64,000 bases of DNA from a virus (lineage: Duplodnaviria > Heunggongvirae > Uroviricota > Caudoviricetes). The translations under genes were made by a program, and so were the position numbers. The stretch spans positions 46,629 through 110,628 of the IMG/VR virus record IMGVR_UViG_3300003155_000137. The stretch is one strand, 5' to 3'. Of the stretch, positions 1 through 64,000 are shown piece after piece (the stretch's first letter is position 1; the number at the start of each line of letters is the position of its first letter). Under the pieces are notes generated by a model. It was given only the letters and a program-made list of their open reading frames with translations, made no database searches and was not told the origin of the DNA.

Positions 1-476
1 CCCCATCGCAGGGCGATCTTGTGGCCGTGAAGAGGGAGAACGACCTCGCGCACAATCAGGAGAAGATGGACTACGTGCGTGAGGCCATATCAAGCTCCGA
101 CGACAGGTGGTGCGTCTTCTATCAGTACAACGGCGAGAGGGACGCGCTGCGGTCCATGCTGTCGTCGCTCGGGCGTCCGGTGTCCGAGGTGTCAGGTTCC
201 GTCAAGGACCTGTCCGCCTATGAGAAGTATGATAATTCGGTCACCATCATCCAGATAGTGGCAGGTGCCACGGGAATCAACCTTCAGAAGTGCAACCGCT
301 CGATATTCACCATGCCGTTCAACGCCGACCAGCAGCTCCAGGCCGAGCGCAGGACGAGGAGGATAGGTCAGACACGCCCGTGCTTCTACTACATCCTGTC
401 CACGGATTCGAGGTATGATGAGTCCAGACTGAGGGACATCGAGAGCAAGCGCGAGGCCGTGAACTCGATAGGCTGA
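1..476 (+). CDS. Superfamily-2 helicase C-terminal fragment; the 5' end lies outside the window
   Basis: The ORF is open to the window edge. It has a helicase motif VI-like QAERRTRRIGQ and a motif V-like VAGATGINLQ. Confidence 0.5.
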   Translation, partial: PSQGDLVAVKRENDLAHNQEKMDYVREAISSSDDRWCVFYQYNGERDALRSMLSSLGRPVSEVSGSVKDLSAYEKYDNSVTIIQIVAGATGINLQKCNRSIFTMPFNADQQLQAERRTRRIGQTRPCFYYILSTDSRYDESRLRDIESKREAVNSIG

Positions 477-492
477 AAGGACGACGGACAGT

Positions 493-3400
493 ATGACCAA
501 CAGGTATGTTCCACTCCACTGCCATAGCCATTACTCGCTGCTGGACGGATACCAAACCGTTCCGGAATACGCGAGGTATCTGACGGAGAACGGATACAGG
601 GCCGGCGGGCTGACCGACCACGGTGTCGTGTCCGGTCTTGAGGAGTTCGACTATGAGCTTCGCAGGCTCGGTGATGTCAAGCCGGTTCTCGGCATAGAGG
701 CGTATCTGACCGACGATGTCACCAACATCATGACGAACCGCCCGATTCTTGATTCGGCCGGCAGACCCAAGGTCGATAAGAAGACCGGCGAGCCGATGTT
801 CGAGAAGCAGAGGCCGAAGGATTTCAATCACGGATGCATGTGGGCTGAGAACGACAGGGGTCTTGAGAACCTGTTCACGCTGTCCACGCTCTCGTATGAG
901 AGGGGCTTCTACCGTAAGCCCAGAATAGACCTCCCGATGATGCGGGATCATCACGATGGTCTTTTCGTGTCGGACGGATGCCTTCTGTCCCAGGTCGCAA
1001 GAGCCGCCGTCGATGCGATTGGGGCGAACGATGACAGGTCGCGCCAGACCGCCATCGACAAGGCATATGACTGGATCGAATCGCTGGTCGACATCTTCGG
1101 ACGCGACCATGTCCTCATAGAGCTGCATACATGGCAGTTCACCAATCCAGGAGATGACGAGAAGTCTCTTGAGCTGAACCGCCAGATGCGGGCGGCCAAC
1201 CATCTGAAGCTCCAGCTTGCCAGGGACCTCGGGCTCATGACCATAGCGGTCAACGACGCCCATTACGGCCATCGTGAGGACTATGAATGGCACGAGCTCG
1301 AATGGTCCACCACCACGAAGAAGGGTGAGGATTACAACGACGACAAGACCGACGGAAGAGGCGAGACCGCCGCGTGGGTGATGAACGACGACGAGGTGCG
1401 CTACTGGCTCGGGAGGCATGGTCTCCCGGAGGACGCGATAGAGGAATCCATCGAGAACACGTCCAGAATAGCCGATGCGTGCAACGCCCACATCAACCGC
1501 TCGCTCAATCCTCCGAGGTTCCTCGACACGAGGGAGGAGGACGAGGAGCTGTTTGACAGGACCATCGCCGACGGCTTCAAGGAGCTTGTTCCGAAGAAGA
1601 AGGCCGGCGAGTACATGGATAGGCTCAACCGCGAGGTCGAGCTGGTCAAGAAGTGCGACCTGACAGGCTATTTCAACACCGTCGCCGACTACTCGAACTT
1701 CGTCCGCGCCGAGGACCCCGATGGCGAGACGTATGGCATCGAGGGCAAGCACGCATCTTTATTAGGGCCAGGACGCGGATGTTTCCTCCCCGGCAATCTC
1801 GTGTCAACGTTTAAGCGCGGATTTCCCCATCGCAACCTTTGGCCGGATACAGGTTACGAGTTCGACGAGCCGCTGAAGCGCATCGAGGACATCAAGGTCG
1901 GGCAGAAGGTGCTGACGCACGATTGCACGTTCCACGAGGTTCTTGAGAAGTACGAGTACGATGTGCATGACGAGGACTGCGTTGAGCTCACGCTCAGCAA
2001 CGGTCACGTCATCAGGTGCACCGCGGATCACTGCATATTCCGTCAGGACGATGGATTCGTTCGCGCCGACGAGCTGCATGAAGGCGACGTGCTTGAGGGG
2101 TCGTACCGTCCGAAGGAGACTGTTGACGTGGTGTGTGCCGATTGCGGACACCGCCAGAAGCTCCCGTTCATCAAGTGGAAGAGCGACATGACGACTTCTT
2201 CGGTTGTCCGTGATAGAGGAGTGTTCATCTGCGCACACTGCCGCAACAAGAGGAACAGTGACTACTACAAACCCATCACATCGAAGCTCGGTGCCATCGC
2301 CGCTGCATCTCCGGAGTCGCGTCTCAAGAACTCGGAATCGGTGAAGAGGTTCTGGGAGACCCATCCAGACGTCAAGGACGCTGTGGCCAAAAAGACGGTT
2401 GAGCGCTACAAGAACCCAGTCAACCGTATGCTCACCGCTGAGGCGACATCAAAGGGATTGTCGATGCTTGGCGAGGAGCAGTATATGAGGATGTCCCTGT
2501 CCAATGGGTACAAGACAGGCATCTTCTACTCGCAGAAGATGGGGAGGAACATTTTCTTTGCGTCGTCATACGAGTTGAAGGCAATCCACATCTTCGAGAC
2601 CGACTCTAACGTCGTGAGCTACGACAGGTGCAAGTCCGATGACGGGGACCACCTTCTCTACATCAGATATGGGTATGCGCGACGGTACAATCCCGACTTC
2701 GACGTCCGTTATTCGGATGGAACGAGGAAGATAATCGAGGTGAAGGCCGATTGGCGTCGTAACGACCCGGTGACTCTGGCGAAGGCCGACGCGGCCCGTG
2801 CATACTGCGACGCAATCGGTGCCGAGTATGAAATCTGGGGAAGACACGAGCTTGAGGTGGCCAACGACTGGCAGCACATTCCGACCACCGTCACGTCGGT
2901 TCGCCACTTCAAGTACACGGGCAAGGTCTACGATCTCCATGTCGAGGGGGTGCACAACTACACGGTCGGCCGCGTCACGGTACACAATTCGGCTGGTGGA
3001 AGTCTTGTCTGCTATCTCATGCACATCACCAACCTCGACCCGATCAAGTTCGGACTGATCTTCGAGAGGTTCCTGACTGCCGGACGTGTCATCAGCACGG
3101 TGCATGTCGCGTTCGACGACGGCACGGAGAAATCGTATGACCCGTCAGACATGGTTGAGCTTTCGGACGGCACGAGCGAGGAGTCATGGCATCTTCTCGA
3201 CGAGGCCGGACTTGAGACCAAAGACGGTGTTGTCGATCATACGTGGTTCGATTTCCATGACTGCCCCGACATCGACCTTGACTTCACCGCCGAGGTCATC
3301 CCGTTGCTCAACGCCTACTTGAAGAAGCGTTACGGCGAGGAGAACTTCTGCCACATCGGGACGTTCCAGGAGCTCAAGCTGGCGTCGGCGATCAAGGACA

Positions 3401-5244
3401 TCGCAAGGGTCGACGGCATATCGCCGCAGGAGGCCATGGGATACGTCAGGGAGCTTGAGGCGTCCGGCTGGCCGATGAACGACTCCACCCTGTCACACAC
3501 GTTCGATGAACTGTGGCAGTGCATCGCATTGAGCGCCGACCTCATGGACCTCGGCAGGGATTTCTGGGAGCGCGTCTGGCAGTGGTGCGGTCGCTACCGT
3601 TCCGAGGGAATCCACGCATCGGGCTACGTCATCTCGAAGGCGTCCCTTATGGGTCGCGTCCCGCTTCGCATCAAGAAGGGCGAGGACCTTTACACGTCGC
3701 AGTGGGACTACGACTCGATAGTCCGTTGCGGATTCATCAAGTTCGACATCCTGAAGCTCAGCTCGCTGGATACCATCACCGACGTGTACAGGCTCACGCA
3801 CGACGGCGAGCTTGACGTGCAGGAGGCGTATCGTGAGATGCGCGACGAGAGGTTGCTTCGTGGCAAGGCCCTGTGGGGTCCGACATGGGGCGGCGACACG
3901 CTTGGCATCTTCCAGATGGACACCAAGCTCGGTACGACCACGGCCATGAACGCGCGCATCAATTCGCTCCGCGACGCCGGCATGCTGTCCGCAGCCGACC
4001 GCCCAGGACTCGTGCGTTCCGGCCTCATCGACGAGTTCTACAAGGTGAGGCTGGGTCAGGAGCCGGTGAACCACTATCACCCGCTCATCGACGACATCCT
4101 GGAGGAGACCGACGGGTTCATCCTCTATCAGGAGCAGATCATGAGCATCTATCAGCGCATGTGCGGCATGACGATGGGTGAGGCAGACAACGTCCGCAAA
4201 ATCTTCTCCAAGAAGAAGCTCGACAAGGTCGAGGAGATGAGGAACCTGCTCCGCGATTCGTGCCTGTCAAGCCGGGAGTTCGTGAGACTCACCCCGGACA
4301 AATACCGCAACGTCGAGGAGTGCTTCGACGACATCTGGAGGGGTCTTTCCAGAACCGCCGAGTACAGCTTCAACAAGTCCCACGCGACATCCTACGGACA
4401 GATCACGGCGATTGAGGAACTCTACAAGGTCAACTTCCCCGCCGAGTTCATCACGGCGTCGCTGAACACCGACCCGTCGGACACCAGATTCATCTCGTGG
4501 GCCAGGGCTCATGGAATCAGGGTGGCACCGCCGAACGTCAATCTTTCCGGTTCGCGATACGAGCTGAGGGACGGCGTCATCTACATGCCCATCCACTCCA
4601 TCAAGGGGATAGGACCCGCTGCGGTCAAGGAGATATTCGCGGGAGCGCCATACTCGTCGTTCGACGACTACCTTGAGCGCACGTCCGGTCGTGGTGGGCG
4701 GAAGAAGGATGTCATGACCTCGCTCATCTCCATCGGTGCGTTCGACGGCGTCGATCCGCGAGACCGGTTCGAGCTCATGTGCATCTGGAAGACCATGCGC
4801 AAGGAGGAACCGCCGAAGCGCAACACATGGAAGTCCGCAAGGGTCCGTGGAAGAATCGAGGAACGCCTGATCGGCGTGTCGTTGTCGTATGACCCCGTCC
4901 TCGACAACCGTGAGATGCTTGAGTCGCTCGGCCCGCAGAGCCTTCCGGATGTCATGCAGACCGGTGTCGGTGGATTCGTGAGCGTCGCCGGTGAGATCAC
5001 CGAGATTCGCAGGCACCAGGCGAAGACCGGTGAGATGGCGTGGGTGAAGATACGCTTGGTGTCCCATGACGATGTGGAGGTGACCGTTTTCCCGTCCAAG
5101 TGGAGCGATATGAAGGACCTGTTGCAGTCTCACGACCTCGTGTCGGTGAGATGCAAAAGGACGGACGACTACAACGGCAAGATGTCGCTCATAGCCATGA
5201 GCGTCAGGAACATGTCCCTTGAGGACAAGGGGGTTGTGAAATGA
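493..5244 (+). CDS. dnaE: DNA polymerase III alpha subunit (DnaE-type, PHP domain) interrupted by an intein
   Basis: An N-terminal PHP motif HCHSHYSLLDG is present. The polymerase and fingers regions follow the insertion. The 1583-aa ORF is continuous. The intein spans 1780-2988. Confidence 0.8.
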   Translation: MTNRYVPLHCHSHYSLLDGYQTVPEYARYLTENGYRAGGLTDHGVVSGLEEFDYELRRLGDVKPVLGIEAYLTDDVTNIMTNRPILDSAGRPKVDKKTGEPMFEKQRPKDFNHGCMWAENDRGLENLFTLSTLSYERGFYRKPRIDLPMMRDHHDGLFVSDGCLLSQVARAAVDAIGANDDRSRQTAIDKAYDWIESLVDIFGRDHVLIELHTWQFTNPGDDEKSLELNRQMRAANHLKLQLARDLGLMTIAVNDAHYGHREDYEWHELEWSTTTKKGEDYNDDKTDGRGETAAWVMNDDEVRYWLGRHGLPEDAIEESIENTSRIADACNAHINRSLNPPRFLDTREEDEELFDRTIADGFKELVPKKKAGEYMDRLNREVELVKKCDLTGYFNTVADYSNFVRAEDPDGETYGIEGKHASLLGPGRGCFLPGNLVSTFKRGFPHRNLWPDTGYEFDEPLKRIEDIKVGQKVLTHDCTFHEVLEKYEYDVHDEDCVELTLSNGHVIRCTADHCIFRQDDGFVRADELHEGDVLEGSYRPKETVDVVCADCGHRQKLPFIKWKSDMTTSSVVRDRGVFICAHCRNKRNSDYYKPITSKLGAIAAASPESRLKNSESVKRFWETHPDVKDAVAKKTVERYKNPVNRMLTAEATSKGLSMLGEEQYMRMSLSNGYKTGIFYSQKMGRNIFFASSYELKAIHIFETDSNVVSYDRCKSDDGDHLLYIRYGYARRYNPDFDVRYSDGTRKIIEVKADWRRNDPVTLAKADAARAYCDAIGAEYEIWGRHELEVANDWQHIPTTVTSVRHFKYTGKVYDLHVEGVHNYTVGRVTVHNSAGGSLVCYLMHITNLDPIKFGLIFERFLTAGRVISTVHVAFDDGTEKSYDPSDMVELSDGTSEESWHLLDEAGLETKDGVVDHTWFDFHDCPDIDLDFTAEVIPLLNAYLKKRYGEENFCHIGTFQELKLASAIKDIARVDGISPQEAMGYVRELEASGWPMNDSTLSHTFDELWQCIALSADLMDLGRDFWERVWQWCGRYRSEGIHASGYVISKASLMGRVPLRIKKGEDLYTSQWDYDSIVRCGFIKFDILKLSSLDTITDVYRLTHDGELDVQEAYREMRDERLLRGKALWGPTWGGDTLGIFQMDTKLGTTTAMNARINSLRDAGMLSAADRPGLVRSGLIDEFYKVRLGQEPVNHYHPLIDDILEETDGFILYQEQIMSIYQRMCGMTMGEADNVRKIFSKKKLDKVEEMRNLLRDSCLSSREFVRLTPDKYRNVEECFDDIWRGLSRTAEYSFNKSHATSYGQITAIEELYKVNFPAEFITASLNTDPSDTRFISWARAHGIRVAPPNVNLSGSRYELRDGVIYMPIHSIKGIGPAAVKEIFAGAPYSSFDDYLERTSGRGGRKKDVMTSLISIGAFDGVDPRDRFELMCIWKTMRKEEPPKRNTWKSARVRGRIEERLIGVSLSYDPVLDNREMLESLGPQSLPDVMQTGVGGFVSVAGEITEIRRHQAKTGEMAWVKIRLVSHDDVEVTVFPSKWSDMKDLLQSHDLVSVRCKRTDDYNGKMSLIAMSVRNMSLEDKGVVK
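1780..2988 (+). other. Intein (403 aa) within dnaE, carrying a zinc-finger/NUMOD-like/PD-(D/E)xK homing endonuclease domain
   Basis: The start is Hint block A CFLPGNLV (GRG|C). The end is VHN|S. Inside are CxxC...CxxC and YNPDFDV...IEVK motifs. Confidence 0.7.
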
Positions 5245-6107
5245 CCAAGGCCAGGGTGTTGGCGTTCGACGGCAACTATGTCATCATGAGGTCGTGGAAC
5301 GCATTCTCGCAGCTTTCGACCGAGGATGGCCGTCCATCCGGCGCGTTGTACGGATACATCTCGTCATACAGGAGGTTCCTTGAGAAGTACCGTCCGAAGT
5401 ACCTCATCCCGCTCTTCGACTACGGAAGGTCGTCGTATCGCACGTCAATCGACGCGAGCTACAAGTGCGACCGTGGGGCGAAGCCGGACGAGCTCATCGC
5501 CCAGATGGATGCATGCAGGGAGTTCGTCCGTCTGATCGGCGGAAAGCCGTATGTCGAGAGGAACGTGGAAGCCGACGATCTGGCCGCGAAGATAGCCAAG
5601 GAGTATGCTGGCGGCGACTACAGCGTTCTTCTGTTGTCGGCGGACCACGACTGGCAGCAGCTTGTGGGCGACAACGTCACGTTCCTCCGCCCGAGGGGAC
5701 ATGGCGACGGCGAGGACGTCATAACCTACGGCAAGGCCGAGGAGCGTCTTGGGTGGCCACCCGAGCGGTGGGCCGAGGTCGCCGCCATCATGGGTGACCC
5801 CGGAGATCACGTCATCGGAATCAAGGGGTATGGATGGAAGAAGTCGCTCAAGACGGTGTCCGAGCATGGCGACCTGTGGACTGCGGTCGAGGAGGACCCG
5901 AAACTGAAGCCCCATGCATCCACCATCCTGAGGAACTACAGCCTCGTGAAGCTGACCGGCGACGTTCCGAGCGAACCGGTCCCCCTTGAGCAGAACAGGG
6001 TCAAACGGCTCGATGCGTCGAAGCGCAACTCCGAGCTTGTGGAATTCTTGGAGTCGTGGGGCATGGAGTCCTTTGCCGAGATGGTGATGTCGAATGAGTT
6101 CATCTGA
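5241..6107 (+). CDS. 5'-3' exonuclease / flap endonuclease (Pol I N-terminal-like, PIN fold)
   Basis: Composition and motifs (LAFDGNY, GALYGY, acidic clusters) fit the FEN/53EXO family. The start overlaps the dnaE stop. Confidence 0.55.
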   Translation: MTKARVLAFDGNYVIMRSWNAFSQLSTEDGRPSGALYGYISSYRRFLEKYRPKYLIPLFDYGRSSYRTSIDASYKCDRGAKPDELIAQMDACREFVRLIGGKPYVERNVEADDLAAKIAKEYAGGDYSVLLLSADHDWQQLVGDNVTFLRPRGHGDGEDVITYGKAEERLGWPPERWAEVAAIMGDPGDHVIGIKGYGWKKSLKTVSEHGDLWTAVEEDPKLKPHASTILRNYSLVKLTGDVPSEPVPLEQNRVKRLDASKRNSELVEFLESWGMESFAEMVMSNEFI

Positions 6108-6825
6108 CGAAGGTGGCAAGCGGCCGGTCGATGTCCTTGAGTCCTATGGACTGCCGCTTGGTGTCAGATGGTATCGGTGGAACGGCGACGAACACGTCTG
6201 CGATGTCTGCGGTCTCATCTTCGACGATATCCAGAAGCTCTCGGTGCATCGAAGGTATCACTTCGCGTATACGATATCCGGAGTGGATCAGGGTACGAAC
6301 TTCGACGACCTTGTGTCCGGCGTGATGATGATGTGGAACGAGTTCCGCTCCGAGCATCCGTTGCCGGTCGTCGTCCCGCTGTTCGGTGACGTCAACGTCC
6401 GTGGAAGGACGAGGGGCGTCATCGACCGATCCGGTTCGTATATGCCGCTGTACTACGAGGACAGGATTCTCGACGAGTCGACGTCGGTTCGCTATGGGGC
6501 CATCGTGTTCCCTGATATGTGGATGAGGCTTGACATCGACGGCAAGTGCGCCTCCTTGGCACATACGGCGGCGCATATCGAGAACGCCACGACGCAGCAT
6601 GTGCATGACATATCGTTCTCCGGCAACGGGTGGCATAACCGTCTCTTCATGAGAACCGCATGCACATACGACCTCTATGTGTCCAACGTCCCCGGTCGCG
6701 GATACGCCATGACCATCATCAACGACACGTTCCGTGAACGGCACGCCGACGCCATGAAGCGTATGGGCAGGTTCAGGCCGTTCTCGGACATCGGCGGAAG
6801 GCGCGTCGGGTATTGCGGACTATGA
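6094..6825 (+). CDS. Hypothetical protein with one C2H2-like zinc finger
   Basis: HVCDVCGLIFDDIQKLSVHRRYHF. Confidence 0.3.
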   Translation: MSSSDEGGKRPVDVLESYGLPLGVRWYRWNGDEHVCDVCGLIFDDIQKLSVHRRYHFAYTISGVDQGTNFDDLVSGVMMMWNEFRSEHPLPVVVPLFGDVNVRGRTRGVIDRSGSYMPLYYEDRILDESTSVRYGAIVFPDMWMRLDIDGKCASLAHTAAHIENATTQHVHDISFSGNGWHNRLFMRTACTYDLYVSNVPGRGYAMTIINDTFRERHADAMKRMGRFRPFSDIGGRRVGYCGL

Positions 6826-7566
6826 GTGCCGGAGTCCTGGAGTCAACGTATCATAGGAACCATGAACGTAATGACACTGGACATCGAGACCACCGGACTC
6901 GACTACATGCACGACGACATCATCGAGGTCGCCATCCACGGCGATATCGGAACCGCCGACATCTACATCCAGTCCGATGTGGACAGCGCTCCTGAAGCGC
7001 TTGAGAGACATCATCTGACCAAGGACTTTCTGGCAGACCATAAGAAATACGACACAAGAAAATCGGCCCTTGAGGTGGTCGCGTCAATCATCTCCGACCC
7101 GGAGTCCCATATCGTCGCCCACAATGCGAAGTTCGTCTTCACGATGCTGATGTGCAATATGATACGCGAAGATGTGGGTTCCGACCTGCTTGACGCCATG
7201 TCGAACGTCGTTCCCCTTGACACGATGGTCATGGATGTCATGCTCAATCCGAACGCCCGTGGAAGGTCGCGCTCGCTCCCGTCGCTCTGCAAGCTGTATG
7301 GCACCGACATTCGTCCGAACGGGTCGGCCAAGAGGGATGCGAAGTGCATCGCGGAGATCGCCGATGCCCAGATCGGACTGCTCGTCCGCGACAACGAGAA
7401 CGTGTCTGACGCCCACATCGACTCGCTGTCCGAGCTGGTGGCCAAGAGGGCCGAGGAGCAGCAGTTCGACAGAAACCTGTGGCTTGAGGCGCATGGTCGT
7501 GACGAGGAGCCGACTGGATATCCGTACTTGTGGAGGTACACTGAGGAGCTGTCCTTGGATTTCTGA
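6826..7566 (+). CDS. DnaQ-like DEDDh 3'-5' exonuclease
   Basis: Exo I motif LDIETTGLD and Exo II motif IVAHNAKFVF are present. Confidence 0.65.
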   Translation: MPESWSQRIIGTMNVMTLDIETTGLDYMHDDIIEVAIHGDIGTADIYIQSDVDSAPEALERHHLTKDFLADHKKYDTRKSALEVVASIISDPESHIVAHNAKFVFTMLMCNMIREDVGSDLLDAMSNVVPLDTMVMDVMLNPNARGRSRSLPSLCKLYGTDIRPNGSAKRDAKCIAEIADAQIGLLVRDNENVSDAHIDSLSELVAKRAEEQQFDRNLWLEAHGRDEEPTGYPYLWRYTEELSLDF

Positions 7567-7647
7567 CACGCGGATTTTGCGTTTTCCGCAGACCGATGTA
7601 CACTGAATACATGCTCGGTTTTACAGCCGGACTACCTATCTAGACTG

Positions 7648-7700
7648 CATGAGGGTCGTGTGAGGTTTTCGCTGTTTTCCTCACACGAGCCTCATGGCTC
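7648..7700 (+). terminator. Nested perfect hairpin (CATGAGG-GTGTGAGG / CCTCACAC-CCTCATG) with a T-rich loop, after the exonuclease gene
   Basis: The inverted repeats are read directly from the sequence. Confidence 0.45.
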
Positions 7701-7715
7701 AATCCACGGTCTGGA

Positions 7716-7775
7716 GGACGATGCGCTTGGTGCGCGTCACCGGGTTCGATTCCCGGTCTGGAACGGCAGGCTCGG
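7716..7775 (+). ncRNA. tRNA-like fragment (canonical T-arm CCGGG-TTCGATT-CCCGG), incomplete cloverleaf
   Basis: The T-arm is present but no acceptor or D-arm partner was found. A direct repeat CGGTCTGGA lies at 7706 and 7763. Confidence 0.2.
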
Positions 7776-7996
7776 TGTCTGTTCCGCGCTAGTCCGACGA
7801 TGAGCGAGGCGAGTCGTCGGATGCGGTTCAGGCGGCCATTACCGTGGTCGAGTCCGCTCCGGAACGGTAATTCGCGGGAGCGGGTGCGTGCATAGCGGCG
7901 CGCGCACATGAACAGTGCGGAGGCACAGATAAAAGCTCACGCCGCGTCCATGCGACGGATCGGGTTGTGTGGACGCGGAGCGCCGCATGTGCTCGG

Positions 7997-8035
7997 GCAC
8001 GGAGGTGTTTTCTCACCTCTTTTCCGCCTCCGTGC
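7997..8035 (+). terminator. Hairpin GCACGGAGG...CCTCCGTGC with an inner GGAGGTG-TTTTCT-CACCTC stem followed by TTTTCC
   Basis: The inverted repeat and T-run are read directly. Confidence 0.4.
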
Positions 8036-8044
8036 TTGGGCGAC

Positions 8045-8117
8045 GGGGTATTGGCGCAGTTGGTAGCGCATCTGCTTTGCAAGCAGAGGGTCGCCGGTTC
8101 GAGTCCGGCATGCTCCA
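8045..8117 (+). tRNA. tRNA-Ala (anticodon UGC)
   Basis: Acceptor GGGGTAT/ATGCTCC, D-arm GCGC..GCGC, anticodon stem TCTGC/GCAGA with loop TTTGCAA, and T-arm GCCGG-TTCGAGT-CCGGC all fold. Confidence 0.8.
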
Positions 8118-8224
8118 CGATGCCGACGTCCGTGGTCTTCTCGTCATGGCCACGGATGGTCGGCGCGACGCCGGACGTGGTGTGCTTCCTCCTTTCGGTC
8201 ATGGGTTCTGACATCGTCCGGTTG

Positions 8225-8298
8225 GCCCGCCTAGCTCAGATGGCCAGAGCGGCCGCCTTGTAAGCGGCAGGTCGTCGGTTCGATCCCGACGGCGGGCT
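8225..8298 (+). tRNA. tRNA-Thr (anticodon UGU)
   Basis: Acceptor GCCCGCC/GGCGGGC, anticodon loop CTTGTAA and T-arm GTCGG-TTCGATC-CCGAC all fold. Confidence 0.8.
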
Positions 8299-8301
8299 CA
8301 T

Positions 8302-8374
8302 GCGTCCGTGGTGTCAATGGTCAGCACTTCTGCCTTCCACGCAGACGGAGCCGGTTCGAGTCCGGTCGGACGCT
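8302..8374 (+). tRNA. tRNA-Gly (anticodon UCC)
   Basis: Acceptor GCGTCCG/CGGACGC, anticodon loop CTTCCAC and T-arm GCCGG-TTCGAGT-CCGGT all fold. Confidence 0.75.
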
Positions 8375-8541
8375 CGGTGGCGCGCCAATGTCAATGTTGA
8401 CGGCGTTTCTGTCCACGGGATGGTGTTTAATCATAGTGACGGTTCCGATAACGGAACCGTAGGCACGAAAGGCGATGTCCCGCATGTATTCGGCGGGACG
8501 ATGCACGAATTGCCTATGACGAACACTGAAAGGTATATGAG

Positions 8542-9468
8542 ATGGCAACATCAAGCAAGTACGCGGACGCGGCCAAGCGCTATGACGAGCGCACCAAGTT
8601 CTCCGGCGTCTCCGACAAGACGCTCAAGTTCATCACCAACACCAAGAAGGAGCCGAAGATTTACATCCAGCTCCTTTCCGAAGGGCTTCTCGCCGTTCCG
8701 ATGCACAACTTCGTTGAGGTGAAGGGCGGCGACGGCAACACCCACAAGATGTCGTTCGTCTGCCAGTCGCTCATCGACCGCCCCTGCTACATCTGCGACA
8801 ACGGCCTTGCCGTCGACCAGTACAACAAGGACGGCAAGCCCCGCAAGCGCATGGTCGGACTGGCCATCCAGTTCGAGAAGTCCGGCAAGAAGTACACGCC
8901 GATTCGTGAGGACATCGTCGTCACGCCGGAGACCGGCAAGCGGATCGCCAAGAAGTATCCCGACCTCTCGCCGAAGATCGACGAGGATCGCTACACGTTC
9001 ACCGACATGCCGAAGGTGGGCATTCTCGACACCAACAAGTCCGTCGACGACGGCCTCGCGCTCATCATGACCGAGACCGGTTCCGTGAACGACTGCATCT
9101 TCCTCATCGCAAGGACCGGCGAGGGGCTTCAGACCTCGTACTCGGCCCAGCGTCTGAGCGATTCCCCCATCGACTTCGATGAGGAGGATGACGAGCTCAC
9201 CCAGGAGGTGATGGCCTCCATCGAGATGTCCATGAGCGTCGACGACTACATCGACGCCTACATCTCGGAGGATCGTCTCAAGTCCGCGTTCGGGCTTGAC
9301 TCCGACGGCCCGTCCAAGAGCCGCCGTTCGTCGGATCGTGATGACGAGGATGAGGACGTCGATGACGAGGACGTCGATCCTGACGACGATGACGACGACG
9401 ATGACGACGTCGACATGGATGCGATGTTCGCCAAGTCGTACCGTCGCGGACGTCGTCACGATTCATGA
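8542..9468 (+). CDS. Putative gp32-like ssDNA-binding protein (zinc site plus acidic C-terminal tail)
   Basis: H-x5-C-x8-C-x2-C (HKMSFVCQSLIDRPCYIC) resembles the T4 gp32 zinc site. The C-terminus has a (D/E)-rich tail, DDEDEDVDDEDVDPDDDDDDDDDVD. Confidence 0.35.
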   Translation: MATSSKYADAAKRYDERTKFSGVSDKTLKFITNTKKEPKIYIQLLSEGLLAVPMHNFVEVKGGDGNTHKMSFVCQSLIDRPCYICDNGLAVDQYNKDGKPRKRMVGLAIQFEKSGKKYTPIREDIVVTPETGKRIAKKYPDLSPKIDEDRYTFTDMPKVGILDTNKSVDDGLALIMTETGSVNDCIFLIARTGEGLQTSYSAQRLSDSPIDFDEEDDELTQEVMASIEMSMSVDDYIDAYISEDRLKSAFGLDSDGPSKSRRSSDRDDEDEDVDDEDVDPDDDDDDDDDVDMDAMFAKSYRRGRRHDS

Positions 9469-9507
9469 ACGGAATCGTGGGCTAGGTTCTCATTCATGTA
9501 GATAAAC

Positions 9508-9533
9508 GGGCCGGTCATGGTGGTGGCCGGCCC
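9508..9533 (+). terminator. GC hairpin GGGCCGG-N11-CCGGCCC after the SSB-like gene
   Basis: Inverted repeat read directly; there is no U-tract, which is common in actinobacterial terminators. Confidence 0.3.
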
Positions 9534-9566
9534 CATTCGCCATCAGCTTTCGGAAGGAGAAACGCC

Positions 9567-10856
9567 TTGGCTACGGCTCTTGACAAGATAAAGGCCAAAT
9601 TGCAGGGCAGGTACGGCGATCTGTCGGTGATGACGCCGAGCGACATGGTGGACAAGGGTGTCGTCAGCTCCGGCTCACTCGCCATCGATTACATGGTCAG
9701 CTCCAAGCGCGGATTCGGAATACCGCGCAACATCGTCGTCGAGATCGGCGGCAAGCCCGGATGCGGAAAATCCACACTCGCCATGAACATCATCTCCAAC
9801 GTCCTCGACTTGGAGTTCGAGCGCGCCAAGATGTACGTCCGCCTTGAGAAGTCCGTGAAGACGGGCGCGGCGTCAGCCGACGACATGGAGCGGTTCAAGG
9901 CGGCTTGGGACAGGCAGTCGGACGACCTCCATGTATTCGACGACGACTCGACCAACATGCTGCTTGATGAGGTTGAACTGTCCGATTCGGAGATCGACCA
10001 CGCCATCGACGACGTCATGAGGAACGCGCTTTACTGCGATATCGAGGGCAGATTCGACCAGCATTGGGCCGCGAACTTCATCGACCACAGATGGCTTGAG
10101 CGCAAGTTGCTCGTGACGTGGCCCGACACCATCGAGAACGCGACGACGATGTATGTTGACGCGCTTCGCACCGGAACGTTCGCCGTCGCGGTCATTGACT
10201 CCATCGGCGGTGCCCCGACCGTCAAGACGTTCGACAAGGAGGCGGAGAAGGCGTCGGTCGGCGGCAACGCGGTGGGTGTGACGGCGTTCGCCAAGTATGC
10301 CCAGAACATGTCGAACAAGTTCACCTGCCTTACCATCGGACTCCAGCAGGTTCGCGCCGACATGGAGGGCTTCAGGCGCTACATCACTCCTGGTGGCGAG
10401 GGGTGGAAGCACGCATGCTCGTTGCGTATCGAGCTTCGTCGCTCGAACAAGGAGGTCGTCTACGACGATGACCCCGGCGCTCCCGAGACCCAGGTCGTAT
10501 GCGGTTTCAAGGTCCATGCTCGTCTTCACAAGAACTCGGTTGGTCTTTCCGGCAGGGAGGTCGCCCCGTGGTTCTACACCATGCCCTGCAAGTACGGAGA
10601 CCCCGGATTCGACAGGTTGCAGGACGTCGTGAATCTGGCGACGCTGTCCGGTGTGCTGGAGAAGGGGGCGTCTGGGACCTACCGCAGCGACATCCTCCCC
10701 GATGGAAGGATTCGCGGCTACGACCGACTCATCCAGTACCTCCGTGACAACGAGGACGTGTACAACTCGCTCCGTTCCCAGATGGAGGACAGGTTGCTTC
10801 ACGGTGGCGTGGAGGGGTACGTCTCGACGTTCGACGATTCCGAGCTCGATGATTAG
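9567..10856 (+). CDS. RecA/UvsX-like recombinase
   Basis: SGSLAIDYMV...GIPRNIVVEIGGKPGCGKSTLAMN matches the RecA N-terminal core and Walker A. Confidence 0.6.
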   Translation: MATALDKIKAKLQGRYGDLSVMTPSDMVDKGVVSSGSLAIDYMVSSKRGFGIPRNIVVEIGGKPGCGKSTLAMNIISNVLDLEFERAKMYVRLEKSVKTGAASADDMERFKAAWDRQSDDLHVFDDDSTNMLLDEVELSDSEIDHAIDDVMRNALYCDIEGRFDQHWAANFIDHRWLERKLLVTWPDTIENATTMYVDALRTGTFAVAVIDSIGGAPTVKTFDKEAEKASVGGNAVGVTAFAKYAQNMSNKFTCLTIGLQQVRADMEGFRRYITPGGEGWKHACSLRIELRRSNKEVVYDDDPGAPETQVVCGFKVHARLHKNSVGLSGREVAPWFYTMPCKYGDPGFDRLQDVVNLATLSGVLEKGASGTYRSDILPDGRIRGYDRLIQYLRDNEDVYNSLRSQMEDRLLHGGVEGYVSTFDDSELDD

Positions 10857-10927
10857 TAGACGGAATTTGTGTTTTTGCGGATGTTGAGCTATCGTTGTGG
10901 GTTGGACTATGTGAAGGGAGCGCGTGT

Positions 10928-11461
10928 ATGATTGATGGACCCGATTGGAGGAGAGCTGAACGGGAGATCAACGACGCGCTCTCCGTCGATGCCACGATAG
11001 CGTCCGGAAGCACACCGTTCGACAAGGGCGACGGAACGACGCGGACGCACCCGTCGGACGACAGCAGATTCCAGCTTCAGGTCGACGAGAAAAGCACGAG
11101 ACACCGCTCCTACGCCATCAACCTCGATTACATGGAGGAGTGCGTCCATCGTGCTGCGACCGAGGGGAAGGTCTTTCTTCTGCCGGTCAGGTTCCAGCCG
11201 GACATGGACACGGATACGGTGTATGACTACATCGTTCTGCGTCTTGAGGATTTCAGGTTCATGCTCGGATTCGACCAGCTCGCATCCTATCGCAGGAACG
11301 CGGAGGAATCGAGGGTCCGGAGGGAGCGCTTCCACAAGGCGGTGTCGAAGAGCCTGTCCGCGTTGGATTCCCTGTGTTCGGCCGACAACATCAAGCCGGA
11401 TCAGAAGAATGTCATATTCAAGGCGATCGATGCCATCGACGATGCCCTCGCGGAGTCGTGA
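10928..11461 (+). CDS. Hypothetical protein
   Basis: ORF with a likely start at MIDGPDW. Confidence 0.3.
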   Translation: MIDGPDWRRAEREINDALSVDATIASGSTPFDKGDGTTRTHPSDDSRFQLQVDEKSTRHRSYAINLDYMEECVHRAATEGKVFLLPVRFQPDMDTDTVYDYIVLRLEDFRFMLGFDQLASYRRNAEESRVRRERFHKAVSKSLSALDSLCSADNIKPDQKNVIFKAIDAIDDALAES

Positions 11462-11467
11462 TGCCCA

Positions 11468-12040
11468 ATGTCCAATCCGCCGTCCAGCTCGTTGGAGCTT
11501 GTATCGAGCGTCGCCAGACGCAGGAGTCTTTCGCCATCTGAGGACACCTGTATAATCTGCGACCTCCCTACGAGGGACAGGCGCGACATCGAGGAGATGA
11601 TGGCGTGCGGCGTGTCGGAGGGAACCGTCGAAAGGGCCGTCGCCGCGAAGACCGGCGTCACATTGGACGCCAAGACCATATCGCAGCATCTTGAGCATCT
11701 GCCGGCCAGATACTTCACCTATCGGGAGATTTTGCAGGAGGCGGCGAAGGAGAGCGGCGTCTCGCTCGACTCATCGGATTCGGTGACTCCCATGGGCTAT
11801 CTCAAGTCCGTGCTGAGCGACGCCATGCACACACTCGTAACGAATCCGAACACCACCAATCAGGCGACCGGCATCATGGCGGCAAAGACCCTGATGGATG
11901 CCGAGGCGAACCGCGAGGCCAACCAGGACGTCGTCAGGTGGGTGTCCGCGTTCAGGTCGCTTCTGGACGCCGTCAAGGTGGTGTGCACCCCGGACCAGCT
12001 GCGCCGCATTACAGAGATGACGAAGGATGGCTTGCAATGA
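11468..12040 (+). CDS. Hypothetical protein
   Basis: ORF whose stop overlaps the next start (ATGA). Confidence 0.3.
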   Translation: MSNPPSSSLELVSSVARRRSLSPSEDTCIICDLPTRDRRDIEEMMACGVSEGTVERAVAAKTGVTLDAKTISQHLEHLPARYFTYREILQEAAKESGVSLDSSDSVTPMGYLKSVLSDAMHTLVTNPNTTNQATGIMAAKTLMDAEANREANQDVVRWVSAFRSLLDAVKVVCTPDQLRRITEMTKDGLQ

Positions 12041-12321
12041 ACTCAGCCAGGTTGAGATATGCCGAATTTCTGGAGGACGGCGGCGTGACGCCATGCCAAC
12101 TGATGCCATCCTCGGCGTTCATGCACAGGATCAGACCCCACATGCCACTTGACGAGGTCAATGATTCGCTTGCCGCGGCCGATGCATGCGCCGCGTGTCC
12201 GGTCAGGGGCATATGCGAGGAGATGGGCAGGGATGAGCCGTTCGGCGTGTGGGGCGGCATATCGCGGAGCGACAGGACGTTCAGGAGAAACCTCATTGAG
12301 GACGACATGCCGGCCTCATAG
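12037..12321 (+). CDS. whiB: WhiB-family Fe-S transcription factor
   Basis: Four Cys (C...C-x2-C-x5-C) and a GVWGG turn: ACAACPVRGICEEMGRDEPFGVWGGISRSDR. Confidence 0.7.
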   Translation: MNSARLRYAEFLEDGGVTPCQLMPSSAFMHRIRPHMPLDEVNDSLAAADACAACPVRGICEEMGRDEPFGVWGGISRSDRTFRRNLIEDDMPAS

Positions 12322-12364
12322 CCCGTTGGTGGCGTATGCGGATGTCGGAGTCGAAGGTTCCGTC

Positions 12365-13228
12365 ATGATACCGTCCCACGTCATCGCACGGCATTGGGCC
12401 ACGGTGATGAATCCACTCGGTATCGGCGTCTCCGTGGATGCCATGACGGAAGCCCCAATCGAAGATGTCTCCGTCGTCATGATGCGCGTTCCGTCCGGAT
12501 CGTTCGATGGCGGTGCAGTGGCCCGAGTGTCCGAACGATATCATGGGACGCCGTTGGTCTGCATCGTTGATTCATCCGTGGTGCTGGGCGACCTCCCCGA
12601 CCTCGCTTCGTTGCCGGACGGCTCATCGATCATCTCATGCGGCCCGGTGATGGCGGCCCGCGACTCGGTAAGGGTTGTGGACATGGGTGCGGCCATAGCC
12701 TCATACGTGTTTCCGTCAGGACGCAACCCGACAAAGAGGGTGAGGAAGCCGAACGGCATATCGGTGGTGGACCTTCTCGGCCAGATGACGCAGGACTTCG
12801 CCGAACGTCTTTCCGAATGGAGTCCCCTGTTCGACATCACCGTGTTCTCGCGGTCCGGGCTGTCGATACCTGGATGCACGACGGTATCGTCGGTCGACGG
12901 CGACGAGATGCCGCTGGACATGTACTTCATCCCGGTGCCGTCGTATCTCGGTAGGCCGTCGTTGGCCGATGTCATCTGCGGCACGAGGTGCGCGTCCACC
13001 ATGATGACGCCACCCTATCTGGATTTTTCATATGGCGTCAGGGTGTCGGGGGCGTTCGACGTCATGGATGCGATGGAGCGTGATGATGGTCGGGCGCGCT
13101 CGATCCAGCACATGGCGGCGTCTAATCTCAGGTCGTCGTCCGCTTCGAGGTTCAGGAGGGAGCTCATGAACTCGGTCGGGTTCGCGATATCGGAGACACG
13201 CCGCGTCGACCCGATTACCGGCTGGTGA
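12365..13228 (+). CDS. Hypothetical protein
   Basis: The upstream part of the 12149 ORF overlaps whiB and was discarded. The first ATG after the whiB stop is used. Confidence 0.3.
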   Translation: MIPSHVIARHWATVMNPLGIGVSVDAMTEAPIEDVSVVMMRVPSGSFDGGAVARVSERYHGTPLVCIVDSSVVLGDLPDLASLPDGSSIISCGPVMAARDSVRVVDMGAAIASYVFPSGRNPTKRVRKPNGISVVDLLGQMTQDFAERLSEWSPLFDITVFSRSGLSIPGCTTVSSVDGDEMPLDMYFIPVPSYLGRPSLADVICGTRCASTMMTPPYLDFSYGVRVSGAFDVMDAMERDDGRARSIQHMAASNLRSSSASRFRRELMNSVGFAISETRRVDPITGW

Positions 13229-13239
13229 GGTGATGGTGT

Positions 13240-14037
13240 ATGGTGAGAACCATGCATGTCAATGTTCCGGAGTGGATGAATCAGGAAAGCCTTAGGCACG
13301 TCTATCTGAGCGATGACAAGGCCAGACTCGTGTATGCGGAGTACCCCGAGGCCAAGGGGAGGGGCTGGTGCCCATCGTGCGATGGCGGTGACGACGATTG
13401 CGACCACGAGCTTCAGAGGCAGCTTTTCAAGCACTTCGCCGCCGCCGGGATAGGGCAGACGTACATGCGTATCGGGTGGGACGACTACGACGCCGCTGAT
13501 GACGTCGCGGACATGTGCTCGTCGTACCTGTCGGATGTCAGGTCGTATATGGGCAATGGCATAGGAATGTGTCTGCTGGGCTCCAACGGCATCGGAAAGA
13601 CCACGGCCGTGTCGCTGATGTGCAAGTCCCTTGTGGTTGCCGGGTACTCGGTGTTCTTCACGACGTACCAGAAGCTGGTGTCGATGCTTGGCGATACGTT
13701 CTACGATGCGGAGGCCAAGAAGGTCTACAACGACCTGATACTCAGGTCCTCGTTCCTGGCCATCGACGACATAGGCAAGGAGTTCTCGAACAGGCTCACG
13801 CAGAACGCCATCGACAACGTACTCAGGGAGCGCGTACAGGCTTCGCGTCCGACGTTCATCACGTCGAACATGACCAAGAGGGAGATGTTCCACGAATACG
13901 GCAGGGCGTCGTTCTCGCTCATAGTCGAGGGGTCGGTGATATTCGAGATGGACGGGACGTCGGACGTGAGGTCCATCGTCAGGGACAAACGGCTTGACAT
14001 GGCCAGAAGCGGTATCGTGCCGAAGATTTCACTGTGA
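13240..14037 (+). CDS. DnaC/IstB-like AAA+ helicase loader
   Basis: Walker A GSNGIGKTT, Walker B FLAIDDIG, and an N-terminal Cys cluster. Confidence 0.55.
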   Translation: MVRTMHVNVPEWMNQESLRHVYLSDDKARLVYAEYPEAKGRGWCPSCDGGDDDCDHELQRQLFKHFAAAGIGQTYMRIGWDDYDAADDVADMCSSYLSDVRSYMGNGIGMCLLGSNGIGKTTAVSLMCKSLVVAGYSVFFTTYQKLVSMLGDTFYDAEAKKVYNDLILRSSFLAIDDIGKEFSNRLTQNAIDNVLRERVQASRPTFITSNMTKREMFHEYGRASFSLIVEGSVIFEMDGTSDVRSIVRDKRLDMARSGIVPKISL

Positions 14038-15323
14038 CACTGGACGGAAAGGGGTGGACATTGAGACAGTCAGACCTTGAGGGCAAGGCCGTCGCCCTGC
14101 TCACCGATGTGGATTCGCTGTCGAAGCTCTATTCCCTGGGTCTGAGGGGTGTGCACTTCCAGCGCCTCGAAACCAAGGAGGCATTCGAGTTCGCAGTCGA
14201 CTATTGGCGGCAGTCCGGATTCAGGGCGGCACCGACGGTGGAGGCCATCGAGTCGAAGGTCAAGAGCATCGTCGTCGGTGAGCCGGACGAATCGGCGGCA
14301 TACGTCGCGCAGGAGATGAAGAGGGCGTACACGTCCCGTCTGGCCTCTTCGGCCATACTGGATGCGACGGACACCATGAAGGACGACCCCGTCGGTACGG
14401 TGCAACGGCTGTCCGATACGCTGTGGGGCATCAAGAGGAGGACGCGGGAGCGCCGCAACCAGTCGAACATGATCGACTCCATAGACGACCGCCGCAGAAG
14501 ATACGCCGAAAGGGCGAAGGCGGCCGAGGACGGAGTCATAGGAGAATCGCTCGGATTCGATGAGGTGGACGACCTGACGGGTGGAATCAGACCGGGCGAG
14601 CTCGTTACGTTGGTCGCAGGGCCGAAGGTCGGCAAGACCTGGATGATGCTTCAGGTGGCGAGGAAATGCATCGAAAGGGGTCACACATGCATTGTCTTCA
14701 CGCTTGAGATGGATGTCCCGCAGATCGAGGACAGGTTCGACGCCGTGCTGTCAGGGGTGTCCTACGCCCGCCTTGACGGTGGAAAGCTGTCGACCAAGGA
14801 GATGCGGACGTTGATGGACACGCAGGAGCGTGAATCGGAGCTTGGCTCCATCAGGTTCATCAAGTTGGAGATCGGTGAGAGGACCGTCGAGAACATGGTG
14901 AGGATAGCCAAGGACGAGCGGGCCGACCTCGTCATCATAGATCAGTTGAGCTTCATCGAGACGGCGAAGCAGTACGTCTCAAGGGCGGATCAGGTGTCCA
15001 ACATCATCCTTGAACTCAAGGCGTCCATATCGCAGGACGAAGACGACATGATTCCGGTGCTGCTTCTTGCCCAGTTCAATCGCGCAGGAGCGTCGGCCGG
15101 CGACAAGGCGGACATCAGCTCGATCGGTCTGTCGTCAGAGGTGGAGAGAACGTCGGATGCCCTGATATCCTTGTCCCAGACGGACGAGGAGCGCGCCAAC
15201 AACGTCCTCAAGATGATAATCCTCGCATCGCGCCGTTACGACCTCGGAAGGTTCCTCATCCACAGGGAGCTGGTCGACAGGACGGACATCTCGATGGTTC
15301 GCAGACTGGACGGCGACGAATGA
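14034..15323 (+). CDS. dnaB: DnaB-family replicative helicase
   Basis: Walker A GPKVGKTW, Walker B LVIIDQLSF, and a RecA-like C-terminal domain. Confidence 0.7.
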   Translation: MTLDGKGWTLRQSDLEGKAVALLTDVDSLSKLYSLGLRGVHFQRLETKEAFEFAVDYWRQSGFRAAPTVEAIESKVKSIVVGEPDESAAYVAQEMKRAYTSRLASSAILDATDTMKDDPVGTVQRLSDTLWGIKRRTRERRNQSNMIDSIDDRRRRYAERAKAAEDGVIGESLGFDEVDDLTGGIRPGELVTLVAGPKVGKTWMMLQVARKCIERGHTCIVFTLEMDVPQIEDRFDAVLSGVSYARLDGGKLSTKEMRTLMDTQERESELGSIRFIKLEIGERTVENMVRIAKDERADLVIIDQLSFIETAKQYVSRADQVSNIILELKASISQDEDDMIPVLLLAQFNRAGASAGDKADISSIGLSSEVERTSDALISLSQTDEERANNVLKMIILASRRYDLGRFLIHRELVDRTDISMVRRLDGDE

Positions 15324-15496
15324 CGCCGACCACCGCCGTTCAGCTCATCAGGAAGTACAGGCCCGATTCCAGCATCAGGCAGATGGGGAAGGGCGGTGCG
15401 TGTCTGGCATACGGTCCTGTTTTGTCAGACACGTTACACTGTTGTCTTGTTGAGGGGTATAATCGTGTTCATGAAATGTATGAAGTGCGGAGCTGA
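15320..15496 (+). pseudogene. Duplicated remnant of the primase 5' end (MTPTTAVQLIRKYRPDSSIRQMG...) that then diverges
   Basis: The ATG overlaps the dnaB stop (ATGA). The first ~22 codons parallel the start of the primase copy at 16403. Confidence 0.35.
15434..15463 (+). promoter_or_regulatory. Candidate promoter for the homing endonuclease: perfect TATAAT at 15458-15463, with TTACAC 18 nt upstream
   Basis: An AT-rich TATAAT hexamer in a GC-rich genome, immediately 5' of the ATG at 15471. Confidence 0.3.
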
Positions 15497-16406
15497 GGTT
15501 TTAGCCGGAGATGCGGTTGCGCATGCAAAGTCTCATGGGATTGCGGTCTGTTGTTTCTGCGGAAGACCGTCAAAGAACTCAAGTGGAGGTTCCCTCCACG
15601 TAAGGCTTTCACATGTATTGTCTGACAAGGAGCGCTCTGAACGCATGCTTCCGACAAGAACCGAAACTGCGAAACGCAAGAAGTCGGAATCGCTAAAGAA
15701 ATCTTGGAGCAATCCGGAAGTTTATAGGAGGCGGTGCGAATCGCAGAATCGACCAGAGACGAGCAGGAAAAAGTCAGAAGCCAACAAGATAAGCCACAAC
15801 ACAAAAGAGTTTAAAGAACGCCAACACAATGCTTTGGTTGAGGCGTTTGCACGCCCAGAAGTTAAAAAGCATATGTCCGAAAGGCAACAGTGCAAGATTG
15901 GTACGCCGGCTTACCTAAAGCGTCAAAGGACACTGAACTCTGAAGAGTACAGGGAAAGGTGCTCGCAGAGATTGAAGAATCGGTGGCTGTTATATAGCGA
16001 CTCCAGAAAATACGAATCTGTTCAGGGCATGATTGAAGCTGGCGGTAGTGGACACAAGCGCACCATTCGGAACAAGAGGGGCTCCTCTGTCAAGTGTGAT
16101 TCCGATATGGAGTATGAGTATTGCAAGTTGCTTATGGCTGACGACGATGTCGTTGACTTTGATAGGTTTGCTGGTGTCATCCACCTGATAGGGATGGATC
16201 GGGTCTATATTCCAGATTTTGTTGTTAATCGACGAAGCGGAGTCAGGGAACTTATAGAGGTTAAGTCAAGCTGGACAGCGAAGTTCCCTACGTTTCCATT
16301 CAAAGTCGAGGCGGCAATCGCTTGGTGCGAAGAGCACTCAATGACTTACAAGATTGTTCGAGAGTCAGATATGTGTGAGTACGAAAGGAGGTTGTTGAGC
16401 CAGTGA
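15471..16406 (+). CDS. Free-standing homing endonuclease (C2H2-like zinc fingers + NUMOD-like repeats + PD-(D/E)xK nuclease), copy 2
   Basis: MKCMKCGAEV start; repeated x-K-K-S-W-x-x-P-E motifs; C-terminal YIPDFVV...IEVK. Confidence 0.6.
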   Translation: MKCMKCGAEVLAGDAVAHAKSHGIAVCCFCGRPSKNSSGGSLHVRLSHVLSDKERSERMLPTRTETAKRKKSESLKKSWSNPEVYRRRCESQNRPETSRKKSEANKISHNTKEFKERQHNALVEAFARPEVKKHMSERQQCKIGTPAYLKRQRTLNSEEYRERCSQRLKNRWLLYSDSRKYESVQGMIEAGGSGHKRTIRNKRGSSVKCDSDMEYEYCKLLMADDDVVDFDRFAGVIHLIGMDRVYIPDFVVNRRSGVRELIEVKSSWTAKFPTFPFKVEAAIAWCEEHSMTYKIVRESDMCEYERRLLSQ

Positions 16407-17377
16407 GTCCCACGACAGCGTTGCAATTGGTCAGGAAGTATCGCCCTGAATCGAAGGTTCGCCAGATGGGCGACTGGCTTTAGCAACTCACGCATTCCTG
16501 CATCATCGACCGCGTCCACCCTCATCATGCACACGGTGATGCGAACGGCTCGGCGGGAATCAACGTGGAGACCGGGGCCTACCACTGCTTCGTATGGTCG
16601 GACCGCAGCATCCCGTTCAAGGACCTCTGTCGGCTTCTCGGAGGCGATTACGAGTTCATGCCGCAGGGCTCCGAGGTTCCGGAGGATTCCGACCTGAGAG
16701 CCGAGGTGGAGCGACGCCTCCATGCCGACGAACGGACTCCGGGTCCGTACAACCTTGGCGCATACGACCCCGATCCGCCCGAGTACATGCATTCGGGCCG
16801 CCATCTATCGTGGGAGGTGCTGAGGAGGGCCGGCATCATGTATGACCAGATAACGGACCGTGTCCTCATACCGATATGGCAGGCGTCCATCGATGGCGAC
16901 AGGAGGCTCGTGGGACTCCAGCGCAGGGTGATTCCCGGCTCAAGCTCGGAGCGCCGTTATCCCAAGTACGACAACTCGAACGACATGAGGAAATCGGAGG
17001 TGCTCTACGCAATAGAGCCTCTGGACCTGCACAGGCCGCTTCTGGTGGTCGAGTCGGTGATGTCGGTTCTCAGGGCGTGGGATTACGGGTTCAGGAACTG
17101 CGTCGCGGCTATGGGGAGCCACCTGTCCAGGGCGCAACTTGATTTCATCAGGATGTTCGACGACGTAGTCCTGTGGTTCGACGGGGACGAGTCCGGAATA
17201 CGCGGAACCGCCGACGCCATACGCAAGCTCGTGGGGGTCAACCTGCTCATCGTATGCCCGAAGGACTCCCGCGACATAGACGACCTTCCGAAGCGGACGT
17301 CGATGAGGCTCATGGCTTCGGCCGTGACCCCGGTCGAATGGCTGGCGGGACATTCCGACAATCAAGTCCGAGGCTAA
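16403..17377 (+). CDS. dnaG: DnaG-like primase (N-terminal peptide, degenerate zinc-binding region and TOPRIM) with an in-frame TAG at 16481-16483
   Basis: The GTG overlaps the HEG stop (GTGA). The zinc-binding region is CIIDRVHPHH...YHCF and the TOPRIM motifs are VVES...FDGDESG. In the same frame the reading runs ...VRQMGDWL*QLTHSC... Confidence 0.5.
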
Positions 17378-17427
17378 GCGTATCATTGTTTCCATAATCA
17401 GCAAAATAATGAAAGGAATCATGGGAC

Positions 17428-18459
17428 ATGGCCGACACGACGACACTTGGGGAGCTCATCACGTTCATGCGTTCGTCTTGCAGGACGGTAAGGCTCAGGG
17501 ATGACGAGTTCAGGTTCAATCCGAAGACCGGCGAACTCGAATACGACCTTGGCGACGGCATCGTGACCGTTCGCATGACGGCCGAGGCCATCAAGGGCGT
17601 GTGCTCGATCTTCAAGGCTCCCGGCGCATGGATCGCCAAGCAGCGCCCCGACATCATCGGATATCTCCTTGACGACATGATTGTGCACTACAGGGGCGAG
17701 GACCTGGAAATCGCCTTCGAGCTTGTCACCGACGACAACGACCCGTCAGTCATCGTCGCGTCGAACGCCTACGACACCTCGAAGCGGTGGGGCATCACCG
17801 ACACCTTGGAAGAGGTGTCCGAGTCGGTCCCGAAGGACTGGGTCGTCATCCAGCCCGACGTCGCCAATGACCATGTGTCGCTCTACGTCTACGATCCGAA
17901 GCGCGAGGAGGAACAGCCCGACGCCGAACATTCGTTCGCCATCGGAACGCACATCTCCTACAAGCTGGAGAAGGGCAAGGCCATCACGGTCAACACGGCG
18001 CTTATCAACACGGTCGATGAGACTGCGGTGGACCTGTCGTTCGACGGAACCGGCCGTGTCGGAGCCGACAACACCAAGGCCGGAATCTCCGAGGTAATCA
18101 GGGTTCGCATGGGTGAGTCCGACGATCAGATGGCCAAGCTCTACGAGACCAGGGATAACGTCATCGACGACGTCGAGCACATGATCGACTCCTACTCGAA
18201 GCAGTGCGGACTCGGTGTCCGTCTCGTCGAGCGTGTGAAGACCGACGTCGTCGGCGCGAGCGGACTGACGGCCCTTGAGCTGGCCGACCTCATCTCCAGA
18301 AGCGAGATGGGCGTGAAGTCCGAGTCCGACGCCGCCAAGATCGCGTTGCTCGCCGGATGCGCCTTCATGGCGCACGACCCGCACCGTTGCCCCCGTTGCC
18401 ATCAGGAGGTCGATGACGAGACTGCGGTCGACACCGGAGCGCTGAATGAAGTCGGCTGA
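17428..18459 (+). CDS. Hypothetical acidic protein
   Basis: 343-aa ORF preceded by an AT-rich region with CATAAT. Confidence 0.3.
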   Translation: MADTTTLGELITFMRSSCRTVRLRDDEFRFNPKTGELEYDLGDGIVTVRMTAEAIKGVCSIFKAPGAWIAKQRPDIIGYLLDDMIVHYRGEDLEIAFELVTDDNDPSVIVASNAYDTSKRWGITDTLEEVSESVPKDWVVIQPDVANDHVSLYVYDPKREEEQPDAEHSFAIGTHISYKLEKGKAITVNTALINTVDETAVDLSFDGTGRVGADNTKAGISEVIRVRMGESDDQMAKLYETRDNVIDDVEHMIDSYSKQCGLGVRLVERVKTDVVGASGLTALELADLISRSEMGVKSESDAAKIALLAGCAFMAHDPHRCPRCHQEVDDETAVDTGALNEVG

Positions 18460-19006
18460 CCTCAGGAGGACGCTGGAGCTTCTGGCGGTCGACGAATCGG
18501 CATCACCGACCGAGCGCGAACACGCCAGAAGACTCCTCGACCGTATGTACTCCGACCTTGAGATCACTCCTGACGATGATGAGGTGGGCGAGGAGAGCGT
18601 CGAGTTCACCGGAAACGACTGGGTAATAGGACAGAAGGCGGCCCGCGTGTCGACCGGCATATCCGGGTTGCCTGTGGTCCTGTATCACGACGATCCGGGA
18701 TACCTCCTGATAGGCGATCGAAACGCCGTATCTGCGGTGGCCCAGACAATCTCCGACATCCAGTCGACCGAGAGGGATGAGTGGGACGACCGCATGCGGG
18801 TCGCGTGGATGGCCCAGTGCATGCTGTTGATGTATTCGGATATGCCGAACACCCTTGTGGCCGGCAGGGACGCGATGGAACGCATCCACGGGTATCTCAG
18901 GGAGCATGGTCTTTCCGACGCCCCGGTTCATCCGAGGGTGTCGAAGGATTATAAGCGCCATGAGGCAAAGGCGTTGCGACTTGCCGACACGCACTACTTT
19001 ACATAA
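18446..19006 (+). CDS. Hypothetical protein
   Basis: ORF. Confidence 0.3.
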   Translation: MKSADLRRTLELLAVDESASPTEREHARRLLDRMYSDLEITPDDDEVGEESVEFTGNDWVIGQKAARVSTGISGLPVVLYHDDPGYLLIGDRNAVSAVAQTISDIQSTERDEWDDRMRVAWMAQCMLLMYSDMPNTLVAGRDAMERIHGYLREHGLSDAPVHPRVSKDYKRHEAKALRLADTHYFT

Positions 19007-19069
19007 TCGGGTAAATGCGCTATTATTTATAAGTGTAAACCGGAAACGTCAATCGGACAGGAGGACATC

Positions 19070-19759
19070 ATGAGCAAGGGAATCATCACCACCGACGGAA
19101 CCGGCCGCAGGGTCGTTCTCGCCGACAAGAAGAACGAGGAGCGGGCGAACAAGCTGAGCAAGTCGGAAATCGCCCTCGAAGTCGCCACCGCGATGGATTC
19201 GATGCGCGCCGTCGACCACATCGTCGACTCCCTCCCGAGGATGAAGGCGGTGGATTCCGAGTCGGCCCACACCATTCTTTCCGCCTACGCCGACGTTCGC
19301 AATGCCGCCGCCGACATGGTGGCGTACCGTGACCGCATCAAGTCGGTGGCCAAGTCCTGGCTTGAGGCCCACCCCGATGTCAAGGAGATCGAGGATCGCA
19401 TCACGCTGACGAGGTTCACGCTCTCCGCGCCGTCCGAGGAGGTGTCCTACGACGAGCAGGACATCAAGTCCGAGCGCCCCGACGTGTGGAAGCGCGTCGC
19501 CAAGCGTTTCGGCCAGCGCCTGACCAAGAAGGAGCGCACCGAGATCGAGAGTCAGGTCGCCGACCTGAAGTCCCAGATCGCCGCGCTCAACGCCCGGCTT
19601 GTCGAGGACGATGCGGCCCGGACCGAGCACTTCGACCCTGCGCTCTTCGACTCGATGATCGATGCCGACCCGTCGCTTGCCAGGTACCGTCATGTGTCCG
19701 AGAAGCCCCGCCGCTTCTACTACAAGGAGAGCGACGACGCCAAGGACTTCGCCGACTGA
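19070..19759 (+). CDS. Hypothetical coiled-coil protein
   Basis: ORF preceded by an AT-rich region and the RBS AGGAGG. Confidence 0.3.
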   Translation: MSKGIITTDGTGRRVVLADKKNEERANKLSKSEIALEVATAMDSMRAVDHIVDSLPRMKAVDSESAHTILSAYADVRNAAADMVAYRDRIKSVAKSWLEAHPDVKEIEDRITLTRFTLSAPSEEVSYDEQDIKSERPDVWKRVAKRFGQRLTKKERTEIESQVADLKSQIAALNARLVEDDAARTEHFDPALFDSMIDADPSLARYRHVSEKPRRFYYKESDDAKDFAD

Positions 19760-19763
19760 CCGG

Positions 19764-20325
19764 TGGTGATCGCGCATTGTCGGGTAAGCGGAGCGACCAT
19801 GAGCTGGCCCGCGTCAAGCGGGCCGCCTTGTTGTACAGACGGTGGAGGAGGGAGGGAGTGACCCAATCGACCATAGCGTCCGAGGTGGGGAGGTCTCGGG
19901 TGTGGGTGAACAGGGAACTTCGGTGGTACTCGACCGAGACCTCGGAGGGCAGACGCGCCCGCAAGCGTTACGACGCCATTGAGGTGCGAAAACGGGACGA
20001 GGCGGTATCGAAGAGCGACATCAACAAGGCCAGAACCGCTGGCAGATACCGTCTCGCCGCGCTTGACGTCATCAATGGAATGACGGTCAAGGAGGTCGCC
20101 CACAAATACGGACGGTCGTACCAGACGATGATACGCGGACTGAAGATGCTCTCCGACACCGACCCCCAACTGTATCAGGAGTATGTCAAGGCCAACCGTT
20201 CACACAGATTCGGATGGAACAGGAGGAAAAGCGGTGACAATGAGAATGACGAGGCTCGTGACGCCGAACGACATAAATCGGATCACGTTCACGACGACGT
20301 CGACGCTGATTCACGATTGGTATAA
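19764..20325 (+). CDS. Protein with two helix-turn-helix motifs (regulator or possible small terminase)
   Basis: HTH-like GVTQSTIASEVGRSRVWVNRELRWY and GMTVKEVAHKYGRSYQTMIRGLKML. The start is uncertain. Confidence 0.3.
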
Positions 20326-20596
20326 CGCAGACGAAGTCGACGCATTCCTCGAATGCGTGGCTACCACGCTCGACACCTTGCACGATTACGCTTCCCGGAA
20401 CGATGTGACGTCCTCGATGATGCGCCGTTCCGACGTTGATGCCGCCGAGTTCCGCTATCGCGGGAACTGGTACAGAGCCGATGATGTGGACGATTTCCTT
20501 GATCGTTGCGCCGATGACGTGTTCTGCCTTGGCAACATCTGTCTCTCGCTGACGGGGTCGTCCGAATCGACCGCGAACATGCTGAAGGCGGCGTGA
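20183..20596 (+). CDS. DivIVA-motif-containing protein (two repeats)
   Basis: YNADEVDAFLECVA and YRADDVDDFLDRCA. Confidence 0.3.
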   Translation: MSRPTVHTDSDGTGGKAVTMRMTRLVTPNDINRITFTTTSTLIHDWYNADEVDAFLECVATTLDTLHDYASRNDVTSSMMRRSDVDAAEFRYRGNWYRADDVDDFLDRCADDVFCLGNICLSLTGSSESTANMLKAA

Positions 20597-21093
20597 CGAT
20601 GGCGAACCAGATACAGCGCTTGTCCTTCGAGTACGGAACCGTGCAGTCCGTGAATACGTCCACCATGCAGTGCGTCCTCATGACGCCGCTTGGAAGGAAG
20701 GACGTCCGCATACCGTCCGGTGCTTCGGTTGTCGTGATTCCTGCGGTCGGTGAGTGTTGGAAGTTCTACCGGGACGGGCGCGAAAGCGTCCTCTACGACC
20801 GGGTGTCTTCGTCCGACTCCGAATCGTCCGGCGTGTTTCAGGGCGACATGCTGGTCGACCAGCACGGTACGTTGAGGGTGTCGGCTCAGGTGGTCGACGT
20901 CATCGACGAGCACGGCGAGACGTTCAATCCGATAACCGGAACGATGAATCCCAATCGTTCCGAGTCAACCAGGGTGTACGCGGTGTCCTCCGAGAATGAC
21001 GGCAAGTCCATCGACGGGCGCGACGTCGTTGCGCCATGTCTTCTGGCGGTGGTGTCGCAGGATGGGGTGAATATGGTCTGGAGGGCGGAATGA
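20593..21093 (+). CDS. Hypothetical protein
   Basis: ORF. Confidence 0.3.
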   Translation: MTMANQIQRLSFEYGTVQSVNTSTMQCVLMTPLGRKDVRIPSGASVVVIPAVGECWKFYRDGRESVLYDRVSSSDSESSGVFQGDMLVDQHGTLRVSAQVVDVIDEHGETFNPITGTMNPNRSESTRVYAVSSENDGKSIDGRDVVAPCLLAVVSQDGVNMVWRAE

Positions 21094-21431
21094 CTTCGCC
21101 GTATGAGATACTGCGTGAATCCACCGATGGATACACCGCCGAATCGGTGGATGCCGCAATACGCGAGCTGTCGTCCCAACTGTCCAGATCGGAATCCGAC
21201 AGGGTTGGTCTCTCCGGAGAGATATCCAGGCTGTCCCAGCGGGTGCAGACTCTGGAAAGGCAATTGGACATAGCCCTTGCGAAACTCGACAGGTCGATAG
21301 AGCAGAGGTTCTCGTCGGTGGACTCGATGAACCAGTACGCCTTCACCGACAGACCTGCGATATGCGATGGCCATGTGTATGAGTATGATGGTGACAGGTG
21401 GGTGATGGTCGATGAACGACTTTCGGATTGA
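21090..21431 (+). CDS. Hypothetical coiled-coil protein
   Basis: ATGA overlap with the upstream stop. Confidence 0.3.
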   Translation: MTSPYEILRESTDGYTAESVDAAIRELSSQLSRSESDRVGLSGEISRLSQRVQTLERQLDIALAKLDRSIEQRFSSVDSMNQYAFTDRPAICDGHVYEYDGDRWVMVDERLSD

Positions 21432-21592
21432 CGTGTCGCCAAGGCTGTCGTTTGGCCCGTTCGTTCTCAGGTCAAGCTATGCCGAGACCGTCGCCGACCT
21501 CCTCTCCAAGCTGATGGTGGCGCAGCAGCAGATCGACGTGCTGAGCCGAGACAACGCCAGGATGAGAGCTGAAATCGAAAGGGTGATGGACA

Positions 21593-22609
21593 ATGCCAAG
21601 CCGTGGAACAAAGGGGCTTCTTGCGGGCCTGACCCCGGAGATGCTGCTTGACGTCGAGCAGGAGTCCAAGGGGATACCGTTCGAGCCGATGGAGTTCTTC
21701 GAGTCCGACAGGTACTGCGGCATGAACCTGTATCCGATGCAGCGCCTTCTCCTGAAGATCATCAATCTCTACGAGGACTATACCGACCGTGAGAACCAGC
21801 TCATCGACCAATGGACGTCGACGTACTGTGATCGTGGATACCGTGTCGGCATCGTATCCGACGTCCGTGAGCGCATCCGCATTCTCAGGAGGAATGGGTA
21901 CAAGGCGTTCAACCAGATCATCCTGATACTTGGTCGAAGGGCATCCAAGACCACGCTGTGCGGTGCCCAATGGGCGCTTCATGACGCCCAACTCCTTTCC
22001 GAGGGGATTCCGAGGGTTTCCGACACCAGCAAACAGGATGACATCACCTACGGCATAGCGATGGCGACGACCGCCCAGCAGGCGCAGGAGTCGATCTTCG
22101 CAAGCTATTACCGGACGGTGGCGAATTGCCCTTGGTTCTCCAAGTACATCAAGCGAGTAACCCCGTTCGAGATCACCTACCAGACGCTTGAGGACAAGCT
22201 CAAGACGGTGGATATGATCGAGTCCGGAATCAACGTCGAACGCGAGCCGGTGAGCATGGTGTGCCGCCCCATCAGCTCCAACTCCGATTCCATCAGAGGT
22301 CGTCCTGTTGTTGACTTCTGCCTTGGCGAGGATTCCCTTGTCCGCATGTCTGACGGATCGGTAATGCGAATCGCCGACTTGTCCGTCGGAGACCACGTTT
22401 CCGCATTCAATGAGAATAATCCGAGTGTCCCCGAAGACGCAGAGGTGCTGGCGGTACATCATCTCAGGAAGCCGACGAAGCGTATATGGTTCGATGATGG
22501 AACATATATTGACGCGACCGACGAACACAGGTTCGTCAATGGTGATGGCGACTGGGTGGAGGTCAGGGACATGAGGCCCGGAGACACGATAATGGAGGGT
22601 GGTGAGTGA
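21593..22609 (+). CDS. Terminase large subunit N-terminal part (Walker A ATPase) fused to an intein N-terminal half
   Basis: TerL-type Walker A LGRRASKTT; the extein ends ...RPVVDF. Hint-N runs from C at 22319 (CLGEDSLV block A, ATDEH block B) to the stop at 22607-22609. Confidence 0.55.
   Translation: MPSRGTKGLLAGLTPEMLLDVEQESKGIPFEPMEFFESDRYCGMNLYPMQRLLLKIINLYEDYTDRENQLIDQWTSTYCDRGYRVGIVSDVRERIRILRRNGYKAFNQIILILGRRASKTTLCGAQWALHDAQLLSEGIPRVSDTSKQDDITYGIAMATTAQQAQESIFASYYRTVANCPWFSKYIKRVTPFEITYQTLEDKLKTVDMIESGINVEREPVSMVCRPISSNSDSIRGRPVVDFCLGEDSLVRMSDGSVMRIADLSVGDHVSAFNENNPSVPEDAEVLAVHHLRKPTKRIWFDDGTYIDATDEHRFVNGDGDWVEVRDMRPGDTIMEGGE
22319..22606 (+). other. Intein N-terminal half (Hint-N) of a split or fractured intein
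   Basis: Blocks A and B are present and the ORF stops right after Hint-N. Confidence 0.5.
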
Positions 22610-23589
22610 GCGTTTTGTCTGCTACTACGTATCGCGGCGTGAGAGTCGATGAGTCATTGATGCGGTGCCTTGAGTGCGATAGGTCGTTTTCGTCACTGGG
22701 AGGGCTGAGAAGGCATGCCGCCGGGCCTCGGCACAAGAATGGGTCGTCTCAGTGCGATGTGTGCGGAAAGCGATTCGACACACCAACCGGGGCGAGAATG
22801 CACATGCGCGTCCACAACATCGAGCTGAACGAACACGGTGAGCGCTCAGACGGTCCATTCGTGTGTAGCGTTTGCGGTAGAGAGTTCACGTCACTGCGAG
22901 GTCTTGGCAGCCACATCAGATATCATGACCCAAACTATCGCGAGTGGCGTCGTGGACTGCATTTCGGGAGGCAGATGAGCGCAGAGTCGAAAGAAAAGAT
23001 GCGCCAGACTCAGCTCAGGAAGTACAGTGATCCGGAGTTCTCAAAGCGAATGGCGGACTCGAAGAGAACGGTGGCCTCCAGAGCCAGGTACAGCGCCGCC
23101 AGAAGGCGTGTGATTGATGGCTATGATGACCAGCGTCTAATCGACCTGTCAAGGATGGCAATGGGAAATCTCGTGAGAACGATGTCTGGGGATTCCCGTG
23201 GCCATAGGAGCGTCCACCATTCGCAGAAGGCTGGTGACATCCATTGTGATTCCGACCTTGAGCTGAGATTCTGTCGAGACCTGGACGGGTTCGACAACGT
23301 GTTCGCTTATGGCAGATGTGACGACTGTATCGTGTATTCGTTCGATGGCAGGAGACACGTCTACAACCCAGACTTCTGTGTTCAGACCGACGAGGGCACG
23401 GTGATTGTTGAGATCAAGGGTGCAGACTCCGACCAGGTCAGGGCAAAGATGGATGCGGCGGTCGAGTATTATCGCAGATTGGGGCTTGAATATGTCCTCA
23501 TGTTTGAAGGCGATATCGAACGCTGTGAAGAACGTGGAAGATTCATGTATGGAGGAGGTGGTGCAGATGAAGCGGATTGCAAGGATTGA
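22606..23589 (+). CDS. Free-standing homing endonuclease (3 C2H2 fingers + NUMOD-like repeats + PD-(D/E)xK), copy 3, between the intein halves
   Basis: The GTG start overlaps the upstream stop (GTGA) and lies in a different frame from the intein. C2H2 fingers are CLECDRSF..H, CDVCGKRF..H and CSVCGREF..H. The nuclease motif is YNPDFCV...VEIK. Confidence 0.6.
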   Translation: MSVLSATTYRGVRVDESLMRCLECDRSFSSLGGLRRHAAGPRHKNGSSQCDVCGKRFDTPTGARMHMRVHNIELNEHGERSDGPFVCSVCGREFTSLRGLGSHIRYHDPNYREWRRGLHFGRQMSAESKEKMRQTQLRKYSDPEFSKRMADSKRTVASRARYSAARRRVIDGYDDQRLIDLSRMAMGNLVRTMSGDSRGHRSVHHSQKAGDIHCDSDLELRFCRDLDGFDNVFAYGRCDDCIVYSFDGRRHVYNPDFCVQTDEGTVIVEIKGADSDQVRAKMDAAVEYYRRLGLEYVLMFEGDIERCEERGRFMYGGGGADEADCKD

Positions 23590-23680
23590 GAACATCGGTG
23601 ACGCCGACGTCGTTGACATAACGACGAGTACGCACACGTTCATAGCCAATGGACTCAAGACCCACAACTGCTTCGATTAG
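23567..23680 (+). CDS. Intein C-terminal half (Hint-C) followed by only 3 extein residues (CFD) before a stop
   Basis: MKRIARIENIGDADVVDITTSTHTFIANGLKTHN|CFD* carries blocks F and G. Its ATG lies inside the 3' end of the HEG ORF. Confidence 0.5.
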   Translation: MKRIARIENIGDADVVDITTSTHTFIANGLKTHNCFD

Positions 23681-23700
23681 CGGACGAGGCGTTTTTCTCG

Positions 23701-24162
23701 TTGGCTGGAAACTCGTCAAGGTCGGGTGACAGGGCCATATCGGCCATACTGCCGGCCACGCAGACGTTCGGCAAGGACAGGCTTGTCATGTTCCCCTCGT
23801 CTCCGTGGACGAGGTCCGGAAGGGTCTACAGGGCATATCTCCAAGGCGACATGTCCGTGGTCGATGAAATGGACGACGATGAAAAAGAAAATTTGGAATC
23901 GCTGGAGAGGGCTAGGGCCGACGTGCAGTCGGCTATGGCGTCGGACCCGTCGATTCTTGTTGTCCAACTTGAGTCGTGGCGTCTGTACGAAGACTGGAGT
24001 CTGGGTTCGTATGTGCCGACCTATCATTCAGGATGGTCCCCGAAACGACTGACGCTCCAGGACGAATCCGGAAGGGTCATGACCGTCGACGCGGAGACGA
24101 ACGCCGAGGTTGGAGACTTGGTGAATATCGACGACAAGGAGGAAGAGAATGTCGAATCATGA
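23701..24162 (+). CDS. Terminase large subunit C-terminal fragment (Walker B/motif III region), in a different frame from Hint-C
   Basis: An open frame from 23617 reads ...ADEAFFSLAGN...VMFPSSPWT (DE Walker B and S-S-P coupling motif), continuing the RPVVDF extein logic. There is no ATG; TTG lies at 23701. Confidence 0.4.
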   Translation: MAGNSSRSGDRAISAILPATQTFGKDRLVMFPSSPWTRSGRVYRAYLQGDMSVVDEMDDDEKENLESLERARADVQSAMASDPSILVVQLESWRLYEDWSLGSYVPTYHSGWSPKRLTLQDESGRVMTVDAETNAEVGDLVNIDDKEEENVES

Positions 24163-24394
24163 AAATCATGGTGGGCCGTTCATAGTGACGGGGAGACACG
24201 AATACTCGCCGTTCTACGGGCGGACGCTGTTCTCGTCGTGGGATATCGATGTGGCGCGTGATGCAGCCATCAGGATAGCCGTTTCGGACCCGTCGTACAG
24301 GTCCGTGTCTTTGTCCCGTGGCGGTGAGACCATCATGACGGTGAACAGAAGACGCCACAGGTTCGGGCACACATTCGACATGTTGTGGAGGTGA
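24149..24394 (+). CDS. Hypothetical protein
   Basis: ORF. Confidence 0.25.
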   Translation: MSNHENHGGPFIVTGRHEYSPFYGRTLFSSWDIDVARDAAIRIAVSDPSYRSVSLSRGGETIMTVNRRRHRFGHTFDMLWR

Positions 24395-24503
24395 TGTCGA
24401 TGACTTCTAGAAAGCGCACGACGAGGCTACAGATGGTGCTGGTGGTTCTCGCCGCCTACGCATTCGGCGTTTTGGTGGAGAAGATGGCGGAAAGGATTTT
24501 CGG

Positions 24504-24722
24504 ATGAAGCACGCAATGGCCCATGAGCCGCGAAGGATTGATGTAAGCGTTAACGCATCGGCCGACGGTGATGGGGTGGTGCAGCTCGTCGTGTCGCTTG
24601 AAGACGATGGAATCCTCCCCGTCCGCATGGATTCGGAGTCGGCCAAGACGCTCGGCATCGCCCTGATAGAGGGGGCGGTCAAGTCGACCATGAAGACGCA
24701 GGTGGCCGACAATGGGGACTAA
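24504..24722 (+). CDS. Hypothetical protein
   Basis: ORF. Confidence 0.25.
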   Translation: MKHAMAHEPRRIDVSVNASADGDGVVQLVVSLEDDGILPVRMDSESAKTLGIALIEGAVKSTMKTQVADNGD

Positions 24723-25125
24723 CTACTATCTGCGTGAGCGCAAGCCCTACCGTACCGTTGTCACGTATGAGGGCGACCCTATCGACGGCAAGATCCTGAA
24801 CCGCGAGGAGCAGTACCGTGAATGCCATCTCTGCAAGCTGTCGTGGGGATGGCTTCCGCACATGGCGTGCGACCCGATATCCACCATCGGCGTGTCGTTC
24901 CGTTCCCTCAGGTCGATGGTGGAGTATGCGGCCCAGCATCCCGAGATGGCGATAGTCGACGAGTGCGGGGAGGAGCATGCGCTCTCCGAATTTAGCGACA
25001 TGGTGAGGCGATGGGGTCATGATGGCTTCGGATGCCCCAAGGACGCCCCTCCCCACGACCACCTCGGATTGCGCAGCTGGGTGGACGACGAGGGGTTCGA
25101 GTTCTCGGCCGTGGAGTTCTACTAG
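24712..25125 (+). CDS. Hypothetical protein
   Basis: ORF whose stop TAG sits inside the ACTAGAAACGCC repeat. Confidence 0.3.
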   Translation: MGTNYYLRERKPYRTVVTYEGDPIDGKILNREEQYRECHLCKLSWGWLPHMACDPISTIGVSFRSLRSMVEYAAQHPEMAIVDECGEEHALSEFSDMVRRWGHDGFGCPKDAPPHDHLGLRSWVDDEGFEFSAVEFY

Positions 25126-25132
25126 AAACGCC
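25117..25132 (+). repeat. Direct repeat GTTCTACTAGAAACGCC (left copy) flanking the IS remnant
   Basis: It matches 26869-26884, GTTCACTAGAAACGCC (12/12 core identity). A related CTAGAAAGCGC also occurs at 24407. Confidence 0.5.
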
Positions 25133-25387
25133 CTTGAGGCTGTTGACGAGCGATGAGAGTTGGATTGTCGCGGGGAAGGTGACCAGCAGGTGTACGTGGT
25201 CTTCCTCGCCGTTGAACTCATCCAAGGTGCATCCGAATTTCTCGCAGACGTTCCGCATGATGGTTTCGCAGTCTTCGAGGATGGGTTGCGTGAATGCTCC
25301 ACGCCGATATTTTGTCACGAACACCAAATGCGCGTGACAATCCCAAACCGCATGCCTTCCCTTACGTATCTGACCATCGTTTTGCAT
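25133..25387 (-). pseudogene. tnpA: IS200/IS605 TnpA (Y1 HUH transposase), 3'-truncated so the catalytic Tyr region is lost
   Basis: MQNDGQIRKGRHAVWDCHAHLVFVTKYRRGAF...EEDHVHLLVTFPATIQLSSLVNSLKGVSSR, then the junction. The HUH motif is HVHLL. Confidence 0.5.
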
Positions 25388-25396
25388 GACACCAAG

Positions 25397-25402
25397 TATA
25401 AT
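25397..25402 (+). promoter_or_regulatory. TATAAT -10 box upstream of tnpB, in the divergent tnpA/tnpB intergenic region
   Basis: AGTATAATGAG, 25 nt before the ATG, with the RBS TGGAGG. Confidence 0.3.
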
Positions 25403-25426
25403 GAGAGATGTCTGGAGGTGAATTGA

Positions 25427-26689
25427 ATGACACTCGATGAAGTCGGTATCGCCGAACGGAACAAACGCATAGGCGAATCCCGCAAGGTCACGAAGCTGCG
25501 GCGTAAACATCAGGTGTGCCGCGCGTTCACCTGCAAAATCGACTACTGGAAGCTCAAAGCCGAACAGCGGGAAGCCCTGTCCCAATTGTTCTTGGATGCG
25601 AAGCGCCTTTACAACGACTGCGTCACGTCCGAGGACGTGTTCTCCTACACACCTGCCCGCGTCGTGAACGTGAGGATGAAGGACGGGAGCTTCAGGCAAA
25701 GGGAACTCGCCCGTATCGGCGTCCAGACCATGCAGGGCGTCATCCAACAGGCCAAGGACAACATTCGCGGACTGTCCAAGCTCAAGGAGAAAGGGTACAA
25801 GGTCGGCGGACTCAAACCGGTCAAATGCTTCAACAGCATCCCGTTGAAGCAACCCGGACGAACCTACCGGCTGAACGGCAACTACATCCATGTCGAGCGC
25901 ATACCCGGCGTGATGCATCTGACCGGGGTGAAGCAGCTCAAGGGCTGGGAGATAGGTCCGGCGAAACTTCTCCGCAAGGCAAGCGGCTACTATGTCGCGT
26001 TCTCCTGCTTCAAGGACAAAATGGAATACGATGAGGGCAAGACCTACAATCCGCCGCCAGCAATACCCATCGGTGGGGTTGACGCCGGGCTGAAGGATGA
26101 AATCACCGAATCCGACGGAACGAAGACCACACGCCGCTATCCGGACACCACCAAACTCCGCTACTGGCAGCGGCGCATGAGCAAACGCGACAGGAACACC
26201 AACAACTGGCGGGAGGCGAACCGCCAATACCGCAAGGAACAGGACAGGCTCAAGGCGCAACGCAAGCACGCCGCCATAGAGGAGGCGCGCCGGCTGACCG
26301 GCAAATACGCGACACTCGTCATCCAAGACGAGCAAATCCACTCATGGAACAAACGCGAAGGATATGCGCGGGGCGGCAGGAAAATCCATGCCGGAATCCT
26401 CGGACGCCTATACGCGACGCTCAAACAACGACCCAATGTCATCGTCTTGGACAAGTGGCAGCCGACGACATCATGGTGCCGGTATTGCGGACGACGAACA
26501 CCATGCCCGGTAAGTCAACGCACATTCACCTGCATGTACTGCGGCGCACAGGAAGACCGCGACCAGCACGCCGCGCTCAACATGCCGGTACTCCAAGAGC
26601 AGCCACTAACCCACGTAGACCTTCGAAAACCACGGGACATCCCCATCGGGCCATACCTCGGTAACGCGCGTACCCGGAACGCCCGCTGA
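25427..26689 (+). CDS. tnpB: TnpB (OrfB; RuvC-like, RNA-guided nuclease family of IS200/IS605)
   Basis: The C-terminus has a zinc finger (CRYCGRRTPCPVSQRTFTCMYCG), a RuvC-III region and the typical K/R-rich linker. Confidence 0.75.
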   Translation: MTLDEVGIAERNKRIGESRKVTKLRRKHQVCRAFTCKIDYWKLKAEQREALSQLFLDAKRLYNDCVTSEDVFSYTPARVVNVRMKDGSFRQRELARIGVQTMQGVIQQAKDNIRGLSKLKEKGYKVGGLKPVKCFNSIPLKQPGRTYRLNGNYIHVERIPGVMHLTGVKQLKGWEIGPAKLLRKASGYYVAFSCFKDKMEYDEGKTYNPPPAIPIGGVDAGLKDEITESDGTKTTRRYPDTTKLRYWQRRMSKRDRNTNNWREANRQYRKEQDRLKAQRKHAAIEEARRLTGKYATLVIQDEQIHSWNKREGYARGGRKIHAGILGRLYATLKQRPNVIVLDKWQPTTSWCRYCGRRTPCPVSQRTFTCMYCGAQEDRDQHAALNMPVLQEQPLTHVDLRKPRDIPIGPYLGNARTRNAR

Positions 26690-26872
26690 CCCCGCAAACA
26701 CAACCCAGAAGCATAATGACGAAACAAAACCAAGACTCCCCTGTGAACAGGGGTTCGGTAGCGGTGCCAAGAACACCCCGCCCATGCATAAGACCAACAG
26801 GCATCCAGTCGGAAGCCTCACGGCAACCGGGCGAAACCCGAGAAGCCCCCGCCCTCGGGCGGAGCGTAGTTC
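26690..26872 (+). ncRNA. Candidate right-end/omega-RNA scaffold region of tnpB
   Basis: Hairpins CCCCTGTGAACAGGGG and CCCGCCCTCGGGCGG lie immediately 3' of tnpB, as expected for an IS605 right end. Confidence 0.25.
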
Positions 26873-26884
26873 ACTAGAAACGCC
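26869..26884 (+). repeat. Direct repeat GTTCACTAGAAACGCC (right copy)
   Basis: See 25117-25132. Confidence 0.5.
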
Positions 26885-26890
26885 GATACT

Positions 26891-26918
26891 TTACAAAATA
26901 TCGAATCAATGATATTAT
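26891..26918 (+). promoter_or_regulatory. Candidate sigma70-like promoter TTACAA-N16-TATTAT in an AT-rich palindromic region
   Basis: The region is AT-rich and contains the CGATACTTT/AAATATCG palindrome, 44 nt upstream of the ATG at 26962. Confidence 0.3.
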
Positions 26919-26961
26919 ATCGAAGTGTAGGGTATCAAGGACATTTGGACAGGAGTTCACT

Positions 26962-27342
26962 ATGAATCAGTATCGCCGCTATATCGTGCAGACCAAGCGG
27001 AACGATGGCCGCCGCCACATGTGGGGGTTTGTCTGTGCGTTCGACTCACGGACCGATGCCGTCATCAAGGCCGACGACATCCGTTCGGTCTACGGTTCAA
27101 GCATGTCGGTTCGTGTCATCGAGTGGTCTCCGACGAAGTTCCGCGTCGTCGTGGTGTCGGCGATTGCGGCCATCGTCTGCTGGATCCTTATGGCGCTCAT
27201 GGTGGCGTTTCCGGCGTTCGGCTCGGAGTTCCTCACCGAGTTTGTGGCGCTCGCCCTGTTCTCCGCAGTGTTCTTCATCGTCTCCGTGGTCTGGTTCTGC
27301 GCCGACGGCGACTCCGCGTTGCTTTCCGGTGATTGCCGATGA
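26962..27342 (+). CDS. Small membrane protein (2-3 transmembrane helices)
   Basis: Hydrophobic stretches VVVVSAIAAIVCWILMALMVAF and LALFSAVFFIVSVVWF. Confidence 0.4.
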   Translation: MNQYRRYIVQTKRNDGRRHMWGFVCAFDSRTDAVIKADDIRSVYGSSMSVRVIEWSPTKFRVVVVSAIAAIVCWILMALMVAFPAFGSEFLTEFVALALFSAVFFIVSVVWFCADGDSALLSGDCR

Positions 27343-27473
27343 GTCGTGACTGCGACTGGTGTGCACGGCGGTTCGGTGACGGCGGCTTGTGCATCAAGTA
27401 TCTTGGCGTTCCGGGTGCGTTCTGGATGTGCCCGGACTGCCGTAAATCCCGTGATGGAGGCCATCATGACTGA
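27339..27473 (+). CDS. Cys-rich zinc-ribbon peptide (44 aa)
   Basis: CDWC...C...CPDC. Confidence 0.3.
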   Translation: MSRDCDWCARRFGDGGLCIKYLGVPGAFWMCPDCRKSRDGGHHD

Positions 27474-27675
27474 CCTGAGCTGCCCGGTCTGCGGACATGA
27501 CGCATCGCTTGTCACGTCAAGGCGGACTAATTGGTCCTTCGGCGGCGGATATAATGAGACGACCATCTACCGCTACGAATGCGGATTGAAGCACTTCTCC
27601 GGCGACTGGTGCGAGTCCCCGACCGACGCCATAAGGTCGTACCTGAATTTCAGAAAGGAGGTGGCCGGAAACTGA
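27454..27675 (+). CDS. Cys-rich zinc-ribbon protein (73 aa)
   Basis: CPVCGH...C. Confidence 0.3.
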   Translation: MEAIMTDLSCPVCGHDASLVTSRRTNWSFGGGYNETTIYRYECGLKHFSGDWCESPTDAIRSYLNFRKEVAGN

Positions 27676-27797
27676 TGTCCGATTGCAGGATGTGCCACAG
27701 GAGCCCGGACGCCGATGTATGCGAATCGTGCAGAAGCTCCATAGATGCGTGGCAGAGGAGGATCGAGGAGTCGATGAACCAACGGAAGGAGGGGTGA
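27675..27797 (+). CDS. Cys-rich zinc-ribbon peptide (40 aa)
   Basis: CRMCH...CESC; ATGA overlap with the upstream stop. Confidence 0.3.
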   Translation: MSDCRMCHRSPDADVCESCRSSIDAWQRRIEESMNQRKEG

Positions 27798-27798
27798 C

Positions 27799-27930
27799 AT
27801 GAGGGAAGATGCTTCGGAGTGCGTGTGCGCGGTGTGCGGAGCACCATACGGCGGCGACTCGTTCAGGAACACGCTGGTGAGCGGTGCCGTGGTGTGCGAT
27901 TCGTGCGCCGATGGGAACGCCGGACATTGA
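27799..27930 (+). CDS. Cys-rich zinc-ribbon peptide (43 aa)
   Basis: CVCAVCG...CDSC. Confidence 0.3.
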   Translation: MREDASECVCAVCGAPYGGDSFRNTLVSGAVVCDSCADGNAGH

Positions 27931-27967
27931 TGCCGACGAATGCCATGTTGAAATCAACGGACAACGA

Positions 27968-28243
27968 ATGAAGGGAGTCCTGATGGACAAGAACATTGAT
28001 GATGATGAGATGGCTGTCATCGATAACAGCGACTGGGGAGACTGCGACTCGGAGGTGTCCGACCGCCTCCACACGGTTGAGGCCAACATCGACGCCCTCG
28101 ATTCCACGGTCGACCGCCTCCGTGGCAAGGTCAACGGCCTGAAGCAGAGGGTGGGGACGATGAGCTGGTGCGTCATCGCGCTGTCTGTCGTGCTCCTCGT
28201 CGACAGCGGCTGGGACCTCCTCAGCGCGGCGATGGGGCGGTGA
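27968..28243 (+). CDS. Small coiled-coil protein with a C-terminal transmembrane helix
   Basis: WCVIALSVVLLV at the C-terminus. Confidence 0.3.
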   Translation: MKGVLMDKNIDDDEMAVIDNSDWGDCDSEVSDRLHTVEANIDALDSTVDRLRGKVNGLKQRVGTMSWCVIALSVVLLVDSGWDLLSAAMGR

Positions 28244-28247
28244 CGGC

Positions 28248-28436
28248 ATGGTCGGGCAGGAAGGTGTCAGGTGGAGCATCCAGTGCGACGCCAAAGGTTG
28301 CGGAAGCCACTTCGAGGAGACGTGCTCGTCATGCATGTCGGCCATGCATGATGCCGCAGAAAACGGCTGGCATGTCATGAGGGACGGGACATCGTACTGC
28401 CCGACCCATGCGGATATGGGAAGGAACGAGCTGTGA
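28248..28436 (+). CDS. Cys-rich small protein (62 aa)
   Basis: C..GC...C..C...C. Confidence 0.3.
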   Translation: MVGQEGVRWSIQCDAKGCGSHFEETCSSCMSAMHDAAENGWHVMRDGTSYCPTHADMGRNEL

Positions 28437-29050
28437 TGAAGCGCAGGATCACGGCCATCATCGTATCAGTCGCCGTGTGCGTTCTGGCTTTCGCCGCCGT
28501 GGTGTACGGGACCGGCAAGTCCGATTTGGCATCTAGTGAGCAGGATGCCAGCAGGAACGACGTGGGCCATGATGCCTCCACGTTCCTCGATGACGACGAT
28601 GACAATCTGGCCGAGGACTACCCTCCGACCGACGACCAGGACAGGACGTCCACCACGTATTATCCGAAGAACCACGGCTACTACCCGACGCCGATGCTCA
28701 TGATGGCGTTGTGGGACTGCCAGCCCAACCAGTCCGATCTTGAGGTCACTTCGGACTATGGGTGGGTGGACAGGACGGTCGGCTCGATGAGGCCCTACCA
28801 GGCGACGTTTGCGTGGAGCGATTCCAATCGTGACGTGGCGGAGCGTGTCCTGACGTGCGTGGTGTCCGAGATCGGCCTTTCCGATTCCCTGCCGTCGGTC
28901 GTCGACATGATGGCGTGGGACGGCTCGCAACAGGTGGCCGGAGACAACGCCGGACACATCTATCAGGACGACGATTTCACCGTCTCCTACGGGAACGGCT
29001 CCGACGTCGTCATAGAGGAACTCGTCACTCCGGTGGCGTTTGGAAACTGA
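28433..29050 (+). CDS. Secreted or membrane-anchored protein (N-terminal signal/TM)
   Basis: MMKRRITAIIVSVAVCVLAFAAVVYG. Confidence 0.35.
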   Translation: MMKRRITAIIVSVAVCVLAFAAVVYGTGKSDLASSEQDASRNDVGHDASTFLDDDDDNLAEDYPPTDDQDRTSTTYYPKNHGYYPTPMLMMALWDCQPNQSDLEVTSDYGWVDRTVGSMRPYQATFAWSDSNRDVAERVLTCVVSEIGLSDSLPSVVDMMAWDGSQQVAGDNAGHIYQDDDFTVSYGNGSDVVIEELVTPVAFGN

Positions 29051-29062
29051 AAGGGGCGAAGA

Positions 29063-29845
29063 ATGATCGTCGCACAGAAATTCGGGCCGGTGAACACCCA
29101 TGATGTGAGTTCCACGCTTCGTGGAATGGTGATGTACGCAGCCGGCGACAGGTTCGTGGACGGTGGCACGACGGTGCTGTCCGGTGACGGACTCATGACC
29201 ATGTACCGTCTTTCCGAGGAGATGATGGTCGACAGGGGGCTTGCGTCCAACATCTCCAAGGTCGGCCATGACGACACCGGCATGACTCCGGATGATATCA
29301 GGAACAGGATCACGGAATCGCTTCAGGACGCCCTTTCCGACCTCGGACTTGATGTCTACGCCATACCGGTCGGCCTTGGCGCAGGTCCCGACACCGACGA
29401 TGATGCGATCACGGTCGCATCCAACATCAGGTTGTTGCTCCGTATGCAGGCTGCGATTGAGCTTATGCCGATGATCCCCACCGACTACGTCGAGCAGCGT
29501 CACCTGATGCGTGCGAGCAGGGCTTTGTCCGGAAAGGGAATCGACAAGCTGTCGCGCGAACACGGACTCATCATGCTCATGGACCTCCTCAACCTTGATG
29601 TGTGGTACAGCTCGCTCCCCGAATCCATCACCAATCAGGTCGACTTCGACCTGGTGAACCTTGAGATTCACGCCAAGTACGAACTCGACTTGTCGTCCCG
29701 CCACCGTCTGGCGCGAGCGCTCGCCATGTTCGACCGCAACCCGAACTTCGGTCTCGTCGAGATCGCGTATGAGGAGACGAGCACCACCGTGTCGCCCGGT
29801 GATGAGCTTGAGAGACTGATTGGTGAGGGGATTTACCATGCGTGA
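29063..29845 (+). CDS. Hypothetical protein
   Basis: ORF. Confidence 0.3.
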   Translation: MIVAQKFGPVNTHDVSSTLRGMVMYAAGDRFVDGGTTVLSGDGLMTMYRLSEEMMVDRGLASNISKVGHDDTGMTPDDIRNRITESLQDALSDLGLDVYAIPVGLGAGPDTDDDAITVASNIRLLLRMQAAIELMPMIPTDYVEQRHLMRASRALSGKGIDKLSREHGLIMLMDLLNLDVWYSSLPESITNQVDFDLVNLEIHAKYELDLSSRHRLARALAMFDRNPNFGLVEIAYEETSTTVSPGDELERLIGEGIYHA

Positions 29846-30176
29846 CTTCACAATCGGCGATGTGTCAGGGACGACGATGATTGATTTACCCCCTATAGTG
29901 CAGATGGTTGATTCCGCGATTCCCGCATCTTCAAGGAAACCACAGCACTCCATATCCCAATCCACCGTGGAGGAGTGCGAGTCCATCGACGGCGGAACCG
30001 TGTCGCTCATTCTTGAGACCAATATCGGCGACGACCGCATCATCGACGTCGTCTGGCGCATCGTCCGTGGCAACGGCATCGAGGTGTTCGGCTGCAACGA
30101 CCTGCCGACGACGATATCGGTGTGGAACGCGCTGGTCAGCCCGGACAATCAGCTCTACGACGACCCCAATCTGTAG
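29838..30176 (+). CDS. Hypothetical protein
   Basis: ORF. Confidence 0.25.
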   Translation: MRDFTIGDVSGTTMIDLPPIVQMVDSAIPASSRKPQHSISQSTVEECESIDGGTVSLILETNIGDDRIIDVVWRIVRGNGIEVFGCNDLPTTISVWNALVSPDNQLYDDPNL

Positions 30177-30243
30177 GAAACGCCGGGCGATTTTGCCGCC
30201 GAAGCGATACGCGGTAGAGTAGCCGCATGACAATGAAAGGAAG

Positions 30244-30924
30244 GTGACCGCCATGCCCACCTATTCGTTCGATGAGCTGTCGGATGAGGCCAAGGCGTAT
30301 GCGTTGGAGGATTACCGCAGGGAATCCGAATCGTATCTTGATTCGCTTGAGGCCATCGACAGGGAGTCCATGTCCGATTTCAATGAGCTTCTGGGAGAGC
30401 TGTACTGCCACACCACTAAGTCGGTGGAGCCGAGGATTGACGGCACGATGACGGTCACGCCAACGTTGCGCATGGACGATGAGCTGTGGGAGCAGAACGC
30501 GGTCGAGCATGACGCCATTGGTGGACACATCCCTGATGTCCCCGTCCTGCGTAATTCCAGATACTACGACGGAACCGCGAAGCAGGCCCTCATCACCACA
30601 TGGAACGGCCAGGTTCCCGAACTCCAGAGGATCGTCGACTCCATCAATGCCGAGGCCGACGCCATCGCCGCCGACGTATCCGGCGGTCATCCAGACGACT
30701 TCGACTTCAACGACTCCGAGGTCGCAACGGATGCCCTTGAAGCCAACACCGACGACCTCAAGGACGAACTCTACTCAAGATGGGAGGAGGCGGCGACCCA
30801 AGCCCTGAGCGCCGCAGTCGCATCACTCGGCGAGGTTCTTCTCGATTACGCCTCGGACGACAACGTCATTTGGCACATCAACCAGGACGGCATCATGTTC
30901 TCGGAGGACGGCACTATGGAATGA
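30244..30924 (+). CDS. Hypothetical strongly acidic protein
   Basis: ORF with a high D/E content. Confidence 0.3.
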   Translation: MTAMPTYSFDELSDEAKAYALEDYRRESESYLDSLEAIDRESMSDFNELLGELYCHTTKSVEPRIDGTMTVTPTLRMDDELWEQNAVEHDAIGGHIPDVPVLRNSRYYDGTAKQALITTWNGQVPELQRIVDSINAEADAIAADVSGGHPDDFDFNDSEVATDALEANTDDLKDELYSRWEEAATQALSAAVASLGEVLLDYASDDNVIWHINQDGIMFSEDGTME

Positions 30925-31077
30925 CGTGTTTTTCGTTGACCTCACTTGTGTTTTCCCGGATTTTGGTGTAAACTTGTATATGTAGCGAAAACCAATGCGG
31001 CGCAACGGTTCACGTATTATGACTAGTGGACAGGAGGATTGATATAATATGGACTTCGTAAACGGTGTCGGAGGTGA

Positions 31078-31530
31078 TTGGCGATGAGTCTGAAGCCCAA
31101 TCGATACTGGGTTGACGTGCTTGACGAGGGGGTGTGGGGGACCGTCGCCGCGACATCCGATGAATCGTCCGCCTACGACGAGTTCATTGTCCAGGACGTC
31201 GGAAGGATGAGGGTGACGAGGGTGAGGCACCGTTCATGGGCGGCGCTCGTCTACGGGATTATCTTCCTCGTCTGCGACATCGCCATAGCCGTCATCATCG
31301 CGGACACGCTGATGGACGGCGTGGTGTACGGGTTCATGGCGGCGAGGCTCTCGATGGTCGGTCTCATGCTGATGATTCTTCTCGTGTTCATGGCGATCAC
31401 GGTGTTCCTGCTCAAGCCCGACATCATCGACTCGACGGAATATCTCGGCCCGCCGATCACAAGGCCGAGGGCTGGCGGAACCGACGATGCCGACATCGAT
31501 GATTTCATCAATGACAAGGAGAATGACTGA
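31078..31530 (+). CDS. NfeD-like membrane protein (putative partner of the SPFH protein)
   Basis: A beta-rich soluble segment (VWGTVAATS...GRMRVTRV) is followed by two TM helices. It sits immediately upstream of, and is translationally coupled to, the SPFH gene. Confidence 0.35.
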   Translation: MAMSLKPNRYWVDVLDEGVWGTVAATSDESSAYDEFIVQDVGRMRVTRVRHRSWAALVYGIIFLVCDIAIAVIIADTLMDGVVYGFMAARLSMVGLMLMILLVFMAITVFLLKPDIIDSTEYLGPPITRPRAGGTDDADIDDFINDKEND

Positions 31531-31532
31531 CA

Positions 31533-32477
31533 ATGGGATTCATAGTGGCTTTGGTGTTCGGGGTCATCGGACTTGCGGTCGCCGCAGCCGGATTCGGCGT
31601 ATATCTGGCGCGTAAGCGCAAGGCCGTGTATTCCGACGAGCTGGTCTGGCCGATGGTCTTCGGCGTCATCGGCTCGGCGGTTCTTGGAATCGCGGCCATC
31701 GCAACGGCCTTCATGTCCTTTTACACCCAGGACGCCGGTGAGGTCGTCGTCATCCGTGGTCTCGGAGGCAACATCGTCGGTTCCACCGATGAGGCCGGAT
31801 TCCATGCCAAGGCCCCGCAGAACTCAACCATATCGTACAGTACGAGGAACAACGTCGTGTCGTTCATCGACAACGGCGAGTCCTACGTCAAGGACGGCTC
31901 GGTCAATGGAACCCATGTCACGGTCAACGACAATGGCGGTGCCTCGGCCGACGTGGACATCCAGGTGAACTATTCGCTCCGTCCCGACTATGCCGAGCAG
32001 CTCTACGAGAACTATGGGACGCAGGAGTCGTTCGTCCAGTCGGTCGTCGCGGTGGACGTGAGAAGCGTCACCCGTGGGTGCGCCGGCCAGTTCTCCACAA
32101 TCGAGATCCTCACCAACAGGCAGGATCTCTCCGACTCCATCGAGAAGACCCTGTCGGACATGTGGGAGGGTTATGGGCTGAACGTGGAGCAGGTGTCCAT
32201 CCAGGAGGTGAAGTATCCGGAATCCATAACCAACGCCTACGCGGATGCGCAGAAGGCCGAGGCCGAACGCCAGACGGCGCTCAACAAGCAGGAGACCGCG
32301 AAGGTGGAGGCCGAGACCAAGAAGATCGAGGCCCAGGGTACTGCGGACGCGAACAAGGTGCTGAACGATTCCCTGACGGATCGCGTACTCACACAGAAGT
32401 ACATCGATGCGCTCAAGGGTGCCAAGCAGCTTGTGGTCGTCCCCGATGGATCGCAGCCCATCATCAAGACCGAATAA
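31533..32477 (+). CDS. SPFH/band-7 (stomatin/prohibitin/HflKC-like) protein with an N-terminal TM anchor
   Basis: An N-terminal TM helix, an SPFH core (VVIRGLGG...VNYSL...), and a C-terminal coiled coil rich in A/E/K (QKAEAERQTALNKQETAKVEAETKKIEAQG). Confidence 0.65.
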   Translation: MGFIVALVFGVIGLAVAAAGFGVYLARKRKAVYSDELVWPMVFGVIGSAVLGIAAIATAFMSFYTQDAGEVVVIRGLGGNIVGSTDEAGFHAKAPQNSTISYSTRNNVVSFIDNGESYVKDGSVNGTHVTVNDNGGASADVDIQVNYSLRPDYAEQLYENYGTQESFVQSVVAVDVRSVTRGCAGQFSTIEILTNRQDLSDSIEKTLSDMWEGYGLNVEQVSIQEVKYPESITNAYADAQKAEAERQTALNKQETAKVEAETKKIEAQGTADANKVLNDSLTDRVLTQKYIDALKGAKQLVVVPDGSQPIIKTE

Positions 32478-32490
32478 TCGAACAGCGAAC

Positions 32491-32512
32491 GGCCCCATCA
32501 CCATGTGGGGCC
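32491..32512 (+). terminator. Hairpin GGCCCCA-N8-TGGGGCC after the SPFH gene
   Basis: Inverted repeat read directly. Confidence 0.4.
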
Positions 32513-32742
32513 GCATATCCACGGCGGAACCGATGAACCCGTAAAAGGGAACGTCGGCACGGCAACCGGTGTACGGCGGACGGGAGTCTTACTCCTTTCT
32601 CTAGTATCAAAGAGCAACATCAATGTCACTGCGTCCGATACATCACCGGCGTGCATGGTTCGAGTCCATGAGTTGTTTTTCGGCGGGGTACCGCGATGCT
32701 TGTCGTCGTGGGTGAACGCCGATTGTATTCCACTAAATATGA

Positions 32743-32748
32743 TATAAT
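32743..32748 (+). promoter_or_regulatory. TATAAT -10 box upstream of the second tnpB
   Basis: GATATAATTGG, 24 nt before the ATG at 32772, with the RBS TGGAGG. Confidence 0.3.
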
Positions 32749-32771
32749 TGGTTTGTTATTGGAGGTTTGTC

Positions 32772-33992
32772 ATGGCTGAGCTGACGTTGACGATGCGCGC
32801 CCGTCTGCTGCCCACACCGGAGCAGCAGACGCGGCTCGCCGCATTGTGTTCGACGTTCGCCGACTGCTGCAACGACGTGGCCGACCACATCGACAAAACC
32901 CGGACGCTCAGCCAGAAGAAAATCAACAAGGCCATCTACCACCAGTTGCGCGAAGCGCACGGGCTGCTCGCCCAGATGACCCAATCCGCGATACGCCGGG
33001 TCATCGCCAACTACAAGGCCATCCACACGCGCATCAACAATCTCCGCGAGGAAAACAAGAACGGTGAGACGCGGGGAGGCAAGAAGCGGAAGATACCCGA
33101 GTATTACGGGATAAAGCCCCAGTACGCGCCCAACGGGTGCGACCTGCTGTGGAACCGCGACTACTCATACTCCCAACGGACCGAAATGTTCAGCCTCCCC
33201 GTCATGGACGGGCGCATCAAGGTGAAGGCCGAATGGAAAAACGTCCCCGACCAATACCGGCTGGGAAGGTTCGGCACAGCCCGTCTCATCCGCAGCCGCG
33301 ATAAATGGTATCTGCTCATCCCCGTTACCATCCAGACGCCGGACGTGACGGAACACCCCAAGACCATCGTCGGCGTGGACTTGGGCATACGATTCCTCGC
33401 CACCTCCTATGACGGCGAACACACCACATTCCACGACGGGAAGGAGGTGAAACACCGTCGCGGCAGATACAAGACTCTTCGCAAGGAATTGCAGCAGCGG
33501 GGCACGCGCAGCGCGAGGAAACGTCTCAAAGCCATCGGTAGTCGAGAAAACCGTTGGATGACCGATGTCAACCATCAGGTGTCTAAGGCACTCGTCAACC
33601 AGTACGGCAGGGACACGCTCTTCGCGCTCGAAGACCTCGAAGGAATCCGCAACGCCACCGAAAGGGTGAGGATGCGGCAGCGCTACGTGCAGGTGTCTTG
33701 GGCGTTCAGCCAGCTCCGTTCGTTCATCGGATACAAGGCGGCACGCAACGGTCAGGCCACGGTCGCGGTCGATCCCGCGTACACCAGCCAGACCTGCCCA
33801 CGATGCGGGCACGTGTCCGCAGGAAACAGGGACAAGCGGAACCACATCTTCATCTGCCGCAACTGCGGCTACCGGTCGAACGACGACCGGATAGGCGCAA
33901 TGAACCTGCGTCACAAAGGCTACGACCTGATCGTGATGCAGTACGACGCCAACATGATTGACGTCGCAGGGGTGCAGCCAACCATCCCGTGA
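32772..33992 (+). CDS. tnpB: TnpB (second copy, solo; no tnpA detected)
   Basis: The C-terminal CPRCGH...CRNCGY zinc finger and RuvC-like motifs are present. It is only distantly related to copy 1. Confidence 0.7.
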   Translation: MAELTLTMRARLLPTPEQQTRLAALCSTFADCCNDVADHIDKTRTLSQKKINKAIYHQLREAHGLLAQMTQSAIRRVIANYKAIHTRINNLREENKNGETRGGKKRKIPEYYGIKPQYAPNGCDLLWNRDYSYSQRTEMFSLPVMDGRIKVKAEWKNVPDQYRLGRFGTARLIRSRDKWYLLIPVTIQTPDVTEHPKTIVGVDLGIRFLATSYDGEHTTFHDGKEVKHRRGRYKTLRKELQQRGTRSARKRLKAIGSRENRWMTDVNHQVSKALVNQYGRDTLFALEDLEGIRNATERVRMRQRYVQVSWAFSQLRSFIGYKAARNGQATVAVDPAYTSQTCPRCGHVSAGNRDKRNHIFICRNCGYRSNDDRIGAMNLRHKGYDLIVMQYDANMIDVAGVQPTIP

Positions 33993-34170
33993 TGTTCCGT
34001 CACCACACCCCGTACCGGGGATGCGGAATCAAAGGCGGGAGAGACCATCAACATGATGCCTCGCTTTCACCGCCGGACAGGGACAAGCCGTGACGCTCGT
34101 CGTCACGGTAGTTGACGCTCCGCCACGACCGAAACACCCAATCCGCATGAGGAAACGAAAGGAGCGACGG
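33993..34170 (+). ncRNA. Candidate right-end/omega-RNA region of the second tnpB
   Basis: A CCCCGTACCGGGG hairpin lies directly after the stop. The ORFs called here are Arg-rich and look spurious. Confidence 0.2.
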
Positions 34171-34485
34171 AAGGATGTCAGACGGAATCCACGAGGTCGG
34201 CGACGTATCGGACGAGACCGCTTGCAGGAGCCTGTGGTCCGGCTCGGAACCGGACATCATCACCGAATCCACGAGGTCATCGGTGAACGGTCAGCCCCTG
34301 AACGAATACAGGGCGATGGATGTCGATGGACTCTCCTCCACCGCATCGTATGAATCCAGGGCCGAGGCCGTCCGTGCATGGAACATGATGATGAGGAGGC
34401 TGTGCATGATGTGGTTGTCAATGGCGAGGCACGACAGGACCGATGCCATGGAGGACGCCCAGCTTTCACTGATGGGGCTTTCAAG

Positions 34486-34770
34486 ATGACGCCGCCCAAG
34501 GAGTCGAAGTCAAGGACGAGGTCGCTGATCCGCCTTCTCCTGTCATCATATAGAGGAGCCCACACGGCGTCATGGATATGGAACACCTTGAGGGACAAGG
34601 GCCACAACGTGTCTCCGAGCGGGGTCAGAAGCAGATTGGCCGAGATGGTCAGGGACGGCGAGGTCGATGTGGCCGACAGGTTCGGGACCACGGAGTCCGG
34701 CAACAGGTGCATGAGGTACAGGCTGCACAGGGAGTCCAGGGTTCTGGACCGCAACGGGAATCCGATGTAA
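34486..34770 (+). CDS. Small winged-helix-like DNA-binding protein
   Basis: RSLIRLLLSSYRGAHTASWIWNTL...GVRSRLAEMVRDGEV. Confidence 0.3.
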   Translation: MTPPKESKSRTRSLIRLLLSSYRGAHTASWIWNTLRDKGHNVSPSGVRSRLAEMVRDGEVDVADRFGTTESGNRCMRYRLHRESRVLDRNGNPM

Positions 34771-34865
34771 CATCGGAAGAAAACGACATTATTATATCAT
34801 TTCTGACGGGAGAATGTAAAGTGGTTTCCGAAGAGTCGATCTATGATGGTTCGGCATACACGGAG

Positions 34866-35084
34866 ATGTGGCTGAGAAGATGCACGAGATGCCCCAAGTG
34901 CGGGTCGACACCCGTGTACCACGTGGACAGCCACGACACGAGGACATTGAAGTGCACCCATCCCATCCATGTCTATGGGGCCGAACCGATCGAGGCAACG
35001 GGGGATTCGTTGCAGCGGGTCGTGTCGGAGTGGAACAGGGAGTGCGGCTCCGGATGGACGATGACCGACAGGGACGGTGAATGA
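34866..35084 (+). CDS. Zinc-ribbon protein
   Basis: CTRCPKCG...C.H. Confidence 0.3.
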   Translation: MWLRRCTRCPKCGSTPVYHVDSHDTRTLKCTHPIHVYGAEPIEATGDSLQRVVSEWNRECGSGWTMTDRDGE

Positions 35085-35521
35085 TGGGATATCCTTATGG
35101 ATCCGAACCGTACCCTACGTGGGAAATGCTGGAGCGTGACGACGCATTCCGCTCGACGCTCTACGAATCCCACACGAGGCATGTGGATGCGTTGATGCAT
35201 GACAAGGCGGAGTCGTTCAGGTCGAGGCCGATCACCGTCAACATCAACGCGCAGGTCGGCGACCATGACGGGCAGTGGCTGGACGAGCTTCTGGAGTCGC
35301 TGCACTCGCCGTCGGAGGAGATGCTTGAGCCGACGGACAGGGAGAACGCGGAGGCGTGGGGGATGGCGCTCGCCGATGCGATCGTCGCATCCGGCATCGA
35401 TGGTGCCGGCATAGACAGGCTCTTCAACGACCTGACCGCGATGATCGAGGACCATGTGGTCGGGGACATCAACCGCAGGGCAAGGGAATCGAACCCCATG
35501 AAGGATTCGGGAAAGGAATGA
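35081..35521 (+). CDS. Hypothetical acidic protein
   Basis: ORF. Confidence 0.3.
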   Translation: MMGYPYGSEPYPTWEMLERDDAFRSTLYESHTRHVDALMHDKAESFRSRPITVNINAQVGDHDGQWLDELLESLHSPSEEMLEPTDRENAEAWGMALADAIVASGIDGAGIDRLFNDLTAMIEDHVVGDINRRARESNPMKDSGKE

Positions 35522-35525
35522 ACAC

Positions 35526-36353
35526 ATGGCAGGTCTGACCATCGATGTGAACACCGGGGAGATCAGGTTCTTCGACAAGACCGACCTCGGAAGCGCCGTC
35601 GACGTGAGCATCCACATCGAGGATGACGTGTGGAGGCGCATCTACGACAGGCTCGGGGAAAGGTTCGCCGGGACCGCCCCGGACTCCCCGGAGGAAGCGC
35701 CCGACGATCCCACCGCCGAGGTCGTCGAGGACGGCGGCACCGACCCGGAAGTGGATCAGCACGCGGCGAGAAGAACCGTCCGCATGGACGTGAACGCCGA
35801 CATGCACGGTGGAAGGCGTGACTGGATGAAGGACGGCGAGGACTGGCATTGCATCAGGTTCACCGACATCCAGCCCGATGACGTGGTCGAGGCGTTCCTG
35901 ATGGACGGAACGTCGGTGTATGGCAGGGTGAGGTTCGTCCCCGGCAACGGATGGACCATCACGGACGAGGATGGCGACACCCACACCGTCATCTCCATGC
36001 CCGACAGGAAGAGCCACCCCACGGTGCGTGAGCCGTTCGTCTCGGCGTCCGCATACACGCTGAGGGATGACAAGGACCTCCTGAGGGACACGTCCGCCGT
36101 GCTCGTCCCCGGATTCGATGACGGCCCCGAGCCGTGCCCGGTGTGCGGGGATAGGCCGACGCTGAAGGACGACCTCTATGTGTGCCGGAACGACGGCTTC
36201 AGGTCGGACTCCATCCCCGACGACCTCCCCGACGGCGTCATCGGAGGCCCCGCCACCCACGTATGGAACGGGACGGTGAGGCGCTTCAACGAGTATGTCC
36301 GGAGGCGTGACGAGAGGAGCGACGACCCCGGAGAGTCCGAGGCCCTGCTCTGA
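35526..36353 (+). CDS. Hypothetical protein with a C-terminal CPVCG...C zinc ribbon
   Basis: ORF. Confidence 0.3.
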   Translation: MAGLTIDVNTGEIRFFDKTDLGSAVDVSIHIEDDVWRRIYDRLGERFAGTAPDSPEEAPDDPTAEVVEDGGTDPEVDQHAARRTVRMDVNADMHGGRRDWMKDGEDWHCIRFTDIQPDDVVEAFLMDGTSVYGRVRFVPGNGWTITDEDGDTHTVISMPDRKSHPTVREPFVSASAYTLRDDKDLLRDTSAVLVPGFDDGPEPCPVCGDRPTLKDDLYVCRNDGFRSDSIPDDLPDGVIGGPATHVWNGTVRRFNEYVRRRDERSDDPGESEALL

Positions 36354-36398
36354 TGAGGGTAGGATTGGAACCGTGCGGCGAACGTCCGCACGGAAGGG

Positions 36399-36587
36399 AT
36401 GCCCGCTGAGATGACCAACGTGGTCGATTACGACGGATGCGGAAGATGCGACCTCTGCGGAGGCTTCTTCCCGTATGACGAGATGTACAACCGGATGGGA
36501 CGATGGGAGTGCATCGACTGCTCCGAGACCGACTCCATCCGGTCATGGGCGGACAACGACGATACCGAGGAGTTCAACGATGAGTGA
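36399..36587 (+). CDS. Zinc-ribbon peptide
   Basis: CGRCDLCGG...CIDC. Confidence 0.3.
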   Translation: MPAEMTNVVDYDGCGRCDLCGGFFPYDEMYNRMGRWECIDCSETDSIRSWADNDDTEEFNDE

Positions 36588-36894
36588 TGTGACGAAGACC
36601 GCAGCCGACATGGATTACGTGAGCGAGACCGACTGGTACACCCTTGAGGTCGACAGCGATGGATGCTATCAGATCACATTGCAGCCCACGGCACCCGAGA
36701 CGGCACCGATGGTGGATGTCGAGGGAGCCGATGTGATCGGGGTGACGTTCGGTGCCATGTTCTTCGATACATGGTCCGACCTTGACGACTTCTCGTTCGA
36801 CGTCCGCAACGCCATGAACCAGATTCAGCAGCTTGAGGACATCATGCGCGATGACGCCATCGAAAGGCGCGAGACGTGGAGGGACAAGGCATGA
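36580..36894 (+). CDS. Hypothetical protein
   Basis: ATG start; ATGA/GTGA overlap with the flanking genes. Confidence 0.3.
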   Translation: MSDVTKTAADMDYVSETDWYTLEVDSDGCYQITLQPTAPETAPMVDVEGADVIGVTFGAMFFDTWSDLDDFSFDVRNAMNQIQQLEDIMRDDAIERRETWRDKA

Positions 36895-37205
36895 AGCGGG
36901 TCAGGTGGACGCCAGACGAGGACTCGTACATATTCGACACCGCCGGATGCCCGATCGGCTACGTGGCGGAGACGCTGGGCAGGACCGTGAGGGCGGTGGC
37001 GAACAGGAGACTCGTCGTGGCGTCCGCCACACGCGATTCCGATGACAGACCGACGGAGGGAAGGAAATGGGACGTGCACGCGAAGAGCGCCCTGGTCATG
37101 GGACACCTGACATCCACCAGGAGACTGGCGATGGAGCTGGGGCGGAGTCCGGGGTCGATTCGCTCGATGCGCTCGCGGATGAGGTCGTCCCGGACTCCGA
37201 TGTGA
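36891..37205 (+). CDS. Myb/SANT-like HTH protein (two repeats)
   Basis: W-TPDEDSYI...GRTVRAVANRR and W......TSTRRLAMELGRSPGSIRSMRSRM. Confidence 0.3.
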   Translation: MKRVRWTPDEDSYIFDTAGCPIGYVAETLGRTVRAVANRRLVVASATRDSDDRPTEGRKWDVHAKSALVMGHLTSTRRLAMELGRSPGSIRSMRSRMRSSRTPM

Positions 37206-37372
37206 GGTCCGGGGAGTGGGACATCGAGGAGGACAGGTTCCTGAGATGCAATCACGGACTCGGTCTGGTGGCGCTCTCGGTCATCCTCCACAGGACGTAT
37301 GGCGACGTGTCCCACCACATCATGGAGCTAGGAAAGGCTGGAAAATGGCTGCGTCCGATATCGACGAGATGA
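37202..37372 (+). CDS. Myb/SANT-like single-repeat protein
   Basis: GEWDIEEDRFL...HRTYGDVSHH; GTGA overlap with the upstream stop. Confidence 0.25.
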   Translation: MRSGEWDIEEDRFLRCNHGLGLVALSVILHRTYGDVSHHIMELGKAGKWLRPISTR

Positions 37373-37794
37373 GGGTGAGGCTCACCGGGGCCGATGCGGT
37401 GCCTCCGGTCAGGAAGCATTCGGGGGACGCCGGTGCCGACCTGTTCTGCCCGAAGGATATGGATATCGAGCCGATGGGCAGGGCCAACGTGATGACCGGG
37501 GTGTCCGTGGAATTGCCCGACGGCCATGTGGGACTCGTGTGCTCGCGTTCCGGCATGCTGATGTCAGGGGTGGCCGTGTTCGGGGCTCCGGGGATCGTGG
37601 ACTCCGGATACAGGGGCGAGATCGGCGTGGCTTTGGTGAACATGACGGACTCCGTCGTCCATGTGTCCAAGGGCGACAGGATAGCCCAGCTCGTCGTCGT
37701 GCCGGTATGCACGCCGTCCATGGTGGTGTCGGACACGTTGTCCGAGTCCGTGGACGGTCGCGGCGAGTCGGGTTTCGGAAGCACGGGCAGATGA
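37345..37794 (+). CDS. dut: dUTPase
   Basis: All five dUTPase motifs are present: AGADL, RSG, GIVDSGYRGEIGV, GDRIAQL and RGESGFGSTG. Confidence 0.8.
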   Translation: MAASDIDEMRVRLTGADAVPPVRKHSGDAGADLFCPKDMDIEPMGRANVMTGVSVELPDGHVGLVCSRSGMLMSGVAVFGAPGIVDSGYRGEIGVALVNMTDSVVHVSKGDRIAQLVVVPVCTPSMVVSDTLSESVDGRGESGFGSTGR

Positions 37795-37838
37795 TGTATC
37801 ATGGAGGCGTCGTCCCATGAACGGGGCGGAGCTTCTTC

Positions 37839-38084
37839 GTGTATGGAAGGATATGGACAATGGACAAGAGGGCGCACAAGTCGCTGAGGAAACTGCTCCG
37901 CGAGCTTCAACGTCAGGGGTTCCGGTACGAGCTGTCCGGGCGGTTGCATTGGAAGGTGTTCGGCTGTGACGGGATGATGGTGGCCACGCTTCCCGGAACC
38001 CCATCGGACAGGAGGTCGATGAAGAACTCCATGAGCGAACTGCGTCGCGCCGGGTTCGACGACTCCGTGTGCCGACTCTCCTGA
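37839..38084 (+). CDS. Hypothetical basic protein
   Basis: ORF. Confidence 0.25.
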   Translation: MYGRIWTMDKRAHKSLRKLLRELQRQGFRYELSGRLHWKVFGCDGMMVATLPGTPSDRRSMKNSMSELRRAGFDDSVCRLS

Positions 38085-38146
38085 CGGGGGCACGTCAACG
38101 GATAGAATGGATGTGTACAGTGTTTTGTCCCCGATGACGGAAGGTC

Positions 38147-38665
38147 GTGCGAACCGATATGGTCTCTAGGAGAAGGATGGATGCCGGGTCCTCAAGGGCA
38201 AGGGCGCTGATGGACGCCGTGGACGACGACCTCACGCCCGACCCCGGTGGACTCGACGCCGACGGTTCGCTCGACCCGCAGCCCGAGCCGGAGCGCGACG
38301 AGGAGATGCAGGTCGTCGAGGCGGCCCTTCAGGGGGCGTCCACGAGGACGGTGTCGGTATTCCGCCACGATGTGGCGTTCCATGTACTCAACGTCAGGGA
38401 GGAGCTTCAGGCGCATTCGCTCGCCAAGGTGTCGCAGGACACCCCGGCCTACAACATAGCGCTGAAGACCGCGTACTTCGCGCTCGCGTGCGATTCGATA
38501 GACTCCATGCCGTTCCATGTGAGGATCGCCTCCGACGGCAGCGACGCCACCGAACGCTGGCAGATCGCGCTGAAGTACCACCGCCAGTTCGTGTCGAGGT
38601 TCTTCGACGAGTACGTGGCGGCGAGGGACGAGGCGACCGAGGCGCTGGAGGCACTGGAAAAATGA
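38147..38665 (+). CDS. Hypothetical protein
   Basis: ORF. Confidence 0.3.
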   Translation: MRTDMVSRRRMDAGSSRARALMDAVDDDLTPDPGGLDADGSLDPQPEPERDEEMQVVEAALQGASTRTVSVFRHDVAFHVLNVREELQAHSLAKVSQDTPAYNIALKTAYFALACDSIDSMPFHVRIASDGSDATERWQIALKYHRQFVSRFFDEYVAARDEATEALEALEK

Positions 38666-39021
38666 TGTCGGGCGGTCCGTCGGACAGGACGGTCGCCCGC
38701 CTCATGAGACTTGAGATGCTCGGCTCCCTGGGGGATTCCGACGCGGCCATGGAGATACGGCTGTTCCTTGAGCGCAGACGCGGACGCGAGAGGGACGACA
38801 GGGACTTGGACCTGGTGAAGATGCTCCAAGCGTTCATCAATCCGTCCATGTACTCCGAGGTGTACGAGGATGAGGTCAAGCAGGATCGTGCGCCCGTGCA
38901 GGTGGAGCCCACGGCGGACATGCTGGAGAAGGCCAGGAGGATGATGTCCGCGTTCTCGAAGGAGGACGCGGATCATACGAGGAGAGAGGCGTGGATGACC
39001 GATGGTGGACAGAAGCGGTGA
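38662..39021 (+). CDS. Hypothetical protein, possibly a tail assembly chaperone by position
   Basis: Position only: it lies immediately upstream of the tape measure gene. ATGA overlap. Confidence 0.25.
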   Translation: MMSGGPSDRTVARLMRLEMLGSLGDSDAAMEIRLFLERRRGRERDDRDLDLVKMLQAFINPSMYSEVYEDEVKQDRAPVQVEPTADMLEKARRMMSAFSKEDADHTRREAWMTDGGQKR

Positions 39022-41158
39022 CTGGACGCTGTTCGACGACGGGTCCCTCCCGGACCTCATAGCGGACGGCCTCGAACGATACGACGAGCGCAGGGAGCGC
39101 GATTCGGTGAGGGGCGACGACACCGTGGCGTCGAGCATGGTGTCCTCGTTGGCGTCCGACGATGCCACGACCGACGAGCTGAACAGGGTGCTGTCGTCCA
39201 TCGTCCAGTCCGAACGGGAGCGCCTGAGGCTCACGCGCGAATACAACAAGGCGCTTGAGGAGCAGACGAGGGCGCTGAGGGACGGCTCCCGCGAATCCAC
39301 GACCGCATCCGGTTCCCGTCAGCCATCCGGAACCGCACAGGCGTCCGGTGGCGCATCGGAGTCCAACCGCGAGCGCATACGCGAGTCGAACGAATCGAAG
39401 ACCCCGAACATCACGGTGGAGCGCAGGGAGGCCGACAAGGCCCAGTCGTCGTTCCAGTCCGCGATGAGGAACGCCGGGTTCGGTCAGTACGCCCGCACCG
39501 AGGGGCAGATATACGACACCGTCTCCACATGGATGGACAGGATCGCCACGGTCAGGGATGTGGCGCAGTATGCGAGAACCGGGGAGATTCCGTCGAGGCT
39601 CGCGGAGATAGGCGCTGTCGTCACGGCACCAAGGCCGAACGATGAGGCCGCCGATGAGGGCAGGGGCAGGACGGTTCCGGTCTCCTCTCCCTCATCCTCA
39701 TCCACCACGACCAATGGAACCGCAGGTGCCCCTGCCGGTGAACCCGTGGATGCGTTCCAGAACGGCATGGATTCCGCGTTCTCCAACGAACGCGCCAGAG
39801 CGGCCACCCATACGGTGTCGGAGTCCTCCCCCTCATCATCCTCCACCACGACCAATGGAACCGGCTGGACGCAGCCGACGCTCGACGGTATGGAGGGTGC
39901 CTCCGAGACGAACGGAACCGGCTGGACGCAGCCGACGCTCGACGGTATGGAGGACGAGGAGACGCAGCCGACGCCCGGGACCAACGGCAATCCGAACAAC
40001 GCCCGCCAGAATGAATCCGACGTCTTGTCCAGCTTGTCCAGATTGGTCGGAGGCATGGTCGGAGGCGGTGAGGCCGCAGCCGGTGGCAATGCGCTCGGGA
40101 CCATCATCAAGGGGATGTCAGACATCAGGGGCGGAGCATCCATAGCCGGAACGCTTGGAGGGGTCGCATCGGGTCTTCTTGGTGGGTCGGCAGGCATACT
40201 ATCCGCCATAGTGTCCCTCGTTCCGGCGATATGGGGTGGGGTGACCAAGACCACCCAGCAGGGATCGCTTCAGGGTGGTGGATTCCTTGAGGGGCTTGCG
40301 ATGACGGGAGGGAACTTCTGGCAGGACTTCAAGCACTTCTGGGGGGCGACGACCGCGGACTCGGATGACCTTCAGAGATATCGTCGGACCGCAAGCTCCA
40401 TGGGTCTCGACATCGAATCGTCAGAGGGAAAGGCGGTCATCTCCAATCAGGAGTGGGCCCAGAACAACGGACTTGATGCCCAGAGCGCGGCGACGATAAC
40501 AAGGGCGCTCATGGACATGGGAGCCTCCGCCGATGAGGCCAAGCAGTCCCTGAAGGACATGAAGAGCGCCACCAACGACCTGAACATGGACTTCAACCAG
40601 TTCGGCGGAACGGTGTCATCCATATCTGAGTCTGCAAGGAACTGGGGCGGCAATGTGGATGATGCAACCGATGCAGCCAAGTCGCTCTATGAGGAGATGG
40701 GCGAGGCCGGATACGACAGGACCGAGCAGAACGCCAACGCCATCCTGAGCTCCCCTCTTGCCACCCTCACGGCCATGCAGAGCGGGGCGAGCATATGGGA
40801 GGCCGCCAGCCCCGAGGGCATCGAGTCGTTCCTGTCGGATAATCCAGATGCGGCTGACGCCATGATGCAGAGGATGAACGGGTTCATCGGCAGGATGGCG
40901 TCCGGTGTCCCTGAGGATCAGCAGGATGCGTTCTCTGCCTATGCAAGACAGCAGCTTCTTGGTGGAGTCACAGGTGATGGATCTAAAATCACGCAGTACG
41001 GCATCGACAACTCCGGCTCGTTCGACATCAGGGTCTCCGTCGACGACGGCGCGGCCGCCAAGGTGTCCCGCAACGGCTCGATGCAGGCGGAGCTCAACTC
41101 CTCCACCGGCAACTCGTTCATCAACCTCAACAACCCCGGAAGGAGCGCCTCGCAGTGA
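39002..41158 (+). CDS. Tail tape measure protein
   Basis: A 718-aa protein with an internal 19-aa tandem repeat and a Gly-rich GxxxG membrane-like segment (GGEAAAGGNALG...GGSAGILSAIVSLVPAIWGG), in the tail module. Confidence 0.65.
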   Translation: MVDRSGDWTLFDDGSLPDLIADGLERYDERRERDSVRGDDTVASSMVSSLASDDATTDELNRVLSSIVQSERERLRLTREYNKALEEQTRALRDGSRESTTASGSRQPSGTAQASGGASESNRERIRESNESKTPNITVERREADKAQSSFQSAMRNAGFGQYARTEGQIYDTVSTWMDRIATVRDVAQYARTGEIPSRLAEIGAVVTAPRPNDEAADEGRGRTVPVSSPSSSSTTTNGTAGAPAGEPVDAFQNGMDSAFSNERARAATHTVSESSPSSSSTTTNGTGWTQPTLDGMEGASETNGTGWTQPTLDGMEDEETQPTPGTNGNPNNARQNESDVLSSLSRLVGGMVGGGEAAAGGNALGTIIKGMSDIRGGASIAGTLGGVASGLLGGSAGILSAIVSLVPAIWGGVTKTTQQGSLQGGGFLEGLAMTGGNFWQDFKHFWGATTADSDDLQRYRRTASSMGLDIESSEGKAVISNQEWAQNNGLDAQSAATITRALMDMGASADEAKQSLKDMKSATNDLNMDFNQFGGTVSSISESARNWGGNVDDATDAAKSLYEEMGEAGYDRTEQNANAILSSPLATLTAMQSGASIWEAASPEGIESFLSDNPDAADAMMQRMNGFIGRMASGVPEDQQDAFSAYARQQLLGGVTGDGSKITQYGIDNSGSFDIRVSVDDGAAAKVSRNGSMQAELNSSTGNSFINLNNPGRSASQ
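39854..39953 (+). repeat. Near-perfect 57-nt tandem duplication inside the tape measure gene (NGTGWTQPTLDGME x2)
   Basis: A 43-nt identical core repeated with a 57-nt period. An SSPSSSSTTTNGT segment is also duplicated at about 39676 and 39817. Confidence 0.5.
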
Positions 41159-42126
41159 CGTTCACGATATCGTCCGGCGGTTCCTCGTACACCCTTCCGC
41201 TCGACCCGCAGGACTGGCAATACAATCCGAAGCCCCGCCTCTCCACGCAGAAGACATTGGGAGGGCAGGTCGTCCAGCTTCTCGGGTACTCCGTGGAGGG
41301 CAGCTTCGGCGGACTCCTTCATGGAGGCATGGTCGGCAAGGAGCAGGCATGGAACGACATGTCGATGTTCCTCACGTTCATGTCGCAGGTCATGCTCAAT
41401 CAGAAGAACGGAATACAGACAACGATTGCATGGGCTGAGGAGGGCGTGTCGTTCGAGTGCGCTCTCGGGAACGTCTCATACTCGGAGGACCTTGAGACTG
41501 TTGGATATACCTACACCGTTCCATTCCTCAGACTGTCAAGATCGACTGCACTGAGAGATGCATCAACGAGATCGTCGGTTCTGAATCTGATGCTCACCCA
41601 GGTCGGCTTCACCGCAGGGGAGGCCGGATTCCACGGAGGCACCATGGGCACCGCCATGCAGTGGACCTATGACGAGAATGGGAGCATCACTGGAGGAGTG
41701 TTCGATGCATCGGCCATATCACCTGATGTGATAACCCCGATAACCGGGTTCTCAACATTCGGTCCGTCGGTGTCCCAATCCTCTGGAAACACGGTGGACG
41801 CCCAGCTCAGTCAGGACAGCTCAATAGCCGAGATACAGCAGTACGCCCACGACAAGGTCATTGCAATGGGGTGGACGGAGCAGGACTTCCAGAACCTCGT
41901 CCTACTATGGAATAGGGAGTCCGGCTGGAGATGGAACGCGGACAACCCGACATCGGACGCCTACGGCATCCCACAGGCGCTGCCCGGCTCGAAGATGGCG
42001 AGCGCCGGTGCGGACTGGGCGACGAATCCGAAGACGCAGGTGGACTGGGGCCTGAAGTACATACAGCAGAGATACGGAAGCCCGACCGCCGCAATCAACT
42101 TCTGGGATGCCCACAATTGGTATTAG
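41155..42126 (+). CDS. Tail protein with a C-terminal SLT-like lytic transglycosylase domain
   Basis: WNRESGWRWNADNPTSDAYGIPQALPGS resembles the SLT signature E-S...A-x-G-L-x-Q. The start overlaps the TMP stop. Confidence 0.55.
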   Translation: MTFTISSGGSSYTLPLDPQDWQYNPKPRLSTQKTLGGQVVQLLGYSVEGSFGGLLHGGMVGKEQAWNDMSMFLTFMSQVMLNQKNGIQTTIAWAEEGVSFECALGNVSYSEDLETVGYTYTVPFLRLSRSTALRDASTRSSVLNLMLTQVGFTAGEAGFHGGTMGTAMQWTYDENGSITGGVFDASAISPDVITPITGFSTFGPSVSQSSGNTVDAQLSQDSSIAEIQQYAHDKVIAMGWTEQDFQNLVLLWNRESGWRWNADNPTSDAYGIPQALPGSKMASAGADWATNPKTQVDWGLKYIQQRYGSPTAAINFWDAHNWY

Positions 42127-42162
42127 GAAAACCATTTAACTAAGTGCTGGCGCTCGCTGACC

Positions 42163-42172
42163 ACTAGAATTG
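42163..42172 (+). promoter_or_regulatory. Conserved motif CCACTAGAATTGATGGTGTATG (late-promoter-like, TAGAAT -10)
   Basis: One of at least 7 copies of (A/C)CTAGAATTG in + strand intergenic regions. Confidence 0.3.
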
Positions 42173-42179
42173 ATGGTGT

Positions 42180-43040
42180 ATGTGTACGGAAGGAGGGTGG
42201 CGTATGGGATGCGTGCTGTCGTCGAACGACGTCGCGGTGGAGCTGTATGTCGTCGCCATGTCCACATCCCTGTCATCCTCCATGCAACCGGTGCTCGGAT
42301 GCAAGGCGACATGGTTCGAGGCGTGGCAACCGTCCCAGGACACGCTGTCCATCACGTTCAGACAGCCGTCGGTGGATGCGCAGTACTCGGTGATATCCAC
42401 TTTGAGAAGGTGGGCACAGGGCAACTCGATGCTGTATCTGAGATACCCGGAGAGGGACATCGACTATCGAGTGGTCATCAGATCCATTCCTCTTCGGAAG
42501 AGATATGATGCGACGATGCTGGATGCAACAGTGACGTTCCAGCCTCTGACGAACAGATTCATCGGATCCACTGTCCCATATGTCTATACCGATATGGCCT
42601 ATGCAATGCTTGGATCGGAGTTCATCACCGATACGGTCGACGATGCCCTCTCGTTCGATACCGAGCAGCAGATCAGGAATCTGTTCACTCAGAATGCTCA
42701 GTTCGATGGATATCGAATCACCTATCTGAACTACCCGAACATCCAGATACAGTTCAGAAGAGTGGATAACGATGGAAGAGAGCAGTGGTCGAGCGTCTAC
42801 ACCGTGAAGATGACTCAGGATCTGGCACAGAGGCTTGCAAGAGGAGACGACATCCAGGCGTATCTGAAGGCGAATCAGTCTGCATCCATTCCGATTCAGA
42901 CTCCAGTGACATCTGGAGGGCTGAAGAAGCCCGATACATCTGGATCGACGATGGTTGGTGGATCAATACCTCCATTCGGCAATCCATACGATGATGGGCC
43001 ATTCGGAAGTCCGTATGGCAACGGACTGACAAGACGATAG
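42180..43040 (+). CDS. Tail structural protein (distal tail/hub-like by position)
   Basis: Position and size only. An ACTAGAATTG motif lies upstream. Confidence 0.3.
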   Translation: MCTEGGWRMGCVLSSNDVAVELYVVAMSTSLSSSMQPVLGCKATWFEAWQPSQDTLSITFRQPSVDAQYSVISTLRRWAQGNSMLYLRYPERDIDYRVVIRSIPLRKRYDATMLDATVTFQPLTNRFIGSTVPYVYTDMAYAMLGSEFITDTVDDALSFDTEQQIRNLFTQNAQFDGYRITYLNYPNIQIQFRRVDNDGREQWSSVYTVKMTQDLAQRLARGDDIQAYLKANQSASIPIQTPVTSGGLKKPDTSGSTMVGGSIPPFGNPYDDGPFGSPYGNGLTRR

Positions 43041-43050
43041 AGGGGTGTGA

Positions 43051-45807
43051 TTGATGTCTCTTGTGTCAGAGGTGTACTACTCCGGCGTTGAGGTGATTAT
43101 CGAGACCATGTCACATGGGGTGATCGATGTCTCAGACGATGTGAGATCGGTCAGTGTCACGAGGAGGCTCGATGGCATATCGACTGCATCGTTCACACTG
43201 GTCAACTACTCGACCTACTCGTCTGGAAGATACAACGGAGTCATCCATGTCGGAGACAGGATGCACATCGCCTTCATCAAGGACTCCCAGAGAATCGATG
43301 CATTCACAGGCAGAGTGTACAAGGTCCCGGTTGTCGCATATAACGAGTCGTCATACACGGTGGAGTGCCAGGATGTCATCGGGGATCTGAAGTACATCTT
43401 CTGGGACCCGTACTCACTCGCCGCCCAGCAGAGATACATGCTGAGCATGGACTCGATATCATCGAAGTCCGCCGAGTATGCCCAGACGAACAATGTCGGG
43501 GACGATAACGGCATAGGCATCATGCTCAACGACTTCCTGACGGCCGAGAACGGCGTATGCCATCTTCCATCGGATGCGGTGAGGATAGCAGCGTTCCCCT
43601 CGACCTCCGAGACGATGCAGGCCATCATCAGGATGACCGTCAGGGGCGACGTCAACACCGACGCCATGCTTGAGTCCGTCTACACCATGCTGTTCGGCGG
43701 ATCGACCATGTTCGTGGACGAGGACGACGTGGACAACGCCATATACGACGCCACCAATGGCGAGGAGGGGAAGGACTCCACTGGATCATCGGGATCATCC
43801 GGGTCGAATGGCCTGTCCTCCCTGAAGGGAACAGCATCCGATATGGCATCCGTTCTGAGAAGACTTCTTGGATCTCCGGCAGTCGATGCGGACAATGACA
43901 CCATCTCTGGAAGAATGAAGGTGAAGATAGACGGAATGGGCCCCGTTAACTTCAAGAGGTGGTCCGACATCGATGGTGCTAAGCACACTGGATGCTATGG
44001 ACTGACAAAGGGTCAGATGAAGGGTCATGCAGAGGTGGATTCTGCGGCACGAGACTGTGATGAGAAGACTCAGAAGAAAGCGATCATCTCGATCTTCAAC
44101 TCGATGCCTGTGAAGAACGTTGCGAAGAACGTCTTCTACTATCTGACTGGCCAGCATCTGTATGATGACGACAGTGGAAAGGAGGACAAGTACTTCTCAA
44201 AGAACGATGCTGGGCAGACCATCTGGGGACTGGAGCTCAATGGAACGAAGTACACAAGCAGGAAGAAGTTCATTGAGAAGATAGCGGATCTCCTTAGCGA
44301 TAAGAGCACATCCGACCTGAACAAGGGAGAGGTTCCAGCATCATCATCAAGAACATCTGATCTGAACAAAGGGGAGGTCCCAACTCCATCATCATCGTCA
44401 AGCACCAAGGCGCAGGGCGAGACGACCGAGAGCAAGGCGTCTCCGGAGGCGCAGGAGAAGTGGAACAGGTTCTCCACCACCTATGCGGCCGGAAGACCGA
44501 TATCGACGTTTGACGGGAATCAGTGCTGGTCGCTCTACTCGGTGTACAACAACATCATGTTCGGATGGGCCGCCGCATCCGGAGGTAATCTTCAGGGGTC
44601 ATGGTCTGAGAACGGATGTCTCGGTAATGGACCGTACTACACCCACGCCATAGAGGCGTATCCGGACGTGAACGCCCAGTATGTGAGGCTTGGGCCGAAC
44701 GACAAGGCTCAGCGCGGCGACGCGGTGTTCTGGTGGTATGGCCCCGGTTCCAACAACATCTATGGGCATGTCGCAATAGTGACCGATGATGATGGAACGA
44801 ACTTCACTGTTCTTGAGCAGGGACAGGGATTCTCCAATCCGAATGTCGTTCATCAGAACACCTACTCAAGATCAGATGGAAAGCTGGCTGGATTCTATAG
44901 ACCGAAGAATCTCGGAGGGGATCTCACTGGCTCATCCTCTGGATCGTCTGGATCGTCCTCTGGATCGGCGGAGGCATTGGCAGAGCAGTATGCCAAGAAC
45001 GAGACGTTCAAGCTGTTCAAGTACGTCATGCAGTTCGACCCACGGCAGACGCTCAACTCGGAGATGCTCGGCCCCGGAGACGGTGTGGACACCGGTCTCG
45101 CATTGGTCAACGACAAGCCGGCATTGGAGTTCGTCAGCACATGCTGCAAGGCATCAATGAGAAGCTACATGTCCATGCCCGACGGAAGGTTCGTCGCGTT
45201 CGTCCCGGACTGGTTCGGATGGATGATGCCGTCCAACGCCAAGGGTTCGACCATAGACATACCGGTCCAGGAGGTCATCAGCTTCAGGACGGACTTCGAC
45301 AAGAGCTCGTACTGCTCCCACTACATGCTTCTGACGAACGAGTCGTTCCCCGATCCCACGGGCATGTTCTCCAACCCGTTGAACCAGACGCTGAGGGCGC
45401 TGATCTCATCCGGCTTCATCTCGCTCCAGTATCAGGGTGACAACCTGATGAAGCTGATGGACATATCATGCACCGGATGCTCCACTCTTGACGATGTGAT
45501 GCAGAGGTGGGGTGTGAACGTCATCACGGAGAGCAACGAGTACATCATCGACCATCAGCTCACCTCGGTCTATGCGCTCTATCAGTTCCTGCGCTATTGG
45601 GCCAACTGCTTCAAGACGCAGGTCCAGATAACGTTCAGACCGGAGATCATCCCCGGACTGAGACTGAGGTTCCCTCATGCCGGGCAGTCGCTGTTCGTGG
45701 AGTCGGTGTCGCATTCATGGAACGCGATGACCGGCGGAACCACATCGGTGACACTTGTCGCCCCGGTGAACTCGAACACGGGACAGGTCGGCGTATCGGG
45801 AGGCTGA
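43051..45807 (+). CDS. Large tail protein with an internal CHAP peptidase domain (tail-associated lysin)
   Basis: The CHAP Cys and His are in GNQCWSLYSVY...GHVAIVTDDDG. Ser/Gly-rich linkers are present. Confidence 0.55.
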   Translation: MMSLVSEVYYSGVEVIIETMSHGVIDVSDDVRSVSVTRRLDGISTASFTLVNYSTYSSGRYNGVIHVGDRMHIAFIKDSQRIDAFTGRVYKVPVVAYNESSYTVECQDVIGDLKYIFWDPYSLAAQQRYMLSMDSISSKSAEYAQTNNVGDDNGIGIMLNDFLTAENGVCHLPSDAVRIAAFPSTSETMQAIIRMTVRGDVNTDAMLESVYTMLFGGSTMFVDEDDVDNAIYDATNGEEGKDSTGSSGSSGSNGLSSLKGTASDMASVLRRLLGSPAVDADNDTISGRMKVKIDGMGPVNFKRWSDIDGAKHTGCYGLTKGQMKGHAEVDSAARDCDEKTQKKAIISIFNSMPVKNVAKNVFYYLTGQHLYDDDSGKEDKYFSKNDAGQTIWGLELNGTKYTSRKKFIEKIADLLSDKSTSDLNKGEVPASSSRTSDLNKGEVPTPSSSSSTKAQGETTESKASPEAQEKWNRFSTTYAAGRPISTFDGNQCWSLYSVYNNIMFGWAAASGGNLQGSWSENGCLGNGPYYTHAIEAYPDVNAQYVRLGPNDKAQRGDAVFWWYGPGSNNIYGHVAIVTDDDGTNFTVLEQGQGFSNPNVVHQNTYSRSDGKLAGFYRPKNLGGDLTGSSSGSSGSSSGSAEALAEQYAKNETFKLFKYVMQFDPRQTLNSEMLGPGDGVDTGLALVNDKPALEFVSTCCKASMRSYMSMPDGRFVAFVPDWFGWMMPSNAKGSTIDIPVQEVISFRTDFDKSSYCSHYMLLTNESFPDPTGMFSNPLNQTLRALISSGFISLQYQGDNLMKLMDISCTGCSTLDDVMQRWGVNVITESNEYIIDHQLTSVYALYQFLRYWANCFKTQVQITFRPEIIPGLRLRFPHAGQSLFVESVSHSWNAMTGGTTSVTLVAPVNSNTGQVGVSGG

Positions 45808-45850
45808 CGCCGGGATACAATGGGAATAGTACGCATCGTGCGCGAATCAC

Positions 45851-48124
45851 ATGATTCGCGTCGTGGTTTTGGGAGGACGAGGGATGCCGAAGAGCGTAGC
45901 CGATTGGTCGAAGCAGATATGCACGGCTCTTAACAATATCGACCCGCAGGTCAGCACGGAGATAGGCGATCCGATCAGGAAGGTCATCGACGCTGTTGCC
46001 TCGGTGGCGAGCGCCGTGGAGATGAACGCCCAGGTCAACCAGAGTTTCTTCGATCTCGACTCCAAGTCGGGTGCCGACCTCGACGCCATAGCGTCATGGC
46101 TTGGATTCGGAAGACGTGATGGCATCAAGGCGGTCGGTGAGGTGAGGTTCTTCGTCGACGAGCCGGCCATCCTGAACATACAGATACCGGCGGGGACGCA
46201 GGTGACCGACGGCAACGTCGTGTTCGAGACGCTCTCGTCCACCGTCCTGGCGCAGTTCGACACGGAGGTCTTCGCAAGGATACAATGCACCACCGTGGGA
46301 ACGTCCGGCAACGTCAACGCCTACGCCATCAATCAGGTGGTCACCACCGTGTCCAACGTCGAGCTCCATGTTGAGAACCGCAACAACACGGTCAACGGCG
46401 TGGACGTCGAATCGGACGCCGAGCTGAGACAGAGAATCAGACAGACATTCCTACGCAACGTGGCGGGAACCGAGGATGCCTATCGCGGGGTCTCGGACAA
46501 GGTGAACGGGACCAACAGGGTGAACGTCATCGGCCCGATCGAGCGCTGGGAGGAGCAGATGGAGGTCGTCGACCTCTCGGAGGACCTCGGAGGCGGGGTC
46601 GGGTTCCAGTCGATGATCCCATGCTCGAAGTACACATGGCCGCGCCAGACCTATCTCGTGAGGGAGCCCGGAACGGACAACGAGATGGTCTACAGGGAGG
46701 GCACCGACTACGTGGTGGACAGTTCCTACGACGAGTCGCATCCGGTCGTGAAGATCCTGATGACCGACGACATGCTGAACCTCGACGGGCTATCAGGCCC
46801 CCAGCTCGACAAGGTCGGGGAGACGCTCGGCCTCCCGAGATACGGCGGGACCCCGGCATACGGAACGGTGTCGTTCGGGTTCGATATAGCGCAGAAGTCC
46901 AACTACACGATCAAGAAGGGCGCTCGCGTCCGCACGCCGTCGGGGGACATCCTGGTGACCCAGCACGACACCACCATCTATTCCGGCTCGCTGGGAAGCT
47001 CCGACGTCGACGTGCTGTCCCAGGAGTGCAAGCCGATATCGGTTCCGAATGGCACCCATCTCACCTACATCGACAGGACCGGGTTCGACGTCATGGTCGT
47101 CGAGGCGATCACCGGCGGCGAGCGCGCGTGGGACGACGCGACCTACCGCGGGAAGATCAGGGAGCGCTTCTACGAGCGCGTCTCCATATCGCCAGGGGAC
47201 TTCCTGTTCTTCAAGCACGAGTACTGCTCGAACGTCAGCAGGAACGAACCTGCGGAGAACCCTCCGAAGGTCAACAAGGTGGACGTGTTCGTCGACGGCA
47301 TCGACGTGCAGGAGATACGCGAGGTGTCGCAGATACAGTCGGTCACGCTGAACGACGATCCTGACGACATGTGGTACGTCGGGAACTTCTACTACGAGGA
47401 CGGCACCCACCCGGTCAAGGGAACGAAGATGGAGGTCCTCGGGTACAACCCGGTCGTATCCATCCCCGAGTCGGTCAACATCAACGGAGGGACCTACTAC
47501 CTCGGCAAGCACTACAGGCTGGTGAGGAACCAGACGCTCACCGCCGGAAGCACGAGGGAGATAGCGGGGATGGCGTGGGTTCCGGGGCAGGAGATGCCGT
47601 CGGATGGCAGCTTCACCGAGATGAGATATGACTACAACAGGACGGTCATGGTCACGGATGCACTACTGGACACGAACAGGCAGATATGCACCGACGTGCT
47701 GTGCCACGAGGCGCACAGGGTCGGCCTCACCATCAACGTGATAGTCCAGTCGGTTCTGGGTCAGTCGGATTCCACGCTGCTGGAGTCCATCAACCACCAC
47801 CTCGACGACTGGGCCAAGAGCACCCCGTTCGGCCAGTGGATTCAGAGATCCGACCTGGAGATGACGATTCGTCAGGCCATAGGTGTCGACGCATGCCGCA
47901 TAGCAACCCCGGACGACACATGGAGGACCATCAACCTCGGTGACGACGTAGGCCAGAAGGTCAAAAGTGGAATCCAGACGCACGAGACGTTCCGCCACTA
48001 TCTGGACGAGCAGCACGACGAGGACTTCAGGCTGTGGGACTCCATGCTTCCGACCATCTACAAGGTGAACATCGTGAGGACGGCCGCCAACACCTACGAC
48101 CCATCGTATCGACCAGAGCCGTGA
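45851..48124 (+). CDS. Baseplate-J-like / tail fibre-associated protein
   Basis: The N-terminal region (GDPIRKVIDAVASVASAV...DLDAIASWLGFGRRDGIKAVGEVRF) resembles the Baseplate_J family. Confidence 0.35.
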   Translation: MIRVVVLGGRGMPKSVADWSKQICTALNNIDPQVSTEIGDPIRKVIDAVASVASAVEMNAQVNQSFFDLDSKSGADLDAIASWLGFGRRDGIKAVGEVRFFVDEPAILNIQIPAGTQVTDGNVVFETLSSTVLAQFDTEVFARIQCTTVGTSGNVNAYAINQVVTTVSNVELHVENRNNTVNGVDVESDAELRQRIRQTFLRNVAGTEDAYRGVSDKVNGTNRVNVIGPIERWEEQMEVVDLSEDLGGGVGFQSMIPCSKYTWPRQTYLVREPGTDNEMVYREGTDYVVDSSYDESHPVVKILMTDDMLNLDGLSGPQLDKVGETLGLPRYGGTPAYGTVSFGFDIAQKSNYTIKKGARVRTPSGDILVTQHDTTIYSGSLGSSDVDVLSQECKPISVPNGTHLTYIDRTGFDVMVVEAITGGERAWDDATYRGKIRERFYERVSISPGDFLFFKHEYCSNVSRNEPAENPPKVNKVDVFVDGIDVQEIREVSQIQSVTLNDDPDDMWYVGNFYYEDGTHPVKGTKMEVLGYNPVVSIPESVNINGGTYYLGKHYRLVRNQTLTAGSTREIAGMAWVPGQEMPSDGSFTEMRYDYNRTVMVTDALLDTNRQICTDVLCHEAHRVGLTINVIVQSVLGQSDSTLLESINHHLDDWAKSTPFGQWIQRSDLEMTIRQAIGVDACRIATPDDTWRTINLGDDVGQKVKSGIQTHETFRHYLDEQHDEDFRLWDSMLPTIYKVNIVRTAANTYDPSYRPEP

Positions 48125-48244
48125 TCGGTGTATGATCGCCGGTGGTGCCGCTGGTTTCGGTGTCCACCGGCGTTTCGTTTTCCGAATCGGGATATCATTA
48201 GTCATGTCAACTGGACATATCAGGACAAGGAGGCGTCATCGGAC

Positions 48245-48544
48245 ATGTCGGAGGAGATCGATGGTGGGAAGTTCGTGTGCCCGTACTGCAAGGGCGAGGT
48301 GGATGCCAAGGACGTCGTCGAGTGCGACGAGTGTCTGAACGACATATGCGTGGGGTGCGCGACCATATGCGAGACGTGCGGGGAGCCGCTTTGCCCGTGC
48401 TGCGCGGACATCGCGGCCATCTGCGACGAGTGCGGCGTGGCGAAGGGGTTCTACGACCTGATGACGTGCCCTCTGTGTGAGCGTTGCATATGCCTCGACT
48501 GCATGTACGACCACCTGACCGGAAGGCACGCGGCCAAGCCGTGA
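48245..48544 (+). CDS. Cys-rich multi-zinc-ribbon protein
   Basis: About 20 Cys in 99 aa, in CxxC pairs. Confidence 0.3.
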   Translation: MSEEIDGGKFVCPYCKGEVDAKDVVECDECLNDICVGCATICETCGEPLCPCCADIAAICDECGVAKGFYDLMTCPLCERCICLDCMYDHLTGRHAAKP

Positions 48545-48629
48545 TGACGCCGACGGCGTGTCACTGCTTTCGTGCGTGATACAGTTGAATACGTCAAACG
48601 GACACATGGACACGAAAGGACAATCGGAC

Positions 48630-49169
48630 ATGGCTGGGAACAACGACTACGTCATCTCGTCGGGCGTCACCGTCACGATGAACGACGGCGAGGTCAGGAT
48701 GATTCATTGCGTGATGGGGAACGAGTCCATCAAGATCGGGGTCGACTCCAACGGGTATGTTGACAGTGATTCGTTCGGTGAGTACTGGTCGGTATCCATC
48801 GACGACCTTCCCGATCAGCTCGACAGGATCGCCGACCAAATCCGCAAGGTCAACGAGTTCCGCCACCGCTACGACAAGGCGGTCGCCAAGGTCGCCGGTG
48901 AGATCTCCAAGGCCATGCGTGACGCCGACCACGACGCCGACCCCGCCATCGTGGATGATGGCGGCATCTGCGACGAGTCCGAGACGTGGTATTGTTCGTT
49001 CTGCCGCAAGGAGGTTCCCGACGACGACATGACCCAGTGCGAGGAATGCGGCATCGACGTCTGCCGGAACTGCATCGCCGAATGCTTCTGCGGCGACAAG
49101 GTCTGCCCCGACTGTCTCACCAAGAACAGGCGGCTGGCCGATGATTCCGTGAAGGGCGGCGACGAGTGA
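48630..49169 (+). CDS. Protein with a C-terminal Cys-rich zinc-ribbon module (paralogous to the 48245 module)
   Basis: CDESETWYCSFC...CEECGIDVCRNCIAECFCGDKVCPDC. Confidence 0.3.
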   Translation: MAGNNDYVISSGVTVTMNDGEVRMIHCVMGNESIKIGVDSNGYVDSDSFGEYWSVSIDDLPDQLDRIADQIRKVNEFRHRYDKAVAKVAGEISKAMRDADHDADPAIVDDGGICDESETWYCSFCRKEVPDDDMTQCEECGIDVCRNCIAECFCGDKVCPDCLTKNRRLADDSVKGGDE

Positions 49170-49654
49170 TGGAGGAACGCATCCTCACCATGACCATCCT
49201 CCACGGCCTCCCGGCGAGCGGCAAGAGCACTTGGGCGCGCGACCACGTCGACGACCGCACCATCATCGTGAACGTCGACGGAATCCGCCGCTCGATGACC
49301 GGCACGTTGTCGAGGTGGTACTCCGTCGGGAACCGCAACGAGAGGGAGACGATCGCCATCACGGCCGCCCACACCATCGCCGACACGGCGTTGCGCAATC
49401 ATATCGGCGTCATCATCGACATGCAGAACCTCAACGGCAGGACGGTGGCCCAGTGGACTCGCATCGCCGCAAGACATCACGCCAACGTCACCCTTGTCAT
49501 GTTCGACGCGCCGCTCAATGACATCCTCACGAGGAACGCCGAACGCCCCGAGGATGACCGCGTGCCCGAGGGCTACATCCGTCGTCAGGCGGAGCGGTAC
49601 GGTCTCGGCAGGTCCCTCGTGTGCGGCGAGGTGGTTCGCAGGTTCCCGGCCTAG
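49166..49654 (+). CDS. P-loop kinase resembling the polynucleotide kinase (Pnk) kinase domain
   Basis: ILHGLPASGKSTWARDHV...NVDGIRRSM compared with T4 Pnk IGCPGSGKSTWARE...NRDDYRQSIM. No phosphatase domain is present. Confidence 0.45.
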   Translation: MMEERILTMTILHGLPASGKSTWARDHVDDRTIIVNVDGIRRSMTGTLSRWYSVGNRNERETIAITAAHTIADTALRNHIGVIIDMQNLNGRTVAQWTRIAARHHANVTLVMFDAPLNDILTRNAERPEDDRVPEGYIRRQAERYGLGRSLVCGEVVRRFPA

Positions 49655-49735
49655 ACCCATTCTGCCCATAGGATTCGCGACCCCTCCCATCGGTGGTATC
49701 ATGGTATTTGAACCGACAACCGATGGGAGGGGGCA

Positions 49736-50056
49736 TTGCGATGCCTCCTCGTCAGTGAGAGTGAGGAGAATGCAATGGCTTCGGCTGATTCCTATTTTGA
49801 CATCTTGAATAACATTGTCAATTCCGCTCTGGAATCAATCGGTGATGGAGTTGACATCGAAGAGGCGATTGGCGACGCCATAGATGCCGAGTGCATATGG
49901 GATGCCGACCGGCAGACGGTGGCCGAGAACTTCGGAACCCTCGACATCGACGCCGCATTCAATGACGCATACGAGGACCTCTATAATGAGGCGTACAACA
50001 GGGTCGTCGATGAGATGCCTGAGGATGACGATGATGATGCGGAGGACGAGGAGTGA
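49736..50056 (+). CDS. Small highly acidic protein
   Basis: Ends in DDDDAEDEE. Confidence 0.3.
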   Translation: MRCLLVSESEENAMASADSYFDILNNIVNSALESIGDGVDIEEAIGDAIDAECIWDADRQTVAENFGTLDIDAAFNDAYEDLYNEAYNRVVDEMPEDDDDDAEDEE

Positions 50057-50520
50057 CCTCACTCTCCGACTTCATCCACCCGGCGCTCGCGGACGTGCCG
50101 TCGTACTCGTTCGACTTCGACGTGCCGATAGACCACGTCCGCAACGCCAATGGAATCGGATACGCGAAGACGGCACGTCAGCAGAACTGGTTGAACCGCA
50201 AGCGTAACGAGTCCAAGCAGGCGCTCAAGGCGATGGGGGCGTCCATAGAGTGGGACGGACCTCCGCTTGAGAGATGCATATCGGATGTGCAGGTCGTCAA
50301 CACCACGCATCAGAGGTTCGACCCCGACAACATCCAGCTCACCTACAAGGCCATCCTCGACGGCATGGTGTCCAAGGGCGTGATGGAGGACGACAACTCG
50401 CACATCCTGCTCGGCACCATGTTCCGTGAGTGGGCTGGCCATGAGAGGACCAAGGGCGTCTACCACATGAGGGTCACGCTGTACGACCTTTCGGACGCCC
50501 ATGACGACGACCGGCCATAG
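50053..50520 (+). CDS. rusA: RusA-like Holliday junction resolvase
   Basis: RFDPDNIQLTYKAILDGMVSKGVMEDDNSHI matches the RusA catalytic Asp motifs. Confidence 0.5.
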   Translation: MTSLSDFIHPALADVPSYSFDFDVPIDHVRNANGIGYAKTARQQNWLNRKRNESKQALKAMGASIEWDGPPLERCISDVQVVNTTHQRFDPDNIQLTYKAILDGMVSKGVMEDDNSHILLGTMFREWAGHERTKGVYHMRVTLYDLSDAHDDDRP

Positions 50521-50548
50521 GCTACGATGTAATATCAGGTGATGGCTT

Positions 50549-51139
50549 ATGGCAGAGATCGATTTCTGGGGAGAAACATACGAGGTCCCCGAAGGTCATG
50601 TGTGCGTCCATACCCGAGCGGTATCCGGCGGCGAGGGGGGACTCAACAGGAACTTCGACTACTTCCCGTCGGACGAATTGGAGAAGGCCGCTCCGACCTA
50701 TGACGGGTGCGACCTGGTCTTCGTGGACCATCATTACCAGTTCACCGACGACCTCGATTCATATGATGACGGGATCGACCGCTCAAGGACGAGGGGCTAC
50801 GTCATGGCCCAGCACTACGACCCCGAGACCGACGCCATCTATCTGCTGATGGCGATCGACAAAAGATACCATGAGCTGTCCGACCTCATATTGGATGGTT
50901 CGATAGCATCCGTCTCGATGGGGTGCACATGCAGGACGTACTGCTCGATATGCGGCGGTGAGTTCGACGACGTCAATCCGTGCGAATGCGGGGCGTGCCC
51001 GACGTACATCGGAACCATGCACGGGAGCGACATCGTCTACGACGTGTTGAGGGATATTGAGTTCTACGAGTGCTCAGTCTTGGCGGAGGTCAGTGCCGAT
51101 CCGAAGGCTCTTTTCATAGAGGTCGTGGACTGCGACTGA
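50549..51139 (+). CDS. Hypothetical protein with C-terminal Cys clusters
   Basis: ORF. Confidence 0.3.
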   Translation: MAEIDFWGETYEVPEGHVCVHTRAVSGGEGGLNRNFDYFPSDELEKAAPTYDGCDLVFVDHHYQFTDDLDSYDDGIDRSRTRGYVMAQHYDPETDAIYLLMAIDKRYHELSDLILDGSIASVSMGCTCRTYCSICGGEFDDVNPCECGACPTYIGTMHGSDIVYDVLRDIEFYECSVLAEVSADPKALFIEVVDCD

Positions 51140-51169
51140 CCGAAGGCCAACTGGACGCAATCGATCCAT

Positions 51170-51179
51170 ACTAGAATTG
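51170..51179 (+). promoter_or_regulatory. Motif copy CATACTAGAATTGTATATGG
   Basis: Intergenic, upstream of 51234. Confidence 0.3.
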
Positions 51180-51233
51180 TATATGGGCATCAAAGACATG
51201 CCTCACGGTCATGACGGACGTTCTAGGTGGTGA

Positions 51234-51686
51234 TTGGTTCCGATGGTATACAGCCTGAAGTTCGACACGTCCACCGGCGACTGGGACTTCTCCGACAGGA
51301 GGGGCAGGGTCGTGACCGGGGTGGACAAGCTCAGGCAGATGCTCGCCATGTGGGTATCGGAGACGAAGAACGTCGACCGGTTCCATCAGGGGTACGGCTC
51401 AGAGCTCAACAACATGATCGGCATGCCCCACACGAGGGACATGCAGCAACGCATCGAGAACGAGATACGCACCGTCTGCGACAGGTACATCGAGTACATC
51501 AACCAGGACTTCACACGCAATCCCACGCACTACACGAGGGACGAGATACCGCTTCAGGTGCTGACGATCCAGTCGTGGTGGGAGGACGGCACCCGTTCGT
51601 TCGGCGCATGGGGCGACGCCATCCATGTGACCGTCTACGTCAAGACCATGACCGGTTCGGTCCAGACGCTGGAGGTGACGGCATGA
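51234..51686 (+). CDS. Hypothetical protein
   Basis: Chosen over the overlapping Arg-rich frame. An ACTAGAATTG motif lies upstream. Confidence 0.35.
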   Translation: MVPMVYSLKFDTSTGDWDFSDRRGRVVTGVDKLRQMLAMWVSETKNVDRFHQGYGSELNNMIGMPHTRDMQQRIENEIRTVCDRYIEYINQDFTRNPTHYTRDEIPLQVLTIQSWWEDGTRSFGAWGDAIHVTVYVKTMTGSVQTLEVTA

Positions 51687-52429
51687 CGGTGGTTCGCGTG
51701 TCGCAGAGACACACGCTCAACACGTTCTCCCAGTGGGTTCAGGACGCCAACCAGATAGTCGGCGAGCGCGTCATCGCGTTCGAGATGTGGAACTCGCAGA
51801 ACGCCCCCGCCGACCTGCCGAGGTGCGAGCACTGCTACGACGACGTGTACTCCCAGTCCGACAACACCGGCGGCCAGTGCCCCTACTGCTTCGGCACCAC
51901 CTACAAAGGCGGCATACGGATGGCGCATTTCACATCCGCCATCATAGGCGCTCCCAATACGACATCACTGTATGACAAGAATCTCGCGGAATACGACGCG
52001 GCGCAGTCGACCGCCCAGTTCGCCGCCGACATCCAGCTCCACGACAAGGACTACGTGATGCAGGTCGACGGCTGGGAGGTCACACCGGACGGCGTGAGGC
52101 CGAAGGCCGTGGAGACGTGGCAGGTGCGCGGGTCGTTCAACGACTCGTGGCTCAAGGATGGATTCGACCATCTCGGATCGTCGCACAGGGTCGGCGCGCA
52201 GCTCCCCATAGGTCTCACCGATCAGTCTGATGCGATCAGGAGAGTCGCATTCGATGGACTCGACGCTCGTCTTGTATCGGACGGCCAGCCTTTCGTCGTC
52301 TACGACGCCAACGTCCCCATCTTCGACTGGGCGGAGAGGAACGGCCACAGGATCAGATACGTGTGGGAGGTGGCGGAGATAACCGTCGGGGACTACGCCA
52401 ACTACAGGGTCGGATTCTTCGAGTATTAG
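51683..52429 (+). CDS. Hypothetical protein (the real part of the 51227 ORF, from MTVVRVSQ)
   Basis: ATGA overlap with the upstream stop; composition is normal from this point. Confidence 0.35.
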   Translation: MTVVRVSQRHTLNTFSQWVQDANQIVGERVIAFEMWNSQNAPADLPRCEHCYDDVYSQSDNTGGQCPYCFGTTYKGGIRMAHFTSAIIGAPNTTSLYDKNLAEYDAAQSTAQFAADIQLHDKDYVMQVDGWEVTPDGVRPKAVETWQVRGSFNDSWLKDGFDHLGSSHRVGAQLPIGLTDQSDAIRRVAFDGLDARLVSDGQPFVVYDANVPIFDWAERNGHRIRYVWEVAEITVGDYANYRVGFFEY

Positions 52430-52542
52430 GGTACGACCTCGCTGTTTCGTGCTCCGCCCTTCAGGACGGGGAGGATGTCAAGTGGAATGCATATTGCTCG
52501 TCCGATGACCTTCTGAGCGCCGTACCCGGCCATGCCCGGAAA

Positions 52543-52552
52543 ACTAGAATTG
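52543..52552 (+). promoter_or_regulatory. Motif copy AAACTAGAATTGAATGTACGG, followed by a GGGGCGGG...CCCCGCCC hairpin
   Basis: Upstream of the endolysin gene. Confidence 0.3.
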
Positions 52553-52611
52553 AATGTACGGGGCGGGACGCTCTGGACTCCCCGCCCTTCATTCTTTCAT
52601 GAAAGGTATGG

Positions 52612-53889
52612 ATGGGAATCATGACAATGCAGGGAATTGACATATCGAGCTGGCAGGCTGGGATCAACCTGTCTGTGGTCCCCTGTGACTTCGCAATCGT
52701 GAAGGCGACGCAGGGCACCAACTACACCAATCCTGACTGCGTTCGTGCAGTGGAGCAGTGTCTCTCGCTGAACAAGCCGTTCGGCGTCTACCATTACGTG
52801 TCCGGCGGCAACGCAGTCGCTGAGGCGAACTTCTTCGTCGACTCCATACTCAACTGGGTCGGCAAGGGCATCCTCGTCGTGGACTGGGAGAGCAACCAGA
52901 ACTCCGCGTGGGGCAACACCGGCTATCTTGACACCCTGGTCAAGCAGATCATCAAGAGAACCGGCGTCAAGCCGTGGATCTATGCGTCATCTGCTGTGTT
53001 CCCTTGGATGGTCGCCAGGAACAACGACTGCGGTACATGGGTGGCCCAGTACGCCTCGATGAACGCCACCGGCTATCAGGACACCCCGTGGAACGAGGGG
53101 GCATATGCATGCACTTGCCGCCAGTATTCCTCGAACGGTCGTCTGAACGGATGGAACGGCGGTCTGGATATCAACAAGTTCTATGGCGATGTCAACGCAT
53201 GGAACGCCTATGCCGGCAATGGCGCTACAGCCGACCCGAAGCCGTCCGCCCCGTCCGATCCACTTGCGGGATACACGGACGAGCAGCTTGCGGATGCTGT
53301 GCTTCGTGGCGAATACGGCGACGATCCCCAGAGGAAGGCCGCTCTCGGCTCCCGCTACGACGCCGTTCAGGCCATCGTGAACCAGCGCCTCGGCGTGGCC
53401 CAGTCCACCAACTCCGGCGGCATCAAGTACACGGTCAAGTCCGGCGACACCCTGTCCGCCATTGCTTCTCGCTTCGGCGTCTCGGTCAACGACATCACTG
53501 GCTACTCCTCCGGCAATCCGAACCTGATCTACCAGGGCGAGGTCTTGACCATCGGTGGCGGTGCCAAGGCTCCGGCCACCACCACGAAGACCTACACCGT
53601 GCAGTCCGGCGACACCCTCTCCGGCATCGCGGCTAAGTTCGGTGTCTCGACATCTCAGATTTCTGGATATCGTTCGGGCAATCCGAACGTCATCTACCCC
53701 GGAGAGGTTCTGACCATCGGAGGCGGTTCGTCGGCACCCGCGCAGACCACTCGCACCTACACGGTGAAGGCCGGAGACAACCTCTCCACCATCGCCCAGA
53801 GGCTCGGGACCACGGTGAATGCCCTGGTGTCCAGGAACGGAATCGCCAACCCGAACCTCATCTATCCGGGTCAGGTACTCAAGTACTGA
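52612..53889 (+). CDS. Endolysin: GH25 muramidase with three C-terminal LysM repeats
   Basis: GH25 motifs QGIDISSWQ...[12 protein letters not shown]...YHYV are present, followed by three YTV(K/Q)(S/A)GD(T/N)LS.IA repeats. Confidence 0.85.
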
Positions 53890-53910
53890 CCCTCTGCGGA
53901 TGACAGGAAG

Positions 53911-53979
53911 GCCCCTCTGGCGGACTTTCGTGGCGACTACGGTAGCTGGTACCCATACGCCGTGAAAGCGCTCCAGAGG
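53911..53979. terminator. Bidirectional terminator-like inverted repeat between the convergent endolysin and reverse-strand genes
   Basis: GGCCCCTCTGG ... CCAGAGGGGCC. Confidence 0.3.
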
Positions 53980-54029
53980 GGCCTCCAATTGATTCTCAGG
54001 TCAGTTGCAGTCGAATCGGGGCCTCGGAC

Positions 54030-54929
54030 TCACATGGCCGTGATGGGGAACTCCTCGGGGCCGAACTCGCTAAGGATGTCGTTCCAGCGGAAGTACGCCT
54101 TACCGTTGATCCTGCCGCCTCCGGGCAGGGACCAGTCGCCGTCCGAGTCCAGATAGAGGCGGGTCCCGGTGGCCGTCTGGTAATCGGTGCACATCTCAGT
54201 CGGCTGCATGAAATCGCTCGGCTTGTGCCCGTCGGGGGCATTGTTCAGGCGCAGGATGACGAACCAGTCCATGCCGCCGCCATCGGTGCCGTCGATGCTC
54301 CTGATGACCCACCTGTCCGAGATCACGCCGACACGACCCTGAATGAGATCGCCCTCCAGAACCACGAGCCGGCCGTCCTCCTCCGAGATGACGCCGGCGG
54401 AGACGGCGGGGCCGCCACTACGCTTCCACACGGCGATGTCGCCCGGCTCGGCCTCGGCGAGCGTCACCATGCGGATGGGGGCCGGACGATTGGTCTTGGC
54501 GGATGAGCCGTTGGAGGATGTGATCCTGCGGATGACGCGCCACGGGTTCTCCAGCTTATGGTTGCGGTTGGTCCTGGTTTTGCGGTTCCATGCATAGCCG
54601 ATGCCCTGGGCGTAGATGTCGCCGTCGGAGTCGATGGAGCGGATGCGGTAGAGATCGTATCCGCCATCGGAGTTGCCGACCTGGAAGTAGTCGTCAACGG
54701 TGGCCAGCATCGGGTCGATCTCCTCGTAGCCGTCCGGAACCGGGACGGTCACCACAAGGCTCTTGGCGATCTCGGAGATGGCGGAGCGGATGTCGCCCTC
54801 GCCGTCCTTGATGCGGATGAGCAAACCGTCATCAGCCGCCGCATTGATCTCGACACCGTGTCCCTTGGGCCTGATGATGGCGTCGCCATCGTCGAAGGAG
54901 ATGGTGTTGTTCTTGTCTGTCATTTTCAT
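54030..54929 (-). CDS. Hypothetical protein, the only substantial reverse-strand gene in the window
   Basis: A clean 299-aa ORF convergent with the endolysin and with a normal composition. Confidence 0.5.
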   Translation of the reverse strand: MKMTDKNNTISFDDGDAIIRPKGHGVEINAAADDGLLIRIKDGEGDIRSAISEIAKSLVVTVPVPDGYEEIDPMLATVDDYFQVGNSDGGYDLYRIRSIDSDGDIYAQGIGYAWNRKTRTNRNHKLENPWRVIRRITSSNGSSAKTNRPAPIRMVTLAEAEPGDIAVWKRSGGPAVSAGVISEEDGRLVVLEGDLIQGRVGVISDRWVIRSIDGTDGGGMDWFVILRLNNAPDGHKPSDFMQPTEMCTDYQTATGTRLYLDSDGDWSLPGGGRINGKAYFRWNDILSEFGPEEFPITAM

Positions 54930-55129
54930 TTTCCTTTTCTGCCCATGTGTCCCTGCCGGATTCGGTTGCGAACCCGACGCCTTCGATTATGCCCCGATCC
55001 GCCGCATACGCAAAATCCACGGCGAGTCGCGGGCGTTTCCAACGAAACGCCGCCGACTTTACATGTCCATACCGTTTTGGTACAATATGAACTGTAATCG
55101 GAAACGGGACAACGGACACACTCCGGTAG

Positions 55130-55137
55130 TAGAATTG
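55130..55137 (+). promoter_or_regulatory. Motif copy GTAGAATTGACTGGTGTATGGGG
   Basis: Upstream of 55236; it shares the extended GGTGTATG tail with the 42163 copy. Confidence 0.3.
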
Positions 55138-55235
55138 ACTGGTGTATGGGGCCGTGGCCCCAGGACATGGAACAACGAGATGGGACAGGGTGCCCCCCCC
55201 CATCGGACTACTCGGCTGGAAGGCTGGTTTGAATC

Positions 55236-55868
55236 ATGGGCGAGAATCTCACCAACGACGCGCTCAGGCTGCTTTGGGACGTCATCCGTGACGCCGACGT
55301 GGCTTTGGACAACGTGACGGTCGACGTGTACGACCGCGACACGGGTACGGACGGCTTCTACGGGTTCGGCGACGACATGCCGGAGGACGACGCCGTGACC
55401 CTCGACGTCCCCTACGACGAGCTCAAGGCCGTCGTCTCGCTTGACGCGGACGCCGACTACGGCCTGATGCCCGAGACCGCCACCGTCGATGTGGAGCTCC
55501 CTGCGGTCGACATCACCTACGGCGACCCAGACCGGACCCTCAAGGCAGTCGGACGCATCCTGGACCAGGACTGGATGTACGACTCCGCCAATGTCAGAAT
55601 CTACATCTACGACCAGGACTCGGGCCGCGACGCCTACTTCGACTACGGCGAGACGATCGTCGACAGCGACGTCATGGAGCTGTACGACTGGGCCGAGGAC
55701 GAGGACGGCGACGAGGACAGGTTCAAGGTGGTCACGGCCAACGGCGATGTGACCGTGGACTACGGCGATGCGGAGGATGCGCTCCAGCGCGTCGTGAACC
55801 TCGACGACTACGAGCTGCCCGGCAACATGCTGGTGTCCGTCGACCTCGGACGCATCACCGTGATGTGA
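55236..55868 (+). CDS. Hyper-acidic protein with internal repeats (VDVYDRDTGTDGFYGFGDD / IYIYDQDSGRDAYFDYGET)
   Basis: It is preceded by the TAGAATTG motif and a C9-C10 tract. Confidence 0.4.
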   Translation: MGENLTNDALRLLWDVIRDADVALDNVTVDVYDRDTGTDGFYGFGDDMPEDDAVTLDVPYDELKAVVSLDADADYGLMPETATVDVELPAVDITYGDPDRTLKAVGRILDQDWMYDSANVRIYIYDQDSGRDAYFDYGETIVDSDVMELYDWAEDEDGDEDRFKVVTANGDVTVDYGDAEDALQRVVNLDDYELPGNMLVSVDLGRITVM

Positions 55869-56074
55869 GAGACCACCCGCAAGGAAAGGAATCGATTATG
55901 AAGGCAACCAACATCGACACGGACGAGGTGGTGGACGTCGTTCCGTTCGGCCTGCTCTCGCCGGACCTGTCCAGCCTCTACATGGTGGACGCCAACACCG
56001 GCTACCCGATGGAGGAGCTGTAGTCCAAGCCACAGGCTTCGCTCCGCACTCGCGGAGGTAATCCATCCAATCGA

Positions 56075-56278
56075 ATGAAAGGAAGCGACTCCGACATGTA
56101 CGGACAGGAAGCCAAGGAGATGCTGATCGACTACATCAGGAACTCGGGGTTTGACCCTGACGACTGGGACATCGATCAGGCAACCGACATGATTATGGAC
56201 AGGTGCGGCGACATGCGTCCCGAGGATGTTCCGGAGGACATCGTGGCCGATGTGCTGATGGCGACCGACCTGTCCTGA
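56075..56278 (+). CDS. Small acidic protein
   Basis: ORF. Confidence 0.25.
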   Translation: MKGSDSDMYGQEAKEMLIDYIRNSGFDPDDWDIDQATDMIMDRCGDMRPEDVPEDIVADVLMATDLS

Positions 56279-56303
56279 GCGACGAGGGTTCGAGGAGAAG
56301 GAT

Positions 56304-56411
56304 ATGGCCGTAGGCGATCCGTGGAGCAACAGCGGAGCGAGGAGCGGTGCGATGCAGGTGTTCCACGAATCGCCTACTGCCATGTCATACGCGATTCCCA
56401 ATGTCGGTTAG
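56304..56411 (+). CDS. Small ORF (35 aa), paralogue A of a duplicated ~75-nt segment
   Basis: MAVGDPWSNSGARSGAMQVF... Confidence 0.25.
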   Translation: MAVGDPWSNSGARSGAMQVFHESPTAMSYAIPNVG

Positions 56412-56573
56412 CTGATAATTGAGCTTATCGGATTCCCACATGCTATCGCGGAGTCAATGTCCTTTTCGGTTAACATGATGTAATCCATCTTATGAGAAAA
56501 GCAGAACCATTCTGCACGCCTTGCCGCAGATGTCACACAACAGATTGTCCTCAATGTCATCAGTCATGAACGC

Positions 56574-56583
56574 CACTATAATT
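56574..56583 (+). promoter_or_regulatory. Motif copy CCACTATAATTGATGGTGCGTACATG
   Basis: A TATAAT variant, about 27-nt similar to the 42163 copy. Confidence 0.3.
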
Positions 56584-56651
56584 GATGGTGCGTACATGAT
56601 TCACTGTCTGCTCGTCGCAGATCACTCGTCCTTTAGGGGGTGATGCACAGA

Positions 56652-56774
56652 ATGGCCATAGGCGACCCTTGGAACAACAACGGAACGAAGAACGGTGCGA
56701 TGCAGGTGTTCATACCTTCGTCGGCACCCATCATCTCGTCCATATCGATAGACTCGCTCATGAGCCATTTCTAG
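56652..56774 (+). CDS. Small ORF (40 aa), paralogue B
   Basis: MAIGDPWNNNGTKNGAMQVF...; about 85% nucleotide identity to 56304-56380. Confidence 0.25.
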   Translation: MAIGDPWNNNGTKNGAMQVFIPSSAPIISSISIDSLMSHF

Positions 56775-56837
56775 CCGCCGTTCGACGACCTCGTATTCGA
56801 CAAGTCGGACTCGTCGCATATCAGGCATCTCGTCGAA

Positions 56838-58055
56838 GTGCTGTGCGGCGAGTCCGGCATCGGACAGATACTCGCATGGTCGGTCAGGGACTGGCTCAAC
56901 GGCGGCGTCTACACTGCATGGCTCGGATTCGTGGACAGGCTCTTCGCCAGCATCTACGGACTCCCGAGGATATACGAGGAGACCACGAAGTTCAACCCAT
57001 CCGACGGTGCCCTCACCATCGAGGAGGTGAACGAGGCCCTCGTCAAGGAGAGTTGGTACAAGGAGCGGTTCGTCCTGCTCATGAAGGCCCTGTGCTCCGG
57101 AGGAACGGTGAGAGGGTTCAGGTTCGCGTGCCAGTCCATCTGCTTCTGCGACTGCGACATCTACGAGACGTGGAGATACAAGAAGCAGGACTTCCAGGTC
57201 GGAAGGATGGGCTACACCCTCTACAACGAGGTCGTGATATGCCCGTACTCCAAGGGCGTGACGGAGCGGCAGAAGGAGCTTCTGCTCAGGGTGCTCGACA
57301 GGCTCAAGCCGGCCGACGTCATCGTCACCATCGACATGAACGGCCTTGAGGCGTTCACCCACAGGTCGATGAGGGCCGTCACCGCCTCGTCCACATACTT
57401 CGAGATACAGCGCACCGTCATGAACACGGTGGACAACTCCAAGCTCCCTCCGGCCTCGGAGATATTCACGGACGGTCAGGCATACGGGTATGACGCCTAC
57501 CTCCGGCTCGACACGGGCGAGACGACCGAGGTCAGGAAGGCGATCCAGAACAGGACGCAGGAGTACACCGAGTACTACGTGTCCGACAAGAGCTCCACCG
57601 CGCAGGTCGCCGACGTGACGTACACCATAGAGAACGCCAACGACGAGGTCGTTTCCGAGGAGGACTGGACTGAGCGCGAGTCCACGGTGAGATGGAGCTC
57701 GTGGGTGAGGTTCACCATCGTAGACGCCCCCGACAACTATCCCGGAGGGAAGTACGGCAGGACGCCGATGCGCGCCCCTGCGGTGAACCGCGACGGAACG
57801 GACTACATCTTCCCATACGAGTCGCAGGATGCGTATGAGAGGATGAAGGGGGCGCAGGTCATAGCGGACGGCGGAGAGGTCATGGGACACCATTACAGGG
57901 TCAGGCTGTCGGTGTCGACCACGACGACGCGGTACACCCCGGACATGTCGTTGGTCACGGTGAACGACGCATCGAACAACATGCAGGTGCTCCCGGAGGT
58001 CGAACCGAAGGAATTAAACGCATACAGCCGCGTCACGCTTCGGAACATGCAGTAG
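56838..58055 (+). CDS. Hypothetical protein, 405 aa (GTG start)
   Basis: 405-aa ORF in the late region; no motif-based assignment. Confidence 0.3.
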   Translation: MLCGESGIGQILAWSVRDWLNGGVYTAWLGFVDRLFASIYGLPRIYEETTKFNPSDGALTIEEVNEALVKESWYKERFVLLMKALCSGGTVRGFRFACQSICFCDCDIYETWRYKKQDFQVGRMGYTLYNEVVICPYSKGVTERQKELLLRVLDRLKPADVIVTIDMNGLEAFTHRSMRAVTASSTYFEIQRTVMNTVDNSKLPPASEIFTDGQAYGYDAYLRLDTGETTEVRKAIQNRTQEYTEYYVSDKSSTAQVADVTYTIENANDEVVSEEDWTERESTVRWSSWVRFTIVDAPDNYPGGKYGRTPMRAPAVNRDGTDYIFPYESQDAYERMKGAQVIADGGEVMGHHYRVRLSVSTTTTRYTPDMSLVTVNDASNNMQVLPEVEPKELNAYSRVTLRNMQ

Positions 58056-58118
58056 AATCGTTTATGTAACGAAAATCGGAAACGCCTCCATCCCCCGCTC
58101 CCCACGGGGGGGGCTGGA

Positions 58119-58427
58119 ATGGAGGTAATGGTGGCAAAATTCACCGTTGAGACACAGGATGATTTCGTTGACGGCATTCTCGACGACACCATCGTCGATG
58201 CGCTCGACATGTACCACGAGAGACTTGAGGACGGCGGCGACCCCGACGACATCATGTACGACGCCGTCGCCGACGCCATCGATGACAAGTTCATCTATTG
58301 GCAGGACATGGCTTCGGCCGTCATCGAGTACGGCAAGATCAGTGATGCGTTCCAGATGGTCTACGAGGACCTTTTCGCCGACGTCATGAACGGCCTGACC
58401 GAGCGTGCCGATGAAAACGCCGGCTAA
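58119..58427 (+). CDS. Hyper-acidic small protein
   Basis: It is preceded by a GC hairpin with a G8 tract. Confidence 0.35.
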   Translation: MEVMVAKFTVETQDDFVDGILDDTIVDALDMYHERLEDGGDPDDIMYDAVADAIDDKFIYWQDMASAVIEYGKISDAFQMVYEDLFADVMNGLTERADENAG

Positions 58428-58479
58428 TTGGGCGTTCGATGCCACCGATGACGGCGAGGACTGGTGACCACGTCGGCGT

Positions 58480-58489
58480 GCTAGAATAT
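58480..58489 (+). promoter_or_regulatory. Motif variant GTGCTAGAATATACTCC
   Basis: Upstream of 58584. Confidence 0.25.
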
Positions 58490-58583
58490 ACTCCGTAGGC
58501 AATATGCAACACACATGCCTCCGTTTTCCTCCGTGAGTGGACGACTCACGGGGGGGGGGCAGGACGGAAAGCGGAGGTATGAT

Positions 58584-59057
58584 ATGGCACGACGCATCGC
58601 CAGAGGCAACGGCGACAGGTTCGGCTTCGTCGACTGGTATTCGTCGGTCGAGGTGGCGGACGATGCGAGAGTCGAGGGCATGGAGGTCGACGGCATCCTC
58701 ATCGAGCTCGTCCGGCCCGACCCCGACATCTTCGGCGGGTTCGATCCCGAATACGAGGCCGAGGAGGGCTACGACTTCTACGAGATGGTTGTGTCAGCTC
58801 CCTACACCTACAACGGCTGGGACATCGCCCGGAAGGTCAACTCCATTGACGGGGTCATCGCGGAAAGCGAGTTCGAGTCGGTGAACTGGGCCAGCGACGA
58901 CGAGGGCGCGTACATCCACGTCGTGGTCTCCAACGGAAGCGACTTCACCGGCACAGAGGACGAAGTCGACGCCGACATGAAGGACGACGGCTTCACCGAC
59001 GACGACATCGTGTCCATCAACGGGGCTCCGTGGCCGTTCGACGGATACCGTCGTTGA
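58584..59057 (+). CDS. Hyper-acidic protein (start at MARRIARG; the upstream part of the 58515 ORF is leader)
   Basis: The RBS GGAGG and a hairpin with a G10 tract lie upstream. Confidence 0.35.
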   Translation: MARRIARGNGDRFGFVDWYSSVEVADDARVEGMEVDGILIELVRPDPDIFGGFDPEYEAEEGYDFYEMVVSAPYTYNGWDIARKVNSIDGVIAESEFESVNWASDDEGAYIHVVVSNGSDFTGTEDEVDADMKDDGFTDDDIVSINGAPWPFDGYRR

Positions 59058-59191
59058 CCACGCCGGTGCCGGTCGTGGAGCGGAAACCGTGGTAAACTGT
59101 TCCATGATGGAGAAAATCACTTGAGACATGCGGCCTCCGCCCCGGCTCTCTCCATTCGACGGGGGGAGGCATGGGCGGAGGCTAATGCATC

Positions 59192-59845
59192 ATGGCGATT
59201 GACGAATACACCGGCGACGCGCTGAAGACAATCAGCTATCTCATCGACGAGACCGACATGGAGACCGACCAGATCGTGGTGAGCTTCTACAACCACGCGA
59301 ATGACAAGTCGTTTGAAGTCGGACAAGGTGACGGGCTGGTCACGGAGAACGATGTGATGTCGCTGTCCGATGGTGAACCCTCCGAGGACGGGCTTGACTC
59401 CACGGTGAACCCGGCGCTCGTCGATGCGTTCAACGCCATCCTCTCCCTCGACTACTCATACGACTTCGAGCAGTGCGAGGACATGCTTGGCGCGTCCGAC
59501 ATCGGCGTCATGTTCCTGGTTCCGTCCGCGAACATCTCTGGACGCACGCCTGAACGGTCGCTTGACGCCGTCATGTCCGTGATAAACGATCCGAACATCG
59601 ACACCGACGAGATCGGCGTCACCCTGTATGACTGGGATGGGTACAACTACGATTTCCGGTACGGCGATCGCGTGACCGACGAGGATGTCGAGGCGATGTA
59701 CGACATGGAGTCCCCGGAGATGACCGACGGGGACTATACGGTCGATTCGCTCCGCGAGATGATTCAGGAGGTCGTGGACCTCGAAACCCCGTATGCGCCT
59801 CTCGGCTACTCCGTCACGGTTGACCTCAACGACCTCTCGTTCTGA
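59192..59845 (+). CDS. Hyper-acidic protein sharing a YDWDGYNYDFRYGD motif with 55236
   Basis: A GCCTCCGCCCC...GGGGGGAGGC hairpin lies upstream. Confidence 0.35.
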   Translation: MAIDEYTGDALKTISYLIDETDMETDQIVVSFYNHANDKSFEVGQGDGLVTENDVMSLSDGEPSEDGLDSTVNPALVDAFNAILSLDYSYDFEQCEDMLGASDIGVMFLVPSANISGRTPERSLDAVMSVINDPNIDTDEIGVTLYDWDGYNYDFRYGDRVTDEDVEAMYDMESPEMTDGDYTVDSLREMIQEVVDLETPYAPLGYSVTVDLNDLSF

Positions 59846-60035
59846 TTGACGTGCCTCAAGGCGGGGCCGGAACGCGGTTGCGCGAACCGTATCAACGCAC
59901 TCTAATGCGATTAGGCCATCCTCCGAGGAGGAAATGGAAGCGGGAGCCGGATTCCCTGTGCATCATGGGGGCCGGCTCCTGCGCTTTTATGTATCCCGTT
60001 ACCTTCTGAAGACCGGCAACGGGGGCGTCTCCGAA

Positions 60036-60045
60036 ACTAGAATTG
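60036..60045 (+). promoter_or_regulatory. Motif copy AAACTAGAATTGTATTCAGAG
   Basis: Upstream of homing endonuclease copy 4. Confidence 0.3.
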
Positions 60046-60097
60046 TATTCAGAGATGCGTCCGGCCTAAATCTTTTTGGAGGAGGTGCTAAGCCAAC

Positions 60098-61060
60098 ATG
60101 TCGTTCGAGTGCGATATCTGCCACAGGGAGTTCATGAAGCGGAATGCGCTTGGTGCCCACATAAAGTTCAAACACACCAAGAAGACGGATGCGGCGACCG
60201 TCAAGTGCCCGGAATGCGGCAGGGAGTGCAAGGGGACGCTTGGCCTCAATAGGCACATGAGGCTCAAGCATGACCCAAAGACCAACGCCACCATATCCGA
60301 AAATTCGAGACGCATGTGGGCGGACAAGGAAACCCACGACCGTATCGTCAGCGGAATCCGCAAGGCATACGAATCCGATGATGTCAGGCGAAAGGTGTCA
60401 GAGGCCACGTCCATCGCATTGTCGAATCCGGAAACCAGGGCAAAGCTCTCCGAGGCATCCAAAAGGATGTGGGAAAGACCGGAGTACCGTGAGAAGATGA
60501 GGCCATACATGAATCGCATCCAGCATGATCCCGAGATGCGCGAGCGCCACTCTGAAGCGATGAGCGCACACTGGGCCGATTCGGAATACAAAAGCCGGGT
60601 GTCCGCCCGCATATCGGAGTCGAACAGGAGAAGAATCGCCGAATCGACCGATGAGGAGTTGCAGAAATGGCTTGGCCCGCATCATGGCGTACATAGCGAC
60701 ATACTCAATAAAAGCGGGAAGAAGGTTCATTGTCAATCCTCGTTTGAGCTCAGATACTGCGAACTGCTGCTCCGCGACGAATCGGTGAAGGATTTTGACC
60801 GCTCCGGCTTGTGGCTCGACATCATCGGAACCGGAAGAAAGTACAATCCGGATTTCATGGTCGTGTTTTCGGATGGCCATCGTGAGCTGGTTGAGGTGAA
60901 AAGCTCGTTCTCGATACGAGACCCTCTTGTTCCGTTCAAGACCGAAGCGGCCATTTCATGGTGCGAAGAGAACTCAGCAGTATACAGATTGCTTAAGGAG
61001 GATCAGCTCGACATGTACGAATCACTCTTGAATGGAGACGATCATGGCATCATCGATTGA
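60098..61060 (+). CDS. Free-standing homing endonuclease (C2H2 fingers + NUMOD-like repeats + PD-(D/E)xK), copy 4
   Basis: FECDICHREF...H and CPECGREC...H fingers; repeats xxSExxKRMWxxPExRxK; nuclease motif YNPDFMV...VEVK. An ACTAGAATTG motif lies upstream. Confidence 0.6.
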   Translation: MSFECDICHREFMKRNALGAHIKFKHTKKTDAATVKCPECGRECKGTLGLNRHMRLKHDPKTNATISENSRRMWADKETHDRIVSGIRKAYESDDVRRKVSEATSIALSNPETRAKLSEASKRMWERPEYREKMRPYMNRIQHDPEMRERHSEAMSAHWADSEYKSRVSARISESNRRRIAESTDEELQKWLGPHHGVHSDILNKSGKKVHCQSSFELRYCELLLRDESVKDFDRSGLWLDIIGTGRKYNPDFMVVFSDGHRELVEVKSSFSIRDPLVPFKTEAAISWCEENSAVYRLLKEDQLDMYESLLNGDDHGIID

Positions 61061-61556
61061 TACGACACAGGCTAAAAATTTTGAGATCTGGGGGGCTGGC
61101 TTCGGCACGCTGAACTACAACGGCCAGCCGCTTGACCTCATATCGAACTTCAGCGATTCCGGACAGCCGGCGCTCGGACAGCCCATCGATGTGCAGACCA
61201 TCATGGACCAGCGGCCGAGATGTATCATACCGCCGATGGCCGTGAGCTCCGGAACCCTGACGTTCACCACATACGGCCTGAAGGAGGACGGCGTCTGGGG
61301 AACCGTCTTCAACGGAAGGTTCAAGACCGCACGGGACCTCGTGGACCTGTTCAACCAGCAGCTCGAGATGGGTGCCATCACCCTCAACTGGATCACCGTC
61401 GACCTCGACGGAACGCCGACCAAGTGCTTCCAGTATTCCGGGCTCGTCGTGACCAACGCCCAGAAGAACATCAACGTCGACAACAAGGGTGCCAGGACCG
61501 CCGAACAGACCTTCACCTGCAAGTACACCCGCGTCACCGAGCTGACCAATAGCTGA
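61032..61556 (+). CDS. Hypothetical protein, 174 aa
   Basis: 174-aa beta-rich ORF; no motif-based assignment. Confidence 0.3.
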   Translation: METIMASSIDTTQAKNFEIWGAGFGTLNYNGQPLDLISNFSDSGQPALGQPIDVQTIMDQRPRCIIPPMAVSSGTLTFTTYGLKEDGVWGTVFNGRFKTARDLVDLFNQQLEMGAITLNWITVDLDGTPTKCFQYSGLVVTNAQKNINVDNKGARTAEQTFTCKYTRVTELTNS

Positions 61557-61578
61557 CCGGCAATAGGGAGGACATGAA

Positions 61579-62928
61579 ATGCCGATAACCAACTCATATG
61601 CCTACGTGCCGCCGAGCGTCATCATCGACGCCCCCCAGGACCTCACCGGCGTCACCACCTACGTCGAACCCAGCACCGTGGCCATCGTGGCGAGGGTGGA
61701 CTCGTATCCCACGCGCACCATGTCAAGGGTGCTGGGCAACGGTGCCACGGCGGTCATCAGCGCCCCGAACGTCATCATGGAGTCCATCAAGCTGAAGGAC
61801 TACTCCGGAAAGGACCTGAAGAAGGACACGGACTACACCCAGACCCAGGACGAGGAGGCCCAGACCTTCTCCATCAAGGTCATCAACCCCGAGATCAAGA
61901 CCCAGTCCATCCTCATCAGCTACGAGTATCTGCCGGACGACTTCTTCGAGCCGCTGAAGTTCTTCACCATCAACTCGGTTGCGGAATACTATGGCGCTGC
62001 GTACAACGACGACTACACCATCAACTCCCCGATAACGGCCGCCGCGAGGTTCGTCTTCGCCAACGGAGGCGTCTCGGTGTGCGTGGTCCCGGTGTACGAC
62101 AAGGAAGAGGACGACTCGGAGAACCCGAAGCAGACCATCGAACAGGCCCTCGACAAGCTGAGGCTCCATCAGGACATCGCCATCCTCGTCCCCGTCGCGT
62201 TCACGTCGGAGGAGCTCATGGACGCCCGCGAGCACATCATCTGGTGCTGCGGCCACCAGCTCGAACGCAGGGGCATCTTCGCCCTCGACGGCACCACCAC
62301 CACCTACACCATAGACGACCTGTGCGCGGTGGCGGGCTCGATGGACTCCGAGCAGATCATGTTCATCCCCAACAACATCGCGTCCATCTACGTCAGCGAG
62401 ACGAGGCGCTCCCAGAACCTCCCCGGATGGCTCTATGCAGCGGCCGCGGCGGGAGTGGCCATAGCGGCCCCGTATTACCGCTCCCTCACCAGGCTGACGC
62501 TCTCCGGATTCTACGGCGTCCAGGCGTTCCTGTATGAGGAGAAGAACAGGCTGGCGACGGCCGGATGCTCGGTCATCGAGATGCAGAACGGCGTCATCCG
62601 CTTCAGGCACTCTGTGGTCACGAGACAGAGCATGATGCTCGACTGGAGCTATGCGGGAATCTACAACTACATCTGCGGCGCGCTCCGCACACTGCTCGAC
62701 GTGTACATCGGACAGCCCAGCTCGGACACCCTGCTCACCGAGATATACGGCACGGTCAACCTCTTCCTGACCCAGCAGGTGGAGTCCGGCGGCATCTACG
62801 CATTCGACTCGCTTGAGGTGTCGCGCAGGGCCAACAACCCCGAGGTCATCGACGTGAGCTTCCGTGTCGCGTTCCTGCGTCCGGCCCTGTGGATCGTCGT
62901 GACGTTCGACGTCGACCTGACCTACTGA
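61579..62928 (+). CDS. Hypothetical structural protein (weak resemblance to a contractile-sheath or major structural protein)
   Basis: 449-aa ORF with an HQLERRGIFALDG segment. The assignment is uncertain. Confidence 0.25.
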   Translation: MPITNSYAYVPPSVIIDAPQDLTGVTTYVEPSTVAIVARVDSYPTRTMSRVLGNGATAVISAPNVIMESIKLKDYSGKDLKKDTDYTQTQDEEAQTFSIKVINPEIKTQSILISYEYLPDDFFEPLKFFTINSVAEYYGAAYNDDYTINSPITAAARFVFANGGVSVCVVPVYDKEEDDSENPKQTIEQALDKLRLHQDIAILVPVAFTSEELMDAREHIIWCCGHQLERRGIFALDGTTTTYTIDDLCAVAGSMDSEQIMFIPNNIASIYVSETRRSQNLPGWLYAAAAAGVAIAAPYYRSLTRLTLSGFYGVQAFLYEEKNRLATAGCSVIEMQNGVIRFRHSVVTRQSMMLDWSYAGIYNYICGALRTLLDVYIGQPSSDTLLTEIYGTVNLFLTQQVESGGIYAFDSLEVSRRANNPEVIDVSFRVAFLRPALWIVVTFDVDLTY

Positions 62929-62939
62929 TCGGAGGAACG

Positions 62940-63287
62940 ATGTTCGAGTGCGATGAGTGCGGAAGGACGTTCCGCTCCGAGAGGGGGCTGAAGTCCCACA
63001 TGAGGACGCATGCCGATGAAACCGATGCTGCGTCCGCGCATGCCGTGGAACCGGCCCCGGAGGACGGGTTGAAGGACGCGGAGGGCGATTCGACGTCCGA
63101 CGAGAACACCGGAAATGCGTCCGAGGGCGACGTGCCGAAGGTCGATGGATTCCACGGGGCGATGTGGCGGGCCACCATGACGAGGAGGGGTGTGACCATC
63201 ACCCCGACCTCCGAATCCCATACCGGGAAGGCCGCGCCCGCCGACCCCAGGGTCATCCTCCGAAGGCTTGACACCGGAGGCATCTGA
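62940..63287 (+). CDS. Stand-alone C2H2 zinc-finger protein (its finger resembles the homing-endonuclease N-termini)
   Basis: MFECDECGRTFRSERGLKSHMRTH followed by an acidic linker. Confidence 0.35.
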   Translation: MFECDECGRTFRSERGLKSHMRTHADETDAASAHAVEPAPEDGLKDAEGDSTSDENTGNASEGDVPKVDGFHGAMWRATMTRRGVTITPTSESHTGKAAPADPRVILRRLDTGGI

Positions 63288-63976
63288 TGACGCTTGTGGA
63301 TGGTCTGAAGGTCCGCGTGAAGACGCGGCTGGTGAGGGCCGTGAGGGCCGGTCTGTCCGACGAGTTCTGGCACTCCATCGACGATTCGGTGGACGACCTG
63401 GACCCGAGCAGGCAGGTTCTCGACGAGTTCCCCGTCGAGAGGATGGCGTTTCCCATCCTCCGCGTCGGCGTGTCCTTCGACCAGTCCACATGGCTCAACA
63501 TGAACCGGTACTTCGTCAACGCGAGGACGCAACCGGATCAGGTGGGGCAGTGCAAAGTCAGATGCACCATAGACCTGTGGGCGCGTGACGCCAAGCAGCG
63601 CGACCGCATGGAGGACGCCCTGCTTCTGATGCTCATCTTCCAGTACACGAGACCAAAGAACATTGCATTCGTCAGAGAGCTTGACGCCGACCCGACGCTT
63701 GGTCTGCAACCGGTTCTGAACTCGATACGGATGGGTGCCGACTCGTCCACGAACAGGATACCGTGGAACGTCGACACGCAGGTGTACACCGGGTCTCTCT
63801 CGTTCGACCTCGTATGCACCTATCAGCTTTCCGAGCGCGAGGTGTTCGCCACGATCAGGGAGATCGACGCCCACATCCTCGACGAGAACGGCGATGAGAT
63901 GGGGGTCGTGGTGGTGCCACCCGAAGGCATGGACGGCGGAGACGATACCGACGACGACACTGGAGGTGGGCGATGA
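63287..63976 (+). CDS. Hypothetical protein
   Basis: ORF. Confidence 0.3.
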   Translation: MTLVDGLKVRVKTRLVRAVRAGLSDEFWHSIDDSVDDLDPSRQVLDEFPVERMAFPILRVGVSFDQSTWLNMNRYFVNARTQPDQVGQCKVRCTIDLWARDAKQRDRMEDALLLMLIFQYTRPKNIAFVRELDADPTLGLQPVLNSIRMGADSSTNRIPWNVDTQVYTGSLSFDLVCTYQLSEREVFATIREIDAHILDENGDEMGVVVVPPEGMDGGDDTDDDTGGGR

Positions 63977-64000
63977 GGGTGCCCAACACCGAGGCGAGAT

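Follow-up and report, generated by a model that had tools for sequence, protein, structure and literature searches.

A modular family of putative homing endonucleases with a TnsA-like nuclease domain in inteins and intergenic sites of an uncultivated phage

Introduction

The endonuclease domains of inteins are usually described as members of the LAGLIDADG or HNH types. The genome of an uncultivated, myovirus-like phage of 137 kb from the chicken gut, whose WhiB gene points to an actinobacterial host, carries four copies of a nuclease module of another kind, and one of them lies inside an intein of the dnaE gene. This raises the question of what these nucleases are, whether they belong to mobile elements and how one genome came to hold four of them. 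An earlier note on this DNA had described them as paralogous homing endonucleases combining C2H2 zinc fingers, NUMOD3-like repeats and a PD-(D/E)xK nuclease. Here, the window is the whole stretch of 64,000 nucleotides that was analysed, and the copies outside the dnaE intein are designated by the first position of their ORF (15471, 22606 and 60098). We consider it likely that the four belong to an extensive family of putative homing endonucleases of modular build, in which a TnsA-like C-terminal catalytic domain is combined with N-terminal zinc modules and short, helical, NUMOD3-related repeats of 17 aa; that these genes serve homing is something that we infer from their context. A literature search, which covered largely papers outside subscription journals, found none on TnsA-like homing endonucleases and nothing relevant on PD-(D/E)xK endonucleases in inteins or on C2H2 homing endonucleases.

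Table 1. Position of the nuclease copies and of their host genes in the window
Feature	Position	Strand	Evidence and remarks
dnaE (DNA polymerase III alpha), intein host gene	493..5244	+	Extein of 1181 aa; homologues with Pfam PHP and DNA_pol3_alpha
dnaE intein, predicted class-1, 403 aa	1780..2988 (aa 430-832)	+	Pfam Intein_splicing; NCBIfam intein N-/C-terminal models
Cys4 zinc ribbon (CADC...CAHC), start of the endonuclease insert of the dnaE intein	2134..2244	+	Weak treble-clef/Zn-ribbon Pfam matches only; no zf-C2H2 match
TnsA-like PD-(D/E)xK nuclease module of the dnaE intein	2512..2892	+	PF08722 E 7e-6; module HMM 174 bits; alignment
Free-standing HEG-like gene	15471..16406	+	Two C2H2-like motifs, weak 17-aa repeats, TnsA-like nuclease at about 16050-16403
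terL N-extein, 242 aa	21593..22318	+	Walker A GRRASKT; ends ...IRGRPVVDF
IntN, N-half of the split terL intein, 96 aa (CLGEDSLV...), and stop codon	22319..22609	+	
HEG in another frame, between the terL intein halves	22606..23589	+	Three C2H2 fingers; TnsA-like nuclease at about 23200-23556
IntC, C-half of the split terL intein, 34 aa (MKRIARIEN...LKTHN)	23567..23668	+	Own GGAGGAGG ribosome-binding site
First three C-extein codons TGC TTC GAT (CFD), stop TAG, CG, then GAC	23669..23685	+	
Downstream part of the C-extein of terL, starting at the Walker B Glu (EAFFSLAG...)	23686..24162	+	Alignment
Free-standing HEG-like gene in the structural block	60098..61060	+	Two C2H2 fingers, seven tandem 17-aa repeats (aa 66-184), nuclease at about 60686-61048

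A shared TnsA-like nuclease module

All four proteins match the Pfam model PF08722 (Tn7_TnsA-like_N), with E-values of 7e-6 for the intein, 5.7e-8 for the 15471 ORF, 3.1e-4 for the 22606 ORF and 3.1e-6 for the 60098 ORF. The scores of the intein, 15471 and 60098 copies (27.0, 33.7 and 28.1 bits, respectively) exceed the gathering cut-off of 26.5 bits; the 22606 ORF falls under it with 21.7 bits, yet is clearly homologous to the other three. Pairwise BLASTP comparisons give E-values of 1e-8 to 1e-40 at an identity of just 22-32%, and across all six translated frames of the window the module HMM detects these four copies and no others, at 173-191 bits, the next match having 6 bits. In an alignment that sets the four proteins of the window beside five relatives (nine sequences), the catalytic E, PD and ExK residues (in the contexts S-x-x-E, PDF and E-x-K) are invariant, and all four copies are full-length ORFs in which every catalytic residue is kept. 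A family profile run against the PDB retrieves TnsA structures (E 3.9e-5), with the catalytic residues aligned to ESSLE, YTPD and EYK; T7 endonuclease I is also matched, and Vsr and I-Ssp6803I are absent from this search. The AlphaFold2 model of the nuclease has a pLDDT of 91.1, and its top PDB matches in Foldseek are the TnsA structures 1T0F and 1F1Z (probability 1.0, TMq 0.71-0.72). On this modelled structure, the module is assigned to the TnsA-like branch of PD-(D/E)xK nucleases, with a restriction-endonuclease alpha/beta fold. The homology that the earlier note had proposed for the four C-terminal modules is thereby established by Pfam, BLASTP, the module HMM and the TnsA fold model, and the PD and ExK signatures that it had read as catalytic are joined by an equally invariant E. 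Neither a lack of profile relationship nor a loss of catalytic residues, which it had named as grounds for giving up its reading, was found on profile search and alignment.

The closeness to TnsA raises the alternative that the genes encode a true TnsA of a Tn7-like heteromeric transposase, or else a restriction or defence component. TnsA is indeed the best match in Pfam, NCBIfam and the PDB, by profile as well as by structure, and its catalytic E, D and K fall in register with those of the module; there are also weak matches to the BPTD_3080 restriction endonuclease model. However, the sole NCBIfam TnsA-type subfamily model that matches, TnsA_like_Actin, stays far under its cut-off (13-40 bits vs 110), as does BPTD_3080 (24-36 bits vs 800), and the matches span only the N-terminal catalytic domain of TnsA. 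Moreover, no tnsB-, tnsC- or methylase-like gene occurs among the scanned neighbours (helicase, primase, terL halves and structural genes), and the modules are found instead in inteins and phage intergenic sites, one copy within an intein and another between intein halves. Because of this genomic context, the transposase or defence reading is effectively refuted.

Zinc modules and 17-aa repeats

The N-terminal regions are more variable than the earlier note had supposed when it placed C2H2 fingers before all four nucleases. Pfam zf-C2H2 models (PF00096 and relatives) reach significance in the 22606 ORF, with three fingers (47 bits), and in the 60098 ORF, with two (26.2 bits), so that the claim holds for these two; in the 15471 ORF two C2H2-like patterns are found by regular expression, with no Pfam match, and the dnaE intein carries a CxxC...CxxC ribbon of the Cys4 type and no C2H2 finger. 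Similarly, the tandem repeats that had been attributed to all four proteins are clear in one, the 60098 ORF, where seven units follow each other in a perfect tandem; in the 15471 ORF they are weak, and in the 22606 ORF and the dnaE intein they can scarcely be made out. Their resemblance to NUMOD3 is fair, and the Pfam NUMOD3 model (PF07460) is not significant (best E 0.44-0.84, 10-11 bits vs a cut-off of 20.4). Both repeat types have a 17-aa period and an S-E-A-x-K core, and both units occur in the same arrays (P0007, P0008), a weak similarity that hints, indirectly, at a kinship between them. In addition, the 17-aa W-x-DPEY repeat found in the present proteins is joined to a GIY-YIG domain in gp69 of the Burkholderia phage FLC6. 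Across the family, N-termini are of the C2H2, Cys4, NUMOD3 or other types.

A comparable tethering of small DNA-binding modules to a separate catalytic domain is known from I-TevI-type GIY-YIG endonucleases, which combine a zinc finger, a NUMOD3 helix and an HTH. The zinc fingers and NUMOD3-type units are common to both; in contrast, the order of the domains is reversed with respect to the proteins described here, and the catalytic fold is a different one.

The dnaE intein

The copy that the earlier note had placed inside DnaE is the endonuclease domain of the intein that interrupts this gene, in frame, between GPGRG and SAGGS of a conserved host motif. Its anatomy is complete: the element reads CFLPGN...VTVHN followed by S, with Cys1, a TADH block B, the terminal HN and a Ser nucleophile at +1, and it matches Pfam Intein_splicing with an E-value of 1.6e-14. 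By these sequence features it is a class-1 intein (Hint fold) and is predicted to splice. At least ten DnaE cluster representatives (at 50% identity) carry an insert with Zn-ribbon, repeat and TnsA-like domain at the same site, which is occupied by mini-inteins in P0011-P0016, and derivatives with a deleted endonuclease are also found (P0010, as compared with P0009, and P0036). Presence or absence of the endonuclease in otherwise collinear inteins is thus established for this site by P0009 and P0010. A scan of GTDB genomes with the dnaE intein gave no match.

The split terL intein

The 22606 ORF had been regarded as simply free-standing. It sits between the two halves of a split terL intein, an arrangement missing from the earlier note, and therefore two of the four copies, and not one, are intein-associated; this arrangement is the most informative feature of the window. 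The ORF starts with a GTG that overlaps the stop codon of IntN. When IntN and IntC are fused, they match Pfam Intein_splicing (E 2e-8) and Hint (E 3e-4), and the modelled spliced TerL matches PHROG 2 (terminase large subunit) with an E-value of 5e-7; the same product gave no significant match when searched by sequence against the PDB. The layout of IntN, HEG and IntC is identical in two relatives (L007 and L024), a third (L044) has a contiguous, HEG-less terL mini-intein of 136 aa that is collinear with IntN plus IntC, so that the endonuclease polymorphism is established in this intein as well, and P0165 is a terL without intein. In terms of sequence, the element matches the "fractured gene" split-intein layout (Dassa 2009) on one strand, with halves that would splice in trans, and in the window the C-extein is itself broken after three codons. 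The 22606 ORF is intact in five comparable strains, in which it diverges by 2.4-4% in nucleotide sequence, and it is called full length on contigs from several further samples. Scans for further instances gave no match in JGI metagenomes with the IntC plus C-extein sequence, and none in IMG/VR with the DNA pattern CACAACTGCTTYGATTAG; the 18 matches of this pattern in JGI metagenomes are all chance, 0/18 having an intein context.

The break in the C-extein consists of a stop-containing interruption that puts the downstream part of terL in the -1 frame. Contigs from about ten samples carry this very sequence, so that an assembly error was rejected, and equivalent interruptions follow the intein in L024 and L044, making three lineages including that of the window, with a stop-containing gap of 8-9 nt. 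A classical -1 slippery site was rejected, as TGC TTC GAT TAG contains no X XXY YYZ heptamer and the interruption is in frame in one relative. A suppressor tRNA is not found either, the tRNAs of the window being those for Ala, Thr and Gly, and no second terL was found among the large ORFs scanned in the window, to which a further 73 kb of the genome are external. RNA structure near the gap is modest (z = -2.3) and is not leaned on as support. The pattern of the gap suggests translational hopping. After CFD, the ribosome would skip the stop codon plus 2-3 nt, and the peptidyl-tRNA-Asp would re-pair on the landing codon, which is a matching GAC in the window and GAA in two relatives, thereby restoring the 'DE' of Walker B. 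Since a complete TerL needs a recoding event, the functionality of the terL locus is itself presumed.

A precedent for this arrangement is T4 gene 60, in which an untranslated gap protects the allele bearing the MobA cassette from its own endonuclease (bioRxiv 10.1101/2022.08.31.505936). Both systems have an HEG-associated insertion in an essential phage gene and a short gap that opens with a stop right after the take-off codon. They differ in the size of the gap, 50 nt in gene 60 (20 nt in the shortest reported case) vs 5-6 nt in terL, and in that the terL bypass is deduced from alignment, with a landing codon that matches only in the window. The terL cassette may be a short analogue of the gene 60/MobA bypass and may likewise guard the allele that carries it against the cassette's own endonuclease. 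We put forward, tentatively and as a possibility only, that in the terL element a split intein, a TnsA-like HEG and a programmed hop form one composite mobile cassette. With the in-frame dnaE version added, this family would then be the first nuclease type seen at every stage of the proposed route, which leads from a mini-intein via invasion by an HEG and splitting of the intein to an endonuclease-containing intein.

The interrupting stop in terL might also be taken as a sign of decay, the four genes being inactive remnants that are kept because their removal harms the host genes or because deletion is still pending. Degeneration is common in the homing cycle, endonuclease-deleted relatives exist (P0010, P0036), and the copies of this genome share just 22-32% identity. 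Against this, all four ORFs remain full length with every catalytic residue retained, the conservation of the 22606 ORF across strains and samples described above speaks for an intact gene, and the nuclease model folds confidently, so that we regard decay as quite improbable.

The two intergenic copies

The remaining copies lie outside inteins. The 15471 ORF is flanked by a dnaB-type helicase gene (14034-15323) and a primase gene (16565-17377), and its cluster representative, P0017, begins two codons upstream. The 60098 ORF lies upstream of genes for a virion protein and the tail sheath; a gene of this type is syntenic in six relatives (L001-L006), and its position is constant in all relatives seen, which could also fit a domesticated function. 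Indeed, these two copies might be domesticated nucleases or DNA-binding regulators, e.g., a gp4-like head-completion/packaging or recombination nuclease, with homing confined to the intein-associated copies. PHROG 218 ('head closure') is matched by all four copies, T4 gp4 is a TnsA-like nuclease (PMC7824862), the sole deposited-phage match to the nuclease is annotated as 'head completion protein', the 60098-type gene keeps its place in the structural block, and no empty site for the 15471 or 60098 gene was found among the related genomes. However, the PHROG 218 match of the intergenic copies is no stronger than that of the intein copy, and their architecture and nearest kin are those of the split-intein HEG clade. 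Moreover, both lie between conserved genes, like the free-standing HEGs of T4-like phages, and the 60098 locus holds a mosaic with an exchanged nuclease module, which is typical of mobile nuclease genes. In this mosaic (P0002, from related phages), identity to the 60098 protein is 95.6% over the first 160 aa and 43.7% in the nuclease module, a contrast that, at the sequence level, shows module exchange within the family. We consider domestication of the two copies unlikely and retain the putative homing endonuclease family as the preferred reading of all four.

Family relationships

The family comprises 2003 cluster representatives at E<=1e-10. In a rough neighbor-joining tree of the nuclease copies, built without support values, the intein copy falls in a clade composed almost wholly of endonuclease domains of dnaE inteins from other metagenomic phages, and the 15471, 22606 and 60098 copies fall in a C2H2-bearing clade; the closer relatives of every copy are outside this genome. 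This points to separate acquisitions rather than to recent exchange within the genome. The earlier note had seen in the coexistence of intein-borne and free-standing copies an ongoing shuffling between them. For this genome such recent shuffling is unsupported, because the intein copy groups apart, in a clade of dnaE inteins with at least ten cluster representatives, and the copies share 22-32% identity; exchange within the family at large, in turn, stands on the P0002 mosaic.

Deposited phages offered little to compare: megablast of positions 1-12000 of the window against them found no match. When the 60098 protein and the intein endonuclease were run by tblastn against 50,697 phage records, the sole matches were GIY-YIG genes, in the repeat region, and a gp4-like gene for head completion; the element itself was in none of them. 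Neither the 60098 protein nor DnaB had a match when scanned against IMG/VR.

Among known homing endonucleases with a restriction-endonuclease fold, the Vsr-like/EDxHD HEGs (I-Bth0305I) of fractured-gene loci combine a NUMOD-type N-terminal region with a C-terminal nuclease (PMC2677866, PMC3239194). Like the proteins described here, they are phage-borne or metagenomic, and occur as free-standing ORFs between split-intein halves in DNA-metabolism and terminase genes as well as outside inteins. They differ in their His-dependent Vsr-type site, as opposed to a canonical, TnsA-like E...PD...ExK site, and in their NUMOD2/HTH modules, as opposed to zinc fingers and NUMOD3-like 17-aa repeats; Vsr-like/EDxHD families, together with that of I-Ssp6803I (PF11645), are absent from our Pfam scans at E<=1. 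I-Ssp6803I is likewise a homing endonuclease with this fold and a PD-(D/E)xK site, and is encoded in introns of cyanobacterial tRNA genes as a small, single-domain tetramer that acts on a symmetric site (as summarised in PMC3239194). In contrast, the proteins of the window are multidomain and modular, and have no sequence match to PF11645.

A proposed model for the homing of the elements

In the mechanism that we propose, the N-terminal modules would recognise a long, asymmetric target within a conserved phage gene, i.e., dnaE, terL or the neighbours of the intergenic copies, and the nuclease would then nick or cut an element-free allele. During co-infection, the lesion would be repaired by recombination with an element-bearing genome, and the element thereby copied in. 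In this genome the family is found in three niches: as an in-frame, fused endonuclease domain of the dnaE intein, which is predicted to splice in cis; as a separate ORF that would have split the terL mini-intein into trans-splicing halves, in the manner of a 'fractured gene'; and as an intergenic, free-standing gene.

Concluding remarks

The TnsA-like domain is present in at least ten DnaE cluster representatives, so that a restriction-fold domain of this kind would newly join LAGLIDADG and HNH among the recurrent endonuclease domains of inteins. In the route proposed by Dassa et al. (2009, PMC2677866), a mini-intein is invaded and split by a free-standing HEG, which subsequently becomes fused to it in frame; as these authors noted, the HEG types of fractured genes were not known within inteins. 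Judged from sequence comparison, one nuclease family is found here in all of these states, namely mini-intein, split intein with HEG, fused domain, deleted domain and stand-alone gene, so that the model becomes directly testable with related sequences. From a practical point of view, the terL halves IntN (96 aa) and IntC (34 aa), together with related pairs, provide candidates for natural split inteins, and the modular zinc-finger/repeat endonucleases are candidate scaffolds for the recognition of long sites. Finally, if the gap in terL is a real bypass, programmed ribosome hopping would reach past the gene 60 lineage.

A TnsA-Like Nuclease Module Common to the Four Copies

ORFs 15471, 22606 and 60098 each end in a region homologous to the last ~125 aa of the dnaE intein insert (coordinates in the table). 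Pfam PF08722, the N-terminal domain of TnsA-like endonucleases, matches all four copies, which also find one another pairwise in BLASTP (E 1e-8 to 1e-40). An HMM of the module run against the six-frame translation of the window recovers these four only, at 173-191 bits, the best background being 6 bits. The residues S-x-x-E ... Y-x-PDF ... E-x-K are invariant in an alignment of nine sequences, relatives included. In addition, the family profile matches solved TnsA chains (E 3.9e-5), with the motif residues aligned to the TnsA ESSLE, YTPD and EYK stretches, and the 60098 module, modelled with AlphaFold2 (pLDDT 91), has TnsA structures 1T0F and 1F1Z as its sole confident PDB matches (TMq 0.72). 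On these lines of evidence the nuclease finding is solid, and the claim of the earlier note that the four copies share a C-terminal PD-(D/E)xK module is borne out.

Coordinates of the dnaE and terL features and of the interrupted terL junctions (window positions unless a related contig is named)
Feature	Position	Details
dnaE ORF	493-5244	contains a 403-aa class-1 intein
dnaE intein	1780-2988 (aa 430-832)	CFLPGN to VTVHN, Ser at +1 (first C-extein residue); within the conserved motif GPGRG/SAGGS, slash at the intein
dnaE intein insert	2101-2895	~265 aa between the splicing blocks
ORF 15471	15471-16406	free-standing copy
terL N-part with IntN	21593-22609	terminase ATPase N-terminal part, Walker A GRRASKT; last 96 aa (CLGEDSLV...) are the intein N-half
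ORF 22606	22606-23589	GTG start overlapping the stop codon of ORF 21593-22609
IntC	ATG at 23567	34 aa, MKRIARIENIGDADVVDITTSTHTFIANGLKTHN; in the IntN frame, overlapping the end of ORF 22606; Cys at +1
terL junction, window	23669-23688	GAT TAG CG GAC GAG
terL junction, contig L024	4210-4236	TGC TTT GAT TAG TGT GAA GAG; interruption in frame
terL junction, contig L044	1571-1596	TGC TTC GAC TAA CA GAA GAG
ORF 60098	60098-61060	free-standing copy

Variable N-Terminal Modules

The claim that zinc fingers precede the nuclease in every copy stands in part. Pfam C2H2 models are significant only in ORF 22606 (three fingers) and ORF 60098 (two); ORF 15471 bears two C2H2-like patterns undetected by any Pfam model, and the dnaE intein has a CxxC-x29-CxxC ribbon in place of C2H2. 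Similarly, the repeats described as NUMOD3-like form a strict tandem array of seven 17-aa units in ORF 60098 and are recognisable in ORF 15471, but they are marginal in ORF 22606 and the dnaE intein, and Pfam NUMOD3 reaches significance in none of the four. An indirect relationship of the 17-aa repeat to NUMOD3 seems reasonable. In tblastn, the repeat region matches a GIY-YIG nuclease from Burkholderia phage FLC6 (E 2e-12) in its non-catalytic half, which bears the same W-x-DPEY units. In two metagenomic proteins, W-x-DPEY units and units of canonical NUMOD3 type, the latter with Pfam E values of 1e-31 and 1e-34, share one array and the 17-aa register.

A Recurrent Type of dnaE Intein

The dnaE intein matches Pfam Intein_splicing with an E value of 1.6e-14. 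A full HMMER scan of the nuclease profile against 1.84 billion cluster representatives returned 8020 matches at E<=1e-3, of which 2003 reach E<=1e-10. Of the best 150, ten are DnaE proteins in which an intein at the same GxGRG/C...HN/S site encloses the module, and in nearly all ten the same zinc ribbon and repeats lie ahead of it. The remaining members of the best 150 are short proteins with a C-terminal nuclease and variable N-termini: ~25 have C2H2 fingers there, and the others have Cys4 ribbons, canonical NUMOD3 arrays or modules of other kinds. Word-index searches located mini-inteins at the dnaE site in the related proteins P0011-P0016. The flanks of P0010 and P0009 are nearly identical and P0010 lacks the endonuclease, being a natural deletion derivative; P0036 is a deletion derivative without the ribbon and repeats. 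On this sequence evidence, the dnaE intein belongs to a recurrent, apparently undescribed intein type.

The same gene has an in-frame insert of ~58 aa (3088-3261; DnaE aa 866-923) between ERFLTAGR and CPDIDLDF. The DnaE of P0012, P0013, P0015, P0016, P0028 and P0031 stops inside its equivalent, and in contig L008 the remaining dnaE resumes beyond an intervening clamp-loader-like gene. By its appearance, the insert is either the joined tails of a once-split DnaE or the precursor from which the split form arose. A DnaE of 2445 aa (P0030) apparently contains, in a by-eye reading, three inteins with differing inserts, the first being TnsA-like and at the same site. In contig L009, whose dnaE intein has a TnsA-like endonuclease, a 280-aa ORF (3962-4804) consisting almost entirely of CxECGG-type zinc-ribbon repeats lies between two dnaE fragments.

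A Fractured terL Gene around ORF 22606

ORF 22606 lies between the halves of a split intein in terL, a context missed in the earlier note. A ribosome-binding site, GGAGGAGG, precedes the IntC start codon and overlaps the end of ORF 22606. Fused IntN and IntC match Pfam Intein_splicing (E 2e-8), and the modelled spliced TerL product matches the PHROG terminase large-subunit family (E 5e-7). Such 'fractured genes', with a free-standing endonuclease gene between split-intein halves (Dassa et al. 2009, PMC2677866), have been described with GIY-YIG and Vsr-like endonucleases, in terminase and DnaE among others (PMC2677866); the layout is the same here, whereas the endonuclease is of the C2H2 plus TnsA-like type. 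This combination is also found in two distant phages, L007 (a 103-kb IMG/VR contig; TerL identity 51%) and L024 (46%). In L044 (55%) the site is occupied by an unsplit 136-aa mini-intein without an endonuclease gene; this mini-intein aligns end to end with the window IntN, a five-residue linker and IntC. P0165 is a terL without intein.

Similar GGAGG-GTGGTG segments (22591-22605 and 23548-23565) lie on either side of the homing endonuclease gene (HEG) that separates the intein halves; they correspond to one segment in the HEG-less L044 mini-intein; each copy provides the next ORF, first the HEG and then IntC, with a Shine-Dalgarno-like sequence. In L024, the terL N-part contains a complete 129-aa mini-intein (1768-3249), whose +1 Cys is residue 1 of the split-intein IntN, so that two inteins, 36% identical to each other, abut at one site.

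A Conserved Interruption Downstream of the Intein

Past IntC, the window terL reads TGC TTC GAT TAG (Cys-Phe-Asp, stop) and its remainder (EAFFSLAG...) lies in the -1 frame. An assembly error is ruled out because the identical junction occurs on contigs from ~10 independent samples, among which the HEG differs by 2.4-4%. An equivalent interruption is present in L024 and L044, two relatives with 46-55% TerL identity. All three junctions follow one pattern, GAY-stop-N2-3-GA(C/A)-GAG: after the Asp codon and the stop come 2-3 nt, then GAC or GAA, then GAG, which encodes the Walker B Glu. The pattern is conserved in these three lineages, and terL resumes at this Glu 8-9 nt further on.

A programmed ribosome hop is a conceivable, tentative reading of this pattern. 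A hop from the Asp codon to GAC/GAA would yield a CFDE(A/V).F product with an indel-free Walker B, which aligns gap-free with the intein-less P0165 and also with L007 and P0163 (TerL alignment A3). The window peptide would be ...VVDFCFDEAFFSLAGN... under a hop and ...CFDLADEAFF... under a -1 shift; either a -1 shift or readthrough would place three extra residues between the Asp and the Glu of Walker B. A precedent is the T4 gene 60 bypass, part of a MobA endonuclease cassette that it guards against self-cleavage (bioRxiv 10.1101/2022.08.31.505936). On the other hand, GAA, the landing codon in L024 and L044, is not cognate for tRNA-Asp; no stimulatory signal is evident, and the local RNA fold has z = -2.3. 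No suppressor tRNA is found within the window; a second terL elsewhere in the genome, outside the window, is a possible alternative.

Source Phage and Genomic Setting

The window derives from a 137,478-bp contig of a chicken gut metagenome (ENA ERZ922862, k127_79594). Its gene content is phage-like (dnaE polymerase, DnaB-type helicase, primase, terminase ATPase, tail sheath, baseplate proteins and endolysin), and a WhiB-family gene close by points to an actinobacterial host. At the DNA level, positions 1-12000 of the window found no match among deposited phage genomes. The window also contains a three-tRNA cluster (8045-8375; Ala-TGC, Thr-TGT, Gly-TCC) and two IS200/IS605-type tnpB (OrfB/Cas12f-like) genes, at 24992-26689 and 32748-33992. 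Beside the first is a minus-strand ORF whose HVHLLV motif is Y1-transposase-like. One of the two tnpB genes follows shortly after the terL fragments; no terL nuclease domain was found in the window. The relatives L001-L003 have tnpB copies at other positions.

Kinship of the Copies and Module Exchange

The presence of one family both inside an intein and free-standing had been taken as a sign of ongoing shuffling within this genome. The four copies are only 22-32% identical. In a neighbour-joining tree of 150-odd modules, built without support values and to be read coarsely, the dnaE intein copy groups with other DnaE-intein modules, separately from the other three, which belong to a clade where almost every member has C2H2 fingers. 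These comparisons argue against recent exchange between intein and free-standing genes in this genome. Exchange of modules does happen in the family, as in the mosaic P0002, found at the 60098 position in six contigs of a related phage, with 95.6% identity over the first 160 aa and 43.7% in the nuclease. Immediately behind the tail sheath gene, L001 (13080-13442) has a stand-alone 120-aa ORF of C2H2 zinc fingers, as do L002-L006 at this position; the ORF could be a HEG remnant reduced to its fingers, or an independent regulator.

A Putative New Homing Endonuclease Lineage

The four copies combine a predicted TnsA-like fold, an intact active site and a modular N-terminus of nucleic-acid-binding type, and are placed inside inteins or between conserved genes; two different inteins are polymorphic for endonuclease presence. 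The finger and repeat region would bind long asymmetric sites, the nuclease would cut or nick alleles lacking the element, and repair would then copy the element in. In layout, the nearest characterised counterpart is I-Bth0305I, a dimer with N-terminal NUMODs and a C-terminal restriction-fold domain that leaves a 2-nt 5' overhang (PMC3239194). A fixed, domesticated role of ORFs 15471 and 60098 stays in consideration because no empty sites were found for them, and is judged improbable beside homing.

Full-text literature searches, in which subscription journals are thinly covered, returned nothing on TnsA-like or PDDEXK inteins or on TnsA-like/C2H2 homing endonucleases. The 2012 survey of the PD-(D/E)xK superfamily treats TnsA solely as a transposase, with no mention of inteins, and a survey of mycobacteriophage inteins names LAGLIDADG domains alone for the intein endonucleases that it characterises. 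The element is absent from the deposited phage genomes and GTDB genomes searched. The earlier reading needs three corrections, on zinc modules, NUMOD3 and recent shuffling, and one addition, the split-intein context of ORF 22606. With these, the finding holds up and goes beyond the usual HEG content of phages, and we rate the four copies as a putative homing endonuclease of apparently new catalytic lineage and architecture, occurring in intein, split-intein and free-standing contexts.

Follow-up and report, generated by a model that had tools for sequence, protein, structure and literature searches.

A gene for a TerL-type packaging ATPase in a large gut phage was found to be broken up by a split intein, a homing endonuclease gene (HEG) and an 8-nt insert that carries a stop codon. 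Comparative analysis suggested, with a probability of about 0.6, that this split gene was invaded by a mobile cassette and is expressed in pieces through a ribosomal stop-hop and protein trans-splicing. The analysis covered a stretch of 64,000 nt (the window), in which the anatomy of the gene, the persistence of its parts and the constraint on them, the exact collinearity of the hop product and two like inserts in the genome were observed. An earlier note on this DNA had left three alternatives, namely trans-splicing plus a recoding event, gene decay, and a 1-nt sequencing error near the frame break; the evidence from sequence favours the first.

Anatomy of the Split ATPase Gene

The gene and its cassette consisted of the following parts.

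21593..22318, + strand: N-extein, comprising residues 1-242 of the packaging ATPase of TerL type, with Walker A LGRRASKT and the end ...RGRPVVDF
22319..22609, + strand: Hint-N half (Cys1 CLGEDSLV ... TDEH ... MEGGE) and TGA stop; Cys1 at 22319-22321, stop at 22607-22609
22606..23589, + strand: free-standing HEG with three C2H2 zinc fingers and a PD-(D/E)xK (TnsA-like) nuclease, assigned by Pfam, PHROG and paralogs
23551..23558, + strand: Shine-Dalgarno GGAGGAGG, read from the sequence, 8 nt upstream of the ATG of Hint-C, within the HEG 3' end
23567..23668, + strand: Hint-C half of 34 aa, MKRIARIENIGDADVVDITTSTHTFIANGLKTHN, unchanged in 10 contigs
23669..23677, + strand: TGC TTC GAT, the three codons that open the C-extein; Cys+1 serves as splice nucleophile and GAT is the proposed take-off codon
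23678..23682, + strand: proposed coding gap TAG CG, which with the preceding GAT makes the 8-nt insert missing in uninterrupted alleles
23683..23685, + strand: proposed landing codon GAC at the Walker B Asp position, from the sequence and comparison with intact alleles
23686..24162, + strand: rest of the C-extein (EAFFSLAGNSS ... FPSSPWTR ...), 158 aa and stop

The N-half ORF (21593-22609) encoded 338 aa, comprising 242 aa of a P-loop ATPase and then Hint-N. The earlier note had described this ATPase ORF as running into a complete Hint-N and stopping at 22607, and the ORF, CLGEDSLV and TDEH were all found in place. Its 37-codon Hint-C ORF (23567-23680) was likewise present in the sequence and reads MKRIARIENIGDADVVDITTSTHTFIANGLKTHN|CFD*, the half ending in ...THN|C. 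The C-extein DEAFF...FPSSPW... occupied a third frame, open from 23617 without an ATG as that note had stated, and no ATG, GTG or TTG start was present in this frame before the TTG at 23701.

When the two Hint halves were fused, they matched the Pfam profile Intein_splicing (E 2.6e-8, 34.3 bits, just below the gathering score of 35.8), in agreement with the Hint blocks proposed earlier. The fused halves also aligned end to end with a contiguous mini-intein in the homolog P0034 (39% identity, E 8e-31), which has the same insertion site as the split intein of the window.

The HEG product matched zf-C2H2 (1.9e-12) and Tn7_TnsA-like_N (3e-4) in Pfam and belonged with PHROG endonuclease families, and its PD...ExK motif was invariant among paralogs. 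The HEG ORF lay in a different frame from the N-half, and its 3' end overlapped the Hint-C start (ATG 23567) by 23 nt. The gene is free-standing and in another frame, as first described, but the start then placed on the overlapping GTGA is less likely than TTG 22615, which is probably the conserved start, because 1 nt is deleted at 22614 in contig L001, where the gene was called from the equivalent TTG. The central account of a 'fractured gene', with a split intein, an intervening free-standing HEG and an extra frame break, was supported by the sequence.

The two ORFs of the split gene, taken together, were collinear with intact homologs: 242 aa, CF and 159 aa add up to 403 aa, which is the length of P0001 (97% identity). 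The RG-(8 aa)-DE spacing of Walker B was kept in 37 of 38 homologs, with identities as low as 35%. The ATPase showed a TerL-type ASCE P-loop fold and carried Walker A, the Walker B DE and the coupling motif. The label 'TerL' fits in fold and motifs but covers the ATPase half only; the 403-aa protein has ~110 residues after the ATPase and the C-terminal RNase H-like nuclease domain is absent from it. Terminases of cluster C mycobacteriophages and Gordonia phages (e.g., ScoobyDoobyDoo gp242) shared 30-31% identity over ~82% of the 403-aa protein, and gp242 had the same RG-8-DE spacing; however, gp242, at 763 aa, extends into a long C-terminal part, whereas the window protein ends ~110 aa past the ATPase. 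The C-terminal ~400 aa of gp242 had no match within the window by tblastn.

The carrier of the split ATPase gene is an actinobacterial myophage of ~135-140 kb. A 138,987-nt contig bears the label 'uncultured Bifidobacterium sp.' in its NCBI entry. Several TnpB/IS elements were located in the same phage.

An 8-nt Insert Separates Hint-C from Most of the C-Extein

Intact 403-aa alleles read TTC GAC GAG, whereas the window reads TTC GAT TAG CG GAC GAG. This insert of 8 nt, GATTAGCG (GAT TAG CG), places the C-extein in the -1 frame relative to Hint-C; the two do not form one continuous ORF, a stop standing directly after CFD. The extra frame break that had been noticed ahead of most of the C-extein is therefore real and consists of this insertion. 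After the stop, GAC is the first codon in the sequence cognate for tRNA-Asp.

The junction TGCTTC GAT TAG CG GAC GAG was the same in 10 contigs, which represent at least 9 samples. These contigs came from SPAdes-style (NODE_) ENA and Logan assemblies of several samples and studies, with coverage up to 66x, and four of the 10 had been chosen through the N-half protein alone. Because the fractured arrangement recurs in 10 contigs, it is neither a chance product nor an assembly artefact.

Two Further UAG-Led Inserts in the Window

Two other genes of the window contained inserts of the same kind.

15320..15391, + strand: remnant of primase codons 1-24 (original copy), upstream of a second HEG cassette
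15396..16406, + strand: free-standing HEG of the same family as the TerL HEG, between dnaB and primase
16403..17377, + strand: primase with a cassette-borne, diverged 5' end; insert TGG CTT(16478) TAG CAA CTC(16487) ACG
56652..58055, + strand: DUF7297 gene; insert CAT TTC(56769) TAG CCG CCG TTC(56781) GAC

In the primase, hopping from CUU to CUC would restore ...WLTHSC, as in the uninterrupted 321-aa allele (TGG CTC ACG), and a hop from UUC to UUC in DUF7297 would restore ...SLMSHFDDLVF, as in uninterrupted 463-aa alleles. The primase insert was identical in 4 contigs and the DUF7297 insert in 11. The 19 codons past the DUF7297 landing codon lacked a start codon, with a Pfam profile match from residue 1, and the landing-codon variant TTT (UUU) of contig L033 still encoded Phe and was cognate. 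The window primase site, CUU UAG CAA CUC, is close to what is reportedly the classic synthetic stop-hop construct, CUU UAG CUA.

At all three sites UAG stood directly 3' of the take-off codon and was followed by C; this +4 C was found at 3/3 of the recoding UAGs vs 0/8 genuine TAG stops of long plus-strand ORFs. Each take-off and landing pair was readable by one tRNA (GAU/GAC in TerL, CUU/CUC in primase, UUC/UUC in DUF7297), and the gaps measured 5, 6, and 9 nt, respectively. With gaps of at most 10 nt, collinear hop products and junctions that are invariant and to which a frameshift would add residues, the sites have the features of short bypasses. The TerL and primase inserts lay 9 and 6 nt downstream of the junction between HEG cassette and target and were present only with the cassette (10/10 and 4/4 cassette-bearing contigs); none of the cassette-free TerL and primase alleles examined had an insert. 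The DUF7297 site had no adjoining HEG.

It is about an even call whether this lineage carries a family of mini stop-hop cassettes, 8-12 nt of the form codon-UAG-C...-same codon, that sit in essential genes and would each be obligatorily bypassed by peptidyl-tRNA hopping. These would be the first natural stop-hops, and at least two of them would act as self-immunity devices within the mobile cassettes of a C2H2/PD-(D/E)xK HEG family that had not been described before. The TerL one would be stacked on the split intein, so that a functional ATPase would require both the ribosome hop and trans-splicing.

Proposed Route of Expression

We infer the following route, including the ribosome hop and its efficiency, the trans-splicing and the role in self-immunity. 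The N-half (N-extein and Hint-N) would be translated in the ordinary way, and the zinc-finger/PD-(D/E)xK endonuclease would be made from its own ORF. The C-half would begin at ATG 23567, behind the strong Shine-Dalgarno in the endonuclease gene, and continue through Hint-C to Cys-Phe-Asp. With UAG-C in the A site, peptidyl-tRNA(Asp) would unpair from GAU, where it forms a G.U wobble pair, and re-pair with the Watson-Crick GAC 8 nt downstream; UAGCG would be skipped and translation would restart at GAG. The predicted C-half product is Hint-C-CFDEAFFSLAG... (...HN|CFDEAFF), and trans-splicing with the N-half would give a 403-aa ATPase with an intact Walker B strand (RG-8 residues-DE), the expected spliced peptide across the junction being GRPVVDFCFDEAFFSLAGNSSR. 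The 8-nt insert would belong to the mobile cassette and would probably break the endonuclease recognition sequence on the cassette-bearing genome, by analogy with T4 gene 60/MobA.

Several points weigh against the hop. The synthetic stop-hops made by Weiss et al. in 1987 are said to work poorly, at around 1% in E. coli, and a low efficiency would be costly since the interrupted genes are essential. Hint-C-CFD peptide released by termination would compete for the N-half, with N-extein-CFD as a dead-end product. No signal that would stimulate the hop was found: the RNA fold around the insert was not significant (z -1.5 to -1.75), the lone polymorphism in its predicted outer stem (23706) disrupts one pair, and no SD-like element lay 5' of the TerL landing codon. 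All ten TerL junctions were identical, which leaves no variation in the take-off/landing pair at this site to assess for covariation. Some DNA-level insertion process might, in principle, have left the matched flanking triplets as imperfect 3-bp duplications of its target.

Other Explanations for the Interrupted Genes

Recoding of another type appears unlikely. It would take the form of a -1 shift near UUC GAU UAG, giving CFDLADEAFF with three extra residues, or of UAG readthrough at the two in-frame sites, adding 3-4 residues. The frame of DEAFF suits such a shift, being -1 relative to Hint-C, and relatives with inteins elsewhere carry LAYDE at the same position, which loosely resembles LADE. 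However, tRNA-Asp and tRNA-Phe are unable to re-pair at -1, no frameshift-compatible re-pairing at -1 or +2 was read from the sequence near the insert, and 11 residues would result between RG and DE vs 8 in 37/38 homologs. The TerL break held no slippery heptamer X XXY YYZ. Programmed -1 frameshifting was rejected on the non-slippery C UUC GAU and the non-significant downstream hairpin.

As two of the three inserts are in frame, readthrough would also yield full-length proteins there, but it leaves unexplained the matched flanking codons at three sites and the absence of the block from intact alleles. A suppressor tRNA was absent from the window, whose tRNAs were Ala, Thr, and Gly only, and TAG is a normal stop here, ending 8 of 63 long plus-strand ORFs and serving as the terminator of DUF7297 itself. 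Reassignment of TAG was rejected as well, the TAGs lying inside insertions, one of them out of frame, while TAG still terminates and the window has no suppressor tRNA.

It is also improbable that the interrupted genes are damaged alleles on selfish elements, in genomes that persist by endonuclease-driven super-Mendelian spread with complementation by co-infecting intact phages, or as non-packaging host residents. Intact versions of all three genes co-circulate and are the majority for TerL and primase, the phage has its several TnpB/IS elements, and cassettes of the MobA type are regarded as mildly deleterious (bioRxiv 10.1101/2022.08.31.505936). Such damage would nevertheless mean that three essential genes of the window genome are dead simultaneously, and the 10 diverged genomes had accumulated no further lesions. 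For DUF7297 the insert allele was the majority: the 40-aa upstream ORF occurred in 46+10 contigs, and 405-aa forms were found in dozens vs few 463-aa forms. Its post-landing stretch, which has no start codon, showed 8 synonymous and 0 nonsynonymous changes among the 11 insert-bearing contigs.

Decay of the ATPase gene, one of the alternatives raised earlier, conflicts with the purifying selection that insert-bearing genomes showed in the N-extein, Hint-N, HEG and C-extein. The pN/pS values were 0.047 for the N-extein, 0.25 for Hint-N (7 intein-bearing genomes), and 0.14 for the HEG; for the C-extein the value was 0.12 in the DEAFF frame vs 1.7-1.9 in the other two frames. The extein variation among intein-bearing genomes could be partly imported from intact alleles by recombination. 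Hint-N, which occurs only in intein-bearing genomes and is under purifying selection, would have no role unless splicing to a real C-extein matters. This constraint and the unchanged Hint-C speak indirectly for trans-splicing.

Removal of the gaps before translation, by RNA-level excision and re-ligation or by a polymerase jump between short repeats, seems very unlikely. It would also account for the exact collinearity and the matched triplets (as junction microhomology), but it offers no reason for gaps that always open with a stop codon of the upstream frame, nor for the UAG-C context. We know of no bacterial or phage route for removing 5-9 nt from mRNA, and Rfam matches in the window were tRNAs only.

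A sequencing or assembly error, possible a priori only, with an unrelated 1-nt deletion in Hint-N of the low-coverage contig L004 (4x), has, as far as assemblies can tell, a negligible chance: the difference is 8 nt and no homopolymer indel, the junction is the same in 10 contigs across samples and assemblers up to 66x, and the analogous inserts are identical in 4 and 11 contigs. The GTTTTTC run pointed out earlier is irrelevant as a slippery site, since it sits downstream of the stop.

Comparison with Known Systems

One close parallel is T4 gene 60/MobA, where a bypass insert shields the cassette from its own endonuclease, according to Manning & Atkins (bioRxiv 10.1101/2022.08.31.505936, citing Bonocora et al. 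2011). In both systems a free-standing endonuclease splits an essential gene, a non-coding insert lies just downstream of the cassette junction, and UAG directly after the take-off codon opens an insert that is followed by a matched landing codon. The primase site, with its diverged cassette-borne copy of the target flank, resembles T4 homR. The gap is 5-9 nt in the window vs 50 nt in T4 gene 60, and the window sites are without a T4-type take-off stem-loop, a gap Shine-Dalgarno or a recognisable nascent-peptide signal. The HEG family is unrelated to T4 MobA, and the halves would be rejoined by a split intein, in contrast to the CTE/NTE tails of T4.

In synthetic stop-hops of E. coli (Weiss et al. 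1987), as a review relates, a stop has a matched codon on either side and the peptidyl-tRNA re-pairs a few nt downstream, ~9 nt being decoded as one amino acid (PMC5009743). Those constructs were engineered and of low efficiency, whereas the window sites are natural; no natural in-frame stop-hop was known to this 2016 review (PMC5009743). In mitochondria of Magnusiomyces capitatus, many short inserts (byps) in conserved genes are bypassed with matched take-off and landing codons (Lang et al. 2014, as cited by PMC10732093 and PMC5009743). Unlike the window inserts, the byps are 27-55 nt long, GC-rich, structured, mitochondrial and without an endonuclease link.

The Streptomyces actinophage phiHau3 also has short inserts in a large-terminase gene. 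These inserts of 7-10 nt fall at conserved motifs of the ATPase, namely at the P-loop and just before Walker B, and bypass was inferred because a frameshift would add residues at an invariant junction (Smith et al. 2013; Antonov et al. 2023; PMC10732093). The slow codon of phiHau3 is a rare UUA sense codon, proposed to sense host physiology, in place of the UAG-C of the window; a stop codon can stand in for it in E. coli, with mass-spectrometry support (PMC10732093). The phiHau3 terminase has neither intein nor endonuclease, unlike that of the window.

Very few natural systems are known to use bypassing: T4 gene 60 with its relatives, the mitochondria of Magnusiomyces and, as a candidate, phiHau3. 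If the stop-hop reading is true, one phage genome would hold three minimal hop sites, and for each of them an intact allele would act as an internal control. They would provide a far simpler model of take-off and landing, with no 50-nt gap, no obvious RNA structure and UAG-C as the sole shared signal, and a second, independent tie between bypass inserts and HEG self-immunity. The TerL gene would also show how far an essential gene can be fragmented by endonuclease, split intein and coding gap and still survive under selfish elements. Gene callers yield 37-40-aa stubs and N-terminally truncated proteins at such sites, as the NCBI and metagenome pipelines did here, and similar sites have probably been overlooked or written off as pseudogenes.

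The fractured-gene layout is of a known kind; natural stop-hops, and the combination of such a hop with a split intein, would be new. In fractured genes, as in the window, the host gene is cut at a conserved catalytic site, and an endonuclease ORF lies between the resulting N-extein-IntN and IntC-C-extein ORFs, its 3' end overlapping the IntC start; this overlap was 6-69 bp in 15 loci, in a phage context and with terminase among the hosts (Dassa et al. 2009; PMC2677866), and 23 nt in the window. The endonucleases of those loci are GIY-YIG or Vsr-like, whereas the window HEG combines C2H2 zinc fingers with a canonical PD-(D/E)xK/TnsA-like domain. The short split intein, and possibly this zinc-finger/PD-(D/E)xK nuclease family if it proves programmable, may serve as parts for tool building. 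The C-half of the window is discontinuous, with a stop and the 8-nt gap three codons past the splice junction, unlike the genes of Dassa et al. The same protein family includes a clean fractured gene, that of the relative L008/L015 (45% identity), whose Hint-C and C-extein form one ORF.

Organization of the TerL locus

The window was phage-like, with a G+C content of about 58%, nearly all genes on the + strand and 3 tRNAs. The genes identified encoded DNA polymerase III alpha, a RecA-like protein, DnaB, primase, baseplate J, tail sheath and a GH25/LysM lysin. The large terminase subunit (TerL) locus at 21593-24162 had the ORFs and frames described in the earlier note (a slash marks the splice junction):

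21593-22609, + strand: N-half ORF, 242 P-loop ATPase residues ending ...SIRGRPVVDF, then CLGEDSLV...TDEH...MEGGE and a stop
22606-23589, + strand: ORF of a C2H2 + PD-(D/E)xK (TnsA-like) putative homing endonuclease, between the split-intein halves and in a different frame from the N-half
23551-23558, + strand: GGAGGAGG, preceding the Hint-C ORF
23567-23680, + strand: Hint-C ORF, encoding MKRIARIENIGDADVVDITTSTHTFIANGLKTHN/CFD, then a TAG stop
23617-24162, + strand: open C-extein frame, DEAFFSLAGNSS...FPSSPWTR..., first start codon TTG at 23701

The C-extein frame lacked an ATG, as had been noted, and contained no ATG, GTG or TTG before 23701. The reading as a split intein with an intervening endonuclease was upheld: the Hint halves, the endonuclease and the Hint-C overlap matched the fractured-gene type, and this assignment is made with high confidence. 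Split inteins in fractured genes have been described before, in one case in a phage terminase, and the TerL locus shares the layout of Dassa et al., down to the characteristic overlap between the 3' end of the endonuclease gene and the beginning of Hint-C (PMC2677866).

Identity of TerL, the intein and the endonuclease

Many uninterrupted homologs of the host protein were found (400-441 aa), and the closest (P0001-P0003; 403-406 aa) shared 95-97% identity with the concatenated exteins. The nearest cultured homologs were 'terminase' genes of cluster C mycobacteriophages and Gordonia phages (~30% identity). These terminases had ~760 aa, and the window protein corresponded to the ATPase half alone; no nuclease half was detectable in the window. 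A PDB sequence search with the family profile gave no match.

When fused in silico, the Hint halves aligned end to end with the contiguous mini-intein of homolog P0034 at the same insertion site (39% identity, E 8e-31) and matched Pfam Intein_splicing with an E of 2.6e-8 (34.3 bits; gathering score 35.8). The endonuclease of the TerL locus combined three C2H2 zinc fingers with a PD-(D/E)xK nuclease domain that matched Pfam Tn7_TnsA-like_N. Its motif S..E...YNPDF.V...IEVK...K.EAA was invariant across the endonuclease paralogs of the window and one distant phage. We know of no description of this zinc-finger and nuclease combination as a homing endonuclease. The related features of the window were as follows:

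15396-16406 and 60098-61060: C2H2 + PD-(D/E)xK (TnsA-like) putative homing endonucleases, free-standing between genes
~2380-2900, inside ORF 493-5244: C2H2 + PD-(D/E)xK (TnsA-like) putative homing endonuclease, nested in the DNA polymerase III alpha intein
62889-63287: zinc-finger-only ORF, 3' of the sheath gene

The DNA polymerase III alpha gene (493-5244, 1583 aa) carried a contiguous intein at about residues 461-832 (Intein_splicing E 5.7e-14), with the TnsA-like endonuclease domain nested in it. A relative with 45% identity (contigs L008/L015) had an unbroken version of the fractured gene, with an endonuclease of the same family, an N-half of 372 aa and a C-half of 197 aa reading ...THN/CKLAYDEVFF in one frame. 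Inteins of the terminase family occupied three insertion points in one 8-residue RG...DE segment (window and P0034; P0033; L008). Intein-free relatives (P0015-P0021, 50-72% identity) read ...VFCFDE..., with Cys exactly at the +1 position of the intein; this residue may be a precise intein-loss scar or a pre-adapted homing site.

An 8-nt insert at the TerL junction

Intein-free alleles read GAC TAC GTG TTC GAC GAG (contigs L009 and L024) or GAT GAG (L023), and the window read ...GAC TTC, intein, TGC TTC GAT TAG CG GAC GAG, that is, 8 extra nt. Relative to the intein-free target ...GTGGACTACGTGTTCGACGAGGCG..., the addition was GATTAGCG. The junction was identical in 10 contigs from at least 9 samples, with coverage up to 66x; 4 of the 10 were found through the N-half protein only and were thus unselected for the stop. 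The source samples included ERZ13616446, ERZ13617434 and SRR30977708. The 1-nt sequencing error suggested earlier was rejected on these grounds, the difference being 8 nt and identical in all 10 contigs. One low-coverage contig (L004, 4x) had a 1-nt deletion near the Hint-N end (~22554 equivalent; P0061, 326 aa), probably an assembly error.

Among the junction-bearing genomes the locus varied at 192 of ~2,580 positions, and the longest invariant run (159 nt, 23548-23705) coincided exactly with Hint-C, the junction and the 23 nt that open the C-extein. The longer invariant stretch 23548-23783 was only partly valid as evidence for a recoding signal, since the part after ~23710 was equally conserved in intein-free alleles and was not cassette-specific; only the 159-nt run was. 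At 23707-23783, in the ~100 nt of C-extein that directly follow Walker B (AACTCGTCAAGG...GGCAAGGAC), synonymous sites were almost invariant in intein-bearing and intein-free alleles.

Nothing was found by megablast against phage GenBank records, by a JGI metagenome scan with P0001 or by a GTDB genome scan for the junction. A search with Hint-C and 11 extein residues matched just a cluster of stop-ended 37-43-aa ORFs; no Hint-C-C-extein fusion turned up, which is not strong evidence because the word index is weak for such short queries. tblastn detected no second Hint-C or C-extein copy in the window.

Selection on the TerL pieces

Mean pN/pS among 7 full-length intein-bearing genomes
N-extein: 0.047
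Hint-N: 0.25
Endonuclease: 0.14
C-extein, DEAFF frame: 0.12
C-extein, remaining two frames: 1.7-1.9

Gene decay, which the earlier note had raised, was rejected: the N-extein, Hint-N, endonuclease and C-extein were under purifying selection (pN/pS 0.047-0.25), although recombination with intact alleles could have imported some of the extein variation. The ratios indicate that the interrupted TerL gene is maintained by selection. Hint-N was constrained, occurred only in cassette-bearing genomes and would be purposeless without splicing to a real C-extein, which speaks for a Hint-C-C-extein fusion being produced.

Proposed reading across the TerL gap

In 37 of the 38 homologs, whose identity reached as low as 35%, exactly 8 residues separated RG from the DE of Walker B, and the sum 242 + 2 + 159 residues gave 403, the length of P0001. 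The sequence ...VVDF-CF-DEAFF is the only product that preserves the invariant architecture of the family. In the insert, the take-off codon GAU is followed by the stop UAG, CG and GAC, which is the first cognate triplet downstream; GAU and GAC are both decoded by tRNA-Asp. A stop-hop, in which the peptidyl-tRNA re-pairs from GAU to the matched landing codon GAC and skips the UAG-led gap, would resume at GAG and give CFDEAFF. The C-half precursor would then be LK/THNCFDEAFFSLAGNSSR, and trans-splicing would yield a 403-aa product with the tryptic peptide GRPVVDFCFDEAFFSLAGNSSR. The stop-hop is the best-supported explanation, with a probability of roughly 60%. The earlier proposal of trans-splicing plus recoding would hold with a hop as the favored recoding event, and the frame break is an insert of 8 nt, not 1 nt.

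Several points weaken the stop-hop: the efficiency of known stop-hops is low; Hint-C-CFD released by termination would tie up the N-half, with N-extein-CFD as a possible dead-end product; the 10 identical junctions leave no covariation between take-off and landing codons; and no stimulatory element was detected. Folds of the junction RNA were not significant as a stimulatory structure, and a polymorphism disrupted the outer stem. A -1 frameshift was disfavored, as the junction had no slippery site, a motif raised in the earlier note, and no re-pairing option; its product CFDLADEAFF would contain 3 added residues and break the RG-8-DE spacing. Separate initiation of the C-extein was rejected, because a start at 23701 forfeits the invariant catalytic Glu and F249. 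Reassignment of TAG was also rejected, since TAG terminates here and reassignment could not account for the out-of-frame TerL site.

Inserts in the primase and DUF7297 genes

The endonuclease at 15396-16406 lay between dnaB and primase. Codons 1-24 of the original primase persisted as a remnant (15320-15391), and the cassette supplied a diverged duplicate of the primase 5' end from GTG 16403, replacing the old one. This new end read ...CAG ATG GGC GAC TGG CTT TAG CAA CTC ACG CAT TCC TGC, with the in-frame CTT TAG CAA CTC insert at 16478-16489 (added sequence CTTTAGCAA), identical in 3 further contigs. The cassette-free primase read ...TGG CTC ACG CAT TCC TGC, and this uninterrupted allele (contig L001, protein P0103) had neither insert nor cassette. 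A CUU to CUC hop would restore ...WLTHSC..., leading into the primase zinc-binding motif; the next start without a hop was GTG 16565, within that motif. A TATAAT box within the primase-side cassette, 7 nt 5' of ATG 15471 (MKCMKCG...; 15440-15475), suggests that this cassette carries its own promoter and a leaderless transcript.

The DUF7297 gene (56652-58055) read ...ATG AGC CAT TTC TAG CCG CCG TTC GAC GAC CTC... (insert 56769-56783). The 40 codons 5' of the insert and the downstream sequence were homologous to one continuous protein, and the homologs read SLLAHFDTYVYD (P0079, 63% identical) and SLMSHFDDLVFD (P0088 and P0094, 463 aa, >90% identical) at this junction. A UUC to UUC hop would give ...SHFDDLVF...; the Pfam DUF7297 match (E 5e-78) began at the first residue past the landing codon, and the 19 codons after the landing codon contained no start codon. 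Across 11 insert-bearing contigs all 8 changes in these 19 codons were synonymous, whereas 4 synonymous changes and 1 nonsynonymous change were seen in the 40-codon ORF upstream; the sole landing-codon change (TTC to TTT) stayed cognate. The insert allele was the commoner one in the population, with the 40-aa stub ORF in more than 50 contigs. In gene-caller and NCBI annotations the gene appears as a truncated 405-aa protein (WP_288923548.1).

Stop codon usage and chance

The 63 long + strand ORFs ended in TGA (48), TAG (8) or TAA (7), and the genuine TAG ends showed that TAG is an ordinary stop in this genome. C followed UAG at 3/3 recoding sites vs 0/8 genuine TAG ends, where T, A or G was present (Fisher p ~0.006, our own calculation). 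For an arbitrary insert, the chance that the pre-stop codon matches the collinearity-restoring codon is ~1/32 per site; with three independent sites, coincidence is thus very unlikely. A generic scan for a codon, a stop and the codon again was too noisy alone (the minus strand, where almost no genes lie, gave 111 TGA and 10 TAG hits), and only candidates with an uninterrupted allele were retained. The hit at 10851 (GAT TAG TA GAC) was rejected as the true end of the RecA-like gene, the following gene having its own SD and ATG.

Relation to homing endonucleases and known systems

In the downstream direction, the TerL insert came 9 nt after the point of intein insertion, and the primase insert 6 nt after the end of homology to the old gene copy. 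Neither insert occurred without the endonuclease cassette. Bypassing is an established property of T4 gene 60. In T4, 20 bases separate the bypass insert from the site nicked by MobA, and the insert, rather than flanking polymorphisms, blocks MobA cutting of cassette-bearing DNA (bioRxiv 10.1101/2022.08.31.505936). Because the TerL and primase inserts have the same geometry relative to their cassettes, we infer by analogy that they would be self-immunity devices of the cassettes, tolerated since ribosomes are able to skip them by hopping. No endonuclease lay next to the DUF7297 site, which may represent a 'hit and run' remnant.

In the terminase of Streptomyces phage phiHau3, bypass of 10-nt inserts has mass-spectrometry support, and these likewise occupy the P-loop and the position immediately preceding Walker B (PMC10732093). 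Stop-hops with matched codons around the stop have been described for synthetic constructs only, and a 2016 review knows no natural cases (PMC5009743). Natural, repeated UAG-C-led gaps of just 5-9 nt in one genome, their link to a zinc-finger/PD-(D/E)xK endonuclease family and a putative hop stacked on a split intein are apparently new.

Other mobile elements were also present. In contig L001, an IS607-type element (serine recombinase and TnpB, 8599-10376) lay at the extreme 3' end of the terminase C-extein, and its insertion had altered the last residues (...KELSLEH). The window carried IS200/IS605-type elements at 24992-26689 (minus-strand tnpA-like gene and 420-aa TnpB) and 32748-33992 (414-aa TnpB).

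Follow-up and report, generated by a model that had tools for sequence, protein, structure and literature searches.

Is a phage-borne tnpB gene that lies beside a broken transposase gene, between two short repeats, a domesticated RNA-guided nuclease, a transposon in decay, or a selfish element that still has a way to spread? The question is raised by segment 25133–26874 of the window, the 64,000 nt stretch of phage DNA analyzed here, in which Pfam domains and protein matches identify an element of the IS200/IS605 family with divergent tnpA and tnpB genes. The element lies at the TAM TTCTAC, between two genes of an approximately 137-kb myovirus of the actinobacterial type; its carrier is a large gut phage with a genome of the lytic or virulent type. 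Copies of TnpB lacking tnpA are very frequent and TnpB genes are present in many phage genomes, with 136 matching GenBank phage records, and the class of element is already known.

A truncated element with a complete right side

The right end, the presumptive omega-RNA region and the tnpB ORF are all whole, and the left-end hairpin and the final 48 codons of tnpA are lost (Table 1). The tnpA ORF, read from 25387 down, matches Pfam Y1_Tnp at positions 2–79 of 121 (E 5.8e-26) and its product is 100% identical to residues 1–90 of the 138-aa TnpA from L002, an autonomous copy at another insertion site (tblastn; 1 nt difference in 255 nt). Residues 91–138 of the latter, including the YYCGT tyrosine region, are absent from the window copy, and the frame of the remnant stays open, antisense to the neighboring phage gene, until a stop codon at 24992. 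This bears out the sequence-only reading of the window, which had described a minus-strand TnpA cut before its catalytic Tyr. With the left-end hairpin and the last 48 tnpA codons gone, excision and transposition of the element are predicted to be impossible, even with TnpA supplied in trans. Over its 1,742 nt, the element differs from L002 at 34 positions (98% DNA identity), so that the earlier label of a decayed IS200/IS605 element is right about the family, the dead tnpA and the full-length tnpB ORF, but overstates the age of the damage.

Full-length autonomous relatives occur elsewhere, at other insertion sites (L002 and L009/L010). DNA near-identical to the element of the window was not found in the GenBank phage collection, and a pattern scan of IMG/VR and GTDB genomes retrieved no close TnpB relatives, only L001 at 31% identity.

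Table 1. Features of the locus, with coordinates in the window.
Feature	Coordinates	Strand	Evidence
Phage gene without known domain, 137 aa	24712–25125	+	ORF list; no Pfam match
TAM TTCTAC, core (T/G)CTAC	25117–25122	+	Five independent insertions; empty sites L030–L032
Target nt 1–10, left copy (TAGAAACGCC)	25123–25132	+	Same as 26875–26884
tnpA remnant, HUH domain without catalytic Tyr	25133–25387	-	Pfam Y1_Tnp; tblastn
Promoter-like sites near the tnpA–tnpB gap	25422–25395; 25312–25341	-; +	Consensus scan only
Divergent tnpA–tnpB intergenic region	25388–25426	.	Same sequence as L002
tnpB, 420 aa	25427–26689	+	Pfam; PDB alignments to ISDra2 TnpB (8EXA/8H1J); clade alignment
Right end and presumptive omega-RNA scaffold	26690–26874	+	Seven-locus alignment; RNAalifold
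Hairpin in right end	26738–26753	+	Seven-locus alignment
Terminal hairpin	26848–26863	+	Kept and covarying in seven loci
Transposon terminus GTAGTTCAC	26866–26874	+	Conserved in seven loci
Presumptive guide, same as original target TAGAAACGCCGATACTTTAC	26875–26894	+	First 10 nt are the right repeat copy
Promoter-like site of downstream gene, TTTACA-17-TATTAT	26890–26918	+	Consensus scan
Downstream phage gene, 126 aa	26962–27342	+	ORF list

Ends, target site and repeats

Five independent insertions define the ends of the element: the left end follows directly after TCTAC or GCTAC, and the right end is GTAGTTCAC. At the right, the sequence shared among independent insertions ends exactly after GTTCAC and the flanks then differ. 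At the left, ...CTAC is followed in the relatives by C..GAGAGTGCTCCACC-loop-GGTGGAGG, whereas in the window 10 nt of target separate the TAM from the interior of tnpA; the left-end hairpin, which covaries between L002 and L003, is missing. The alignment of the right end from seven loci yielded with RNAalifold 28 pairs, 9 of them with compensatory changes, and the terminus is kept even at the L001 locus, where TnpB is only 31% identical; the terminal hairpin of the window has one C.A mismatch. No Rfam family fits this RNA. The downstream hairpin region, expected from the sequence-only reading to be intact, is thus conserved and covarying as a presumptive omega-RNA, the start of which may lie farther upstream, within the 3′ end of tnpB.

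Using homologs of the upstream 137-aa gene, we located the empty site in three sister phages lacking the element (L030, L031, and L032), whose flanks are 94–96% identical to those of the window. As predicted, the site is TTCTAC followed by TAGAAACGCCGATACTTTAC, the same 20 nt that follow the terminus in the window (20/20 match, adjacent to the TAM), and TAGAAACGCC is present there as a single copy. Comparing related phages for presence or absence of the segment, which had been proposed as a check, therefore returned three genomes without the element to set against the window, which has it. Exact-pattern searches of IMG/VR and JGI metagenomes did not find the empty site, and scans of IMG/VR for the flanking genes returned relatives at ≤35% identity only.

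The empty site also clarifies the repeats that bracket the element, reported before as GTTC(T)ACTAGAAACGCC. Both exist, the left one (GTTCTACTAGAAACGCC) at 25116–25132, one base before the 25117 originally assigned to it, and the right one (GTTCACTAGAAACGCC) at 26869–26884. Both repeats finish with the 10 nt that open the target; these are preceded by the TAM TTCTAC in the left repeat and by the transposon terminus in the right one, where they form the start of the presumptive guide. The apparent 16-bp repeat is, as judged from this comparison, a composite, in which 6–7 nt of look-alike sequence (GTTCTAC from the TAM context, GTTCAC from the terminus), with a chance-like resemblance, precede a real 10-bp target duplication that would have arisen by secondary recombination and not by the transposase. 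The earlier alternatives for the repeats thus part ways, because recombination boundaries without a transposase-made duplication agree with this composite structure and a host or phage motif does not. The region has two other exact 12-mers that recur within 5 kb, such repeats being not unusual here, and the significance of the repeat therefore derives from its position and the empty-site comparison alone.

Catalytic residues and selection on tnpB

The tnpB ORF has no interruption and encodes the domains OrfB_IS605 and Cas12f1-like_TNB (E 7.6e-9; Pfam). All four cysteines of the zinc finger (C351/C354/C369/C372) are invariant in the clade alignment, and D219 (RuvC-I) and D379 (RuvC-III) align to D191 and D361 from ISDra2 TnpB. 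At RuvC-II, the position of ISDra2 E278 is occupied by Q300, followed by D301 and E302 (QDE). Therefore, the TnpB previously called intact is so in its ORF, zinc finger, D219 and D379, but not in the canonical RuvC-II Glu. The motif QD(E/D) is kept throughout the clade, even in autonomous elements that occupy several sites and are as little as 30% identical, and this speaks for a RuvC-II site that is rearranged and not dead. TnpB clades with a "rearranged" RuvC-II have been described, their activity being predicted without an assay (PMC10691335), and by likeness to them we assume nuclease activity for the TnpB of the window. The locus also shows the marks of a TnpB/OMEGA system, i.e., the C4 zinc finger, a structured predicted omega-RNA at the 3′ end and a guide that equals the empty-site sequence.

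The pN/pS of tnpB is 0.30 against L002 and 0.22 against L034, and 23 of the 40 nt differences from L034 are synonymous (p = 2.6e-6), suggesting purifying selection; nevertheless, rooted site patterns conflict among the window, L034, and L002, which indicates recombination between IS copies, so that these ratios are not a clean measure of selection after truncation.

The element resembles the IS605/IS608/ISDra2 type in its HUH TnpA, TnpB and, in the full-length relatives, subterminal hairpins, as well as in inserting on the 3′ side of a conserved pentanucleotide, with no duplication of the target, and in a right end that doubles as presumptive omega-RNA scaffold and draws its guide from the flank. 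It differs from that type in its TAM, (T/G)CTAC, its terminus, GTAGTTCAC, and the Gln that its clade has at the RuvC-II Glu position; additionally, the window copy carries a secondary 10-bp target duplication and, without left end and Tyr, is not functional. Accordingly, a tyrosine transposase and a left-end hairpin, as found in functional IS200/IS605 elements, are absent, whereas the right-end hairpin, the terminus and the insertion 3′ of a short motif without transposase-made duplication are present. The tnpB-only elements of the IS1341 type (L003–L008) likewise have tnpB and a right end without tnpA, but they retain the left-end hairpin after the TAM and are mobilizable in trans, unlike the window copy.

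Empty, occupied and relic alleles

The left junction of the window recurs in L019, an independent assembly from the same run, and in other samples, with TnpB intact in L034/L035. L033 also keeps the junction, and there the tnpA remnant and all of tnpB but approximately the last 90 nt are deleted. An assembly artefact is ruled out by these recurrences, which suggest that the shared junction was inherited or has spread; it may also have arisen recurrently, and not once. The locus is thus polymorphic, with empty, occupied and relic alleles among phages related at 91–96%. We infer the occupied parental allele with a full-length element, because IMG/VR yielded no insertion of this kind at the site (flank with left end) and the three matches from JGI metagenomes were all due to chance, lacking the left-end hairpin. 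The left-end junction of such a hypothetical allele would be GGAGTTCTAC, then CGTTTTTGG.

The insertion point is straddled by the last sense codon (TAC) and the stop codon (TAG) of the 137-aa gene, whose orthologs in sister phages are 96 and 91% identical. Its native TAG, at 25123–25125, falls within the duplicated 10 nt, and a full-length insertion with a left end of the L002 type would lengthen the protein by 63 aa. In the sister phages, the 126-aa gene begins 85 nt past the 137-aa gene. The promoter-like site preceding it in the window is native phage sequence, shares its first bases with the distal part of the target and is unchanged in the empty-site phages.

Origin of the left junction

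The left junction reads TTCTAC-TAGAAACGCC-CTTGAGGCTG and joins ACGCC from the target (positions 6–10, the last 5 nt of the left target copy) to ACGCC within tnpA. Native tnpA from L002 (CTGGATACGCC, then CTTGAGG) and the window (CTAGAAACGCC, then CTTGAGG) match at 9 of the 11 positions of an 11-bp patch, and the pentamer is the crossover microhomology with the interior of tnpA. This structure indicates, as far as sequence can, that an empty allele recombined with an occupied one and that the left end, together with the 3′ third of tnpA, was lost in the process. Aberrant excision by TnpA from a pseudo-site (GGATAC or CCGGC) predicts TTCTAC followed by GCCCTTGAGG or TGGATACGCC and was discarded, because the TAM is followed by TAGAAACGCC, which matches the target at 10/10 positions and native tnpA at only 8/10. 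A 12/13 match between the interior of tnpA (25301–25313) and the target (26880–26892) was judged to be due to chance; similar matches are frequent and this one encodes the conserved KYRR of TnpA.

We propose that an empty allele (TAM plus TAGAAACGCC...) recombined with an occupied allele, with the crossover at ACGCC. The trigger would most likely be found in the life cycle of the element, with TnpA excision or co-infection supplying an empty site that TnpB and the omega-RNA would cut 15–21 bp from the TAM, as ISDra2 TnpB does (PMC8612924). Repair would then be templated by the occupied copy, its left end engaging through microhomology and not through flank homology. Three properties might have made the product stable. 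The left TAM retains only 10 nt of guide match, presumably too short for cutting, as ISDge10 TnpB with a 10-nt guide binds without cleavage (PMC13507860); the native TAG of the upstream gene, which a full-length insertion would have removed, would be restored; and TnpA excision would no longer be possible. A break of other origin, by replication template switching or by unequal sister exchange and later TnpA excision, gives the same product, as the junction displays empty-type and occupied-type sequence joined at a microhomology, and not who broke the DNA.

Homing, decay or domestication

In laboratory bacteria, TnpB cuts the vacated site and the transposon is copied back, the function proposed for it in nature, and Meers et al. 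in 2023 reportedly presented TnpB/omega-RNA homing as a means of transposon retention. Together, the truncation, the alleles and the self-site guide suggest that the element is probably an immobilized, still selfish TnpB/omega-RNA homing cassette, originating from recombination between empty and occupied alleles, and not a domesticated one. Since it cannot transpose, any spread must be by homing, and its persistence would depend on vertical descent and TnpA-independent homing only. During co-infection, the cassette would cut the empty sites of sister phages and then be copied into them by recombination, for which the phage encodes a UvsX-like recombinase. As in TnpB homing systems (Meers et al. 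2023; PMC13565253), the guide is the TAM-adjacent sequence of the empty site and empty sister genomes exist, from which cleavage followed by recombinational copying is expected. A TnpA-independent, "non-restorative" homing by TnpB has been described (PMC13565253). In contrast to those systems, the TnpA-independent mode would be the only one here, the host is a phage of the lytic type and not a chromosome or plasmid, and the homing is a prediction from sequence.

The T4 genes of the Seg and Mob types are free-standing homing endonucleases, responsible for intronless homing and marker exclusion. By functional analogy only, the element is comparable to them as an intergenic selfish cassette, present or absent in close phages, with the cassette-free allele as target and with relics; the occupied allele here keeps 10 of the 20 target nt beside the TAM. 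It would differ in that recognition depends on an RNA guide and TAM, and not on a protein, and in achieving self-immunity by interruption of the target. The loss in L033 of tnpB save for its end would fit the degeneration phase of a selfish element. We tentatively extend this reading, with rather less than even confidence, to a transposon-derived, RNA-guided nuclease that would have turned, in a phage of the virulent type, into a homing endonuclease cassette wholly independent of TnpA, with three states captured in metagenomes (empty target, immobilized active cassette and omega-RNA-only relic), and whose left junction would be the fossil of a mis-repaired TnpB break that survived through its 10-nt length and the restored stop codon. 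Spread without TnpA from one co-resident genome to another has been demonstrated for plasmids but, to date, is only a proposal for phages; with its empty, occupied and relic alleles, perfect guide–target match and known TAM, the locus offers a defined natural test system. The junction also suggests that elements may become immobilized when a TnpB target is repaired imprecisely, which could plausibly start the path to fixed TnpB loci.

The main competitor of the homing cassette, although unlikely, is an inert wreck, i.e., a recently broken IS that is decaying, with a junction made by replication slippage or illegitimate recombination, TnpB taking no part, and a TnpB perhaps weak or dead, whose ORF stays open because little time has elapsed or through patching by gene conversion from autonomous copies. 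A divergence of just 2% from an autonomous copy, mosaic site patterns pointing to gene conversion among IS copies, the mismatch in the right-end hairpin and the near-complete loss of tnpB in L033 would all suit such a wreck, as would the Gln at the RuvC-II position, although Q-D-(E/D) is kept across the clade with its mobile members. However, two diverged lineages sharing the junction (the window and L034) keep a full tnpB ORF with a significant excess of synonymous changes, and the guide matches the sister-phage target, next to a TAM, at 20/20 positions.

Domestication, the candidate role put forward by the sequence-only reading, appears very improbable. TnpB and its omega-RNA would have been co-opted by the phage, either as a weapon against competing phages or as an RNA-guided DNA binder regulating the neighbors of the left junction, where the upstream gene's stop codon coincides with a TAM plus 10-nt match, the configuration that ISDge10 TnpB binds without cutting; an immobile cassette with tnpB under apparent purifying selection and a non-canonical RuvC-II position could be read likewise. 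These last traits, immobility and a non-canonical RuvC residue, are shared with TldR and similar exapted TnpB proteins (PMC10705468, PMC10691335). Nevertheless, the RuvC-II change goes back to the ancestry of the mobile clade instead of marking the window copy, and no partner gene is consistently associated with the cassette. Additionally, where an exapted TnpB would occupy a fixed locus and be guided to another regulatory target, this one has three alleles, is present or absent among 95%-identical phages and decaying in L033, and its guide still equals its own insertion site.

Finally, we dismiss the view that the element just happens to lie between copies of a motif recurring in phage or host, or between att-like sites belonging to a module for site-specific recombination, which drew on first impression and on the similar-looking CTAGAAAGCGC at 24407. 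The single copy in empty-site phages refutes it, and ACTAGAAACGCC occurs at two places only in 64 kb (4 matches with ≤2 mismatches, where chance would give 2.85). The repeat boundary agrees base for base with the conserved transposon terminus and with the TAM, and the sequence at 24407, far from being related, opens the coding sequence of a small gene (MTSRKR...) kept in all the phages, element-less sisters included.

The truncated IS605 element and its insertion site

The window is part of a 137-kb contig from a chicken-gut metagenome and encodes a DNA polymerase, a UvsX-like recombinase, a DnaB-type helicase, a baseplate wedge protein, a tail sheath and an endolysin. The closest counterparts of the sheath, at ~25% identity, are in large myoviruses of actinobacteria, so the DNA belongs to a large phage, probably with an actinobacterial host. 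The sequence-only reading had the anatomy of the element essentially right, with a tnpA fragment, a tnpB gene and a non-coding right end. The tnpA remnant is 100% identical to residues 1–90 of the TnpA from comparison locus L002, and residues 91–138, including the YYCGT tyrosine region, are absent. The element is of an ordinary class, an IS605-family TnpB cassette, but its state is informative.

Features of the window (coordinates are window positions)
Feature	Position	Strand	Size	Remarks
tRNA gene cluster	8045–8374		3 genes	
Insertion in TerL-like ATPase gene	22317–23682		1.37 kb	
ORF within this insertion	22606–23589		327 aa	other frame
Phage gene	24712–25125	+	137 aa	flanks element upstream
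Left repeat	25116–25132			
tnpA fragment	25133–25387	-		Pfam Y1_Tnp positions 2–79/121
tnpB	25427–26689	+	420 aa	Pfam
Non-coding sequence	up to 26874		185 nt	directly beyond tnpB
Right repeat	26869–26884			
Phage gene	26962–27342	+	126 aa	flanks element downstream
Second TnpB ORF	32748–33992	+	414 aa	OrfB_IS605 and Cas12f1-like_TNB

Homologs of the 137-aa protein led to three sister phages (L030, L031, and L032), with flanks 94–96% identical to the window, in which the 126-aa gene starts 85 nt after the 137-aa gene. Their sequence is exactly the empty site predicted by our model (...GAGTTCTAC joined to TAGAAACGCCGATACTTTAC...), for which exact-pattern scans of IMG/VR and JGI gave no match, and contains TAGAAACGCC only once; therefore, the window segment is an insertion. 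The earlier proposal to compare related phages thus uncovered an insertion difference, and not the same repeats without one.

Element ends and relatives

TnpB relatives in public assemblies are 97%, 86%, and 73–63% identical, and all the close ones having a named source are from Bifidobacterium; a full TnpA (138/139 aa) adjoins TnpB in L002 (97%) and L009/L010 (86%). The ends were defined from five independent insertions (L002, L009/L010, L003–L008, L022–L028, and L029). On the right, similarity ends exactly after GTAGTTCAC, with differing flanks beyond; on the left, the element starts with C, preceded by TCTAC at four sites and GCTAC at one, and the left-end hairpin covaries (GCTCCACC/GGTGGAGG vs. 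GCGCCCGCC/GGCGGGTGG). These left ends indicate that the family inserts 3′ of (T/G)CTAC, which is the transposon-adjacent motif (TAM) in TnpB terms, and the ~16–20 nt beyond GTTCAC are the presumptive omega-RNA guide.

Loci L003–L008 (e.g., L003 4860–6444), whose TnpB (73% identity) belongs to a cluster of 436 member sequences, lack tnpA but retain, after GCTAC, a left-end hairpin that is intact and covaries, and are therefore non-autonomous yet mobilisable; they occupy a single site in phage-like contigs, beside genes for a DNA methylase and a MvaI/BcnI-type restriction enzyme. In L022–L028, a 65%-identical autonomous copy occupies one and the same site in contigs of 30–42 kb, found across several samples; with their gene for a ParA-like protein, these contigs may represent plasmids or phage-plasmids. 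Next to a 31%-identical TnpB in a Ructibacterium (Clostridia) MAG (L001, 2471–2479), GTAGTTCAC is likewise kept as the terminus, with a GC-rich hairpin ahead of it, so this scaffold-guide boundary motif reaches well beyond Bifidobacterium elements.

Origin of the left junction

The right repeat (GTTCAC followed by TAGAAACGCC) comprises the transposon terminus and the first 10 nt of the presumptive guide, and the left repeat (GTTCTAC followed by TAGAAACGCC) comprises the TAM in context and the same 10 nt, with the tnpA interior (CTTGAGGCTG...) directly after it. A motif search did not bear out ACTAGAAACGCC as a recurring motif, as initially thought, and the supposedly related CTAGAAAGCGC at 24407 lies in the coding region of a small gene that is also conserved in phages without the element. 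That region looked odd because of a deletion at 24387–24404, unrelated to the IS, of ~100 bp present in L030 (3576–3693) and L033 (215–325), which encode a small hydrophobic protein (MTASDWIFTILALGLVTFVSWLFNHDD...) in sister phages; an 18-nt GGAGGTGA..GTCGATGAC-like repeat flanks the deletion, with one copy on each side.

Preceding CTTGAGG, native tnpA in L002 has CTGGATACGCC and the window has CTAGAAACGCC, identical at 9 of 11 positions and matching fully over the ACGCC at the junction. Joining an empty allele (TAM, TAGAAACGCC, and GATAC...) to an occupied one at ACGCC would be expected to yield this left junction. The duplicated target is similar enough to native tnpA that the remnant still encodes GVSSR (native residues 86–90) across the junction (25118–25132, minus strand); its frame then reads through the phage gene in antisense as far as 24992, with a possible 132-aa HUH-only fusion protein.

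We infer that a TnpB cut was the most likely trigger of this joining. ISDra2 TnpB cleaves 15–21 bp from the TAM (PMC8612924); if the empty site were cut in this way, its left end would retain the TAM and 15–21 nt of target. Once trimmed to ACGCC at target positions 6–10, this end could prime on the matching ACGCC in the tnpA of an occupied template, and if ordinary homology then resolved the right side, the outcome would be exactly the observed junction. Template switching during replication would give the identical product without a TnpB cut, as would unequal exchange followed by TnpA excision. The extra TAGAA beside the TAM cannot arise by simple deletion inside an occupied allele, and TnpA cleavage at internal pseudo-sites predicts junction sequences that differ from that observed.

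The truncated product would escape re-cutting, since in ISDge10 TnpB a 10-nt guide match leads to binding without cleavage (PMC13507860). The truncated junction also restores the TAG stop of the upstream 137-aa gene; a full-length insertion with an L002-type left end would part TAG from this ORF, adding 63 aa.

Distribution and fate of the truncated allele

The left junction of the window recurs in a second, independent assembly of its own run (L019) and, from other runs, in L034/L035, with an intact, 96% identical TnpB. It also occurs in a relic allele (L033, 1030–1345), where a further deletion joining CTTGAGGCTG to CAGCCACTAACC removed the tnpA remnant and all but the last ~90 nt of tnpB; the omega-RNA region is kept, with 3 nt (TAG) lost at the right-end/guide junction. 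Flank and left-end searches of IMG/VR and JGI metagenomes found no full-length insertion at this site. Contigs L019 and L021 (Logan assembly, SRR789046) break inside tnpB, one stopping 96 nt in and the other beginning in the last 155 codons, which suggests additional IS variants or copies in that sample.

The presumptive guide matches the sister-phage empty site at 20/20 positions. Whatever the trigger of the truncation, both the left end and an active TnpA are now absent, so the only routes of spread left to the cassette are descent and TnpA-independent homing into that site, the latter a mode discussed as "non-restorative homing" (PMC13565253). The domesticated nuclease first suggested is not supported: the guide shows no retargeting, the locus varies among phages, and L033 can dispense with tnpB. 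We instead read the element as a candidate immobilised selfish homing cassette.

Conservation of the nuclease module

Conservation extends over the right-end region, where nine of the 28 predicted pairs show compensatory changes among seven loci; the terminal hairpin in the window has one C.A mismatch. In TnpB, D219 (RuvC-I), D379 (RuvC-III) and the four cysteines of the zinc finger do not vary. Gln300, followed by D301 and E302, takes the place of the canonical RuvC-II Glu (E278 in ISDra2), and Q-D-(E/D) is kept clade-wide down to 30% identity, autonomous copies included. TnpB clades with a rearranged RuvC-II have been described and predicted to be active (PMC10691335).

The pN/pS of tnpB is 0.30 vs. 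L002 and 0.22 vs. L034 (23 of 40 changes synonymous in the latter, p = 2.6e-6). Site patterns rooted on L009 conflict (window+L002, 8; window+L034, 4; L034+L002, 4), with one cluster at 26037–26205, indicating that IS copies have recombined, so that the selection signal is not cleanly assignable to the post-truncation period. Differences from L002 along 25133–26874 number one in the 294 nt of tnpA remnant and intergenic sequence, 26 in tnpB and seven in the right end; this unevenness, and the clustering of L034-specific differences at 26037–26205, suggest gene-conversion patches between IS copies.

Other features of the window

A TerL-like ATPase gene (Walker A GRRASKTT, Walker B VVDYVFDEA), uninterrupted (403 aa) in L030/L031, is split by an insertion with an intein-like start (CLGEDSLV) and end (...THN, then C), whose ORF encodes multiple C2H2 zinc fingers together with a weak TnsA-like endonuclease domain. 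As the frames do not join, it is either an intein, degenerate or split, that carries a homing-endonuclease gene nested within it, or an assembly with a frameshift. The second TnpB, with a canonical "LEDLE" RuvC-II motif and no tnpA visible nearby, represents a distant subfamily, sharing only 19% identity with the first, so the phage carries two different TnpB cassettes.
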